Assembly: GCA_026770705.1 (NCBI GenBank)
Contig: JANJGN010000021.1
Coordinates: forward strand, 98,952,001-99,016,000
Direction: 5' to 3'
DNA length: 64,000 nucleotides
Origin: Isurus oxyrinchus
Taxonomy: Eukaryota
Numbering within the stretch: position 1 is the stretch's first letter; every line of letters starts with the position of its first letter. Below the pieces are notes generated by a model. That model did no database searches and was not told where the DNA came from. It saw nothing but the letters and a program-made list of their open reading frames with translations. Both the position numbers and the translations under genes were made by a program. This document shows, one piece after another, positions 1-64,000 of this stretch.

Positions 1-599
1 GGACCGAGGCCATGGAGAGATTTGGAAACAAGGATCTGAACTTATTTGAGGAGTGGCTTGACTGGGAGACAATGCAGGGGTGACTGGGGAATGGAGTGCA
101 AGTTAGGATACGGGCAGCAGAGTATTAGATCATCTCCAGTTGATGTAGCGTGGGATGTGTGTGTGTGCGTGCGCCGGAATGTGGCAGAAGCAACTGATCA
201 GGTAGACTCAATATTCATCACAAGAATGTCCATGAGCTTCTTACACATCGTTGTTGGTGAAAATAGAGGGGGCACCTGGAGAGGGGTCCAAGGAGATTAT
301 GGAGAAGGGAAGTTAAAGGTTATCTTTGCTCCAGGATCATTCAGAAATGTCATGAATAGTTTTGACTTTGAGACCAGAGGATATTTTCCCACTGCTTTAG
401 GAATACAGGAACAGGAGGCAGTCAATGGCCTACCATTGCCCCATCATCCTTGAAACCCCTTGCCTTAGAAATATCTTTCCATCTAAAGATGGGATATTGT
501 CGCTGAAACGTCACTTCCAGGCATGGCTCACTAAGACCCAGGGCAGAAACTCGTCACCTTGATAGGCATCACCTGCGAATCGAGGACCAGCCGCAGCAG

Positions 600-990
600 A
601 GGACTAGTAACCCTCTCACCGCTGAGGCAGAAGGTTGTGGGTTCATGACCCATTCCAGAGGTTAGAGCGTATAAACTGAGCAAGTGCTGCACTGTTGGTG
701 GGGCCATTACTGGGGGAAGGCTGCACTGTCAGAAGTTGGTTCTGAGGGGCATTCCTTCAAATGTGACATTTAACCCAGGCCCCTTCTGCCCTCTGAGGTG
801 GACTTAAAAGATCCAGGGGTAGTATTTCAAAGGTGAACAGGGGCCTTATATCCTTTGACCTTAGTTAATGTTGATCACTGGACCAGCAATACAGACTGTC
901 TGGTTATTATAAAAGTGCTGTCCATGGGATCTTGCTGTGCATGAATTAGCTGCCGTGATTCCCAGTTTTCAACAGTGTCTACACTTCACT
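600..990 (+). mobile_element. Degenerate tRNA-derived SINE (DeuSINE/SacSINE-like), split by the CR1 at 1010-1590
   Basis: Box B-like GGGTTCATGACCC and body motif GGGATCTTGCTGTGCA..ATTAGCTGCC; tail-like CATTGGCTGTGAAG resumes near 1600. Boundaries approximate. Confidence 0.5.
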
Positions 991-1009
991 AATTATATTC
1001 AAACAAAAG

Positions 1010-1590
1010 CCATTGGTGAGACCGCACCTGGAGTACTGTGCACAGTTTTGGTCCCCTTACTTGAGGAAGGATGTAGTTGCACTGGAGGTGGTTCAGCGGA
1101 GGCTCACTAGATTGATTCCAGAGATGCAGGGCTTGTCTTATGAGGAGAGATTGAGCAGTTTAGGCCTATAGTCGCTAGAGTTTAGAAGGATGAGAGGAGA
1201 TCTAATTGAGGTATATAAGATGTTAAAAGGGATAGACAAAGTATACATGGAGCAGATGTTTCCCCTTGTGGGGTATTCTAGAACGAGAGGCCATAGTTTT
1301 AGGCTAAGGGGCAGTAGATTTAAATCAGAGATGAGGAGGAATTACTTTTCTCAAAGGGTCGTGAATCTGTGGAATTCACTACCCCAGAGTGCAGTGGATG
1401 CCGGGATGCTGAATAGATTTGAGGAGGAGATAGATAAATTTTTAATTAGTAACGGGTTGAAAGGTTATGGGGAGAGGGCAGCAAATTGGAGTTGAGGCCG
1501 AAATGAGATCAGACATGGTCGTATTGAATGGCGGGGCAGGCTCGAGGGACTGAATTGCCTACTCCTGCTCCTAGTTCTTAAGTTATGTCC
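1010..1590 (+). mobile_element. CR1-clade LINE 3' fragment
   Basis: ORF 1190-1495 reads MRGDLIEVYKML...RVVNLWNSLP, the typical CR1 RT C-terminus. Confidence 0.9.
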
Positions 1591-2384
1591 TTATTACCTC
1601 ATTGGCTGTGAAGGACTGTGGGGTTCCATGTTATCTACAGCATTGCCTATAATGGCCCCACACCTACCCGAGCCACTCACTTACTCCTTACATGTTTCCA
1701 CATACTTTTACCATTTGCCTCTAGATAACCCGAACTTTTTCTCTTCCTTAAGCTCTCAGTATAATCTTTCTGTTCCTTTCTTACTCACACTCTTTATCAG
1801 AACCTTCCACATTCCCACCTGTCCCTGTATCTGTGTTAACCACTTCCTCGAGTTTTTATACTGTGTCATGTCCCACATCTGGACATCAGTTACCTGGCTG
1901 CATAAGTGAAATTATTGCTCTTTTGGGGAATATTTCAGTCTTGTGTTGTACTAAACACTTCTTTTCAATACCTCCCACTGTTTCTCTGTATCTCCATCCA
2001 TGACAGCTCAGCTCAGGCTCACAGGTTCAGCTTAATTCCCATTCTTCAAAGTCTCAGCCTTTCTTCAGTTTAATACATGGTTGGTGTGATTTTTCTCCAC
2101 CTCAAACTTCATGTTAAACTCTAACATGCAATGTTCACTGTTTGCAAGTTGTTCCCTTACTGTCATGATTTAAATTAATTGTGGTCATTTCCTCGTTACT
2201 AAATCGAGTTCAGCCAGTTTCCTTGTCACTTTTAAAAATGCATTGAAAACTGTCCAGAAAACACTATAGAAATTCACTGTCTTCACAGTCTGTGGTCTTT
2301 GGCTTCTCTCAATCAATGTGAAAATTAAAATTGTCCATTTGATCCATTTTCCATTTGTTCCCAACTTCTCTGATCTCGGTATTA

Positions 2385-2822
2385 CACACATACGAATTTG
2401 GAGCAGGCGTAGGCCATTCAGCTCTTTTGCCTGCTCCGCCACTTGATAAGGTCATGGCTGATCTGACTGTAGCTCCAATTTCCTGTCTACCCCATATACT
2501 CTTTGACTCCCTTGTCAAGAAGCTATCTACCTCAGCATTCAATGACCCTGCCTCTACTGCTATCTGGTGAAGTGTTACAGACTCACGACCCTCTGAGAAA
2601 AAACTTTCTCATCATCTCAGTCCTAACTGGGAGAACCCTTATTTATAAATTGTGTCCCCTAGTTCTGGGCTCCCTCATAAGGGGAAACTTTGTCTCAGCA
2701 TCCACCCTGTCAAGTCCCCTCAGGATCTTATATTTCAGTAAGTTTACCTCTCATTCTTCTAAACTCCAACGGACACAGGCCCAACCTGTGCTCATAAGAC
2801 AACACCTTCATCCCAGGAATCA
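2385..2822 (-). mobile_element. CR1-clade LINE 3' fragment in intron 1 of gene A
   Basis: CR1 3' tail sequence; it interrupts intron sequence that is continuous in gene B (about 13600-13700). Confidence 0.75.
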
Positions 2823-3044
2823 GCCGATCGTGTTCCTACATCCTGCTGTCAGGGGAGCTGGACACAAATCCCATCAGAGTCTTACAGACTGTGCTGACTT
2901 CAATGATGTAAAATATCAGGCTGCCTGTATAACAGGGGGCTGATCAAACATCACCCATTTCAAACTCTCACCGAAAGATTCCAATTAACCCCAGAGAGAG
3001 AGAGAGAGTGAGAGTGAGAATGGAGGGCTGAATTCTGTACTTAC

Positions 3045-3096
3045 CGGGAGAGACCCAGGAAAAACACAGGGAGATGGAGAAAAGGATCAGCAACAT
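3045..3096 (-). CDS. MHC class I-like gene A, exon 1 (signal peptide MLLILFSISLCFSWVSP); remaining exons lie left of the window
   Basis: 52-nt ATG-to-GTAAGT phase-1 exon, identical to the leader exons at 13376 and 51581. Confidence 0.85.
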
Positions 3097-3159
3097 TCTG
3101 GGAATCCACTCTCCCTGTTCCAATCAGAGACTGGGAATGAAACACTCTGAGGGGGGAAA

Positions 3160-3345
3160 CTAATACTTTTTATAGACTGGGAAAAACAAAACAAAAACAA
3201 GCTTATCGAGGATCCATTTCACTATTTCAGTTGCACTTTGATCATTTCCTGATTATAGAACCAGAAGGTGAATGATTGGTTAGTTCCAGAAAAATACCCA
3301 ATTAACTGGATAAACAGTCACTCGTCACCTGTTACCAGGAGGATC
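3160..3345 (-). promoter_or_regulatory. Gene A promoter: X1/X2 box, Y box (ATTGG), second CCAAT, TATA
   Basis: Minus strand reads CCTGGTAACAGGTG-ACG...ATTGG (CCAAT at 3298-3302 on +); TATAAA near 3170; the block is conserved upstream of the B and C leaders. Confidence 0.7.
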
Positions 3346-3460
3346 AAACTGAGACAAGTTAAAATTTTGGGTGCAAGCAAACAACAACTTATATTTATAT
3401 AGCACCTTTCACCGAATGAAACGTCCCCCAGATGCTTCAGGGGAACATTATAAAACAAAG

Positions 3461-5899
3461 CAAAAACAGAATTACCTGGAAAAACTCAGCAGGTCTGGCA
3501 GCATCGGCGGAGAAGAAAAGAGTTGACGTTTCGAGTCCTCATGACCCTTCGACAGAACTTGATTTCGAGTCCAAGAGTTGAAATATAAGCTGGTTTAAGG
3601 TGTGTGTGTGGGGGGGCGGAGAGAGAGAGAGAGACAGAGGTGCTTGTGTAGACAAACAAGCAGTGATAGAAGCAGATCATCAAAAGATGTCAGGGACAAT
3701 GGTACAAAAGAACACATAGTTGTTAAAGTTAAAGTTGGTGATATTATCTAAACGAATGTGCTAATTAAGAATGGATGGTAGGGCACTCAAGGTACAGCTC
3801 TAGTGGGGGTGGGGGGAGCATAAAAGATTTTAAAATATTTAAAAATAATGGAAATAGGTGGGAAAAGAAAAATCTATAAAATTTATAGGGAAAAAAAGGG
3901 GAAAAAAGGGGGGGAAACAGAAAGGGGGTGGGGATGGGGGAGGGAGCTCACGACCTAAAGTTATTGAATTCAATATTCAGACCGGAAGGCTGTAAGGTGC
4001 CTAGTCGGAAGATGAGGTGTTGTTCCTCCAGTTTGCGTTGGGCTTCACTGGAACAATGCAGTAAGCCAAGGACAGACATGTGGGCAAGAGAGCAGGGTGG
4101 AGTGTTAAAATGGCAAGCCACAGGGAGGTTTGGGTCATTCTTGCGGACAGACCGCAGGTGTTCTGCAAAGCGGTCGCCCAGTTTACGTTTGGTCTCTCCA
4201 ATGTAGAGGAAACCACATTGGGAGCAACGAATGCAGTAGACTAAGTTGGGGGAAATGCAAGTGAAATGCTGCTTCACTTGAAAGGAGTGTTTGGGCCCTT
4301 GGACGGTGAGGAGAGAGGAAGTGAAGGGGCAGGTGTTACATCTTTTGCATGGGCATGGGGTGGTGCCATAGGAGGGGGTTGAGGAGTAGGGGGTGATGGA
4401 GGAGTGGACCAGGGTGTCCCGGAGGGAGCGATCCCTACGGAATGCCGATAAGGGGGGTGAAGGGAAGATGTGTTTGGTGGTGGCATCATGCTGGAGTTGG
4501 CGGAAATGGCGGAGGATGATCCTTTGAATGCGGAGGCTGGTGGGGTGATAAGTGAGGACAAGGGGGACCCTATCATGTTTCTGGGAGGGAGGAGAAGGCG
4601 TGAGGGCGGATGCGTGGGAGATGGGCCGGACACGGTTGAGGGCCCTGTCAACGACCGTCGGTGGAAAACCTCGGTTAAGGAAGAAGGAGGACATGTCAGA
4701 GGAACCGTTTTTGAAGGTAGCATCATCGGAACAGATGCGACGAAGGCGAAGGAACTGGGAGAATGGGATGGAGTCCTTACAGGAAGCGGGGTGTGAGGAG
4801 CTGTAGTCAAGGTAGCTGTGGGAGTCGGTGGGTTTGTAATGGATATTGGTGGACAGTCTATCACCAGAGATTGAGACAGAGAGGTCAAGGAAGGGAAGGG
4901 AAGTGTCAGAGATGGACCACGTGAAAATGATGGAGGGGTGGAGATTGGAAGCAAAATTAATAAATTTTTCCAAGTCCCGACAAGAGCATGAAGCGGCACC
5001 GAAGTAATCATCGATGTACCGGAGAAAAAGTTGTGGAAGGGGGCCGGAGAAAAAGTTGTGGAAGGGGGCCGGGGTAGGACTGCAACAAGGAATGTTCCAC
5101 ATATCCCATAAAGAGACAGGCATAGCTGGGGCCCATGCGGGTACCCATAGCCACACCTTTTATTTGGAGAAAGTGAGAGGAGTTGAAGGAGAAATTGTTC
5201 AACGTGAGAACAAGTTCAGCCAGACGGAGGAGAGTAGTGGTGGATGGGGATTGTTCGGGCCTCTGTTCGAGGAAGAAGCTAAGGGCCCTCAGACCATCCT
5301 GGTGGGGGATGGAGGTGTAGAGGGATTGGACGTCCATGGTGAAGAGGAAGCGGTTGGAGCCAGGGAACTGGAAATTGTTGATGTGACGTAAGGTGTCAGA
5401 GGAATCACGGATGTAGGTGGGAAGGGACTGGACAAGGGGAGAGAGAAGGGAGTCAAGATAACGAGAAATGAGTTCTGTGGGGCAGGAGCAAGCTGAGACG
5501 ATCGGTCTACCAGGGCAGTTCTGTTTGTGGATTTTAGGTAGGAGATAGAAGCGGGCCGTCCGAGGTTGGGTGACTATCAGGTTGGAAGCTGTGGGAGGGA
5601 GATCCCCAGAGGAGATGAGGTCAGTGACAGTCCTGGAAACAATGGCTTGATGTTCAGTGGTGGGGTCATGGTCCAGGGAGAGGTAGGAGGAAGTGTCTGC
5701 GAGTTGACGCTCAGCCTCCGCGAGGTAGAGGTCAGTGCGCCAGACAACAACAGCACCACCCTTGTCAGCGGGTTTGATGACAATGTCAGGGTTGGATCTG
5801 AGAGAATGGAGTGCAGTAAGTTCAGAGAGAGACAGGTTAGAATGGGTGAGAGGAGCAGAGAAATTGAGACAACTAATGTCGCGCCGACAGTTCTCAATG
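3461..5899 (-). mobile_element. Penelope-like retroelement (RT + GIY-YIG, Neptune-type), 5'-truncated, inserted into an L2 3' end
   Basis: RT motifs DVQSLYTSI, GVAMGTRMGP and LRYIDD; Cys linker PCPCKRCNTC; GIY-YIG NLVYCIRC..LYIGET. A 25-bp duplication at 5019-5068 shifts the frame. 13-bp flanking repeat TTATAAAACAAAG at 3448-3460 and 5914-5926. Confidence 0.95.
3520..3560 (-). ncRNA. Minimal type I hammerhead ribozyme-like motif at the Penelope terminus (variant core)
   Basis: AGTT-CTGTCGA-A-GGGTC(ATGAG)GACTC-GAAA-CG-TC-AACT: stem I, core, stem II and minimal stem III; A6 is replaced by U. Confidence 0.6.
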
Positions 5900-5926
5900 T
5901 TATTAAAACAAAGTTATAAAACAAAG

Positions 5927-6270
5927 GATGACCCTGAGTCACACAGGTCAATGCCCACAAGCTTTCTCAGGGAAGCAGTTTTTAAGAATGTTTTACAGAG
6001 AGACTGAGAGGTGGAGGGAGAGAATTCCAGATCTATGGGCCGAGGCTGCTGAAGGCACAGCCCCCATTGTGGGTGGTTATAATTCCTGATGCTCACAGAG
6101 TCAGCATTAGAGGAGGACAGATATCTCACAGGGATGTGGGGCTGGAGGAGATTACAGAAATAGGGAGGGACAAGGCTGTGGACAGATTGGAATTTTAAAA
6201 TTGAGGTGTTGCTTGACTTGGAACCAATGGAGGTCAAAGAGCACAGGGGTAATTGAGGAACAGGACTTGG
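5927..6270 (-). mobile_element. L2-type LINE 3' fragment (continues at about 3380-3447)
   Basis: L2-like 3' coding remnant and TTTATATAGCACCTTT tail on the other side of the Penelope insertion. Confidence 0.55.
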
Positions 6271-8462
6271 GTCATGTGCAGAGAGCCCAGTGTGGGGGTT
6301 CTGGAATGAGTCGTGTGCAGAGAATCTAGTGGACTCCCTCTGCTGACATTCCTCCTGTTAGTTTCATTTCCCCCTGTTGCAGGGTACTATTAACGATAGA
6401 ATTGATCTGCAGACACTTCTTGAGTGGAAACATTAAGTTTTACAATATACTGAGCAACAACTACACAACTTTCAACTCCAACTCCCTGCTACTCTCCCAT
6501 TGGTTATGACAGATCACATGATCTTCCTTAACACATCCTATTCTTAAAGGTACATTGCACACTAAATAAAATCATAACTACTACCTTCCTCCCCCTTTAA
6601 CTCACCTACACCTGTCATATCGACAAGTAGTTATTTTTCAAGCTAACATAATATTTACACTGGGTGAGGAATTTACAAGTTCAGTCTTTTAGTTGGTTTC
6701 TGGTACGTGTGGAACGTCACAGCTCCACAACTTCAGATTCTTTGTCAAGAACCTGCTTTTCCGGAGTTGCCTGAACATAAGGTGCTTCAGTGGGCACTTC
6801 CAGTTCTGTATCCTCAACTCTTACAGGAACATCAGGCATGTCAGTCCTGGGTTGAGTATTCTCAACAGGAAACACAGACCTGGTCATGATCACTGGTGGA
6901 ACCAAATCTTGGTGATTTGTTCTCTCACATAAATGGTCCACAGGTTTATGGATGATCCGGCCTTCCACCTCCACATGGTAAAATAGACATCCAGTCACCA
7001 CACTTATTTCACCCGGTAACCACTTTGGTCCCCCCCTGAAATTTTTCACATATACCGGTTCTCCCACGGTAAATTTCCTCTCGCGACCATGCCAGTCGTG
7101 TCTAGTTTTCTGGCTTCCTTGACTCCTTTCCACCTTCCCCTCTAAATTCAACATTATTAAGTTCAATCTCGTCCTGAGATAGCATTTCAACAATAACTCC
7201 ACAGGTGTGACACCTATTCTCATGTGAGGGGTGGCTCTGTAATGAAAATGCGAGTGTGCTAGCTTGGTTGCCAAGGAATCTCCAGTTAGCATTTTCACTC
7301 CTGCCTGGAACGTTTGAACCACCCTTGCAGCCAGTCAGTTTGAGGGAGGGTGGTACGTTGCAGTTTTCTCATAAGTGATACCGTTGAGGCTGATAAACCA
7401 TTGAAACTCAGCACTTGTAAATGCCGTGCCATTATTGGAAATGACTACTTCTGGTAGTCCATGAATGGAGATTCTCAATTGCAGCGCCCGATATTGGTGA
7501 CTTCATCTCATGTACATCCAACCATTTTGAATGGGCATCGACAATGAGCAGAAACATTTATCCCAAGGAAGGGCCAACGTAGTCAATATGTAACCGCACC
7601 CAAGATCTACCTGGCCACTCCCGGGGGTGTGACAGAGCTGTCACTGGCAACTTTTGCAGTTGCTGACATTGCACACAGTGCTTTACTAAACTCTCTATTT
7701 TGCCATCCATCCCAGGCCACCATAGACAGCTGCATGCTATGGTCTTCATTCGGGAAATTCCTGGATGGGCATTGCGTAGTTCAATTAAAAGTGGCTCCCT
7801 TCCCTTTGGAGAAATCATCACTCGTGGACCCTACAATAAGATGCCATCCTGGCTGGTTATTTCATGTCTTCTGTTGAAGTACGGTTTCATTTTGTCAGAT
7901 ATGGGCCCCTGTAATCAACCTTGTAGCACTTGTGGTGGCTCTGTACGTACTGGTGAAATTTCTTGACACCAATGATGATGGACAGTTCTTCTTTTTCAAT
8001 CTGCAAGTATCCCTTTTCCACTGTGGTGGGCGTTCTTGACACGTAACCGATGGGCCACTCCATGCTGTCATCCATCTGATGAGAGAGCACTGCTCCCACT
8101 CTGTAGGGAGGTGCGTCACATGTCAGCACCAATTCTTTTGTCTGGTTGTAATGCACTATTAAACTGGACAAGAGCAACAATTATTTCACCTATGAAAGCT
8201 TCTTTCTGGGCCACCTCCAAGACCAAGGTTGGTTCTTTTTGAGTAGAGAATGCAAGGAGGCCAGCACTGTAGACAAATTTGGTAAGTACCACCCATAATA
8301 GTTGATCATTCCTGGGAATGATTTGAGCTCTGAGGCATTCTTTGGTGCAGGTGCCTCTCTTATGGCTCTCACTTTCTCCTCAGCCAGGTGGAGGCCCCCT
8401 GAATCTACCCGGTGACCCAATTAGATTAACTCCCTCACTAGGAACTTGCACTTTTCTTTTCT

Positions 8463-9720
8463 CTAGAGAGGACTTTAACCTCGACCTTCTTTATGACTTC
8501 ACTACTGGCTAGACTTTGCTCAGATGCAGACTCAACATGTCTGAGCTCAGTGGCTGAGTCTCCCAAAATTTCATTATCTGTCTGCTTCTTGGAAAATTCA
8601 GCAACCTTTGCTTCCAAAGACTCTTTTTGGCTTCATTTAGCTGATTCTTCAGCCCTTCTGTCTCTTTTTTGTATTTGTTGGCTGCTTCCTGGACAATTGA
8701 ACATTGTTGTGTCTTCTCTGCTGACTCATCCTTCAGCTTGTTCAGAGAGATGCTGAATTCTCTCTGTTTCTCTTCATACTGTTCCAGAGGTACAACCTTT
8801 GACTTCACAGAATCACAGTGCAGAAGAGGCCCTTCGGCCCATCGAGTCTGCACCGACATATGAGAAACACCTGACCTCCCTACCTAATCCCATTTACCAG
8901 CACTTGGCCCATAGCCTTGAATGTTATGACGTGCCAAGTGCTCATCCAGGTACTTTTTAAAGGATGTGAGGCAACCCGCCTCCACCACCCTCCCAGGCAG
9001 CGCATTCCAGTCCGTCACCACCCTCTGGGTAAAAAAGATTTTCCTCACATCCCCCCGAAACCTCCTGCCCCTCACCTTGAACTTGTGTCCCCTCATGACT
9101 GACCCTTCAACTAAGAGGAACAGCTGCTCCCTATCCACCCTGTCGATGCCCCTCATAATCTTGTACACCTCGATCAGGTTGCCCCTCAGTCTTCTCTGCT
9201 CCAACGAAAACAATCCAAGTCTACCCGACCTCTCCCCATAACTTAAATGCTTCATCCCAGGCAACATCCTGGTGAATCTCCTCTGCACCCCCTCCAGTGC
9301 AATCTCATGCTTCCTATGATGTGGCGACCAGAACTGCACACAGTACTCCAGCTGTGGCCTCACCAAGGTTCTATACAACTCCAACATGATCTCCCTACTT
9401 TTGTAATCTATGCCTCGATTGATAAAGGCAAGTGTCCCATATGCCTTTTTCACCACCCCACTAACATGCCCCTCCACCTTCAGAGATCTTGATTGTTGAA
9501 GAAATCTTGTAGTGTGTGAAGGTCTTTCAACAGGTTTTCTTTCTCTCTGTGAAAGTTGCTCACTTCGTCTCAAACTCTGTCATCAAGCAGGGTCTCTTTG
9601 AGTTTCTTCTGCTGTTCTTCCAGGTTTTTGCTTAAGGCAGTCTGCATTTCTTCAGGTTGTTGACTCCTTATCCACTCCTTTTCCAAAACAGGGATGCTTC
9701 CAGCTTCTTTTTGGAATCCC
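8463..9720 (-). pseudogene. UACA: UACA-like coiled-coil gene fragment inside the Gypsy element, split by a CR1
   Basis: Translates as EKEWIRSQQPEEMQTALSKNLEE..DEVSNFHREKENLLKDLHTLQDFF / KSKVVPLEQYEEKQREFSISLNKLKDESAEKTQQCSIVQEAANKYKKETEGLK. This is collinear with the UACA coiled coil as I recall it; not searched. Confidence 0.65.
8806..9489 (-). mobile_element. CR1-clade LINE 3' fragment nested in the UACA-like segment
   Basis: ORF 8884-9573 contains LVRPQLEYCVQFWSP..WNALP; CACAGAAT tail repeats at 8806. Confidence 0.92.
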
Positions 9721-11189
9721 AGTGGTTAACCAAGGTTGATTTCCCTTAGCCAATTTTGCCCCAAAACACTTGGTCCTCTGTCTCTCAGTACCAACACTGG
9801 TAGCTTAGCCGATTGGCTTCCATAATAGACTGTTACTCTGCTTATGCCTTTTACTTTAATGTCTTCAGCCATATATGTCTTTAGTTTGGCATTTGTTTCT
9901 TCTAACTTAGTTGATGTTTACTATTATTCAATTATCTAAAGGTATGTCCCCCAGTTACAGTAGTGGAAACTCCCATGTCCACTTCTATTCTAACAGGTTT
10001 GCCATTTACTTTCACTGTATCATATGTCCATGCCATTTGAATTTTTTAAACAGATAATCGCTATAAGACTGATTGTTTCCATGTCTATTAAAATTATTCT
10101 TCAATTTTGCAGCTAAGTTATTTTTCTTTATTCTTCAACTAGCGGGGGCTGTTTCCTGCCTCTCAACAGAGTCTCACTCCTTCGCACCTCTTTCAGTTGA
10201 GGTTTCCTACCTGATGTGGAGAACAGTGCCGTTTTGTGTACTCTGTATTGCTTTTGAATCTCTTTCTGCACTTCCCATGGCCAGCACCATCTCTAGTGCT
10301 TTCTTGAAATCCAGATTCACTTTGGACAATAATCTTTTCTGAATAGTGTTCTCTTTCACATCATACACTAAATGATCTCTGAGCATGTTGTTCAGAGTCT
10401 CACACCGAGCTCACTGTCCCATTAGCTGCTTCAAATTTGCCACGAAGCATGAAATTGTCTCACCCAGGGCTCTATTTTGCAAATTAAACCTGAACATCTG
10501 CATCGTGACTGAGGGCTCGGATTGAAACTGACCCTTTACGAGGTCCACAAATTCATCAACGTTTTTCAAATCTGCGTCATTGGGTGCGGTCAAACTTTGA
10601 ATCAGTCTGTAGGCTTTGCTCCCAAAAGTACTCAAGAGGATTGCTTGCCTCTTCGCTTGCTTGAGAAAATAACATGAGGCGTTCTATGTATTGAGGGCAA
10701 TCACCTGTGGCTGGTTCAAAAGGATCAATTCTCCCAAATTGTGGCACTTTGAGAGGGAATAATTTCTTCAATTCTAACGGAGCTTGCTACTCACAATCAC
10801 TGGGCGAGGTACAGTGCTGATTTCTTTCTAACTTGATTTCTTCTGTTCAATCCTGTTATATCCTCATTGCCAGTTTGTTGTAGGTGGCTGAGTTGTACTA
10901 TTAATGATAGAGTTGATCTGCAGACACTTCTTGGGTAGAAATATTAAGTTTATTTGCAATATACTCAGTAGCAACAAGATGTGTGCTTTCAACTCAGTGT
11001 CTGTCTCTGCACTGACTTTGCCTGTGCTACTCTCCTATTGGTTACTACTGATCATGTGATCTTCCTTAATGAATATTATTCTCAAAGGTACATTGCACAC
11101 TCAATAAAACCACCATTACTACACCACCCCTCACTCGGATCCTGTTAGTTTGACTCCCTCCCCTCACTCTTCTCCTGTTACTTTGACTC

Positions 11190-12783
11190 TGTATCAATTA
11201 TCATATCTGTATCTGGCAAAATGAAACCGTACTTCAACAGAAGACATGAAATAACCAGCCAGGATGGCATCTTATTGTAGGGTCCACGAGTGATGATTTC
11301 TCCAAAGGGAAGGGAGCCACTTTTAATTGAACTACGCAATGCCCATCCAGGAATTTCCCGAATGAAGACCATAGCATGCAGCTGTCTATGGTGGCCTGGG
11401 ATGGATGGCAAAATAGAGAGTTTAGTAAAGCACTGTGTGCAATGTCAGCAACTGCAAAAGTTGCCAGTGACAGCTCTGTCACACCCCCGGGAGTGGCCAG
11501 GTAGATCTTGGGTGCGGTTACATATTGACTATGTTGGCCCTTCCTTGGGATAAATGTTTCTGCTCATTGTCGATGCCCATTCAAAATGGTTGGATGTACA
11601 TGAGATGAAGTCACCAATATCGGGCGCTGCAATTGAGAATCTCCATTCATGGACTACCAGAAGTAGTCATTTCCAATAATGGCATGGCATTTACAAGTGC
11701 TGAGTTTCAATGGTTTATCAGCCTCAACGGTATCACTTATGAGAAAACTGCAACATACCACCCTCCCTCAAACTGACTGGCCTCAAGGGTGGTTCAAACG
11801 TTCCAGGCAGGAGTGAAAATGCTAACTGGAGATTCCTTGGCAACCAAGCTAGCACACTCGCGTTTTCATTACAGAGCCACCCCTCACATGAGAATAGGTG
11901 TCACACCTGTGGAGTTATTGTTGAAATGCTGTCTCAGGACGAGATTGAGCTTAATAATGTTGAATTTAGAGGGGAAGGTGGAAAGGAGTCAAGGAAGCCA
12001 GAAAACTAGACACGACTGGCATAGTCGCGAGAGGAAATTTACCGTGGGAGAACTGGTATACGTGAAAAATTTCAGGGGGGGACCAAAGTGGTTACCGGGT
12101 GAAATAAGTGTGGTGACTGGATGTCTATTTTACCATGTGGAGGTGGAAGGCTGGATCATCCATAAACCTGTGGACCATTTATGTGAGAGAGACAAATCAC
12201 CAAGATTTGGTTCCACCAGTGATCATGACCAGGTCTGTGTTTCCTGTTGAGAATACTCAACCCAGGACTGACATGTCTGATGTTCTTGTAAGAGTTGAGG
12301 ATACAGAACTGCAAGTGCCCACCGAAACACCTGATGTTCAGGCAACTCCGGAAAAGGAGTTTCCTGACAAAGAATCTGAAGTTGTGGAGCTGTGACGTTC
12401 CACACGTACCAGAAATCACCTGAAAGACTGACCTTGTAAATTCCTCACCCAGTGTAAGTATTATGTTGTCTTGAAAAATATGTACTTGTAGATATGACAT
12501 GCGTAGTTGAGTTAAAGGGGGAGGAAGGTAGTAATTATGGTTTTATTTAGTGTGTAATATACCTTTAAGAATAATACTAGTTAAAGAAGATCACATGATC
12601 TGTAGTAAGCAATGGGAGAGTAGCAGGGGCCACCTCAGCTGTCAGTGCAGCGATAGAGTTGGAGTTGAAGGCACACGTGTAGTCACTACTGAGTATATTG
12701 TAAATAAATTTAATGTTCCCACCCAAGAAATATCTGCATTTCAACTCTATCGCTAATAGTTCCAACTCAGCCACCCTACAACA
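11190..12783 (+). mobile_element. Internally deleted Gypsy copy (5' LTR stub, integrase, 3' LTR), inverted relative to 6375-11123
   Basis: Integrase ORF 11290-11553 gives the same protein as 7558-7821; PPT and LTR at about 12527-12783; putative TSD GACTC/GACTA. Confidence 0.88.
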
Positions 12784-12788
12784 GACTA

Positions 12789-12903
12789 CCTCCCCTCACT
12801 CTCCTCCTGTTAGTTTGACTGCCTCCCCTCACTCTCCTCCTGTTAGTTTGACTGCCTCCCCTCACTCTCCTCCTGTTAGTTTGACTCCCTCCCCTCACTC
12901 CTC
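12789..12903 (+). repeat. 33-bp minisatellite (CCTCCCCTCACTCTCCTCCTGTTAGTTTGACTG)
   Basis: About 3.5 tandem copies; related units flank both Gypsy insertions (about 6350 and 11125-11189). Confidence 0.85.
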
Positions 12904-13139
12904 TGCACAGTGTGTTTCCCTATGGTTTCTCTGTGGGTCACTAAATTAAACGGAGTGTCTGACTGTAACTTTTGTGGTATGATTCCAGTCTGTCCAGAGC
13001 CAGTGTAACAGTTCCTGGGGGAGTGGGACCCATGTCAATGTGTTTTCTGTGAGTGGGTGGGGGACCCCAGTGTCTCTTCTCTTTACACTGAAGCTGCTGG
13101 GCGAGCCCTCTTCAATCTCACTCTTAGCCTGTCTCACTT

Positions 13140-13375
13140 TGATCCACCTGGCTGACAAATAATTGATTATTTATTTAATGGGTATTTTTCTAAGATTAAC
13201 CAATCATTCACCCTCCGATTTTGAGTTCAGGAAATGATCAAACTTCAAGTTAAACAGTCAAATGAAGTCTCTTGGCTTGTTGTTTATTTTGTTGTTTTTT
13301 CCCCAGTTTATAAACAGTATTAGTTTCCCCCTCAGAGTGTTTCATTGATTGGAACAGGGAGAGTGGATTCCCAGA
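13140..13375 (+). promoter_or_regulatory. Gene B promoter with degraded X/Y module; CCAAT and TATA retained
   Basis: Homologous to the A and C promoters; the Y position reads AATGG and the X region is scrambled; TATAAA near 13310. Confidence 0.55.
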
Positions 13376-14520
13376 ATGTTGCTGATCCTTTTCTCCATCT
13401 CCCTGTGTTTTTCCTGGGTCTCTCCCGGTAAGTACAGAATTCAGCCCTCCATTCTCACTCTCACTCTCTCTCTCTCTCTCTCTGGGGTTAATTGGAATCT
13501 TTTGGTGAGAGTTTGAAATGGGTGATGTTTGATCAGCCGCCTGTTATACAGCCAGTCTGATATTTTACACCATTGAAGTCAGCACAGTCTGTAACACTCT
13601 GATGGGATTTGTGTCCAACTCTCCTGACAGCAGGATGTAGAAACCCCGAGAGCAGAGAAGTTTGGAACAAATGGAAAATGGTTCAAATGGGCACTTCTAA
13701 TTTTCACATCGATTGGGAGAAGCAAAACAGTTTCATCACTCCTGGTCTAAAGCCTTCAAAACACTATGGAGAGGAGAAGGATAATCCATGTTTAACCCAC
13801 CCCAGGATCAGCTGTGATGCCCTCATGGTTGAATAGGCCAGGTTATCTCAGACCACCAACATCCTCCTGACCCTGTATAAAGGGGTGATTAAAAAGCTCT
13901 GTGAGGGACAGTGGAGATCCTGCTCTGGATTGTCCATCACCCTGTTTGACAGTCAGACTGTTCATACAATGACTGCCCCCCCCACTATGCTATCACACTT
14001 CATCCTCCCAAAGATTCCTCTTTCTCTTCATTTCAATCTGGAATTCACTCACACCACATGTTTCCTGGTTATGATGATAAACAACAGACCTGCCCTCAGG
14101 TTATCCTGAATTCCTCACTCCAGATGTTCTCTGGTCAGGAGGGTCTGCTCAATATCTCTCTCCAGATGTTCTCTTGTTCCAGGTTAGTGATAGACTGGGT
14201 GTGTCACAAGTTACTGTTCCAGGTTAGTGATCTTCTGTTTAACACTCTAACCCCGGATTGTGCCCCAGACTCTCCCACGTGTTCACACTTACTCCATCGG
14301 GTGTCTGAGTGACTCTGATTCCTGGTTTGCTCCCTGTTCTGAGAGGCTGCAGCATCTACTTCTGACCCAGTTTAATCAGATTCTGTTTATAATATCAAAC
14401 AGGATTCTGTATTGTGATAAAGTGGTGGATTATTGGAGATTGTCCCTGTGTGGATGGGCCTCACTTTAATCAGGTGGCAGTGTGTGGAAATGTTTATTAA
14501 CCTGTCCCTTTAATTGTTTA

Positions 14521-14900
14521 CAAAATAAAAACAAAAATACCTGGAAAAACTAGCAGGTCTTGCAGCATCTGCGGAGAGGAACACAGTTAACGTTTCGAGT
14601 CCGACTGACCCTTCAACAGAACTAAGTAAAAATAGAAGAGAGGTGAAATATAAGCTGGTTTAAGTTGGGGGTGTGGTGGTGGTGGTGGTGGTAGGACAGG
14701 TAGAATTGGATAGAGGGCCAGTGATAGGTGGAAATAACCGAAAGCTGTCACAGACAAAAGGACAAAAAGGGAAAGAAGTATTGCTCTTCTCTCCGGCAGG
14801 ATTTTCGTATCTCTCTTTTGCCTTGTTCACCTTCATTGCTTTCTATTTCTCTCCTGGTGTTTGACAAGGTGTTTACTAAAACCCGCTTTCACAGCCACTG
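14521..14900 (-). mobile_element. Penelope terminal fragment in intron 1 of gene B
   Basis: Matches the 3461-3600 terminus including the hammerhead-like motif; 14-bp TSD CCTTTAATTGTTTA at 14507-14520 and 14901-14914. Confidence 0.8.
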
Positions 14901-14926
14901 CCTTTAATTGTTTAATTGTTTTACAG

Positions 14927-15030
14927 GAACTAACACATTTACAGTGATTTTCATGGCATTATTGATATCCCTGAGGTTTCTGTTATTAGCATAGTAAGAG
15001 AGGTTCAGGGAGATTTTTCTGATGCTCATG
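14927..15030 (+). pseudogene. Truncated extra alpha1 exon stub (D-type)
   Basis: Follows a TTTTACAG acceptor; reads TNTFTVIFMA / IDIPEVSVISIV, aligning with D alpha1 INAFSVIFTA..NDIPKVTGAAVV; frameshifted. Confidence 0.65.
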
Positions 15031-15185
15031 TTGGTTTTGATTAAAGTGTCACTTTAACTGTTTGCTTCACAGACACTAACTCACACACAATGATATACAT
15101 TGTAACCTCCGGTAAGGAAGATTTTCCTGAGGTCACTGTTGCTGCGATAGTCAGTGGAGTCCAAACAGGTCATTATGACAGTGAT

Positions 15186-15420
15186 AAAAACAAAAAAACT
15201 GCGGATGCTGGAAATCCAAAACAAAAACAGAATTACCTGGACAAACTCAGCAGGTCTGGCAGCATCGGCGGAGAAGAAAAGAGTTGATGTTTCGAGTCCT
15301 CATGACCCTTCTACAGAACTGAACCCTTCTGTTGAAGGGTCATGAGGACTCAAAACGTCAACTCTTTTCTTCTCCACCAATGCTGCCAGACCTGCTGAGT
15401 TTGTCCAGGTAATTCTGTTT
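15186..15420. mobile_element. Fold-back element made of two inverted Penelope termini, inserted in B alpha1
   Basis: Inverted arms AAAACAGAATTACCTGGACAAACTCAGCAGG... and ...CCTGCTGAGTTTGTCCAGGTAATTCTGTTT; 16-bp TSD TCATTATGACAGTGAT at 15170-15185 and 15421-15436. Confidence 0.9.
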
Positions 15421-15629
15421 TCATTATGACAGTGATGTCCATCAGTGCGACCCCAGGCAGCAGTTCATGGCTGAATATTTCAGTGTGAAACACTGGGACT
15501 ATGTCTCAGATCTGATAAGCTCACATTCACACCTGGCAAAGGAGAATCTGAATACAATACTGAAGATGACAAACCAGACATCTGGTAAGATCACAATGTA
15601 GAAACTCATTGTTGATTGTCCCCCATTAT

Positions 15630-16432
15630 ACCCAGTGCCACTCCACTCAGCCCATCCCCCAGCTCCGACCCCTGCCTCACTCCAGTCAATCCGTCTGCCA
15701 GTGCTGACCCATGGGTCACTCCACTCAGCCCATCCCCCAGCTCTGACCCCTGCCTCACTCCAATCAGTCCGTCTGCCAGTGCTGACCCATGGGTCACTCC
15801 ACTCAGTCCATCTCCCAGCTACGACACCTGGGTCACTCCAATCAGTCCACCTCCCAGCACTGACCCCTGGGTCACTCCAATCAGTCCATCTCCCAGCAGT
15901 GACCCTGGGTCACTCCATTCAGTCCATCTCCCAGCAGTGACCCTGGGTCACTCCATTCAGTCCATCTCCCAGCACTGACCCCTGGGTCACTCCAATCAGT
16001 CCATCTCCCAGCACTGATTCCTGGGTCACTCCACTCAGTCCATCTCCAACATTGACCCCTGGGTCACTCCAATCAGTCCATCTCCCAGCAGTGACCCTGG
16101 GTCACTCCATTCAGTCCATCTCCCAGCACTGACCCCTGGGTCACTCCAATCAGTCCATCTCCCAACACTGACTCCTGGGTCACTCCATTCAGTCCATCTC
16201 CCAGCTCTGACCCCTGGGTCACTCCACTCAGTCCATCTCCCGGCTCTTACCCCTGGGCACTCCACTCAGTCCATCTCCCGGCACTGACCCCTGGGTCACT
16301 CCACTCAGCCTGTCTCCCAACACTGGCACCTGGGTCACTCCACCCAGCCCATCTCCCAGCACTGACCCTGGGTCACTCCAGTCAGTCCATCTCCCAACCC
16401 TCACCCTGGGACACTCCACTCAGTCCATCTCA
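15630..16432 (+). repeat. 38-39-bp minisatellite (CAGCACTGACCCCTGGGTCACTCCACTCAGTCCATCTCC) in B intron 2
   Basis: About 20 tandem copies; the same repeat occurs in D intron 2 at 61828-62035. Confidence 0.9.
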
Positions 16433-17294
16433 CAGATCAGACTGTGACTCTATTCCCCCATTTCTATCTGATACTAGATCCCCTTTTCCCTCTGATCAGG
16501 CAGTTTGTGACTGCCTATTAACTATTGATTCTTGATCTCTATTTGGTCACTGACAGGAATTCACACTCTTCAATGGATTTGGTCTGTTGATGTCGCTGAA
16601 GACGACTCCATTAAGAAATCGATGCGAGTTGGATTTGATGGAAAGGACTTTATTAGTTTAGAGCCAGGCAGAATGAGATGGGTCACAACCAATCACATTA
16701 CAGTGAAGACTAAAGAGAAATGGGATTCTGATAAATCCTGGAACAAATACTGGCAAACCTATCTTCAGGAAGTATATGTTCAGCATTTGAAGAAACATTT
16801 TTGAGCTGGAAAGAAATATTTCAAAAGGAAAGGTATTTATCAGTTTGGATCCCATGTTCTGATCTAACTTCACTGGTTTATGAAAGCGTTCTCCCCTTCC
16901 ATTCAGTGTCTGTCTATTGTTTGTGTTTTCACCCTTTCCCATTACAGTTCAGCCTGAAGTGTTCATCTCCAGAAGTGACCCCAATAGTCAGTACAAGCCG
17001 CTCACTCTCTCCTGCCTGGCTACTGGATTTTAACCTGTAGACATTGAGGTGAGCTGGCTAAGGAATGGAGAAGTAATGTCTGAGACACTATCTTCGGGGG
17101 TTCGACCCAACCACGATGGGACCCATCAGATCCAGAAAGAGATTGAAATAAATGCTGGGGATGAGGATCAATACTCCTGTCAAATTGAACACAGCAGCCT
17201 GGCAGAGACCCAGCACTCTCAGTGGGGTAAGGAACAGTACTGTGTGTATGTGTGTGTTTATGTGTGTGCTTCTTGAGCCTGTTCCACCATTCAA

Positions 17295-17725
17295 GATTAT
17301 TCAGCAGTCCACTGAGTGAAGGATGTGCTTTGGTCTGTCTGAAACTAGCTGCTCTCCCAGTGCCCAGTGTTGTTGATCAGTGAGTGTTGCAGTCTGGCAC
17401 ATTCCAAGTTCCAGGACTAATGCTGAGGGACATATTAAAACTTGGAGCAGCTGCTGCAGAGGCTCAATGGGGAAAGACCACTGACTAAGACCCTCCGGGG
17501 GTCTGAGGGGCTTAAAACCATGTAAAATATTCGGTTTGAGTGATGGACATGAAATGAGTATCTTCAATATAAACTGTAACTGTGGGTGTAGTGAGCCTCC
17601 TCAGACTGTCACATTTTATATTGAATGAAACTGTCCTGTTTTGTACCTCAAATAATGTCAAATTTGAAAAGCTATTTCATGTACCTTTAGAAACTTTATG
17701 AATAAAATATATTTACGGAGATAAA
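17295..17725 (+). mobile_element. Tx1/L1-clade LINE 3' end
   Basis: Degenerate ORF2 C-terminus ECCSLAHSKFQD..LRDILKLGAAAAEAQWGKTT, followed by AATAAA and an A-rich end. Confidence 0.65.
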
Positions 17726-17976
17726 ACACATTTATATCCTCAAGTGCTAATAATTGTGGTTTGTTGTCAAAAGATAATTGTCAGTGGTTGACTTGTCTAA
17801 ATTCTTCTTTACTGATTTCACAAGAAAGTTTTAATTCATCCACTCAGCAGCTTGTGGGTCTTGGAATGGGCAGTTGTTGAGGTTCAGTTCAATGTGAACA
17901 GGGTGAGTTCATACCAAATGTCAGCATCTTTCACTGCTTTCCATCAGCGTTTATTCACTTGTTTACAGACAAGAAG

Positions 17977-18225
17977 ATGACAGAGCAAAAGACAGACGAG
18001 AGGAAGACGTGTCATAACTTTAGTGAATCAAACTTCAACACATTTTCCAGTGAGGTGGAAGTGAGGTGTCTCCAGCTTCTCAGTAATGAGAAGTGTGGGT
18101 TACCGAGTAAAGTTAGTGTCTTGGTGTGGAAGGAGGTGACAGAGAGTGTGACTGCTAACTGCACTGTTCCATGGTCCGCACAGCAATGTCGAAAGAAATG
18201 GAATGAGTTCACACAATCTGACAGG
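17977..18225 (+). mobile_element. Myb/SANT-like DNA-binding exon of a Harbinger-type transposon remnant (further exon-like pieces to about 19700)
   Basis: NFSESNFNTFSSEV..WKEVTESVTANCTVPWSAQQCRKKWNEF matches the Myb/SANT trihelix pattern. Confidence 0.75.
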
Positions 18226-21200
18226 GTTTGTAGAGTTCTTGCAGTTTTTATCATTTAATTGTTCATTGAAGATTTAATGGGTAATGAAGTGAAGATCCTG
18301 TTAATGGGTTTATGGGTTGGTCAGGGGTGGATGATGTCAAGTGGTGGTAAAATTCAGTTCCCTTTGAAGACACACTCACTAAGTGTTTGTAAAGATCCCT
18401 TCTCTGCACCCGACACCGTGAGGGTGTGAAATTGTCCCCAAACTACCCAACAAGTCTTACCCAATCCAACAAAGACACACAAAGTGCTCTTTATTTGACA
18501 TGTCTGTTTAGAGTGAGATGGGTCATAATGTCTGGCAGTGTTCATTACCCACGGGTGGAGTGGTCTTTCTAAAGGATCTGAATGAGGATGAAGAGAGGGT
18601 CAGACAGCTGCTGGGAATCAGTAATACGTCACTGAGTGGTGACCAAGCAGATATTGGAGTGAGGAAAGGTGAGTGTCAGCAGCTGGATGTTTAAACCAGG
18701 TCTGAGCACACGAACTTCTGTGATGTGACAAAGGAAGGTGAATCATCATTGTAAATGTTTTCTCCTGACAGGTGCTGTCTTTGGACACAGCGCCTGGAGA
18801 TGGTGGTGAATCAGTGAGAGCAGCCCAGGGGGTTGAAAGGGAACCTGGTGAAGACACTGAGCCCCGCGTCACAGAGGGAAGTGAGACACTAACTGAGCTG
18901 GCCAGGCAAGGGGAGTGACATCCAGACAAACAGGAGGGTGAGCACCCTGGGTGGGAGGGCAGGTAGAATGACACTGTCTCTCCTGCCCCCATGTTGTACC
19001 GTCAGTGTGTTAATGCGGGGAGTGTCCGAGACTGGGATCATACTCTGATCACCAGCTCTCCATCTCCAAGCCCCTTTGATCTGAGCGAGGCATTAGGACA
19101 GACATGAAGATGATGACGTGGAGTTACTGGGAGGATGTGTGATAAACCGGTCTGATCTGTCGGGTGGTGAGGAACCTCCAACATTTCAAGTACTTGCTCC
19201 ATGCTCCTCAGTGACTCATGGACCACATGAGCCCCATGTTGACACTCCGGTGGAAGAGGCGATCATTCCAGAACAGAGGAATGTACTGGTGGCTCCACAT
19301 GACAAACACCTTGACCCCCTGTATTTGAGCAGACAGGAGATGAGGGAGTTTAAGGCAAGTGTTTATCAGCAATTGACCCTTTGTATAAAAAGCATTCCTG
19401 ACCCATTGACCCATCTCAATCCTTATACCCACATGAAGGATGCTGTAAGGTGCCATAACCAGAGCTCAATAACACATGAGCTATATACAGCTGGTCCGGC
19501 AGTGATACAAATAACCCCAGTAGAGCCACTCCTGACAGCTCCAAGTACAGAAACAGAGCAGGACCACGAGACAGCAGCTGGATGCAGCTTCTGGTCAGCA
19601 GCTCCCCAGTGAGGAGTTATCAGCTGCTGGGCGTGTCTCTGTCACAAGTGGGGGCAGGACACGGGTACGGGGAAGATGCAGGGGGCATTAGGGTGGCAGC
19701 TCTTGCAGAGTGGACATCTTTATCTCCCCCTCTCCCCCTTTGTGTTAGTAACCCTCAGGCGCAGAGGGTGGGGGGAGGAGGTTTGTTGCTGTTACATTTT
19801 GAGGAAATGTTTGTGTTGTCTTATTTAATGAGAATTCTATTTGTAAATTATAAATTGTTGGTGTTCTATTTGAATTTGTTCTTGTTCTATTTACTGGAGT
19901 CACTCTAAATAATTCAAAGTAGCTTTTATTGACATGAAACATTTAAGATTACAACAATTTACTTCGAAAAATAACTCATTAACATAAATGTTACGTAATG
20001 TTTTAGACCAATTTTCTGAGGTTTACATTGTTCAACACTGATTACCTTGAAGGTTTTGCAATGGGGATTTGCTGTTAAAATAAAATGTCACTTGTTTCAC
20101 TCTCCATCTACACTGATCTTTGGTCTGATTTCCTGGGGGAGGGAGAGGGATTTTCTCCCTCCCAATGTCCAAATGTATCAGCCCCCAGCTGCTCTCCAGC
20201 TGCCCCGACAGCTGCAGTCGGAGTTTCCTCAGCTTCTCCGTGAGGCCTGGATCCAGTCACATCCATGTGGATCCTCCATTCCATCGATTTCTGGAACAAT
20301 CTGGTCAGTGAGGTGAAGGGTCAGTCCTTCCTGCAGGGGAAAGTTGTACAATGGGGAAGAGACCAACACAATCCCCGACACTTTAACAGGAGAGGGTTGC
20401 AGAGTGACACCTCATCTGTCCAAGCAATTCACCAACCTGATTGTCCTCTCCACCAGTAGCCCATTTGTGCCTTGCTAAAGATTAATATACAATTGACAAA
20501 TAAAATACATTTCAACATTTGAAATGGCTGAACTCACTGTTCTGAAAGTTCTGCTCACTTCTTACCTGCTTGGAATGATGAGCGCTGGTTCTAAACCTGA
20601 CTGAAGCACTCTGAACATTTCTTGGGGATAAACCAACTGTATTTGTGGGTAATGAATCCAAATTCTCGAATTCCACATCCTGCTGTTTTCAGTGGCAGAT
20701 TGGTGAAAGTTTCAGAGGTTGAACAGGGGAGTGTGGTGTGATACAGCAGCTTCTGGGTTTTGTCATGACAGTGCACGTGTGTGCACATCGGGCAAGGCCC
20801 AATGCAGTGATGTCCAATAATGACAAACATTGAATATGCCTCTGTTATTGCAAATGCAAATAAGGGGCACTGTTCCTGCACCTGTCTACATGACTTTCTT
20901 ATACTGATGAATCTAGACATCTGTGTACATATCTCCTTGTACATTAATTTGTATGTGTGTGTATCTGGATATGTCTAACTTTGTAGCTATACGTATTTAT
21001 ATATCTCTTTCACTGTATGTGTGTTTATTTGTATTTGTGTTTGTGTGTATACTGATGTCTTAAACTTTGTATCTATATCTGTTTGTGAGCATCTCTCCCT
21101 CTCCATTAATGTGTGTGTGAGAATGTGTGTGTATCTTGTGTGTACTGTGCGTACCTATATCTGTGAGTGTACATCTCTCTCTGTACATTAGTTATGTATG

Positions 21201-21329
21201 TTTGTGTATCTGTGTGTTTACTGATGTGTATCTAATTGGTACCTATATCCATATGTGTACATCTCTCTCTGTACATTCGTTAGAGTGTATGTGTATGTGT
21301 GTCCTTGAGTGTGAGAATTTTTCTTTATT

Positions 21330-23248
21330 CATTCACGGGAGGTGGGCTTCGCTGGCTGAGCCAGCATTCAGTGCCCAGCACTAGTTGCCCTTGGTGGTGG
21401 TGAGCTGCCTTCCTGAACCACTGCAGTCCATGTGGTGTAGGTACACCCACAGTGCTGTTAGGCAGGGAGTTCCAGGATTTTCACCTAGCGACAGTGAAGG
21501 AACGGGGATATTTTTCCAAGTCAGGATGGTGTGTGCCACTTCGGAGGACATCTTTCAGGAGGTGGCGTTCCCATGTCTCTGCTGCCCTTGTTCTGCACAG
21601 TAGAGGTCGTGGGTATGGAAGGTGGCATCTAAGGAGACTTGGTGAGTTCCTGCAGTGCACCTTGTAGATGGTACACACTGCTGCTACTGTACGTCAGTGG
21701 TGGAGTGAATGTTTGTGGAGTTGGTGCCAATCAAGTGGCTGCTTTGTGCTGGATGGTGTCAAGGTTCTTGAGTGTTGTGGGAGCTGCACTCATCCAGGCA
21801 AGTGGGGAGTATTCCATCACACTTCTCACTTGTGCCTTGTAGATGGTGGACAGGCTTTGGGGAGTCAGGAGGTGAGTTACTCATCACACAATTCCTAGCC
21901 TCTGACATGCTCTTGTAGCCACAGTATTTATATGGCTAGTCCAGTTCAGTTTCTGGTCAATGGTAACCCCCCCAGGATGTTGACAGTGGGAGATTCAGTG
22001 ATGGTAATGCCATTGAACATCAAGGGGCAATGGTTGGATTCTCTCTTGTTGGAGATGGTCATTGCTGGCTCTTGTATGGTGTGAATGTTACTTGCCACTT
22101 GTCAGGCCAAGTCTGGATATTGTCCAGGTCTTGCTGCATTTGGACATGAACTGCTTCAGTATCTAAGGAGTTGTGAAAGGTGCTGAACATTGTGCAATCA
22201 TCAGCGAACATCCCCAGTCCTGACCTAATGATGGAAGGAAGGTCATTGATGAAGCAGCTGAAGATGGTTGGGGCTAGGACACTACCCTGAGGAACTCCTG
22301 CAGTAACGTCCTGGAACTGAGATGACTGACCTCCAACAACCACAACTATCTTCCTTTGTGCTAGATATGACTCCAACCAGCAGAGAGTTTTCCCATGATT
22401 CCATTGACTCCAGTTTAGCTCGGGCTCCTTGATGCCACACTCGATCAAATGCTGCCTCGATGACAAAGACGGACACTCTCACCTCACCTCGGAAGTTCAG
22501 CTCTTTTGTCCATGTTTGAACCAAGGCTGCAATGTGGTCAGGAGCTGATTGGCCCTGGCGGAAACCAAACTGAGTGTCAGTGAGCAGGTTATTGCTAAGC
22601 AAGTGCTGCTTGATAGCACTGTTAATTTCTTTCATAACTTTACTGATGATGGAGAATAGACTGATGGGGGTTTAATTGGCCAGGTTGGATTTGTCCTGCT
22701 TTTTGTGTACAGGACATAACTGGGCAATTTTCCACATTGCTGGGTAGATGCCAGTGTTGTAGCTGTACTGGAACAATTTGGCTAGGGGCATGCTCTGGAG
22801 CACAGGTCTTCAGCACCATTGCCGGAATATTGTCAGGGCCGAAAGCCTTTGCAATATCCAATACCTTCAGCTGTTTCTTGATATCACGTGGAGTGAATCG
22901 AATTGGCTGAAGACTGGCATCTGTGATGCTGGGAACCTCTGGAGGAGGCTGAGATGGATCATTCACTCAGCACTTCTGGCTGAAGATTGTTGTAAATGCT
23001 TCAGCCTTATCTTTTGCACTGATGTGCTAGGTTCCTCCATCATTGAGAATGGGGATATTTGTGGAGCCTCCTCCTCCAGTGAGTTGTTTAATTGTCTACC
23101 GCCATTCGCGACTTGATGTGGCAGGACTGCAGAGTTTAGATGTGATCAATTGGTTGTGGGATCGCTTAGCTCTATCACTTGCTGCTTATGCTGTTTGGCA
23201 TGCAAGGAGTCCTGTGTTGTAGCTTCACCAGGTTGACACCTCATTTTT
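21330..23248 (-). mobile_element. CR1/L2-group LINE (RT to 3' end), broken by the assembly gap
   Basis: AFDRVWHQG and GVPQGSVL..FINDL..FADD motifs in shifted frames. Confidence 0.88.
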
Positions 23249-23567
23249 NNNNNNNNNNNNNNNNNNNNNNNNNNNNNNNNNNNNNNNNNNNNNNNNNNNN
23301 NNNNNNNNNNNNNNNNNNNNNNNNNNNNNNNNNNNNNNNNNNNNNNNNNNNNNNNNNNNNNNNNNNNNNNNNNNNNNNNNNNNNNNNNNNNNNNNNNNNN
23401 NNNNNNNNNNNNNNNNNNNNNNNNNNNNNNNNNNNNNNNNNNNNNNNNNNNNNNNNNNNNNNNNNNNNNNNNNNNNNNNNNNNNNNNNNNNNNNNNNNNN
23501 NNNNNNNNNNNNNNNNNNNNNNNNNNNNNNNNNNNNNNNNNNNNNNNNNNNNNNNNNNNNNNNNNNN
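23249..23567. other. Assembly gap (N run)
   Basis: 319 Ns. Confidence 1.
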
Positions 23568-24606
23568 TATATCTGTGTGAGTGTATGAGTGTCTGTCTGT
23601 TTGTCTGTGTATATTTAACTAACATAGATATCCAAATAATGAACATTGTATCTTTCAGCTGGATTTTCACTCCCGAGGTGGACAGAGTGAGCCGGAAAAA
23701 TTCCCACTTCCGGCACCCACCTTGGGAAAGAGTTCCCCGTCAGAGCTGATTTTCATTGTGAGGAAGGGGCAGGTACAGGGTGGAGTCAGGTCACAGTGGC
23801 CGACGAGTGCTGAGTTGCACTGCGTAAAAGGCCTGGCTTGGTCCTCTGGGACTTCGTCACAGCTGTGTTGATAAAAAATAGCTCGTCCCCACCCATCCCC
23901 CGACTAGTTCCTCCAAGACAATTTATGCCAACCCATACCAACTCACATGTCCCACCTACTCCCATGGTCCCCTAATACCCCCCATGCCAACTCATCCCTT
24001 CCCATCACCTCACCCCCAAGGCCCCTCATACCCTCCATGCTCATTCATCCCCTCCAGCCACCCCATCCCATGGCCCTCATACACTCATGTTAATTTTTCT
24101 CATCCCACCACCCCTCCACCATGGCCCCTCATACCCTCCATGCTACATCATGGCACTTCTATGGCCCTTGACCCATTCTGTACAATGCCAATGAACCCTA
24201 CAGTAACAACGTCATGTGTGGAACTGCTTTAAAAAAACCCACCCAAATATCATTTTCTTTTAAAAAATACCATTGCAACAGCTCCAGAAAACTGTCAATC
24301 AACCAGACCTTTAAAATGTCAATAACAGAAGCAATAAGCATCTGACACCACTTTATCCTTTTTAAATAAACATTCAGTCATTGACAAAAGAAATCACAGA
24401 AAATTGGTGAAATTAATGATTTAATTAAGGTATTAAAGATTAATGGTACGTTCTAGGTGGTAAAGACTAAAGGTATATATGGGGGTAATGATTAATAGTC
24501 TTTTTAAGATCATAAATATGAATGATATAGTTAACTAGTTAACAGTAATCATATATTTAAGGTGGCAAAGACGAATGGTACATTTAAGGTAAATAACGGG
24601 GTGTTT

Positions 24607-24955
24607 TAGGGGAGATGGTGGTGTGCTGGCATTGTCACTGGACCCATAATCCAGAGGCCCAGGATAATGCTCTGGGCACAGGGGTTCAAATCCCATCGTG
24701 GCAGCTGGTGGAGATAAAATTTACTTTGTAAAACCTGGAACTGAAAGTTATTCTCACCAATGGTGACCATGACAACTATCACTGATTGTTGTAAAAACTC
24801 ATCTGGTTTACTCATGTCCATTCGGGAAGGAAATCTGCCATCCTTATCCGGTCTGGCCAACAGGTGACTCTAAACCCACAATGTGATTGACTCTGAAATG
24901 GCCGAGCAAGTCACTCAGTTCAAGGCCAATTAGGGGTGGGCAACAAATGCCAGGA
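24607..24955 (+). mobile_element. tRNA-derived SINE ending in the 3' tail of the LINE family at 37455 and 46370
   Basis: Box B GGTTCAAATCCC; tail CAAGGCCAATTAGGGGTGGGCAACAAATGC. Confidence 0.75.
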
Positions 24956-25565
24956 ATTAATGGTACATTTAAGGTGGTATGGATTAATGATATATTTAAG
25001 GTGGTAAAGATTAATGGTGTATTTAAGGTGGTATGGATTAATGATATATTTAAGGTGGTAAAGATTAATGGTGTATTTAAGGTGGTATGGATTAATGATA
25101 TATTTAAGGTGGGAACGGTTAATGGTGTATTTAAGGTGGTAAAGATTAATGGTGTATTTAAGGTCGTATGGATTAATGATTATATTTAAGGTGGGAAGGT
25201 TAATGGTGTGTTTAAATTGGTATGGATTATGGTATATTTAAGGTGGTAAAGATTAATGGTGTATTTAAAATGGTAAAGATTAATGATATATTTAAGGTGG
25301 TACAGATTAATGGTGTGTTTAAGGTGGTAAAGATTAATGATATATTTAAGGTGGTAAAGATTAGTGGTGTGTTTAATGTGGTAAAGATTAATTATATATT
25401 TAAGGTGGTAAAAATTAATGGTGTATTTAAGGTGGTAAAGATTAATGGTGTATTTAAGGTGGGAAAGATTAATTATATATTTAAGGTGGTAAAGATTAAT
25501 GGTGTATTTAAGGTGGTAAAGATTAATGATATATTTAAGGTGGTAAAGATTAATGGTGTATTTAG
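24955..25565 (+). repeat. 27-bp AT-rich minisatellite (ATTTAAGGTGGTAAAGATTAATGGTGT)
   Basis: About 22 copies; degenerate copies at 24410-24600. Confidence 0.9.
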
Positions 25566-25737
25566 GTAGATATTGCCTGAGTGCATGTTGGCTGTGGCAT
25601 TTCCCACACTGCAAGAGCGATGGTAATTCATGTACTTTTGAGAGAGTGAAAGGCATTATATAAATGCATGTCTTCTGTCGTTTCTGTCTTTCTGCTGAGG
25701 TGTGGGCAGTTCCACCTGCCAGGTCCAACACTATTTG

Positions 25738-25775
25738 TCACTGCAGACTGGGCACTGACTGACGGATGGATTGAA
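25738..25775 (-). CDS. Gene C putative terminal cytoplasmic exon (IQSIRQSVPSLQ*)
   Basis: Pyrimidine tract TTTTTGTCTCTAAG acceptor; in phase with the preceding exon; ends in TGA. Tentative. Confidence 0.4.
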
Positions 25776-26213
25776 CTTAGAGACAAAAACATCAACCACA
25801 AGAAAATTGAAATTCACTCACTGAAACACATGCAGCTGGAACAGAGACATCAGAAGCTGAGGAAATAAAAGCAGAACATGAGAAATTCAGTCAAATATTA
25901 AATATTTTATCACTTGCTGGGCCCAGGATTCAATCACCTCCCAGCATTAAATAAACACAAAGTAAATGACCACAGAGGAAGTGGAGGGTGATGGGGAAGA
26001 GGGTGAAGGAGTGGACGGTGAAGAGGAGGTGGGTGAGGGAATAGTCAATACGGGAATGGAGGGTGAGGGAGAGGAGGGTGAGAGAGTGCAGGGTGAGGGA
26101 CAGGAGGGTGAGGTTCCCCCTGTGTAACCCTGAGTTACTCCCAGGAAAATGTAATTCTACAACTTTCAATCCCATCTATTTCATTCCCAACAATCTGTCC
26201 CTCAGTCACTTAC

Positions 26214-26246
26214 TCTGAGCTGTTGTGTAGGTCACACTTGGTGAAT
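26214..26246 (-). CDS. Gene C cytoplasmic exon (DSPSVTYTTAQ)
   Basis: 33-nt exon between TTCTGCAG and GTAAGT; carries a YxxA motif like class I exon 6. Confidence 0.8.
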
Positions 26247-26567
26247 CTGCAGAAGCAAAATAAATGTCAGTTAGAATGGGGAATAATCCATTATCTAAGA
26301 GTGAGAACCCAACAGGTTGAGGGAATGGAGATTGTGTAAGAAATACTCATTCCCACACTCCCCTCCATCCTTACAATTTATGGAGATCCTGTCGATCTCT
26401 TCCATTCCATCGATATTCAGTAGGTAAGGATGTGAGTGTGTGTGGTGGGTTTAATGATCAATATTAGACCTGGTCTGGGCTCATCACACAAAGGAAGGTC
26501 AGACAGGGAACAAGACGTGTTTATATGTGTGTATCTGTGTGTGGGAGTTAAATCAGTTCCATTCAAC

Positions 26568-27080
26568 ACAGTGTCCTGTACTCCCAGTACTGGAGATCCC
26601 CCCACACTCACTCTGTCTCCTCAGTTCCACATTCCCCTCTCTCTCACTCTCCCCTCTCAGTGTCCTGTACTCCCAGTACTGGAGATTCCCCCACACTCAC
26701 TCTGTCCCCTCAGTTCCACATTCCCCTCTCTCTCACTCTCCCCTCTCAGTGTCCTGTACTCCCAATACTGGAGATTCCCCCACACTCACTCTGTCCCCTC
26801 AGTTCTACATTGCCCTCTCTCTCACTCTCCCCTCTCAGTGTCCTGTACTCCCAGTACTGGAGATTCCCCCACACTCACTCTGTCCCCTCAGTTCTACATT
26901 CCCCTCTCTCTCACTCTCCCCTCTCAGTGTCCTGTACTCCCAGTACTGGAGGTTCCCCCACACTCACTCTGTCCCCTCAGTTCTACATTCCCCTCTCTCT
27001 CACTCTCCCCTCTCAGTGTCCTGTACTCCCAGTACTGGAGATCCCCCCACACTTACTCTGTCCCCTCAGCTCTACATTCC
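26568..27080 (+). repeat. 89-bp tandem repeat in the intron after the TM exon of gene C
   Basis: About 5.7 near-identical copies of CAGTGTCCTGTACTCCCAGTACTGGAG... Confidence 0.9.
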
Positions 27081-27096
27081 TATCTCAGATTCTCAC

Positions 27097-27216
27097 CTCT
27101 GCTTTGCCATTTCCAAATGATTGTTCCGATTATCCCAAATATAGCAAGCAGTGCTGCGATCACGAGTCCAATTATAATCCCAAGTTGTGAGTGTCCCACA
27201 CCGTTTTCTGGGATTT
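27097..27216 (-). CDS. Gene C connecting peptide/transmembrane exon
   Basis: 120 nt with AG/GT borders; EIPENGVGHSQLGIIIGLVIAALLAIFGIIGTIIWKWQSR. Confidence 0.9.
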
Positions 27217-27659
27217 CTGAAACACATTGGAATAATACCAGGATTATATGTCTGTTATGGGTTCATTCCCAGTGGATTAATCAGGGACAATTTTAACCAA
27301 AACATCTGATTGGGAATTGATGGGATTAATGAGGACATGATGGTATTGGTTGAATATACCTTCTGCAAGTCCATCTGGACCAGATCCACAGACACTCCCT
27401 TATCCACCATCTTACTGAGCTCCTCATGAAATTCAATGAGATGAGTCCCATTCACAAATCCATCCTGTCTCTCTTTGATCAGCTGATCCTTGTCTAAACG
27501 TCTGGAACTCAATCTCTGGACATTTGTGGAGACTTTTTTGGAGCTGGATTCTCTCATTTATTTCCTGTGTTGACCATGGTGGGTTCACTGCAGTAGTTTA
27601 GGACTAAGTCCTGCTGTTGGATTGTACCGAGTACTTCTTCTGAACTGGTTATTGTCCTG

Positions 27660-28210
27660 GTCTTACTGCATTTGAACATGGACTGCTTCAGTATCTGAGG
27701 GTTCTTGAATGGTGCTAAACATTGGGTAATCTTCAGTGAACATCCCCACTTCTGACCTTATGAAGGAAGGGAATTAAAGAAGCAGCTGCAGATGGCTGGG
27801 CCGAGGACCTATCCTGGGGGATCTTCTGCAATGATGTCCTGGAGCTGAGATGACTGACCTCCAACAACCATCGTCCTTTCCGCTCGATATGACCCCAACT
27901 AGTGGAGAGTTTTCCCCCTGATTCCCATTGACTCCAGTTTTGCTAGGGCTCCTTGATGCTACACTGGGTCAAATGTTGCCTTGATGTCAAGAGCAGTCAC
28001 TCTTACCTCACCTCTTGAGTTCTGCTCCTTTGTGAATGTTTGGACTGATGCTGTAATGAGGTCAGGATCAGAGTTCCCCTGATGAAACCCAAACTGAGCA
28101 TCTGTCAGCAGGTTTTTGCTGTATAACTGCCACTTGATAGCACTGTCAAAACCCCTTCCATCACGTTGCTGATGTTTGAGAGCAGACCAATAGGGCAGTA
28201 ATTGGCTGGA
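27660..28210 (-). mobile_element. LINE RT fragment (same family as 21330-23248)
   Basis: Nucleotide similarity to 22130-22680. Confidence 0.75.
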
Positions 28211-30546
28211 GTGGAATCGTCCGGCAAGGTTTTGTTACAAGCCTTGGTTTTCCATTGTAGAGTGAGGAGAGAGAGAAGCTTGTGAAATACCTCCCTTATA
28301 GCAACAGTGCCTTGCAGTAATATTACTGGATGTTTTATAGATTAAAAATCTATAAAGAACTGTTGCCTGGAAAAGGATGTTTATTTGAAAGTCCAGCTAA
28401 GTAGGAATCTTTTGGGAAATGCTGGAAGACTAAATTTAGCTGTGTAACTGAAATCTTTTGTGTTTAAGTTTTCTTTTCTTTTGTTTATAAATGTTTTAAT
28501 TTAATATTTAAAATCTCCAAAAGCAGCAGTGGGATCTTTACCTCTGACTTCAGTACATACACCTTCTCATAATAAATACAAGTTGCAAATCATTGTGCTG
28601 GCTTGACCAAGTTTGCCTTTGGGATTTGGTCAGTCCGGCAATTACCAGCTGCCCTATCAGAGCATCTTCTTCGTAAATAACTGAGATCTTGGATTTCTTC
28701 AAGTCAAATAAAAGTTACTGCTCTCTACCGAGATGGTAACAAAGTTAGTGAGCGGCCTGGGTTTTTTACAACAATCCTGTTGCTTCATGGTTATCATACT
28801 AAAACTAGCTTTTAATTCCATATTTATTAAATAAATTTAAATCCCTGCAACTGCTGTGGTGGGATTTGAACTTGTGTTCCCCAGAGCATTAGCCTGGGCC
28901 TTTGGATTACTTAGGCCTGTAACATCTGGAACAAGACAGTGTAGCCTTAAAATTAGAGCGAGGTCATTTTGGAGCAGAAGCAGAAAGCACTTCTTTACAA
29001 AAAGGGTAGTGGAAATCTGGAACTCTCTCCCTAAATCTGTGGATGCCGGGAGAATAGGGGGGATGGGGAGGTGTCAATTGAAATGATCAATACTGAGATG
29101 GGGAGATTTCTGTCGAGAAGGGCAGCAAACAGATATGGAACAATAATGCGTAATGATATCACACATCCACACAAACATAGACACACTTACGGACAGGAGA
29201 GAGATAGGAAAACTGAACACATTTCCTCTTCCCACCTGTCCACAAACAGTAGGTGTTTTAAATTAGTTAGAACTTATTAGGTGGCGTCGTTTCCCAATCC
29301 CCTGGATTTTCTGATCCAATTTACCAACAATCTGCAGCAAACTCACATTATGACTAACTCAGAAGGTTAGTTTAATTCACATTCAGGAAGAAACCCAGGG
29401 AAGGAGTGTCCACAACTGCCCACTCCAAACACACACACACATGCAGGTGCAATCACACACACGAACCACACACACCTGCACATATACAAACACGTGCACA
29501 AACACACACACGCGTGCATACACACACACACACACATACACACACCATACAAACACACGCATACATACACATGCACAGTAAATGGAGGATAGAAGATAAG
29601 ATTTTTATAGTACAAGAACCACTGAAATTAATATTAGTTCACGTGATTTCCAGAGCCCATGGGGCAAAGTCCAGAGGGCGTTTCCTTTGTGGGTTCAGTT
29701 CTGATTAGTTTCTGGTTTGAGATAACAAGACATAAATCCTTGAAATAAACAATGCTGCAGCACTCTGGGCTTCTGCGCTTACACCGCTTGGCAGGCATCG
29801 ATCAGAGATTTTTAAAATCAAGCAGGCTTTGGGGGCTGGAGAGGTGGTAACTGACTGGAATCCTGTCCAGTGGATGTTAAACAGCAGCCTGAGGATTTCT
29901 CAGTTCTCAAAGAAATATATGGATTTCAAAATGGTCCCTCAAGTCATGTGACCTTCTTCCTCCTCAATGACTTGAAAAGGGACTTTTACCCAGTGCCAGG
30001 AACTGGCTTTGATTTCAGGACTGATTATGACCCAGTCCTTAGTTATTGAAAGGTTTACCATCCCTATTGAGGGTCTGGTGTTGGGAAGCCATTGTCTAAG
30101 CAGACTCACTGACTCCACTAGCAAGGTCAGCTTAGCAGACACAAAAACCATCTTTGTTCCCCCTTTGAAATGGGCCTGGACAGTCTCAGGTGTGACATGA
30201 GTGCGTCAGCAACTCTGTAAGCTCGACGAGTTCTAATGTGTGAGTCTCCTGGACTTTTGGGATTACAAGGGGTCTGTACAATGAGATATGAGATTCCACA
30301 GCTGAGAAAATAATTCTTTTGTTCTTGTAACTTCTGGGGGAGGGGAGTTGTTGCGGGGTAGCTCCCAGACAAAGAGGCAATACTGTGGTCATGTGACCGA
30401 GAGCAGCCATCGTTTATTAGTTCATCAGAAAGTCCATTTTTTTAAAACTGTAAAAGAATAAAGTTCTGGATTTCTTTTCATGTCCCAGAGACCCAGCACA
30501 CCCACCCACCCACACACCCACACACACACACACTACAGTTCCTTAC

Positions 30547-30825
30547 CCCACTGATAGAGCTTGCTCTCTGCCACGCTGCTGTGTTCAATTTGACAGGAGT
30601 ATTGATCCTCATCCCCAGCATTTATTTCAATCTCTTTCTGGATCTGATGGGTCCCATCGTGGTTGGGTCGAACCCCCGAAGATAGTGTCTCAGACATTAC
30701 CTCTCCATTCCTTAGCCAGCTCACCTCGATGTCTACAGGATAAAACCCAGTAACCAGGCAGGAGAGAGTGAGCGGCTTGTACTGACTATTGGGGTCACTT
30801 CTGGAGATGAACACTTCAGGCTGAA
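30547..30825 (-). CDS. Gene C alpha3 exon (Ig C1-set)
   Basis: 279 nt, open: VQPEVFIS..LSCLVTGFYPVDIEVSW..RPNHDGTHQ..YSCQIEHSS. Confidence 0.95.
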
Positions 30826-30942
30826 CTGTAATGGGAAAGGGTGAAAACACAAACAATAGACAGACACTGAATGGAATGGGAGAACACTTTCATAGACCAG
30901 TGAAGTTAGATCAGAACATGGGAACAAAACTAAAGTAAATAC

Positions 30943-31217
30943 CTCTTCTTCTGAGATATTCCTTTCCAACTTGTAAATATTTCTTTAAGAGGCCAATGAG
31001 TTCTTCTTCCAACTGCCATTCCCAATGCTTGTTCCAGGATTCATCCAAATTCCATTTCTCTTTTATCTTCACTGCATTGGGATTAGTTGCGACCATCTCA
31101 TTCTGTCTGGCTCTAAACTAATATAGTCGTTCCCATCAAATCCAAACCGCATCAATCTCTGAACAGAGCCATCTTCAGTGACGTTGACAGTCCTTATCCA
31201 TTGTAGGATGTGAAATC
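30943..31217 (-). CDS. Gene C alpha2 exon with a 1-bp deletion at about 31093
   Basis: 275 nt versus 276 in B; GFHILQWIRTVNVTEDGSVQRLMRFGFDGNDYISLEPDRMRW / VATNPNAVKIKEKW..LLKKYLQVGKEYLRRR. Confidence 0.9.
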
Positions 31218-31529
31218 CTGTCAGTAACAAAACAGAAATCAGCAATCAATAATTCACTGCTTGTTAGAAACGCCTTCTTGCAATTCAGACAGGACAATTT
31301 CAGTGGAACCCACTTGGTAAGGAAATTGACAGGGCAATGTGCAACACTGGTCCAACATCCCGTTAGATTTTACACTAAATTGAAGCTAGCAGAGAACAAC
31401 ATGGAATGTGGTGCAAATCCAGCTTTCCACTCAGTCCGTTAGCTTGATGGTCTAATGCGTTATGTTAAAATTACTGCAGTTTTGGGAAATAATCACACAG
31501 GAGAGAGTTACAAACTGATTCTGGCCACA

Positions 31530-34500
31530 GTCTGATCAAAGGGAAAGGGGATCTAGTATCAGAAAGGAATGAGGGATTAGAGTCACAGTCTGATCTGAGT
31601 GGAGAAGGGATCTAGAATCAGATAGAAATGGGAGATAAGAGTAACAGTCTGATCAGAGAGGAAAGGAGATCTAGTATCAGATAGGAATGGGGGATTAGAG
31701 TCACAGACTGATCGGGGGAAAGGGTATCTAGTATCAGGTGGAAATGGGGGAATAGAGTCACAGTCTGATCAGAGGGGAAAGCGGATCTAGTACCAGATAG
31801 AAATGGGAGATTAGAGCCACAGTCTGATCAGAGGGGAAAGGGAAACTAGTATCAGATAGAAGTGGCGGATTAGAGTGACAGTCTGATCAGAGGGGAATGG
31901 GGATCTAGTATCAGATAGAAATGGGGGATTAGACTCACAGACTGATCGGAGGGGCGAAGGGATATAGTATCAGATAGAAATGGAGGATTAAAATCACAGA
32001 TCGATCAGAGGGGAAATGAGACCTAGTATCAGATAGAAGTGGGGGATTAGAGTCACAGACAGATCAGTGGGGAAAGGGGATCTAGTCGCGGAAAGGAATG
32101 GGGGATTAGAGTCACAGTCTGATCAGAGGGGAGGCGGGATCTAATATCAAATAGAAATGGGGGGTTAGAGTCACAGTCTGATCAGAGGAGAAAGCAGATC
32201 TAGTATCAGACAGAAATGGGGGATTAGAGTCACAGTCTGATCAGAGGAGAAAGGGTATCTAGTATCAGATAGAAATGGGGGATTAGAGTCACAGTCTGAT
32301 CAGAGGAGAAAGGGTATTTAGTATCATAAAGGAATGGGGGATTAGAGTCAAAGTCTGATCAGAGGGGAAAGGGGATCTAGTATCAGATAGAAATGGGGGA
32401 TTAGAGTAACAGTCTGATCAGAGAGGAAAGGAGATCTAGTATCAGATAGAAATGGGGGATTAGAGTCACAGTCTGATCAGAGGGGAATGGGGATCTAGTA
32501 TCAGACAGAAATGGGGGATTACAGTCACAGTCTGTTCAAAGGGGAAAGGGGATCTAGTATCAGAAAGGAATTGGGTTTTGAGACAAAATCTGATCAGAGG
32601 GGTAAAGGGATTTACTATCGGATAGAAATGGGGGGTTAGAGCCACAGCGTGTTCAGAGGGGAAAGGGTAACTTGTATCAAATAGAGATGGGGGATTAGAG
32701 TTATAGTATGATCACAGGGGAAAGGTGATCTACTATCAGATAGTAGTGGGGGATTAGAGTCAGTGACAAATCAGAGGGGAAAGGAGATCTAGTATCGATA
32801 GAGAAGGGGTTTAGAGTCACAGTCTGATCAGAGGGGAAGGGGATCTAGTATCAGAAAGGAATGAGGGATTAGAGTCATAGTCTGATCTGAGTGGAGAAGG
32901 GATCTAGTATCAGATAGAACTGGGAGATTAGAGTGACAGTCTGATCAGAGAGGAAAGGAGATCTAGTATCAGATAGAAATGGGGGATTAGAGTCACAGTC
33001 TGACCAGAGGAGAATGGGTATCTAGTATCAGAAAGGAATGGGGGATTAGAGTCAAAGTCTGATCAGAGGAGAAAGGGGATCTAGTTTCAGATAGAAAAGG
33101 GGATTAGAGTCACAGTCAGGTCAGAGGCGAAAGGTAATCATGTCAGATAGGAATGGGGGATTAGATTCACAGTCTAATCAGAGGGGAAAGGAGATCTAGT
33201 ATAAGATAGAAATGGGAGATTAGAGTCACAGTCTGATCAGAGGGGAAAGGGGATCTAATAGCTGATAGAAATGGGGGATTAGGTTCAGTGTCTGATTAGA
33301 CGGGAAAGGGGATCAAGTATCAGATAATAATGAGGGATTATAGTCACAGTCTGAGCAGAGGGCAAAGGGGATCTAGTATCATAGAAATGGGGGATTAGTG
33401 ACACAGTCTGATCAGAGTGGAAAGGGGATCTAATATCAGAGATAAATGGGGGATTAGAGTCAATGTCTTATTAGAGGGTCAAGGCGATCTTGTATCAGAT
33501 AGTAGTGGGGGATTAGAGTCACAGTGTGATCAGTGGGGAAAGGGCATCGAGTATCAGATAGTAATGGGGGATTAGAGTCACAGTGTGATCAGAGGGCAAA
33601 GGTGATCTAGTATCAGATAGAAATGGGGCATTAGAGTCACAGTTTGATCAGAGGGAAAAGGGGATCTAGTATCAGATAAAAACGGGGACTGGAGTCACAG
33701 TCTGATCAGAGTTTGAAGGGGATCTAATATCAAATGGAAATGGGGGATTCGAATAACAGTCTAATCAGAGGGTAAAAGGGGTCTAGTTTCAGATAGAAAT
33801 GGTGGATTCGAGTCACAGTCAGTTCAGAGTGGAAAGAGGATCTAGTATCAGATAGGAATGGGGGATTAGAATCAGTCTGATCAGAGGGGATGGGGGGTCT
33901 AGTATCAGACAGAAATGGTGGGTGAGAGTCACAGCCTGATCTGAGGGGAAAGGGGATCTAGTATTAGATAGAAATGGGGGATTAGAGTCAGTGTCTGATC
34001 AGAGGGGAAAGGGGATCTAGGTATCAGAAAGGAATGGGGGATTAGAGTCACAGTCTGATCAGAGGGCAAAAGGGATCTGTTATCAGATAGAAATGGGGCA
34101 TTAGAGTCACAGTTTGATTAGAGGGGAAAGGGGATCTAGTATCAGATAGAAATGGGGGATTGGAATCACAGTCTGAGCAGAGTGGAAAGGGGATCTAATA
34201 TCAGATAGAAATGGGGGATTTGAGTAACAGTCTAATCAGAGGGGAAAGGGGGTCTAGTTTCCGATAAAAATGGGAGATTAGTGTCAAAGACAGTTCAGAG
34301 TGGAAAGGTGATCTAGTATCAGATAGGAATGGGTGATTAGAATTAGTCTGATCAGAGGGGAAGGGGGGTCTAGTATCAGATAGAAATGGTGGGTGAGAGT
34401 CACAGCCTGATCTGAGGGGAAAGGGGATCTAATATTAGATAGAAATGGGGGATTAGAGTCAATGTCTGATCAGAGGGCAAAGGGAATCTAGTATCAGATA

Positions 34501-36545
34501 GAAATGGGGCATTAGAGTCACAGTTTGATCAGAGGGGACAGGGGATCTAGTATCAGATAGAAATGGGGGATTGGAATCACAGTCTGAGCAGATTGGAAAG
34601 GGAATCTAAAATCAGATAAAATTGGGGGACTAGAGTAACAGTCTAATCAGAGGGGAAAGGAGGTCTAGTTTCAGATAAAAATGGGGGATTAGAGTCAAAG
34701 ACAGTTCAGAGTGGAAAGGGGATCTAGTATCAGATAGGAATGGGGCATTAGAGTCACAGTTTGATCAGAGGGGACAGGGGATCTAGTATCAGATAGAAAT
34801 GGGGGATTGGAATCTGTCTGATCAGAGGGGAAGGGGGTGTAGTATCAGATATAAATGGGGGGTTAGAGTTACAGTCTGATCAGAGAGGAAAGGGGATTTA
34901 GTATCAGAAAGTAATGGGGGATTAGAGTCACAGTTTGATCAGAGGGGAAAGGAGATATAATATTCGATAAATATGGGAGATTAGAGACACAGTCTGATCG
35001 GAGGGGGGAAAGGGATATAGCATCAGATAGAAATGGGGTATTGGAGTCACAGTCTGATCAGAGGGGAAAGGGCATCGAGTATCAGATTGAAATGGGGGAT
35101 TAGAGTCACAGTTTGATCAGAGGGGAGAATGGGATCTAGTATCAGATAGAAATGGGGGGCTAGAGTCACAGTTTGTTCAGAGGGGAGAATGGGATCTAGT
35201 ATCAGATAGAAATGGGGGGCTAGAGTCACAGTCTGATCAGATGGGAAAAGGGATCGAGTATCAGATAGAAATTGTTGATTAGCGTCACAGTCTGATCAGA
35301 GGGGAAATGCGATTTCGTATCAGACACGAATGGGGGATTAGAGTCACCGTCAGATCAATGGGGAAAGGGGATCTAGTTTCAGATAGAAAAGGGGATTAGA
35401 GTCACAGTCTAATCAGAGGGGAAAGGAGATCTAGTATAAGATAGAAATGGGGGATTAGAGTCACAGTCTGATCAGAGTGGAAAGGGGATCTAATAGCTGA
35501 TAGAAATGGGGGATTAGAATCAGTGTCTGATTAGATGGGAAAGGGGATCTAATATCAAATAGTAATGAGGGATTAGAGTCACAGTTTGATCAGAGGTGAA
35601 AGGGGATGTAGTATCAGATAGTAATGGGGGATTTGAGTCACAGTCTGATCAGAGGGGAAAGGAGATATAATATCAGATAAAATGGGTGATTAGAGTGACA
35701 GTCTGATCAGAGGGGAAAGGGCATCGAGTATCAGATAGAAATGGGGGATTAGAGTCACAGTCTGATCAGAGGGGACAAAGGGATCTAGTATCAGATATCA
35801 ATGGGGGATTGGAATCACAGTTTGATCAGAGGGGAAAGGGGATATAGTATCAGATAGAATTGGGCATTAGAGTCACAGACAGATCAGAGGGGAAAGGGGA
35901 TCTAATATCAGATAGAAATGGGGGTTTAAAATCACATTCTGATCAGAGAGGAAAGGATATCTAGTATCAGATAGAACTAGGGGGTTAGAGTCACAGTCTG
36001 ATCAAAGGGGAGAGGAGATCTTGTATCAGAATGTAATGGGGGATTAGAGTCACAGTCTGATCAAAGTGGAAAGGGGATCTTCTATCAGATAGAAATGGGG
36101 GGCTACAGTCACAGTCTGATCAGAGGGAAAAGGTATCTAGTATCAGAAAGGAATGGGGGATTAGAGTCATAGTCTGATCAGAAGGGAAAGGGGATCTAGT
36201 ATCAGATAGAAATGGGGGATTAGAGTCACCATCTGATCAGAGGAGAAAGGAGATATAATATCAGGAAAATATGGGGGATTAGAGCTCCGAGTCTGATCAG
36301 AGGGAAGGAAGTGATCTCGTATCAGATAGAAATGAGGGATTAGAGTCACAGTCTGATCAGAGGGGAAAGGGGATCTAGTATCAGATAGAAATGGGGGATT
36401 GGAGTTACAGTCTGATCAGAGGGGAAAGGGGATCTAGTATCAGATTGAAATGGGGGATTGGAATCACAGACAGATCAAAGGGGAAAGGGGATCTAGTAAC
36501 AAATAGAAATGGGGGATTAGATTCACAGTCTGATCAGAGGGATGA
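31530..36545. repeat. 59-bp satellite array in intron 2 of gene C
   Basis: Unit AGTCACAGTCTGATCAGAGGGGAAAGGGGATCTAGTATCAGATAGAAATGGGGGATTAG; about 85 copies from span divided by unit length. Confidence 0.95.
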
Positions 36546-36789
36546 AGGGGTCATGTTTGCGATTGGTACAAGGACAGGGGGAGGGATTTGGTCATTGGGG
36601 TTAAAAGAAAACTATGGTGATCACGTGAGAAAGAGATGCATATCACAGAATCACAGAATCACGCAGTGCAGAAGAGGCCCTTCGGCCCATCGTGTTTGCA
36701 CCGACACATGAGAACACCTGACTTACCTACGTAATATAGGGTTAGTCTCTGTCTCCAAGTAGTGCTCAGGCTATTCAGACAAATAAGAG

Positions 36790-37440
36790 AGGACACTTCA
36801 CTGTTAATAACAAATAGAAAGGACGCTCTACCATTAATAACAAATAGAGAGGATACTTCACCATTAATAACAAATAGAGAGAGAACACTTCACCATTAAT
36901 AACAAATAGAGAGGATACTTCACCATTAATAACAAATACAGAGAGGATACTTCACCATTAATAACAAATAGAGAGAGAACACTTCACCATTAATAACAAA
37001 TAGAGAGGATACTTCACCATTAATAACAAATAGAGAGGATACTTCACCATTAATAACAAATAGAGAGAGAACACTTCACCATTAATAACAAATAGAGAGA
37101 ATACTTCACCATTAATAACAAATACAGAGAGGATACTTCACCATTAATAACACATAGAGAGGATACTTCACCATTAATAACAAATACAGAGAGGATACTT
37201 CACCATTAATAACAAATACAGAGAGGATACTTCACCGTTAATAACAAATACAGAGAGGATACTTCACCATTAATAACAAATAGAGAGAGAACACTTCACC
37301 ATTAATAACAAATAGAGAGGATACTTCACCATTAATAACAAATAGAGAGGATACTTCACCATTAATAACAAATAGAGAGAGAACACTTCACCATTAATAA
37401 CAAATCAAGGGAGGACCCTCCACCATTAATAACAAATAAA
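36790..37440 (+). repeat. 30/32-bp minisatellite (ACTTCACCATTAATAACAAATAGAGAGGAT)
   Basis: About 20 tandem copies. Confidence 0.9.
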
Positions 37441-37454
37441 GAAGATGCTTGACT

Positions 37455-40400
37455 AAGGAGCCTTTGTGAATTCCTGCAGTGCATCTTGTAGATGGTACAC
37501 ACTGCTGTTACTGTGTGTCAGTGGTGGAGGGAGTGAATGTTTATGGATGGGGTGCCAATCAAGCGGCTGTTTTTTCATGAATGATGTCAAGCTTCTTGAG
37601 TGATGTGGGAGCTGCACTCATCCAGGCAAGTGGGGAGCTTTCCATCACACTCCTGACTTGTGCCTTGTAAATGGTGGGCAGGCTTTGGGGAGTCAGGAGG
37701 TGAGTCACACACTGCAGGATTCCTCGCCTCTGACCGGCTCTTGTAGCTACAGTATTTATATAGCTAGCCCAATTCAGTTTTGGTCAATGGTAATCCCCAG
37801 AGTGTTGATGGTATGACATTCAGCGATGGTAATGCCATTGAATATCAAGGGGGGATGGTTACATTCTCTCTTGTTGGAGATGATCTTTGCCTGGCACTTG
37901 TGACGTGTGAATACTACTCCTCAGTTATCAGCCCAAGTCTGAATCTCTTCCAGCAATTAATGCATTTGGACATGGACTGCTTCAGTATCTGAGGAGTCAT
38001 GAATGGTGCCGAACATTGTACAATAATCAATGAACATCCCAACTTCTGTCCTTAAAATGAAAGGAAAGTCATTGATGAAGCAGCTGAAGATGGTTGGGCT
38101 GAGGACACTACCCTGAGGAAGTCCTGCAGTGATGTCCTGGATCTAAGATGACAGACCTCCAACAACCACAATCATTTTCCCTTGTGTGAGGTATGACTTT
38201 AACCCATGGAGAGTTTCCCCCCAATTCCCATTGACTGCAGTTTTGTTAGGGCTCCTTGATGCCATACTTGGTCAAATATGCCCTTAATGTCAAGGGCAGT
38301 CACTCTTACCTCGCCTCGGGAGTTCAGCTCTTTCATCCATGTTTGTATCAAGGCTGTAAATAGGTCAGGAGCTGAGTGGCCCTGGTGGAACCCACACTGT
38401 CAGTGAGCAAGTTATTGCTAAGCAAGTGCCGCATGATAGCACTGTTGATAACCCCTTCCATTACTGATGATGGAGAGTAGACTGATGGGGCGGTAATTGG
38501 CCGGGTTGGTTTTTGTGTACAGGACGTACTTGGGCAATTTTCCACATAGTCGGGTAGATGCCAGTGTTGTAGCTGTACTGAAACAGCTTGGCTAGGGGCG
38601 CGGCAAGTTCTGGGGCACAAGTCTTCAGGACTATTGCTGGAATATTGTCAGGGCCCACAGACTTTGCAGTATCCAGTGCCTTCAGCCATTTCTTGATATA
38701 ATGTGGAGTGAATCGAATTGGCTGAAGACTGGCATCTGTGATGCTGGGGACCTCCGGAGGAGGCCGGGATGCATCATCCACTCGGCATTTCTGGCTGAAG
38801 ATTGTTGCGAATGCTTCAGTCTTATTTTTTGCACTGATGTGTTGAGTTCCCTCATCATTGAGGATGGGGATATTTGTGGAGCCTCCTCCTCCAGTGAGTT
38901 GTTCAATTGTCCACCAAAATTCACAACTGGATGTGGAAGGACTGCAGAGCTTAGATCTGCTCCTTTGGTTATGGGATCGCTTAGCCCTGTCTATCACTTG
39001 CTGCTTATGCTGGTTGGCACACAAGTAGTCCTGTGTTATAGCTTCACCAGGTTGACACCTCATTTTTAGATATGCCTGGTGCTGCTCCTGGCATGTCCTC
39101 CTGCACTCTTCATTAACCAGGGTTGATCCCCTGGCTTGGTGATAATTGTAGAGTGGGGGATATGCCGAGCCATAAAACCATAAGACATAGGAACAGAAAT
39201 TAGGCCATTCGGCCCATCGAGTCTGCTCCGCCATTCAATCATGGCTGATAAGTTTCTCAACCCCGTTCTCCCGCCTTCTCCCTGTAACCTTTGATCCCCT
39301 TACCAATCAAGAACCTATCTATCTCGGTCTTAAATACACTCAGTGACCTGGCCTCCACAGCCTTCTGTGGCAATGAATTCCATAAATTTATCACTCTCTG
39401 GGTGAAGAAGTTTCTCCTCATCTCTGTTCTAAAAGGTCTTCCCTTTACTCTGAGGCTGTGCCCTCGGGTCCTAGTCTCTCCTACTAATGGAAACATCTTC
39501 CCCATGTCCACTCTATCCAGGCCTTTCAGTATTCTGTAAGTTTCAATCAGATCCCCCCTCATCCTTCTAAACTCCATCGAGTATAGACCCAGAATCCTCA
39601 AATGTTCCTCATATGTTAAGCCTTTCATTCCTGGGATCGTTCTCGTGAACCTCCTCTGGACCCTCTCCAGGGCCAGCACATCCTTCCTGAGATACGGGGC
39701 CCAAAATTGCTCACAATATTCTAAATGTGATCTGACCAGAGCCTTATAAAGCCTCAGCAGCACATCCTTGCTTTTATATTCTAGTCCTCTTGAAATAAAT
39801 GCCAACATTGCATTTGCCTTCCTAACTACCGACTCAACCTGCAAGTCAACCTTAAGAGGATCCTGGACTAGAACTCCCAAGTCCCTTTGCACTCCAGATT
39901 TCTGAATTCTCTCCCCATTTAGAAAATAGTCTATGCCTCTATTCTTCCTACCAAAGTGCATGACCTCACACTTCCCCACGTTGTATTCCATCTGCCACTT
40001 CTTTGCCCGTTCTCCTAACCTGTCCAAATCCTTCTGCAGCCTCCCTGCCTCCTCAATACTACCTGTCCCTCCACCTATCTTTGTATCATCTGCAAATTTA
40101 GCCAGTCATGAGGTTACAGATTGTGTTTGAGTACAATTCTGCTGTTGCTGATAGCACACAGCACCTCATAGATGCCCAGACTTGAGTTGCTAGACCTGTT
40201 TGAAATCTATCCCATTTAGCACAGTGGTACTGTCACACAACATGATGGAGGGTATCCTCAATGTGAAGACCGGACTCCACAAGGACTGTGCAGTGGCCCC
40301 TTCTGCCGATTCTGTTATTTACATGTGCATCTATGACAGGTATAGTGGTGAAGACAAGATCAAGTAGTTATTTCCCTCTTGTTGGTTCCCTCACCACCTG

Positions 40401-41280
40401 CTGTAGACCCAGTCTAGCAGCGATGTCCTTTAGGACTCAGCCAGTTTGGTCAGTAGTGGTGCTACTGAGCCATTGGTGATAGACATTGAAGTCCCCCATG
40501 GCCTTGCCACCCTCAGTGCTTCCTACAATTGGTGTTCAATATGGAGGAGCACTGATTCATCAGCTGAGGGAGTGCGGTACATGGTAATCAGCAGGAGGTT
40601 TCCTTGCTCATGTTTGACTTGATGCCATAAGACTTCATGCAATCCCAGAGCAACTCCCTCCCAACTGTATGCCACCTTCGTTGGGCCTGTTCTGTCCTGG
40701 GGTTGGGATAGGATATATCCTAGAAAGGTGATGGGGTCATTGCGTGGCAGGTATGATTCCGTGAGGATGACTATGTCAGGCTGTTGCTTCACTAGTCTGT
40801 GAGATAGTTCTCTCAATTTTGGCACTAGGCCCCAGGTGTTAGTAAGGAGGACTTTGCAGGGCCTATAGGGCTGAGTTTGCCGTTGTCGTTTCTGGTGCCT
40901 AGGTCGATGCCGGGTGGTCTGTCCGGTTTCATTCTCTTTTCACTTTTCCGTATTGGTTTTCTGTTACAACTGAGCGTCTTGCTCAGCCATTTCAGAGAGC
41001 TTTTAACAGTCAGTCACATTGCTGTGGGTCTGGAGTCACATGTAGGCCAGACCGGGTAAGGATGGCCAATTTCCTTCCCTAAAGGGCATCAGTGAACCAG
41101 ATGGATTTTTAAGACACTCGACAATGGTTTCATGGTCACAATTACTGAGATGAGCTTTTCATTTCTTATTTATTAGTTGAATTTAAATTCCACCAGCTGC
41201 CATGGTGGGATTTGAACCTGAACATTAGTCTGAGTCTCTGGATTGTCAGTCCTGTAACAATGCCAATACTGCCTCACCTC
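37455..41280 (-). mobile_element. CR1/L2-group LINE (EN+RT) with a tRNA-like 5' head
   Basis: EN LSHRLVKQQPDIVILTESYL..YRTPS; RT region GPDNIPAIVLKTCAPELAAPL; 5' 250 bp match the SINE head. Confidence 0.85.
39171..40103 (-). mobile_element. Younger CR1 LINE 3' part nested in the LINE above
   Basis: Open 256-aa ORF WQMEYNVGKC..LEYCEQFWAP..WNSLP. Confidence 0.92.
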
Positions 41281-41839
41281 AGCCCACCGCCTCCGTTCAA
41301 GCCATACTTTTCCCCATATCACTCTCTGTCTCCACTATCACCCTGTCTGCTAATGTTTCCTGCTCCTTTCTCTATCTTGGGTGTCTCTCCTTCTCCTTTG
41401 TTAACCTTTCTCTAGTCCGTCATGTCTGTCTCTCCCCTCTCTCCCTCCCCCTCGCTCACTTCCCTATTTCCCTCTCTCCACATCTCTCTTTTTATCAACT
41501 TGCTCAACTTCTCTCCCTCACCTTTTCCCACCATCACCCGATATCATTTATGTTTGAACCGAGAGGTGGGAATAGTCAGGAAGAGAGGGCCAGGCTGCGG
41601 GGAAGAGGGAGGCCCCAGAAGCGGGAATAAAGCAGGAAGTAAAAAAACCAGGAATGGTCCACGAGCTGATATGGGGTTGACTAGGAAAGTGGAAGCAGCT
41701 GGGGGTTGGAGAGTGGGCAAAAAAACACAAAATCTCATTGCTTCATTACTAATGGGACAGTACCACTCCCGCTGCACACCCCCACTCTACCCCAGTTAAC
41801 CTGGCTGCCAGTGGGAGATTCCAGTCTGACTGGACATAC

Positions 41840-42100
41840 CAGCCGTGTGGTTCATCCCTTCCGTGATCGTGTTAAAAGTCTTGTTCATTACGTCGTAACG
41901 TTCCTTTCCCAGGCGGTTGAGGTAATCCCAGTTTTCCACATTCAGATAGTCCGTTATGAACTGCTGCCTGGAAGCCATCTGCATGGTGTCACTGTCATAA
42001 TAGGATAACATTACTTCATTGAGCATTGCCACACCTACAAACTCAGGGCGATCAGGAATGCCGGAGGTTCCCATGTACAGCACTGTGAAGGAGTCAGTGT
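41840..42100 (-). CDS. Gene C alpha1 exon
   Basis: 261 nt, open: DTDSFTVLYMGTSGIPDRPEFVGVAMLNEVMLSYYDSD..ENWDYL..MNHTAG, with the N86 sequon. Confidence 0.93.
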
Positions 42101-42269
42101 CTGTTAAAGAAGCAAATGAAGGGATTGGTTAATAAGGAATCAATGATATTTTCCAAACAGCACCAACTGATCAAGATGAATGACACCCACATAGTGACAA
42201 TCTCCTGTAGTCCCTCTCTTCATTTTAACACCAGGATCCTGTCTGAAATGAGAAACTAGGCTTCTTTTT

Positions 42270-42600
42270 GATTCATGGGATGTGGGCATTGCTCGGCTAG
42301 GCCAGCATTTATTGCCCATCTCCAGAGGGCATTTAGGAACCAACCACATTGCTGTAAGTCTGGAGTCACATGGAGGCCAGCACAGCAGATTTCCTCCCCT
42401 AAAGGACATTAGTGAACCAGGTGGGCTTTTACAACAATCGGCAATGGTTTCATGGTCATCATCAGACCTTTAATTCCAGGTTTTTATTGAATTCAATTTT
42501 CACCATTTGCCATGAAGGGATTCAAACTCAGGACCCTGGAGCATTATTTAGGGTCTCTGGATTACCAGCCCAGTGACAATACCACTACGCCACCACCTCC
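42270..42600 (-). mobile_element. tRNA-derived SINE (same family as 24607)
   Basis: Box A TGGCGTAGTGG, box B-like GTTTGAATCC, LINE-type tail. Confidence 0.75.
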
Positions 42601-43049
42601 AGCTCACAGCAGCAAAGGAGATATGAGCAGCAACCTGATGGATCAGCTCCTGTTCCCAGAGGTGGAAGATGGGAGGCTGGCCGGGAGATCATTGGAAAAG
42701 TGATTATGCTGGTGACAAAAAGATGGATGAGAATTTTGTCAGGAGGTGAGGGGGGCGTGGAGATGAGAGAAAGACAGAGCTGGAAATCGATGGCCTCGGT
42801 GATGGAGAGGCTGTAATGGAGGACTTTAGATGTGTAATCACTGTGGCAAACACGGCAGTGAATTTGTGCACAGCAAGATCCCACAAAGCCAGTGTGACAA
42901 TGACCAGATAAGCTGTTTTCGGTCATCCAAAAGGTGGCACATCCAACAGTATCGCACTCCCCCCACACTGCACTGGAGGATCCGTTTAAATAATGTTCTT
43001 GACTTTCTGGAGTGGGGTTTGAACCCACAACCTCTGACTCAGGGGCAGT

Positions 43050-44720
43050 GTGCTACCAACTAACAACCAACAACCAATGGGGCTGGGAGCTCAGCTCAGG
43101 GTCAAACAGGTCACAAGGTTTGATTCAGCCTGAGACAATGATCAGGGAGGAGGGTGGAATCAGTGCAAGGGAATGGAGCTTGTGCTGGTGATCAAAGACA
43201 TTGACTTCAGATTTTCCAAGGTTTCATTCAAGAAAATTGCAGCTGATCCAATACAGAATGCCAAACAATTTAGAGACTGTAAAGAAGCTGAGAGAGGTCA
43301 GAGCGATGTTGACCTGAATGTTGTCGGTGTACATGTGGAGGCTGATGCTCTTGTGTTTGGATGGGGTCAGCGAGGGGCAGTAAGTAGATGAGAAATAGGA
43401 GTGGAGTAAGAATAAATCCTTGAGGGACCCAGAGAAGCCATTACAAGCGGTTCTCTGGCTGCAGTTAGATAGATAAGTATTGAATGAGATGAGAGCAGTT
43501 CCACCCACTGGACCACAGGCAGTGGAGAGGTGTTGGAGGAAGATGGTGTGATCAACCATGTTAAAGGCTGCAGAAAGGTCATGAAGGATAGTTTACCTTT
43601 TATCACCATCACATGGGATGTCATTTGTGACTTTGATTAGAATCGATTCAGTACTGTGACAGGGCAGGAAATCTGACTGAAGGGATTCAAACATGGTGCT
43701 CTGGGAAAGATGGGCATGAATTTGGGAGGTGACAGCACACTCAAGGACTTAGGAGAGGAAAGGGAGGTTGGCAGTAGGTTGAAAGGAAGCGGGGAGTTTT
43801 GAAGGTGGGGGTTGACCTTGGCAGATTTGAAATGGAGGGTTCAGCACCTGAGGGCAGGAAACCATTAACCACGTTGGCTAAGATGGTGGCCAGGAGGGGA
43901 TGCTGGGTGACCAGCAGTTTAATGGGAAGAGGGTCGAGGGAAGGGGAGGTGGGTCTCATGGACAGGATGAGCCAGGACAGGCCATGAGGGGAAATGGGAG
44001 GGGGGGGGGGGGGGTGTCAGGGGGATGTCTTAGAGGAGGTTTGGCCTGATGTGCTAGGAGAAGGGCGAAGGTGCAGCATTGGGCCAGCTGATGACATTGT
44101 CTCAATCTGAGTGATAAAGAAATCCATGAGCTCTTTGGACCCCTGGTGAGGGTGGGGGAGGTGGGAAATTGGGAAAAGGATTTAAGATGATGGTTTTCAG
44201 TAGTGACAAGAAGCCAAGGGTTATCTTTGCATTCCAGATGATCGTGGCGTGGCGAGGAGTCTTAGCAGGCGAGAGCAGGACCTAGCAGTGGAGTTAGATC
44301 TGGCGGTAAATTGTTACATCAGTTACCGGTCATAAACATTCAGATCGATGTCGCTTGGACAGAAGTGGAAATGAAAGTGAAAGAGAGAAATGATTTTAAT
44401 AGGGACTATGACAACAAAGATGGAGGTGAGGGTGTGATTCAGCAGAATGGTGGCTGCACAAATATCATGGTGAAATTTGGAGGGCAAAAGGTAGACAGTT
44501 GAGAGTTTGACCATCTGGTTATGAGTGGGCGTATACAGAAGGAAGTGGGACTGAGAGGTGGAAAAGAGGATGTAAAAGGAAAGGTATAAAAGGAAGTGAT
44601 CGGACACAGCCTCATCCATGATCAAGACCAAGGCTTTATAGAGGCCACGTGATAAGGTTACATGAAGATAAGCGGGAGAGTTTATTTGAGGAGGGGAAAA
44701 GATTAACAGAAGATAGTGAA
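43050..44720 (-). mobile_element. Old L2 LINE fragment
   Basis: Remnants VDHTIFLQHL, PTSPSLDPLPIKLL and SDHFLL. Confidence 0.7.
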
Positions 44721-45459
44721 CTCGGAGTAGGGTGGGAGGTGGTGGTGGCGGCGGGGGGGGGGGGTGGTGCGGTGGCAAGTTGAGTTGGTTTCCATTCTTA
44801 TCTAAGCAGACATATTCAGAGCATCACTTGCAATGTGGCTTCTCTTCCTGCTCCCTCACCGCTGCTCCCAAGGATCTAGCTTTGCTCCGTCCCATTTCTC
44901 ATCCACAAGCTGCTCCTCGGTGACACCATTGGAATAGATGAACATCAGGCTCCATATGTTCATTGCTGATGCCCTGCTCTGCTGCCAAGTGAGTTTGCTA
45001 GCCTGATGGACTGACGAATCCATTCAGACACTAGAACAATGCTGTTTCCTTGCAGGGTCTGACTGGCCACCTGGGCATTTGGGGCATTTCCTGAGGCCCC
45101 GGTGAATGCTTCAATAGCAATTCCCCCCTCCTTTACCAGGTGAATGTCTTTCAGAGGAGTCCCAGTCTGAGTTAGGGCATTGTCCTTGCACAGGTTTTAT
45201 AAACTGCCCTTGAGCACACTTCTGCACAGGGCATGGTGAATAGATGAAATGATGATGGATCAGTGATCCCTCCTGCTGAACAGGAATTTGTCCTTTACTA
45301 TGATCAACACTCTGAACATAAAGCCTTGTTTAAAGGGTTTAGATGTTTATAAACGGAGTGTTTTTATCACAACTTGTGCCACCCCAACCCTGAGACTGAA
45401 CTGCCTTGAAGTCCCATGTAAGAAAGCTTTCCAGTGAGTGACTATTTCTAGTTATAAAT

Positions 45460-46365
45460 GTCTCAGCTCTATTCCCCACCACCTATTTCAGCCTCTCCAC
45501 AGCCTGTGGTTTGTTGTGCCTCTTGGTTGATATCCAACTCCCAATGAGTAGAAATTTCTTCCAATTAAATATCAGGAACTCTGATGCCATTTGCCTTCGC
45601 TCCCAGCCACAAACCCAGTTTGCTCATTCCCGACACCATCCCTCTCCTTGGCCACTGCCCGAGGCTGAACCAGACTCTTCACAATCTTGCCGTCACGAGA
45701 TGAGCACATGATCCAATTTGCACTCCATCATCAATTCTTCCCACTTCCACCTCCAAAACAATCACCCGACTTCACCCTGTCTCAGCTCATCAGCCTTTGC
45801 CACCTCCTGAATTGGCTGCTCCAGGGCGTTCCTGACCAGCACACCACATTCCAGCCTCCATAACCTCGAGGTCATCAAGATCTCTGCTGCCTGTGTCCTT
45901 ACTCGCACCAAGTGCCATTAACCCAACTCGCCCTGTGTTCCCTGGCCGATGTTGACTCCCAGTCAAGCACCATCTTTGGTGATGAGGGAGGGGAGTAAGA
46001 CAGGCAGGAAAGTGGAGTTAGGCCATAATAATATCAGCCATGATCTAACTGAATGGTGGAGAAGGGTCAAGAAACCAAACTATCTACTTCGGCCGCTATT
46101 CCTTTTGTTCTTATGTAGAATTCTCACCCTTGCTTTCAAATTCCTCCTCTCCTTTTCCCTGCCATCTCCTCCACTCCTACCACCCTCTGAGATATCTGTA
46201 CTCCTCTAATTCTGACCTCTTCTGCATCGCCAATTTTAATTGGACCAGTATTGATTGGCGTGTCTTCAGTTGCCTAGACCCCAAGTTCTGGAATTCCATG
46301 GCTCCACCTCTCTGCCTCTCCCGCTTGCTTCCCTTATATCAGATCTCTTTGACCAAACTTTTGAT
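45460..46365 (+). mobile_element. Old L2 LINE 3' fragment
   Basis: Remnants MSRNFFQLNI and FSCLDPKFWNS. Confidence 0.55.
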
Positions 46366-46369
46366 CACA

Positions 46370-47935
46370 GACGGACCACCTGGCATCGACTGAGGCACTG
46401 GAAACAACAGCAGCAAACTCAGCCCTGTCAACCCTGCAAAGTCCTTAGTAACATCTGGGGGCTTGTGCCAAAATTGGGAGAGCTGTCTCTCAGACTAGTC
46501 AAGCAACAGCCTGACACATTCATCCTCACGAATTCACATCTTACAGATAATGTCCCAGACACCACCATCAGCGACCCTGGGTATGTCCTGTCCCACCGGC
46601 AGGAGAGACCCAGCAGAGGTGGCAGCTCAGTGGTATACAGTCGGGAGGGAGTTGCCCTGGGAGTCCTCAACATTGACTCCGGACCCAATGAAGTCTCGAT
46701 GCATCAGGTCAAACATGGTCAAGGAAACCTCCTGCTGATTACCACGTACCGCCCTCCCTCAGCTGATGAATCAGTGCTCCTCCATGTTGAACACCACTTG
46801 GAGGAAGCACTGAGGGTGGCAGGGGGGCAGAATGTACTCTGGGTGGGGGACTTCAATGTCCATCACCAAATGTGGCTCGGTAGCACCACTACTGAACGGG
46901 CTAGCTGACTTCTAATGGACATAGCTGCGAGACTGGGCCTGTGGCAGGTGGTGAGGGAACCAACAAGAGGGAAAAACATATTTGTCCTCATCCTCACCAA
47001 CCTGCCTGCTGCAGATGCATCTGTCCATGGGAGGAGTGACCACCGCACAGTCCTTGTGGTGACGAAGTCCCACCTTCACATTGAACAACATCTATACCTC
47101 ATGGCCTGGTATATCCCTCGCTCTACAATTGTCACCAAGCCAGGGGGTCAACCCTGGATCAATAAAGAGTATGGCAAGTAACAGTTGCACCACACAAGTG
47201 CCAGCAATGACCATCTCCAACAAGAAAGAATCTAACCATCGCCCCTTGATGCTCAATGGCATTACCATCACTGAATCCCCCATTACCTACACTGGGGGTT
47301 ACCATTTACCAGAAACTGAACTGGACTAGCCATATAAATACTGTGGTTACAACAGCAGGTCAGAGGCTAGGAACCGTGTGATGACTAGCTCAGCTCCTGA
47401 CTCTCCAGATCTTGTCCACCATCTACAAGGCACATGTCTGAAGTGTGATGGAATACTCCCCACTTGCCTGGATGAGTCCAGCTCCCACAACACTCAAAAG
47501 CTTGACACCATCCAGGGTAAAGCAGCTCACTTGATGGGCACCCCATCGACAAACATTCACTCCCTCTGCCACTGATGCACAGTGGCAGCAGTGTGTACCA
47601 TCCACAAGATGCAATACAGGAATTCATCAAGGCTCCTTAGACAGCACCTACCAAACCCACAACCACTACCAACTAGATGGACAAGGGCAGCAGATAGATG
47701 GGAACGCCAACACCTGGAAGTTCCCTCCAAGTCACGTGCCACCCTGACTGGGAAATATATCACCATTCCTTCACTATCGCTGGGTCAGAATCCTGGAACT
47801 CCCTCCCTAACAGCACTGTGGGTGTACCTACACCACATGGACTGCAGTGGTTCAAGAAGACAGCTCAGCACCACCTTCTCAAGGGCAATTAGGGATGGCC
47901 AGCCAGCAAAGCCCATATCCCGTGAATGAATTTAA
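46370..47935 (+). mobile_element. Internally deleted LINE (EN plus 3' end), same family as 37455-41280
   Basis: ORF 46255-46908 contains the EN domain (YRPPS..VGDFN); tail AAGGGCAATTAGGGATGG..TGAATGAA. Confidence 0.85.
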
Positions 47936-48173
47936 AAAACCACATTTTGTGGTCCAATGTCAAATATTGTTTGATCATTTTTCTGGGATGTTTCGCTATA
48001 TTAAAGGTGCTATATAAATGCTTGACGTTGTTGTTGATTAATCATGCAGAATAAGGTCATGAACTGCAGGCACCTGGTTCACCACTGAGTCGATGTTCTG
48101 GTGGGAGATGTAGAGAAGGACAGAGAGAACTGATCTACTGGCAGAGTCCAGAGTGTCAGTGCAGGAAGGGGTG

Positions 48174-49133
48174 GATGGGATGGGAAGGGTGTTGGTGAAG
48201 TCTATCCTCAGCAGGCGAGCTGGGTGGGAAGGCTGGTGAGAGAGCAGGGTGAAACTTTAAGGCTGGCTGTCTCTGGGCTTGCTGTTTGTAAAGAGGCAGA
48301 AATGATTCGGATTTCAGAGAATGCTGAGAGAAGGAGAGTGTTATAAAGAGAGAAAGATGGAGAGAGAGAGCGATACGGAGAGAGAGCGATACAGAGAGAG
48401 AGGGATATGGAGAGAGGGAGAGTGATACGGAGAGAGAGAGTGAAATGGAGAGCAAGAGTGATACGGAGAGAGGGAGAGGGAGACGGAGAGGGAGAGATTC
48501 GGAGAGAGAGAGGGACACGGAGAGATGGCAAGTGATTTGGAGAGAGGGAGAGTGATATGGAGAGAGAGGGATACGGAGAGACGGAGAGGAATACGGAGAG
48601 AGGGAGAGTGATACGGAGAGCGAGCGTGATACGAAGAGAGAGAGAGAGATCGAGAGAGAGAGAATGATTTGGAGAGGGAGAATAATACGGAGACAGAGAG
48701 ATACGGAGAGAGAGAGAGAGAGGGATACGGAGAGAGAGTGATACAGAGAGCGAGAGTGATAGGAGAGAGAGTGGTATGGAGAGAGGAAGTGATACGGAGA
48801 GAGAGTGATACGGAAAGAGAGAGTGGTACGGAGAGAGAGTGATATGGAGAGAGAGTGATATGGAGAGAGAGAGCAATACAGAGAGAGAGCAATACAGAGA
48901 GGAAGAGCGATAAGGAGAGAGAGAGAAAGTGATACAGAGAGAGGGAGAGGGATACGGAGTGAGGGAGAGGGATACAGAGTGAGGAAGAAGAATACGGAGA
49001 GAGGGAGAGGCTATGTGGTGAGGGAGAGTGATATGGAGAGAGAGAGATAGGGAGAAAGAGTGATATGGAGAGAGAGTGGTACAGAGAGCGAGAGTGATAG
49101 GAGAGAGAGTGATATGGAGAGAGAGAGAGTGAT

Positions 49134-49165
<32 letters not shown>

Positions 49166-50933
49166 TGATATGGAAAGAGAGACAGTGATACGGAGAGAGA
49201 GAATGATAGGGAGAGAGAGAGTGATACGGAAAGAGAGTGATACAGAGAGAGAGAGTGATACGGAGAGAGGGTGATACAGAGAGAGAGAGAGAGTGATACA
49301 GAGAGAGAGTGATACAGAGAGAGAGAGTGATACGGAAAGAGAGAGAGTGATACGGAGAGAGAGAGAATGATATAGAGAGAGAGTGATACAGAGAGAGGGA
49401 ATGATAGGGAGAGAGAGAGTGATACGGAGAGAGAGTGATACAGAGAGAGAGAATGATAGGGAGAGAGATAGTGATACGGAAAGAGAGTGATACGGAAAGA
49501 GAGAGTGATACGGAGAGAGAGTGATAGGGAGAGAGAGAGTGAGACGGAGAGAGAGAGAATGATACGGAGAGAGAGAGTGATACGGAGGGAGGGAGATGGG
49601 TACGGAGAGAGAGTGGTACAGAAAGCGAGAGTGATAGGAGAGAGAGTGATACAGAGAGAGAGTGTGATACGGAAAGAGAGAGTGATACAGAGAGAGAGTG
49701 ACACAGACAGAGAGAGAGTAATACGACGAGTGACAGAGAGAGTGGTATGGAGAAAGAGCGATACGGAGAGAGAGTGATGAGGCGAGTTAATGATAGAGAT
49801 ACAGTGATATGGAGAGAGAAAATGACATGAAGAAGAGAGACCAAAAGATGGAGCAAATCTGAGATAGAGAAAGAATGATATGGCGGAGAGAAACAGAAAG
49901 AGAGAAAGGGAAGATGATACAGAGAGAGTGAGTGATACGGAGAGAATGATGCAGGGAGTGAATGAGGGATGGATAAGAAGAGAGAAAATTAGAAAGAGAG
50001 AAGAGTCAATCGTGTGGAACACAGTGAGGAGGGGGAGAGGTTACACCTCAGGAGAGATGGAGTCTCTGATGGGATGGGAAGGGTGTTGGTGAAGTCTATC
50101 CTCAGCAGGCGAGCTGGGTGGGAAGGCTGGTGAGAGAGCAGGGTGAAACTTTAAGGCTGGCTGTCTTAGGCTTGCTGTTTGTAAAGAGGCAGAAATGATT
50201 TGGATTTCAGAGAATGCTGAGAGAAGGAGAGTGATATAAAGAGAGAAAGACAGGGAGAGAGAGAGTGGTACGGTAAGAGAGAGCGATAAGGAGGGAGAGC
50301 GATACAGAGAGAGAGGGATACGGAGAGAGGGAGAGAGATAAGGGGTGAGGGAGAGTGATATGGAGAGAGAGAGTGATATGGAGAGAGAGTAATATGGAGA
50401 GAGAGGGACTGATACGGAGAGAGAGTGATAGGAAGAGGGATACGGAGTGAGGCAGTGGTATATAGAGTGAGGGAGAGGGATACGGAGTGAGGGAGAGGGA
50501 TATGGAGTGAGGGAGAGCGATACGGAGAGAGAGTGATACGGAGAGAGAATGTGACATGGAGAGAGAGTAATATGGAGAGAGAGGGAGTGATATGGAGAGA
50601 GAGTGATACGGAGAGTGAGAGTGATACAGAGAGAGAGTGATAAGGCGAGTTAGTGATAGAGATACAGTGATATGGAGAGAGAAAGTGACATGGAGAAGAG
50701 AGGCCAAAAGATGGAGCAAATCTGATATAGAGGGAGAATGATATTGGGGAGAGAAACAGAAAGAGAGAAAGAGAAGACGATAAAGAAAGAGTGAGTGATA
50801 CAGAGAGAATGATGCAGGGAGTGAGCGAGGGATGGACATGAAGAGAGAAAATTAGAGAGAGAAGAGTCAATTGTGTGGAATGCAGTGAGGAGGGGGAGAG
50901 ATTACACCTCAGGAGAGGACAGGTCTCTGATGG
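48174..50933. repeat. Tandem duplication (48174-50067 and 50068-50933), each unit with a GA-rich (GAGAGTGATACG-type) expansion
   Basis: Unique flanks are repeated in both units; the GA tract is about 1.4 kb in one and about 0.45 kb in the other. Confidence 0.85.
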
Positions 50934-51529
50934 GTACAAGTTGTCCGACCAGAAGCCCCGTCTGGCTCTGTCCAGCCATCAGGTTGCGAGCTCTTGATGT
51001 GGGCAACTGGTCATTTGGGGTGGTCCTCTCATGCTGTGGGAAAAATCCCAGTGTGGAGAGTGGGGTCCCTGAAGCGGCCATTAATTGGTCCCTGGAGGGA
51101 GGGTAGGCAGGTTGCCAGTCACCTCCCCCACTGCGGGTAAAATACTCATGGGGGGAGGGCAGCTGATGGGCATGGCCTCCTTGCCATAGTGCCCAATTTT
51201 ACATACCCCCTGCCAGCCTGTCCCCTGGGGGAAGGGGTGTAAAATTTACCTCCAAGAACCAAATAGAACCTGAAAGTCTGAAACACAGAAAATGAGGGAA
51301 TGTGGGAATGAGGGAATGTGGGAGTGAGGGAATATGAGAGTGACAGAATGTGGGAATGAGGGAATGTGGGAGTGAGGGAATACGAGAGTGTGTTCTGCTC
51401 CGTCAGTGCAATATCATGTTCCACACAGACACTCAAATTCCCAATCCCAGGAAATTTCCTGCCCAGACCCTGAGCTAGAGAAATGAGAGAGAGAGAGAGT
51501 GAGAATGGAGGGCTGAATTCTGTACTTAC

Positions 51530-51581
51530 CGGGAGAGACCCAGGAAAAACACAGGGAGATGGAGAAAAGGATCAGCAACAT
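51530..51581 (-). CDS. Gene C leader exon (MLLILFSISLCFSWVSP)
   Basis: Identical to the A and B leader exons; GTAAGT donor. Confidence 0.9.
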
Positions 51582-51644
51582 TCTGGGAATCCACTCTCCC
51601 TGTTCCAATCAGGAGTTGGGAATGAAACACTCTGAGGGGGGAAA

Positions 51645-51830
51645 CTAATACTATTTATAAACTGGGGAAAACAACAAAAGTAACAAGTTTATCGAGACTG
51701 CATTTTGCTGTTTCAGTGTCACTTTGATCATTTCCTGATTACACAACCAGAGGGTGAATGATTGGTTAATTCCAGAAAAACACCCAATGAAATGGATAAA
51801 CAGTCACTTATCACCAGTTACCAGGAAGCT
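51645..51830 (-). promoter_or_regulatory. Gene C promoter (X1, Y, CCAAT, TATA)
   Basis: CCTGGTAACTGGTG at 51812-51825, a 23-nt spacer, then ATTGG at 51784-51788; TATAAA near 51655. Confidence 0.7.
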
Positions 51831-51849
51831 TAAACTCATGCAGCTCAAG

Positions 51850-54800
51850 ATTTTGGGGGTCGGTGCAGGGGTATAGGGTTGTGGGGGTGTGGGGCAGAGG
51901 GGGGTGAGGGTAGAGTCAGAGGATGTGGGGGGATTGCCGGGGGTGGTGGTGGGGGGTGGGGGGGGGTAGGTTGGACGGGGACTGGAGGACCTCAGTGCGT
52001 AGTGACACTTGGTGTTTACGTACTGAGTGTCTCCGCACAGCTTGAAGCAGCTGCACACAAAGGTGAGGGCGATGTTGGGCACAATTTTTTCCCCTTAATC
52101 TAGAGGTTTGTAATTGTGTCCCTGATAACACAATCCATTTTCGACCCCCAGATAAAGCGAAAGATGGCTTGGGTGATCGCCACCACACAGGAGTGTGGAA
52201 TAGGCCAGACCTGCGCCACGTACAGCAACGGCGAGAGTGCCTCACACCTGATGACCAGGTTCTTACCCGCAATGGAGAGGGAGCGTCGCTCCCACTTGCC
52301 CAGTTTTCTTTCCACCATAGACACTCGCTCCTTCCAGTTTCTAACGCATGCCCTGGTCCCTCCGAACCATATCCCCAGAACCTTCAGGCCATCAGCCCTG
52401 ACAGTGAAGGGGACAAAGGATCGGTCAGCCCAGTTCCCAAAGAACATGGCCTCGCTCTTCCCACAATTTACCTTGGCTCCTGAGGCCAGTTCAAACTGGT
52501 TGCAGGTGTTGATCAGTCTGCACGCCGACAGTGGATCCGAGCAGAAGACGGCGACATCGTCCACGTACAGGGAGGCTTTGACCTGAGTGCCTCCACTACC
52601 TGGGATCGTCACTGCTCTTATGCCCGGATCCTTCCTGATGGACTCAGCAAAGGGTTCTATGCAATAAACAAACAGGACAGGGGAGAGAGGGCAGCCCTGC
52701 CCGACTCCAGATTTAATAGGAAAGCTATCTGATTCCCACTCATTGATTGAGACTGCACTACTGATGTTAGTGTAGAGCAGGTGGATCCAGTTGCAGATTG
52801 CCTTCCCAAACCCCATTTTGGAGAGCACATCCACCATGTAGGTGTGCAATATTCTGTCAAAGACCTTTTCCTGATCCAGGCTGATGAGGCAGGGGTCCAC
52901 ACCCCTGTCCTGTACATAGGCAATCGTATTCCTGAGTAGTGCGAGGTTATCAGAGATCATCCTGCCCGGCACAGCGCGGGACTGGTCAGGGTGGATCACC
53001 AACTTCAGAGCAAACCTGACCCGATTGGCGATGACCTTGCACAGAATCTTATAGTCCACATTCAACAATGAGACGGGTCACCAATTTCTAATTTCCTCCT
53101 TTTCCCCCTTCCACTTGTAGATGAGAGTGATGATGCCTTTCCTCATGGGTTCTGATATGCTGCCGGCCAGGAACATACTCATAGAGTCACAGAGATCTAC
53201 AGGACAGAAAAATGCCCTTCGGCCTATCGAGTCTGCGCCAGTCAAACAAGTACCTAACTATTCTAATCCCATTTTCCAGCACTAGGCCCATAGCCTTGTA
53301 TGCCATGGTATCGCAAGTGCACATCCAAATACTTCTTAAATGTTGTGAGGGTTTCTGCCTCTACCACCCTTTCAGGCAGTGAGTTCTAGATTCCCACAAC
53401 CCTCTGGGTGAAAAAAAATCTTCCTCATATCCCCTCTAAACCTTCCACCCCCTTACCTTAAATCTATGCCCACTGGTTATTGATCCCTCCACCAAGGAGA
53501 AAAGTTCCTTCCTGTCTACCTTATCTATGCCCCTCATAATTTTATACACCTCAATCATGTCCCCCTTCAATCTCCTCTGCTCCGGGGAAAATAACCCCAG
53601 TCTATCCGAACTCTTCTCATAACTAAAACTCTCCAGCCTAGGCAACATCCTGGTAAATCTCCTCTGCACTCTCTCTAGTGCAAACACATCCTTCCTTCAA
53701 TGTGGATTCCAGAACTGCATGCAATACTCTTGCTGTGGCCTAACCAGTGTCTTATATAGTTTCAGCTCTTACATTCTATGCCTTAGCTAATAAAGATAAG
53801 TATCCCGTATGCCTTCTCAACCACCTTATCTACCTGTCCCGCTACCTTAAGGGACTGGTGGACATGCACACCAAGGTCCCTCTGATCCTCGGTACTTCCC
53901 AGGTTCCTACCATACATTGTGTATTCCTGTGCCTTGTTTCTCCTGCCGAAGTGCATCACCTCACGCTTGTCCAGTTTAAATTCCATTTGCCACTGATCAG
54001 CCCATGTGACCAGCCCATCTATATCCTCCTGTAATCTGGGGCTATCCTCCTCACTATTTACCACCCCATCAATTTTCGTGTCATCCGCGAACTTACTGAT
54101 CAACCCTCCTACATTCAAGTCTAAATCGTTTATATACACCACAAACAGCAAGGGACCCAATACCAATCCCTGAGGAACCCCACTGGACACAGGTATCCAG
54201 TCACAAAAACACCCCTCGACCATCACCCTCTGCTTCCTGCCACTCAGCCAATTCTAGATCCAATATGCCAAATTGCCTTGGATCCCATGGTTTCTTACCT
54301 TCGTTATCAGTCTCCCATGCAGGACCTTATTAAAAGCTTTGCTGAAGCCAAGTAGACTACGTCAAATGCATTGACCTCATCTATACACTAGGACACCTCA
54401 GTGGTGAGGAAACTATTGGAAGCAATTCTGAGGGACAGAATAAATCTACACTTGGAGAGGCAAGGATTAATCAAGGATAGTCAGCATTGTTTTGTTAAGG
54501 GGAGGTCAAGTCTGACCAATTTGATTGAATTTTTTTCAATCCTGTGGCCAGAGAGATGTTTGAAATTACTGCCAGCACCCCTGCTATCTCCTCCATTGCC
54601 TCACTCAACCTGGGATACATTTCATCCAGGCCTGGAGATTTATCTACTTTTAAGCCTGCCAGACCACTTAGAACTTCTTCCCTTTCTATGCTAATTTCTT
54701 CAATTATATCACAGTCCTTCTGCCTGATTTCCATAGCACATTGTCCCTCTCACTTGTGAACACCGACACAAAGTATTCATTTAGAACCCTACCTACGTCT

Positions 54801-57800
54801 TCCAGCTCCACACGGTCCTTAATGGGCCCTAATCTTTCCCTAGTTATCCTCTTACTCTTAATGTACTTGTAAAATAACTTTGGATTTTCCTTTATTTTAC
54901 CCGCCAATATCTTTTCATGCCCCCTTTTTGCTCTCCTAATTTCCTTTTAAAGTTCCCCTCTACACATTCTACACTCCTCTAGGGCTTCTGCTGTTTTGAG
55001 CCCCCAGTACCTGCCATAAGACTCCATTTTTCTCTTTATCCAATCCTGTATAATCCCTTGACATCCAGGGTTCCCTGGATTTGTTGTTCCCACCCTTTGT
55101 CTTTACTGGAATATGTTGGCCCTATACTCTCCCCATTTCCTTCTTGAATGAGTCCCACTGCTCTGATGCAGATTTACCTAAAAGTAGCTGCTCTCAGTCC
55201 ACTCTGGCCAAATCATATCTGATCTTATTAAAATCGGCTTTCTCCTAATTTAGAACACTGATTTCTGACCCATCCTTGTCCTTTTCCATAGCAACCTTGA
55301 ATCTAACAGAGTTATGATCACTATCTGCAAAATAATCCCCCACTGATACCTCTACCATTTGCCCGGCTTCATTCCCTAAAATTAAAATTAAATTAAAATG
55401 TAGGACCTACTGGCTTAAAAAACTCTCCTGGATGCATTTTAAGAATTCCGCTCCCTCTAAATCTATCACACTACGACTAACCCAGTTAATGTTGGGGAAG
55501 TTGAAATCCCCCACTATTACTACCCTATTATTTTTACACTTCTCTGAAATTTGCCTAATTATCTGCTTTTCTATTTCCTTCTGACAGTTTGGGGGCCTAT
55601 AGTACACTCCCAGCAATGTGATTGCACCTTTTTTGTTTTTAAGCTCTACCCATATGGCTTCATTTGAGGTGCCTTCTATGATGTCATCCCTCCTTACTGC
55701 TGTAATTGATTCCTTGATCAATATTGCGATACCCCCTCCTCTTTTACCTCCTTCCCTGTCTCACCTGAAGACCCTATATCCTGGAATATTGAGCTGCCAA
55801 TCCTGCCCCTCTCTCAACCATGTCTCTGTGGCAGCAATGACATCATACTTCTTTGTGTTAATTAGTACCCTAAATTCTGTTTGCAGTACCTCATCTCTCT
55901 TTCTACCTTTGCTGTTGGTACCAAAATGCACCACGATCTCTGACTGTTTGCCCTCCCCCTTTAGAATGCCCTGCAGCCGTTCAGTGACATCCTTGACCCT
56001 GGCCACAGGGAGGCAACATACCATCCTGGAATCACATCTACGGCCGTAGAAATGCCTGTCTGTTCCCCTTACTACCGAGGCTCCTACCATTATTGCTCTT
56101 CCCTTCTTCCTCCCACCCACCCTGTGCCGCTGAGCCACTCACAGTGCCATAAGAGTGGCTGCACTCCCCAGAGGAACCGTCACTCTTACTGTTTCCAACA
56201 CAGAAAATAGTTCACGAGTGAGATGCACCCTGGGGATTTCCTGACTACCTGCCTGACACCTTCCTTCTGACTGATGGTTACTCATTCCCTCTCTATCTGC
56301 ACTTCCATAAGATGTGGGGTGACCACATCTAAAAATGTGTTATCCACGAAACTCTCAGCCTCGCGGATGCACCTCAGTGCCTTCAGCTGCCGCTCAAGCT
56401 CCCAAACTCGGAGCTCAAGTAGCTGCAGCTGGTGGCACTTCCTGCAGACGTGGTCAGTCAGAACACAAGGAGCATCTAGGACTTCCCACATGTTGCAGGT
56501 GGTACATAACACGGGACTTAGCTGCGCTGCCATGACTTGAGTTGAAAGAAACCCCCTTACTTTAAGTTAAATACTGTAAAAAAATGTTAAATTATTTATG
56601 CACTTTAAGTAAAAACTAGAGCTCTTACCTTTCCATAACTTAATCTATTTTAAACTGGAGAAAAATGGGAGAAAAGCATTTACCCACTACTCACCAGTCA
56701 GCACTCATCTTTGTGTTGACATCACTTTTTGGATTGACTACTTCACCATGATGCTGACTGTAGGACACTCTTCCCAGACTGGTTCACCACGATATTGACT
56801 GCAGGACGCTCTTCCAAGACTGTTTCACCATGATGCTGACTGCAGGACATTCTTCCCAGCTCTCATACACTTCTAGCAGGTCTGAGCCGATCCAGTCCCA
56901 CAGAGCCGAATACAACTCAACTAGCAAACCATCAATTCCGGGAGTTTTACTCTTCTTGAAGGACTCAAGGGCCTTAGTTAGTTCGTCAGGAGTTAGCGGT
57001 TTGTCCAAACTCTCCCGTGTACTGTCGTCTAAGACCTCCGTGATAGAGGACAGGAAGGACTGGGAGGCCACAATATCTGTGGGATTCACGTCATACAATC
57101 CGGCATAAAGGGATTTGCTGATCCTCAAATGTCAGACTGCGATCATTTTACTGAGCCATCTTCTTCCTTCAGGCTGCTGATCACAGAGCTCTCTCTGTGT
57201 ACCTTTTGGAAGAAGAAACGTGAGCATGTCTCATCCTGCTCCACGGAGGGGACTTTGGAATGGAAGATGATCTTGGAGGCCTCCGAGGCAAAGAGCGAGG
57301 CTTGCTGGCTCTTCACCTCTTAGAGTTCCTCTTTGACATCGACCCCCATCGACAGCAGCAGCCGCAGGTTCTGCAAGTTTGTCTGGACTCGGGACATTTC
57401 CCTCTGTTCTTTTCTAGCCTACTGGACATCTTTGAGGATGAAAAATGTTTTGATGTTCTCCTTGATCGCTTCCCACGAGTGTGTCTGGGACTTAAAGAGG
57501 GGTTTCATGCTTCTCCAACCTTTGTAATCCCTCTTGAGCTCCCCAATGTTCTCTGGGGTCAACAGCTTCACATTCAGCTTCCATATCCCTCTGCCAACCC
57601 TCTGGTCTTCCTGTAAGTGACAATCAGCCAGTAGGAGGCAGTGGTCAGAGAAGAACACCAGCTTGACGTCGGTGGTCCTGACCACGAACGCATGGGACAC
57701 AAACAGGAAGTCTATCCTGGAACAGACGGACCTGTCTGGCCACGACCAGGTGTATCTACGCTGCACTCCGTTTGCAGGGTTGCTGAAGACGTCGTGCAGC

Positions 57801-58330
57801 TTGGCATCCTTTACTGTTTCCATCAGGGATCTGGACGTAGTGTCCAATCTGCTGTCGGCCCTGCCGGATCGTCCAGCCGCATCGATGATGCAGTTGAAGT
57901 CACCGCCCAGAATGACCGGCCTGGAGGTTGCCAGCAGCAGTGGGAGCTGCTGAAGGGCTGCCAGCCACTCGCTGTTTTGAGCTAAGACATACACGTTAAT
58001 TACTCGGAGTGGAGCGTTCTTGTACATTACGTCTGCTATGAGGAGGCGCCCGCCCACCACCTCCTTAACCTGGGAGACGGTGAAGCTGCCTCCCCGCAGC
58101 AGAATACCCAGGCCGGAGGAACGAGAGTCGTTTCCTCCCGACCAGATCGATGGCCCATGGGACCACCATCGTGACCATTGCCTGTAGGAGCTGAGGTGCG
58201 GTATCGCACACTCCTGCAGAAACAACAGGTCAGCTTTGACCTGGGCAAGCTAGTCCAAGGTCACAACACACCGCGTAGTCGATGTAACGCTAGCCACGTT
58301 AATGGAAACAATCTTTATCCCCATTTTGAA
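51850..58330 (-). mobile_element. Tx1/L1-clade LINE ORF2 (EN 57419-58324, RT 52100-53180), interrupted by a CR1
   Basis: FLQEC..ILGGDFNC..SRIDF..FSDH; DYKILCK..QGCPLSP..LYVDD. Confidence 0.92.
53181..56760 (-). mobile_element. Long CR1 LINE (ORF1 zinc finger and esterase remnant; ORF2 EN/RT) nested in the Tx1
   Basis: CTTCNMW..CRKC; IMVGASVVRG; YRPPN..VGDFN; GVPQG..FADD; small internal inversion at about 54398-54537. Confidence 0.9.
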
Positions 58331-58833
58331 AGCATTTTGTCACTTACCAGATTCCAGCACTTAGTCTGTTTGCAGTCTGGTGCCCTTCCTGCTTGCAATT
58401 CTTGCAGAAGACAGCACTGCAGTTGGCTGCCACACACACCTTCATAAAATCCAGCCTTTAGAGTGAGATTGAAGAGACCTCACCCACCAGCTCCAGTGTA
58501 AAGGGAGGAGACACTGGGATGCCGGGCTCCACCCCATCACAGGAAACGTGTTTGTTATAAAATTGGGGAGAGGCCAAATGCAGGTGCGGGTTTCTGATTG
58601 GGATTAACCTGTACCTGACACATGTGAATAGCACACAAACTTCATGCTACCAGCTAGTTCAAATGATTATCAAGTGCAACTAAGCAGCTGCATAATAAGC
58701 AGGGGCATAAAATTGTCAGCTTCCAGATCAAGTGAGACTCAGCCTCCACTACTTAAAGTCAGCCGTACTCGACAAGGGGAGGTGCATTGTGTCTGCAGCA
58801 GAGGCTGGAAGGTGACCTGGGGAACTCATAATA

Positions 58834-60625
58834 ATGGCACAACATGGTGAGTGGCCAATGGGTTTTCAGATGCTGCACTGGAGGCCTTGGTGCGGGAGGT
58901 ACAGAGGAGAGGAATTGTCCCCTATCCACAGGAGGCCAGGAGGCCCTGCAGACAAACATTGTGAAGGCAGTGAGAGCTGATAGCAGATGGTCAATGCCAA
59001 GAATCAAACCTCAAGGGTCTGGATGAAATGACACAAAAAAAGTTCAATGACCTCACACAAGTGATCAAGGTCAGTGAACTCATCTTCAAATGCCACATCC
59101 ATTAACAACACCACTAGCCTTAGCCACTGCTCAATGCATCACACTCCCATCGCTCACCTCCTAATAATCTCCAATATTCACAACTCAAACCTCACAATCG
59201 TAACCTCCCCCTCACCCTCACACACTTAGCACTGCTGCAGCCTCACACTCACACCTCACACCTTGTACTCACTGCCAGTCATTCACAGCCACTTCAGCCA
59301 AACACACCACACCGCACTCACTGACACACTCCCCGCTCTCTTGCTGGGCAATGTGAGGCCTAACCAGATACGGCGGCACCAAACAGGCACGGCTTCATCC
59401 CCTTACCCCAGTGGAGGAGATGGTGAACACCATCTTTAGAGTGGCCCTGGCTGAGGATGTGGCCAGTGGCAGTGCTGAAACCATTAAAGATGATGGTGTC
59501 CTCATACCTAATCCTCCTTCTCATAATCCAAAGCAGACCCCACCCCTCCACTCTCCGCACTCCCCATCCCACACTCCTTTCTCATTTACAAGCTGCAGAT
59601 GGGGTAAGTAGGCACCTCTTGCTCCCACTGCTCCCCCACCCCACTCCACTACAACCCTCACCACAACCCATCCCTTGTGCTGTTTCCCTTCAAGAACCGC
59701 CTCCTGACCACATGGTGGAAGAGCAGGAAGGCAGTGGTGATGGACAAACTCCATCTCTTGATCACGTTCACAGCCTCCAGCTCAGATCCTCACACTCTGT
59801 GCAAGGTAGAGGACAGCAGAGAGAGAGAGGGAGAGAGAGAGAGAAGGCATTTACTTGTGTGGAGACACTGGGCAGCATTAGCCTGCAGCCAGGGCAGGAG
59901 GCAAGTCTAATACAGGGGCCAGAGCTCCAGGAGGCGAGGTCCCACCTGGGTTCTGCTGCGGTGTGAACTTTGATGAGGCAACGTACAGAAGGCAAGCGAT
60001 GGGTGCGCATCGAAATAATCGGTGCATTGGCAGTCCTGTCAGAAGGCCTATAGTCAATGTCAAAGAGCATGGAAAAGCCCAGCATTAACTTGGTAGAGGG
60101 CTTTGTGCAGAACTTGGAGCCCAAGCTTCCTGGTGTGAAACGGGGGGGCAAGGTCACCTCCATCAGCACATGTGTGGACCCCACCCTGATGCAGTGTCTG
60201 GTGGTCAATGCCCCAGCTTCCACTGCAGCACCAACAGCTTCTGTCACAGGTCTGAGTTTGGCAGGAGCAGCTCAGGCAAGCCCAGGTTGCTGTCATGGAA
60301 GGTGGACTTTCTGGCCCACAGGCTCAGGCTGCTCTCGTTGCTGTGGATACCAGTGTTCAATGGGACTTACGGGCTCTCATGGTAGTCCAGCCATCTGACC
60401 GCTCGCAGATTATGAGGGTTTGTGAGGTGCCACCTTGGGGGGTAGGGGGGAGGGGGTTGAAGGCGGAGTTAGGGGTAGAGTGACAGTGGCACCGTGGGGT
60501 ACCAAACATGAGCCTACTGCCATCTCTCAGGGTGACAGCATTCATTCTCCTACTGCTGCCATTCTGCCAGTGCCCTTGCTCATGCCTGCCAACCAGCACA
60601 GACTGCTATTGCCCATTTCAAGGTG
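58834..60625 (+). mobile_element. Degenerate Harbinger-type Myb/SANT gene remnant
   Basis: FSDAALEALVREVQRR..FNDLTQVIK followed by GT; later pieces read LTPVEEMV.. and EIIGAL..; multiple stops. Confidence 0.7.
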
Positions 60626-60629
60626 ATGC

Positions 60630-61018
60630 AGTCCGAAGCCTGGCCCACATTGCCCAGAGGGTTCGAAGCCTGGTCCACATTGCCCAGGGGGTCTGAAACC
60701 TAGCCCACAAGGCCCAGAGGGTCCAAAGCCTGGCCCACAAGGCCCAGAGGGTCCGAAGCCTGGTCCACAAGGCCCAGGGGGGTCCGAAGCCTGGCCCACA
60801 AGTTCCAGAGGGCCCGAAGCCTGTTCCACAAGGCTCAGGGGGTCCGAAGCCTGGCCCACAAGGCCCAGAGGGTCCAAAGCTTGACCCACAAGGCCCACAG
60901 GTTCCAAAGCCTGGCCCACAAGGTCCAGGGGGTCTGAAGCCTGGCCTACAAGGCCCAGCGGATCTGAGGCCTGGCGCACAAGGCCCAGAGGGTCCAAAGC
61001 CTGGCCCACAAGGCCTAG
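60630..61018 (+). repeat. 30-bp GC-rich tandem repeat (GGTCCGAAGCCTGGCCCACAAGGCCCAGAG)
   Basis: About 13 copies; abuts MHC intron-1 homology at 61019. Confidence 0.9.
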
Positions 61019-61322
61019 AGGTTAGTGATCTTCTGTTTAACAGCAAAGGGATTGTGCCCCAGATTCTCCCACGTGTCCACACTGACTCCATCGGGTGTCT
61101 GAGTGACTCTGATTCCTGGTTTGCTCCCTGTTCTGAGAGGCTGCAGCATCTACTTCTGACCCAGTTTAATCAGATTCTGTTTATAATATCAGACAGGATT
61201 CTGACATTGTGATAAAGTGGTGGATTATTGGAGATTGTCAGTGTGTGGATGGGCCTCACTTTGATCAGGTGGCCGTGTGTGGAAATGTTTATTAACCTGT
61301 CCCTTTACTTGATCTTTTACAG

Positions 61323-64000
61323 ATATCAATGCATTTAGTGTGATTTTCACAGCAACCTTTGGGATTAATGACATTCCCAAGGTTACTGGTGCTGCAGTGG
61401 TCAACGGTGTCATCATCGGTAATTATGACACTAATCTCAGTCGGACGATCCCTAAACTGCAGCTCATGGTTGACTATTTCGCTGTGGAATAATGGGAATA
61501 TATCACAAGCCTAGAGAAAGCATGATCAACTGTAGCAAAGGAGGATCTGAATATGATGATGAAGATTACAAACCAGACATCTAGTAAGATCAGCAATACA
61601 GAATCTCCCACTGCCTGTCCTCTTTAATTTGTGCCAGGCTGGTACCCAGCCATAGTTAACCTGCAGACTGTGACACCGGGATATATGGTGTGTGAGACAG
61701 CATGAATCGAGGCATAAGATGGGGCTATGATGATATTTCCGCACTGTCCTGATTGCGAAATGGCAGAGTGAAGCAAATCAGAGGTCAGGGCAGCTAGATG
61801 GCCTGAGTTAAGTGAAGATGGTAATTCCCAGCACTGACCCCTAGGTGACGCCACTCAGTCCATCTCCCAGCACTGACCCTGGGTCACTCCACTCAGTCCA
61901 ACTCCCAGCACTGACCCTGGGTCACTCCACTCAGTCCATCTCCCAGCACTGACCCTGGGTCACTCCAATCAGTAAAGCTCCCAGCACTGACCCCTGGGTT
62001 ACTCCACTAAGTCCATCTCTCAGCACTGACCCTTGTGTCACCAAGTCCAGTAGTCAACTTTAACTGGAAACACTTCTGATATTTCAGTTTATTATTAGAT
62101 CCCCTTTCCTCTCTGATCAGACTGTGACTCTAATCCCCCATTTATATCTGATACCAGATCCCCTTTCCCCTCTGATCAGACTATGACTCTCACAACAAAA
62201 ACAGAATTACCTGGAAAAACTCAGCAGGTCTGGCAGCATCGGCGGAGAAGAAAAGAGTTGACGTTTCAAGTCCTATTGACCCTTCGACAGAACTTGAGTA
62301 AGTCCAGGAAAGGGGTGTTCTATCTAATACTAGATCCCCTTTCCCCTCTGATCAGACTGTGACTCTAAACCCTCATTTATATCTGATACTAGATCCCTTT
62401 GCCCCTCTGCACAGACTGTGACTCGAATCCCCCATTTCTACCTGACACTAGATCCCTTTCCCTTTTGATCAGACTGTAACTCGAATCCCCCATTTCTACC
62501 TGACACTTGATCCTTTTTTCCCCTCTGATCAGACTGTGACTCGAATCCCCAATTTCTATCTGATACTAGATTCCCTTTCCCCTCTGATCAGACTGTGACT
62601 TTAAACCCTCATTTATATCTGATACTAGATCCCTTTGCCCCTCTGCACAGACTGTGACTCGAATCCCCAATTTCTATCTGATATTAGATCCCCTTTCCCA
62701 TCTGATCAGACTGTGACTCTAATCCCCAATTTCTATCTGATACTCGATCCCCTTTCACCTCTGATCAGACTGTGACTCTAATCTCCAATTTCTATCTGAC
62801 GTTAGATTCCCTTTCCCTCTGATCAGACTGTTACTCTATCCCCAATTTCTATCTGATACTCGATCCCCTTTCCCCTCTGATCAGACTGTGACTCTAATCC
62901 CGCATTCCTATCTGATATTAGATCCCCTTTCCCCTCTGATCAGACTGTGACTCTAATCCCCCACTTCTATGTGCTACTAGATTCCCTTTCCCTCTGATCA
63001 TACTGTTACTCTATCCCCAATTTCTATCTGATACTCGATCCCCTTTCCCCTCTGATCAGACTGTGACTCTAATCTCCAATTTCTATCTGACGTTAGATTC
63101 CCTTTCCCTCTGATCATACTGTTACTCTATCCCTAATTTCTATCTGATACTCGATCCCCTTTCCCCTCTGATCAGGCTGTGACTCTAATCTCCAATTTCT
63201 ATCTGCTATTAGATCCCCTTTCCCCTCTGATCAGACTGTGACTCTAATCCCCCATTTCTATCTGTTACTAGATACCCTTTCCCCTCTGATCAGATATTTT
63301 GTGATTATCTGTTAGCTATTGGTCTCCTGTTTGGTCACTGACAGGAATTCACACTCTTCAATGTATTTGGTCTGTTGAGATCACTGAAGACGGCTCCATT
63401 AAGAGATCGATGCAGTTTGGATTTGATGGAAAGGACTATATTAGTTTAGAGCCAGACAGAATGAGATGGGTCGCAACCAATCACTTTGCAGTGAAGATGA
63501 AGGAAAAATGGGATTCTGATAAATCCTGGAACAAATACTGGCAAATACATCTGCAAGAAGAATGTGTCCAGTATTTAATGCGGAATTTAAGGTTGGAAAG
63601 GAATATTTTGAAGGGAAACGTATTTATTTCAGTTTTGTTCCCATGTTCTGATCTAACTTCACTGGTCTATGAAAGTGTTCTCCCATTCCATTCAGTGTCT
63701 GTCTATTGTTTGTGTTTTCACCCTTTTCCATTACAGTTCAGCCTGAAGTGTTCATCTCCAGAAGTGACCCCAATAGTCAGTACAAGCCGCTCACTCTCTC
63801 CTGCCTGGTTACTGGGTTTTATCCTGTAGACATTGAGGTGAGCTGGCTAAGGAATGGAGAGGTAATGTCTGAGACACTATCCTCGGGGGTTCGACCCAAC
63901 CACGATGGGACCCATCAGATCCAGAAAGAGATTGAAATAAATGCTGGGGATGAGAATCAATACTCCTGTCAAATTGAACACAGCAGCCTGGCAGAGAGCA
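61323..64000 (+). pseudogene. Nonclassical MHC class I gene D: alpha1 61323-61583, alpha2 63345-63619, alpha3 63737->64000; no leader found
   Basis: alpha1 has TAA at 61490 and TGA at 61523; alpha2 is 275 nt (1-bp deletion near 63589); alpha3 is nearly identical to B and C. Confidence 0.92.
62095..63293. repeat. 59-bp satellite in D intron 2, with a Penelope terminal fragment at about 62191-62317
   Basis: Reverse complement of the 31530-36545 unit (same sense relative to the gene); about 18 copies. Confidence 0.9.

Follow-up and report, generated by a model that had tools for sequence, protein, structure and literature searches.

The window, the whole stretch of 64,000 nucleotides analysed here (G000:C21:98952001-99016000), very probably spans the junction between the single-copy MHC class I gene UDA and a strand-alternating array of nonclassical class I genes, most likely UEA, with frequent death of copies, likely homogenisation of exon 1 and alpha3 by gene conversion, and ancient alpha1 grooves that stay distinct. 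Exon searches recovered three class I genes (B, C and D) and one lone leader exon (A), with class I exons on strands -, +, -, + at the places given in the original prediction. That prediction spoke of four paralogues; inside the window A is a mere 52-base leader exon, and its alpha1, alpha2 and alpha3 group with UDA in three domain trees. The features, in window coordinates unless a scaffold is named, are the following.

2832..3362, minus strand: promoter, exon 1 and intron 1 block of UDA (A), common to UEA copies; 85-93% identity over about 380-580 bases, with 154 identical bases round the ATG shared with copy G and 134 with B
3045..3096, minus strand: UDA exon 1 (leader, 52 bases), placed by contigs of X4 and X7 and by the domain trees
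G000:C21 98942.3-98942.6k, 98935.1-98935.4k and 98932.1-98932.4k, minus strand: UDA alpha1, alpha2 and alpha3, left of the window
13376..13427, plus strand: B exon 1, identical to UDA exon 1
15073..15584, plus strand: B alpha1 exon with a 251-base inverted-repeat insertion; 16-base target-site duplication at 15170 and 15421
15639..16435, unstranded: 39-base minisatellite in B intron 2, 20.6 copies
16557..16832, plus strand: B alpha2 exon; TGA at 16802-16804
16948..17226, plus strand: B alpha3 exon; TAA at 17031-17033
20165..20331, minus strand: C last coding exon, ends approximate
26214..26246, minus strand: C short cytoplasmic exon, ends taken from the match to the D exon
27097..27216, minus strand: C transmembrane exon, open
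30547..30825, minus strand: C alpha3 exon, open
30943..31217, minus strand: C alpha2 exon, lacking one base at 31092/31093 in the assembly, full length in X7 and X16 contigs
31526..36541, unstranded: 59-base minisatellite in C intron 2, 85.3 copies
41840..42100, minus strand: C alpha1 exon, open; ancient sublineage (8-row clade, 99/99)
51530..51581, minus strand: C exon 1, identical to UDA exon 1
61323..61583, plus strand: D alpha1 exon; TAA at 61490, TGA at 61523
61826..63294, unstranded: 38- and 59-base minisatellites in D intron 2
63345..63619, plus strand: D alpha2 exon, 275 bases; 1-base deletion near 63589
63737..64000, plus strand: D alpha3 exon, open, continuing beyond the window end

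The alpha1-3 exons of gene A lie 12-23 kb left of its leader and share only 29-48% identity with the corresponding exons of C and D. They match Gici_UDA in the supplement of PMC10751288 and fall together with UDA of sharks, rays and chimaeras in alpha1 (98/95), alpha2 (100/98) and alpha3 (98/90, here without a chimaera row). With all three domains grouping with UDA, A is the leader exon of single-copy UDA and not a paralogue of B, C and D. In contigs of runs X4 and X7 leader letters are joined to UDA alpha1; the joined letters number 28 and are common to several copies, A being the nearest on the right strand. UDA-type alpha1 and alpha2 occur in one copy among the 33 MHC_I matches and the fetched loci, genome search counts being lower bounds. 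The gene retains most anchors (Y59, R84, K146, W147, Y159, Y171) together with the alpha2 disulfide C101-C164. It is oriented head to head with B at a distance of 10 kb, and the gene to its left is UFA-like in the alpha1 and alpha3 trees. An extra base in UDA alpha1 of the assembly is missing in 3/3 runs that cover the site and is thus a false indel; UDA alpha3 is frameshifted in the assembly letters.

By position and sequence, B, C and D are most likely UEA genes. Almeida et al. 2021 reportedly found UEA in sharks and not in rays or chimaeras, with three sublineages distinguished by groove, a hydrophobic groove, and classical peptide-terminus anchors that are not conserved. Among 63 database members of the lineage, anchors are retained at Y7 by 0, Y59 by 24, R/Y84 by 11, T143 by 47, K146 by 57, W147 by 63, Y159 by 12 and Y171 by 44; both alpha2 cysteines are kept by 0/63, and B, C and D are without C101. 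The clade that holds B, C and D contains no ray or chimaera row among 116 hits, a weak absence in a word-limited search. In alpha1 it divides into clades of 8, 13 and 53 rows, the last unstarred (98/70), plus one Heptranchias row. A crude score, mean hydropathy over 37 groove positions, came to 0.34 for UEA, 0.07 and 0.35 for classical-like sequences and -0.66 for UDA, and so gave no separation of UEA from the classical-like group. The nonclassical, multigene, anchor-less shark lineage in birth-and-death evolution that had been proposed is supported by anchor loss in B, C and D and by a multicopy array whose copies are dying, and in domain trees and anchors these genes form a separate clade, not one inside classical UAA. 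The trees have about 90 columns and carry long-branch warnings; they exclude all non-chondrichthyan hits as well as 10 shark proteins that were fragments, fusions or isoforms. In the alpha3 tree, the present genome falls among lamniform sharks.

The suggestion of an undescribed sublineage did not survive. In all three domains C matches the nurse-shark query that the PMC10751288 supplement calls Gcirratum_UCA, a name read here as a working label for UEA, and the white-shark orthologue of C, LOC121291255, is labelled MHC-Ib in a cluster near BRD2 and B2M in the accessible part of that paper (PMC10751288), which gives the MHC-Ib cluster as single-copy UDA, multicopy UEA and UFA. Accessible text of PMC10751288 and PMC12562908 describes the shark UEA lineage, and genes of the same names in the portion of PMC6523485 at hand belong to trout, not shark, lineages. 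Orthology of B, C and D to UCA was rejected: dogfish UCA falls outside their clade in alpha1 and alpha3, and inside it in alpha2 on a long branch. A search of PDB returned generic class I relatives only. Linkage to the MHC, for which the original prediction had suggested a test, is borne out: C21 carries the array together with UAA, class II (alpha and beta), a BET gene, and UBA-like and UGA-like genes, at distances of 18 Mb for class II and 33 Mb for UAA (C21:66.13 Mb). A Pfam search for class II beta gave no match, and class II was later located by tblastn. In the white shark, the cluster is about 1.4 Mb from BRD2, a much tighter spacing that counts against the present reading, and the orthologue of C is on the MHC chromosome.

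The array extends past the window, with 13 UEA units after UDA in about 370 kb. Strands, UDA included, read -+-+-+-++-+-+-, so that 12/13 neighbours alternate (p=0.0017 against a fair coin); the three alternations within the window alone have a chance of 1 in 8. Low-copy 24-mers link C/H, E/L and F/K in inverted sense, and these pairs uphold the earlier idea of expansion by inverted duplication, with the exception of its original example, A and B. The intron 1 sequence that A and B have in common had been taken as the mark of their inverted duplication, which was not confirmed: the A block matches E at 92.6% (528 bases) and I at 90.8% (532 bases), better than B at 85.2% (541 bases). Across leader, alpha1-3 and transmembrane exons, only G, J and L are open among the UEA units on C21; C has one lesion in the assembly, and the other 9 are damaged or incomplete. 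For B, D and the copies outside the window, lesions are as read in the assembly letters, and the assembly contains false indels. Minisatellites in the 514-kb region are copy-specific and confined to intron 2 (90/90 and 252/252 hits); they sit at the border between unconverted alpha1 and the remainder of the gene. The cluster is already known, and decay of its copies is expected.

Two of the three copies in the window appear to be dead. B, predicted to be disabled by an insertion and two stops, has all three in its assembly letters, and no transmembrane or tail exon was found on its strand. D likewise has the stops, frameshift and 5' loss ascribed to it: two stops in alpha1, a 1-base deletion in alpha2, and no leader found upstream of alpha1. 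Its white-shark counterpart, P0102, stops at the same alpha2 residues and begins out of frame, and in white-shark P0101 the reading continues past an alpha1 donor that is dead in F and K as well. Given these shared lesions, the deaths of D and of F/K likely predate the split of the two species. Copy I is broken here, yet a whole white-shark model exists.

C is a different case. Its alpha1 is 70-73% identical to orthologues in Heterodontus, Chiloscyllium and Pristiophorus, and its sole lesion across leader, alpha1-3 and transmembrane exon is the 1-base deletion at 31092/31093. The original prediction had C disabled by that single base, which holds for the assembly but not for X7 and X16, which carry the full frame. 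The missing base is present in these 2/4 runs compared over alpha2-alpha3, which come from two studies. One X16 contig runs through alpha1, alpha2 and alpha3 of C with a 117-base GT-AG intron spliced out, and differs at one further position. None of the runs is registered as RNA; X7 and X16 are presumed to be, X16 with its GT-AG joint. With the base present in runs of two studies, one of them spliced, C is no fixed pseudogene and not simply decayed; the assembly probably holds the null allele of a gene that works.

A simple assembly error, with C an intact gene, is possible but on balance unlikely. The deletion lies in a short G run, the full frame is there in X7 and X16, and the comparable extra base in UDA alpha1 proved false. 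However, a 325-base contig of X4 equals the assembly across the site and runs 30 letters past it (one short of the bridging rule), and a bridging contig of X1 is without the base, even though its 5 substitutions are all those of H, which carries the same deletion. That X1 contig lacks 5 further H differences in the same range. The deletion thus exists in short-read data; its location at C itself is less sure. It may have moved between C and its dead inverted twin H.

Exon 1 ties UDA to this array. The 52-base UDA exon is identical in 7/9 UEA copies, the dead copies B, E and I among those that carry it, and it lies in a block of about 530 bases with 85-93% identity and a longest unbroken identity of 154 bases. 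Across the genome the block is matched 12 times, never at UAA, UBA, UFA or UGA. In a DNA tree of the block, with one orphan leader left out, there is no starred branch, and UDA joins E at 90/87 only. A leader match at C21:80.38 Mb was considered as beta2-microglobulin and rejected, being a frameshifted leader with no class I-like exon in the 40 kb downstream.

The leader also follows the species. Over 8 species with both genes, the mean distance from a UDA leader to UEA leaders of its own species is 0.52 residues vs 1.70 to those of other species, and 12/40,320 permutations were as low, in a test that uses 17 residues of database protein models, drops three short leaders and ignores kinship (Chiloscyllium and Hemiscyllium are relatives). 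The same test gave no effect for alpha1 (34,970/40,320), alpha2 (25,320/40,320) or alpha3 (439/720). Variants common to UDA and UEA of one species are R14 in bamboo sharks and in Heptranchias, L6 with T8 in Pristiophorus and L6 in Hemiscyllium; Heterodontus differs between the two genes at residue 16 (C in UDA, Y in UEA). All 9/9 shark UDA proteins with a leader have this one, from Heptranchias and Pristiophorus to Carcharodon, and as protein it hardly varies among sharks. The leaders of ray UDA are diverged relatives of it and the dogfish UCA leader is different, from which it is likely that UEA took exon 1 from UDA.

A bolder version of this would have UEA arise by taking the UDA promoter and leader exon, the two lineages being yoked across all sharks ever since, with conversion keeping the module either for co-expression of the MHC-Ib set or for a shared leader-derived peptide shown to killer cells, for which the anchor-keeping UDA would be the candidate presenter. 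We hold this to be doubtful as a whole. Less probable again is a single, recent capture of the UEA promoter and exon 1 by UDA in the present lineage, with the cross-species pattern a product of chance or annotation artefact. The head-to-head arrangement of UDA and B would suit such a capture, and database models may misplace a repeated exon; in places two leader models could reflect one physical exon. However, the leader is found in every one of the shark UDA proteins that have one, and ray UDA leaders are related to it, which makes the capture quite improbable.

Within UEA, homogenisation is limited to certain exons. Mean identity among the copies of this genome is 98.8% in exon 1 (10 copies including UDA), 95.9% in alpha3 (10 copies, H and K left out), 89.9% in intron 3, 81.7% in alpha2 and 68.6% in alpha1 (12 copies each for the last two domains). 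Differences at fourfold sites number 334/953 in alpha1, 67/316 in alpha2 and 29/989 in alpha3 (10, 7 and 8 indel-free copies, respectively). The alpha1 tree (98 rows) has cross-species clades of 8 rows (99/99) and 13 rows (100/98), and the old alpha1 clades, that of C included, span squalomorph and galeomorph sharks. The alpha3 tree (93 rows, 2/95 having been dropped as without alpha3) groups by taxon whatever the alpha1 sublineage: all 26 lamniform rows together (100/93), 22 carpet-shark rows (96/80), 3 Heterodontus rows (100/96) and 16 carcharhiniform rows (94/89, unstarred). UEA alpha3 sorted by shark taxon and alpha1 by ancient sublineage is the pattern that gene conversion would leave. 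The best reading of these data is birth-and-death evolution combined with putative exon-limited gene conversion across lineages; conversion of exon 1 and alpha3 had not been recognised in the original prediction.

Strong purifying selection alone, for instance on a leader-derived peptide or on beta2-microglobulin binding, might in principle keep exon 1 and alpha3 alike. Among class I domains alpha3 is as a rule the best conserved, which fits selection, as does a leader protein that hardly varies among sharks. This explanation is largely refuted by silent-site identity and is accordingly very improbable: silent sites and non-coding flanks are identical too, in the unbroken 154 bases round exon 1 as in the 29/989 fourfold differences of alpha3. 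Different genes of one species also have species-specific residues in common, and B, E and I have kept the same exon 1 although dead. The earlier picture, in which four decaying paralogues make up a single and perhaps undescribed sublineage, accounts for the death of B and D, the alternating strands and the anchors lost in B, C and D, but is hardly tenable with A being UDA, with B, C and D in clades with annotated genes of other sharks, and with C intact and spliced in X16.

For the favoured reading, conversion acting with birth and death, a mechanism can be sketched. Inverted neighbours with near-identical ends may pair and swap short tracts, exon 1 and the promoter might be exchanged even with UDA, from which UEA would have acquired exon 1, and pseudogenes could serve as conversion donors. 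A common promoter, signal peptide and alpha3 would in this way be maintained on distinct grooves, and whole-gene duplication and loss would continue. Intact copies, as far as their letters allow prediction, would be putative surface proteins that bind beta2-microglobulin, have alpha3 and the control of expression in common but a groove of their own, and presumably do without classical anchored peptide presentation.

Cross-lineage sharing of exon 1 is a modest addition to what is known of the cluster. It implies that neither leader nor alpha3 can assign genes to lineage or sublineage and that probes or primers placed there will not tell UDA from UEA; automated model P0001 fuses the two. Birth-and-death and concerted evolution would here describe different exons of the same genes, with conversion crossing a lineage boundary older than the shark radiation. 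The gene of the oldest UEA sublineage, C, appears with working and null alleles in one species and could provide a natural test of function. In this assembly a single-base indel should be compared with reads before a copy is called a pseudogene. A literature search, with most subscription journals outside its scope, found no publication on UDA-UEA exon-1 sharing or conversion in sharks.

Compared with known systems, the array is closest to shark UEA, which is likewise multicopy, lies in the MHC-Ib cluster with UDA and UFA, has mostly lost its anchors and has no ray or chimaera rows in its clade. UEA reportedly also has three main alpha1 groups; array alpha2 is related to dogfish UCA. Strand alternation, taxon-wise alpha3 and the sharing of UDA exon 1 are absent from the accessible text of PMC10751288 and PMC12562908 and may stand in the defining paper. 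Gene A agrees with chondrichthyan UDA (Gici-UDA in the PMC10751288 supplement; P0009), grouping with nurse shark, ray and chimaera UDA over the three domains, and differs in having exactly the exon 1 of the UEA genes next to it. UCA of the dogfish (Squalus acanthias, P0112) is also without C101, C164 and most anchors and has its alpha2 within the UEA clade on a long branch; it differs in having its own leader and in alpha1 and alpha3 that fall outside the clade of B, C and D. For mammalian class Ib and Ia genes such as HLA-E and H2-Qa1, the accessible part of PMC1397804 describes conversion that homogenises loci within a species, introns included, with pseudogenes as possible relays. The shark array resembles this system, as far as that part goes, in having homogenised loci and a groove that keeps its lineage (PMC1397804). 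Unlike in mammals, the piece shared between lineages is only exon 1 with its flanks, alpha1-3 being 56-73% different, and neither partner is classical. The leader-peptide reading would parallel the leader peptides shown by HLA-E and Qa-1, but in the oldest branch of jawed vertebrates.

Between copies of UEA, the multicopy nonclassical class I (MHC-Ib) lineage, alpha1 is 99-100% identical for C versus H and for F versus K, whereas alpha2 identity is lower, at 95% for C and H and 91% for F and K (the latter over 238 bases). This difference between the two exons is a further sign of patchwork exchange. In copy B, the intron preceding window positions 14921-15020 is a 94% match to that of D. By eye, the 14921-15020 stretch itself, directly ahead of B alpha1, resembles the decayed start of another alpha1 exon.

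Sequences resembling mobile elements lie between the leaders of B and of the single-copy class I gene UDA:

Window 3455-5913: Penelope-like element with reverse transcriptase and GIY-YIG, each below the Pfam cut-off
Window 6484-7901 and 11210-12628: two retroelement-like fragments of 1.4 kb in opposite orientations

The inverted fragments (96.4% identity) sit between the UDA and B leaders, which are themselves head-to-head. The Penelope-like element has an end sequence similar to the arms of the B alpha1 insertion. UDA as assembled carries two frameshifts, one in alpha1 (L010:567) and one at the alpha3 end (L009, about 100). The former is an assembly error, as it is missing from all three runs that cover the site.

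Further class I features were located elsewhere on the same scaffold (G000:C21):

80384824-80385011: orphan copy of the shared leader, frameshifted
98.45-98.55 Mb and 99.64-100.28 Mb: two UGA-like and several UBA-like genes, flanking the UEA array
99225990-99306335: UEA copy L, with an 80-kb intron 2

The orphan leader has class II genes on either side and a BET gene 115 kb away. Intron 2 of copy L contains a 38-39-base repeat (244 matches); alpha1 and alpha2 alike match the white-shark protein model P0038, so L is one gene.

An intron-bearing UEA gene that looks intact was found on another scaffold (G000:C16:53762651-53783172; loci L047-L049); at 53.57-53.59 Mb this scaffold also carries another leader together with the remnant of a tail. 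The gene has a white-shark orthologue, P0037, with an identical alpha1. Because P0037 lies on a contig equal in length to the MHC chromosome, the C16 gene reflects either mis-scaffolding or an exception to the rule that all MHC-Ib map to the MHC.

Follow-up and report, generated by a model that had tools for sequence, protein, structure and literature searches.

Do captured host fragments serve the retroelement that carries them, or do they ride along? This question, testable from sequence alone, is raised by a window of 64,000 nt of the Isurus oxyrinchus genome (contig JANJGN010000021.1, positions 98,952,001 to 99,016,000; all coordinates below are those of this whole stretch). On its minus strand (11123-6375) we found a Gypsy element with the order LTR, gag, protease, insert, end of the reverse transcriptase (RT), RNase H, integrase, polypurine tract and LTR. 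The protease end GPSVLGQNWLREINL (9776-9732, minus strand) is followed by a coiled-coil coding stretch and then by the last RT motif (EKCKF at 8456 and LGHRVD at 8420, minus strand). The parts of the element, with the family names explained further below, are:

10876..11123, minus strand: 5' LTR (TG...CA) with a PBS-like TGG at ~10872; net divergence ~0.01 from the RT-bearing family P
10100..10790, minus strand: gag, broken (PNMA, E 0.01)
9804..10020, minus strand: protease of the family-P type (net A-vs-P divergence ~0)
9690..9803, minus strand: protease C-terminal end and RT linker of another Gypsy lineage, start of the cassette (net A-vs-P 0.11-0.33; common to D1-D3)
9497..9689, minus strand: UACA coiled coil, part 1 (from aa 909 of P0004), in frame with the protease (tblastn; frame count 39/53)
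~8807..9496, minus strand: 3' end of a 5'-truncated CR1, private to the window copy (absent at the site in other loci)
8645..8806, minus strand: UACA coiled coil, up to aa 1026 (comparison with host UACA)
8545..8644, minus strand: UACA aa ~1173-1210, joined via the 450-nt deletion of subfamily B-ii (alignment with B-ii)
8461..8544, minus strand: third segment of family B (~85 nt) with a Lys/Arg-rich end (alignment with B-ii; 11-nt microhomology to the RT end)
7933..8460, minus strand: RT C-terminal end and RNase H of the family-P type, out of frame with the cassette (RT_RNaseH_2, 1e-19; 40/49 copies out of frame)
6717..7830, minus strand: integrase (zinc finger, core, C-terminal part), broken (domain comparison; net divergence from P ~0)
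6375..6585, minus strand: 3' LTR, with the polypurine tract (6586-6598) ahead of it (LTR comparison)

The cassette frame stops at 8438-8440. Relative to other copies, the window copy is without ~180 bp near 10018-10034 (gag side), and ~320 bp are absent at 7933; the flanks GGTGG and GGGGG may represent a 5-bp target duplication. Two LTRs with TG...CA ends, a PBS-like site and a polypurine tract are present as in Gypsy/Ty3 elements, and the domain order gag, protease, RT, RNase H, integrase holds, with the RT reduced to its C-terminal end. As the RT catalytic core is missing (~980 bp of the RT-bearing relative L134 are without counterpart in the window), the element does not qualify as autonomous; nor does it qualify as retroviral by pol or env, since the integrase reaches the polypurine tract with no env frame between and the domains are of the Gypsy type. 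The window element is one decayed copy of a non-autonomous Gypsy family, here called family A, whose RT core is replaced by the insert.

The element sits within a 33-bp minisatellite (6332-6374, 11123-11194 and 12755-12919). Its 3' half has an inverted duplication (6484-7901 versus 11210-12628), as has a leader exon (2298-3305 versus 13174-13727); the identity of 99% over 981 nt, 92% beside these and 100% over 134 nt at the exon suggests gene conversion. MHC class I-like genes and pseudogenes lie on both strands (3028-3123, 13349-13444, 15051-17225, 27098-42101, 51513-51608 and 61322-63999), and the Gypsy element is located 3 kb upstream of a leader exon on the same strand. At 3948-5913 we observed a LINE-like RT fragment with an internal duplication and a GIY-YIG-like end, a motif that we take to be of the Penelope type. 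A Carcharodon gene model (P0001) has two MHC class I-like units, with gag and cassette pieces from the orthologous insertion spliced in between. It matches the window at 10680-10540, 8778-8641 and 3123-3028, and 46 of 46 residues equal the window copy, against a median of 80% (best 89%) for the same residues in 57 other copies. The model is probably a prediction artefact; as it carries the orthologous insertion, the insertion dates to the ancestor common to both sharks.

The insert and its match to UACA

A sequence-only reading of the window had proposed that a UACA-like coiled coil replaces most of the RT, and this is confirmed by tblastn, by further copies and by DNA identity to the host exon. 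With the shark UACA-like protein P0002 as query, tblastn aligned window 9686-9489 to aa 877-943 (45%, E 1e-11) and window 8814-8611 to aa 938-1005 (50%, E 1e-14). Significant matches to a cellular coiled-coil gene were thus obtained, and aa 877-1005 of P0002 span both halves of the insert in register, as the same reading had stated. Copies free of the CR1 are 52-54% identical to shark UACA over 128 aa, and family A copies share 68-79% DNA identity with the host UACA exon (G000:C25), a single 2.7-kb exon with AG and GT edges that encodes aa 408-1316 and is 99% identical to P0004 of Carcharodon carcharias. The best UACA scores came from shark proteins; those of rays were lower and those of birds and lizards lowest. 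Searching the protein collection with 8509-8823 gave two matches among 77 candidates, i.e. the Carcharodon model with the same insertion and Scyliorhinus UACA-like P0002. Homolog searches of proteins returned nothing named RAI14 or ANKRD24, and for the insert Pfam gave only coiled-coil matches below threshold.

In fact, the insert is made up of three pieces: UACA 909-1026, UACA ~1173-1210 and the third segment of ~85 nt. A coiled-coil insert of about 570 bp had been claimed; the coiled coil stands, with the size corrected to ~540 nt (9689-8461 minus the CR1), and the range given for its 5' side has to be shortened, as 9690-9735 is Gypsy linker and not UACA. That a CR1 split the insert later holds as well, since the CR1 (~8807-9496) is found at the site in none of 58 other loci.

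Element families that carry the insert

A first look at the genome gave ~3,000 DNA candidates with each insert half (these are not copy numbers), of which 40 each were scored; scored A matches are 85-91% identical, the window itself excepted. From 60 loci, two belonging to the window and one duplicate copy were subtracted (57 distinct among 58 other loci), and all 57 distinct loci match shark UACA. Exact matches to a 20-mer that crosses the 5' joint number 237, with 0 for the reversed control. Hundreds of copies therefore share the same joints, unlike a single insertion with a target duplication of its own. This 20-mer is present in 18/57 score-picked and 2/15 pattern-picked A copies; family A comprises at least 237 copies and, scaled by the 20-mer share, probably 750-1,800. 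All examined copies are decayed, with a pairwise divergence of ~12-18%. A window-like RT end with RNase H is kept in 19 of the 57 A loci and absent in 38; A copies lacking RNase H are not taken as mere deletion derivatives of the window type, since they keep a D-like tail, with the RNase H joined later. Protease and insert share one frame in 39/53 A copies, at a modal distance of 99 nt. In 40/49 the RT end lies in another frame than the cassette, and in 27/47 the gag-to-protease frame is shifted, for which we assume a gag-pol frameshift of the programmed type. Contigs of four runs, which are only guessed to be RNA and thus no proof of transcription, cover 29-30 of 30 bins at 80% likeness, CR1-free forms included.

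A DNA pattern for the RT motif matched the genome 324 times. Among the 30 matches examined, the RT-bearing loci L125, L134 and L135 share 78-88% identity with the window; in place of the insert of A they have ~980 bp. No annotated full-length pol was found among 1,077 candidates of an integrase search. Net divergence between A and this RT-bearing family P is ~0 in LTR, gag, RT end, RNase H and integrase, and besides the insert they differ in one block only (9803-9690, protease end and linker; net 0.11-0.33). We infer that P is the backbone of A and likely its helper; indeed, LTR and cis sequences are common to A and the RT-bearing family, as in a non-autonomous element with a helper. Family P itself is abundant, and 39 of its 40 best-scoring places match the RT query in pieces only, without the same 300 bp, which L134 keeps (L168-L197).

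An older set of elements, family B, measures 4.2-4.5 kb and has its own LTRs (L073-L092, L093-L122, L153-L167). It contains a gag N-terminal piece (presumably so, from its motif), UACA aa ~694-1210, the third segment, a second coiled coil and an integrase-like tail. The UACA piece of B has 77-86% DNA identity with the host and shows nested deletions, among them, in subfamily B-ii, a 450-nt deletion joining aa 1026 to ~1173 (29 of 30 copies, picked by similarity to one B-ii copy). The insert of A is colinear with B-ii across this deletion and on into the non-UACA third segment. The second coiled coil, which we first took from its look to be TPR, scored 34.2 bits with PF25481 (cut-off 27), and PF07926 placed one host gene on C16 (TPR, G000:C16:74253904-74271208; L201-L203). 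Nine host TPR exon pieces, spread over 17 kb upstream of the PF07926 match, are contiguous in B; five of the joints coincide with AG/GT exon edges, and two with microhomology deletions. Thus B captured a spliced TPR mRNA, as the loss of introns shows. The mRNA capture therefore lies one step before the window element and concerns TPR; the UACA part of B derives from one exon. Both TPR deletions recur in protein P0030 of Scyliorhinus torazame, which places B before the split between catsharks and mackerel sharks, a split of Jurassic age.

Some B-type frames are 250-320 codons long. Atlas and PDB searches with P0030 returned generic coiled coils only, and folding a B fragment from its sequence alone yielded long helices (pLDDT 67, pTM 0.40) with no hint of a function. 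For the third segment, the best atlas score (0.89) went to an unnamed entry, Pfam gave none over the cut-off, 150 genome matches (49-73%) included no evident host exon, and there was no match in 200 kb around TPR or at the UACA exon locus. Database protein searches found no intact chimeric protein.

A degenerate pattern for the 9803-9690 block gave 635 matches, of which 70 were examined (30 first-listed, 40 by codon variants): UACA lies downstream by a strict test in 54, RT-like sequence in one and neither in 15, several of which show the cassette in translation. Clustering gave the groups D1 (13 loci), D2 (20), D3 (9), A' (6) and A (15), with three loci placed by hand and 7 left out. D1 and D2 are ~3-kb elements with LTRs, and direct repeats of LTR size surround the cassette in 16 of 30 six-kb loci of D1, D2, D3 and A'. 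The cassette (protease end, linker, UACA, basic tail and stop) passed from B to at least three Gypsy backbones, which are only 67-77% alike and each match another RT-bearing family. Identity in the protease region is 83-87% within groups and 67-80% between them (D2 versus D3, 80%); the RT-bearing locus L123 is 85% identical to D1, L137 and L149 87-88% to D2 and 82-84% to D3, and L125 and L134 86% to A. Given the likeness of D2 and D3, part of this ladder may be one helper lineage changing over time. In D1, D2, D3 and A the frame ends a median of 25-30 residues past the same motif and with 36-44% Lys/Arg, and the downstream joints differ (small samples of 7, 9, 2 and 31 copies, respectively); B-ii also has 30% Lys/Arg in the tail region.

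The tree of the cassette has the order host, B, D1, D2, D3, A/A' (support of key branches 100/97, 96/85, 100/99 and 100/100), D1 and D2 not being single clades (2 changes each). Net third-position distance from the host rises accordingly, from 0.15 (B) through 0.22 (D1), 0.27 (D2) and 0.33 (D3) to 0.37 (A). The linker of D1-D3 is longer, and compared with them A has lost 63 nt at its joint without a change of frame (modal distance 447 versus 384). The 5' joint of A is hence a later deletion and not the original capture joint; the original 5' joint of D1 is too diverged for microsimilarity to be read. At the 3' joint an 11-nt A-rich sequence occurs in both B and the RT end of P. The sequence-only reading had proposed joints of the template-switch type and a non-passive capture, with which the multi-copy family, the shared joints and the 11-nt microhomology agree. 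Host sequence does replace an internal part of the frame here, taken not from a host mRNA by this element but from the donor B via D. Judged from these comparisons, the insert of the window element came second-hand from older LTR elements. The second option of the earlier reading, a segment from a UACA-bearing mobile family, is thereby supported by the shared B deletion, the joint and the tree.

Coding constraint on the borrowed frame

Selection was gauged from net distances between samples of natural copies (between minus within groups) rather than from a branch model, over 93-107 codons that BLAST placed on the host exon and with samples of modest size. Between A and B, net distances at codon positions 1, 2 and 3 are 0.070, 0.066 and 0.225 (93 codons); the difference between positions 3 and 2 has a CI of 0.084-0.24 and holds without CpG codons. 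Within A the values are 0.120, 0.114 and 0.144. Decay after insertion is nearly flat across codon positions, although within-family decay also has a small third-position excess (0.03). Three-point arithmetic assigns nearly all of the A-B divergence to the B-to-A branch, with 0.21 for position 3 and 0.05 for position 2. Net dS between A and B is 0.52 and dN 0.11, a ratio of 0.21 (CI 0.10-0.42) compared to a baseline of 0.48 (0.37-0.62) for decaying copies. A base-stratified permutation found an excess at degenerate sites for A versus B (P 0.0005), but no significant one within A (0.09) or within B (0.70). If the frame were neutral, 4.5-5.2 fixed stops would be expected over 107 codons. None is present in the majority of copies, the commonest shared stop occurring in 16/46. 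Five family-level deletions (450, 102, 126, 282 and 63 nt), those in the coiled coil among them, are all in frame. Single steps are weaker, with intervals that include zero for D2-D3 and A'-A, and B versus host in the shared part (dN/dS 0.58, CI 0.29-1.33) is indistinguishable from decay. Given the coding constraint and the lack of a fixed stop, the elements likely made the captured protein and drew a benefit from it. Such a codon bias is not seen in neutral passengers, which points to a product that affected the fate of its own RNA; oligomerising Gag-protease and nuclear targeting are candidate roles for it.

Taken together, we consider it probable that in the family to which this decayed copy belongs, a non-autonomous Gypsy of high copy number, the RT was replaced, second-hand, by a protease-fused UACA cassette, and that this cassette was under purifying selection, was likely translated and gave a replication advantage. 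The most serious rival, possible though rather doubtful in our view, accepts the same history but holds that all selection did was to preserve a frame that was open, soluble and harmless, free of early stops and of a product that is toxic or blocks assembly. The coiled coil would then have brought no benefit of its own and spread as the passenger of a good LTR and good packaging signals. Large in-frame deletions were tolerated repeatedly, protein identity to the host went down to ~52%, and P too was amplified with a 300-bp RT deletion and no cassette, all of which would suit a passenger. A dN/dS of 0.21 with a strong synonymous excess within base classes would not, and neither would the transport of the cassette with its own protease end across several backbones nor the upkeep of the basic tail and the stop position. 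Purifying selection might instead have been that of the host, if a B- or D-type copy had been domesticated to serve the shark and was re-mobilised repeatedly by new Gypsy families. Domestication is common, only samples of each family were examined and B-type frames of 250-320 codons exist; nevertheless this is improbable, since all steps of the ladder are themselves dispersed families of many copies, LTR-size direct repeats surround the cassette in the 16 of 30 loci mentioned above, no intact source of high identity occurs among 57 UACA matches (the C25 gene excepted) and database searches revealed no intact chimeric protein.

The main idea of the sequence-only reading, that this Gypsy itself captured UACA mRNA directly by template switching, has to be given up as very improbable. 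The 3' microhomology and the partial replacement of pol do fit the model of PMC5131818, but the 450-nt deletion and the non-UACA 3' segment are common to B, the protease-linker block is foreign, and A nests in the tree inside D3, D2, D1 and B. That a processed pseudogene fragment inserted passively into one Gypsy copy, or that the match is due to chance, is hardly conceivable: coiled coils easily give weak matches and Pfam stayed below threshold, but the joints are common to hundreds of copies, the RT is replaced rather than interrupted and DNA identity to the host exon is 68-79%. Nor does the insert have the make-up of a LINE-made processed pseudogene (single insertion, poly(A), own target duplication).

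For the preferred reading, a cassette moved second-hand and kept by selection, the history runs as follows. The older LTR family B holds the gag N-terminal piece, UACA aa ~694-1210, the third segment, spliced TPR and the integrase tail. Part of B-ii was then joined behind a Gypsy protease and linker, forming the cassette, as the shared deletions and the tree show. From there, backbone identities trace its move to successive RT-bearing families, i.e. D1, D2/D3, A' and then A on P, with one crossover placed inside the protease and the other at the 11-nt microhomology in the RT end. The backbones would have changed by template switching between co-packaged RNAs, as in PMC5131818. For its copying, each recombinant would have relied in trans on the helper that had supplied its LTR, gag and integrase, and its product, presumably translated via gag-pol frameshift as Gag-protease-coiled coil-basic tail, may have mattered in cis, as the codon-position bias suggests.

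Retroelement proteases must dimerise and Gag-Pol must co-assemble. We tentatively propose that the coiled coil stands in for RT-integrase as an oligomerising C-terminal arm, so that Gag-protease assembles and the protease dimerises. The defective RNA would then make particles and need only the RT and integrase of a helper, while the tail might bind RNA or act as a nuclear-import signal or importin contact. In the same tentative spirit, UACA may have been domesticated by a parasite: a functional protease-UACA-basic tail module could have let RT-less elements out-compete or exploit their helpers and persisted throughout shark evolution as a satellite cassette recombining onto each new active Gypsy family, with an ancestor that had UACA and TPR, possibly as a means of getting to the nuclear pore or through it. 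Both proteins have links to the nuclear envelope, TPR being part of the pore basket, and nuclear-pore targeting is a tempting idea for family B.

Known systems and implications

Maize Bs1 is an LTR element with fragments of several host genes in a chimeric frame, reported to be transcribed and translated (PMC13317346, PMC5131818). With UACA, TPR and the third segment in one LTR element, family B has several host-gene fragments too and appears to be a close animal analogue. Bs1 is low-copy, whereas the shark families have hundreds to thousands of dispersed copies, and a sub-cassette has moved to other LTR families. Crocodilian endogenous retroviruses captured nectin3 (CrocERV31, replacing env) and KIT-ligand (CrocERV29), with purifying selection on the captured frames (PMC4299795). 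Like the shark case, they are vertebrate LTR elements with captured host sequence under purifying selection; these captures number 6 and 9 copies, comprise near whole host frames and belong to one ERV lineage each. In the shark, by contrast, a fragment is fused to the protease in the place of the RT of a Gypsy, the constraint falls on between-family branches and the backbones are swapped.

For LTR-mediated retroposition in metazoans, Tan et al. (2016) described replacement of an internal frame part, joint microsimilarity with a median of 6 bp, multi-gene chimeras and further non-autonomous rounds (PMC5131818). Their cases are young retrocopies, and the available text of PMC5131818 does not report long-term coding constraint or transfer among LTR families. 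The shark element works like such retroposition (PMC5131818) and like Bs1 but fails as a direct mRNA retrocopy. In bdelloid rotifer retroelements, the same types of an extra ORF3 occur on diverse lineages (PMC5408684). There, enzymatic or env-like frames are added to gag-pol, whereas in the shark a structural host coiled coil replaces the RT. Acutely transforming retroviruses have gag-onc fusions and are defective and helper-dependent, with the host fragment selected in cis; the shark element differs from them in that it is a germ-line retrotransposon with no env seen and no known growth-promoting activity. A literature search at the level of titles and abstracts, with repeat libraries (Repbase, Dfam) and supplements outside its scope, found no report of shark retrotransposon families bearing UACA or TPR.

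Most known cases of gene capture by LTR elements are young or low in copy number. In the present vertebrate genome a whole dated series has been kept, from spliced mRNA capture through host-gene fusion and in-frame trimming to the transfer of a cassette among Gypsy families, and constraint at the level of the protein was measured along the branches of the elements rather than after insertion. For annotation this means that thousands of UACA- and TPR-like shark fragments are element copies, which leak into gene models such as P0001 and P0030. The host-gene capture by B, with the deletions of P0030, predates the split of shark orders, and the UACA piece sits in hundreds of copies on several families of jumping genes, where it was likely a borrowed part that aided the spread of crippled elements.
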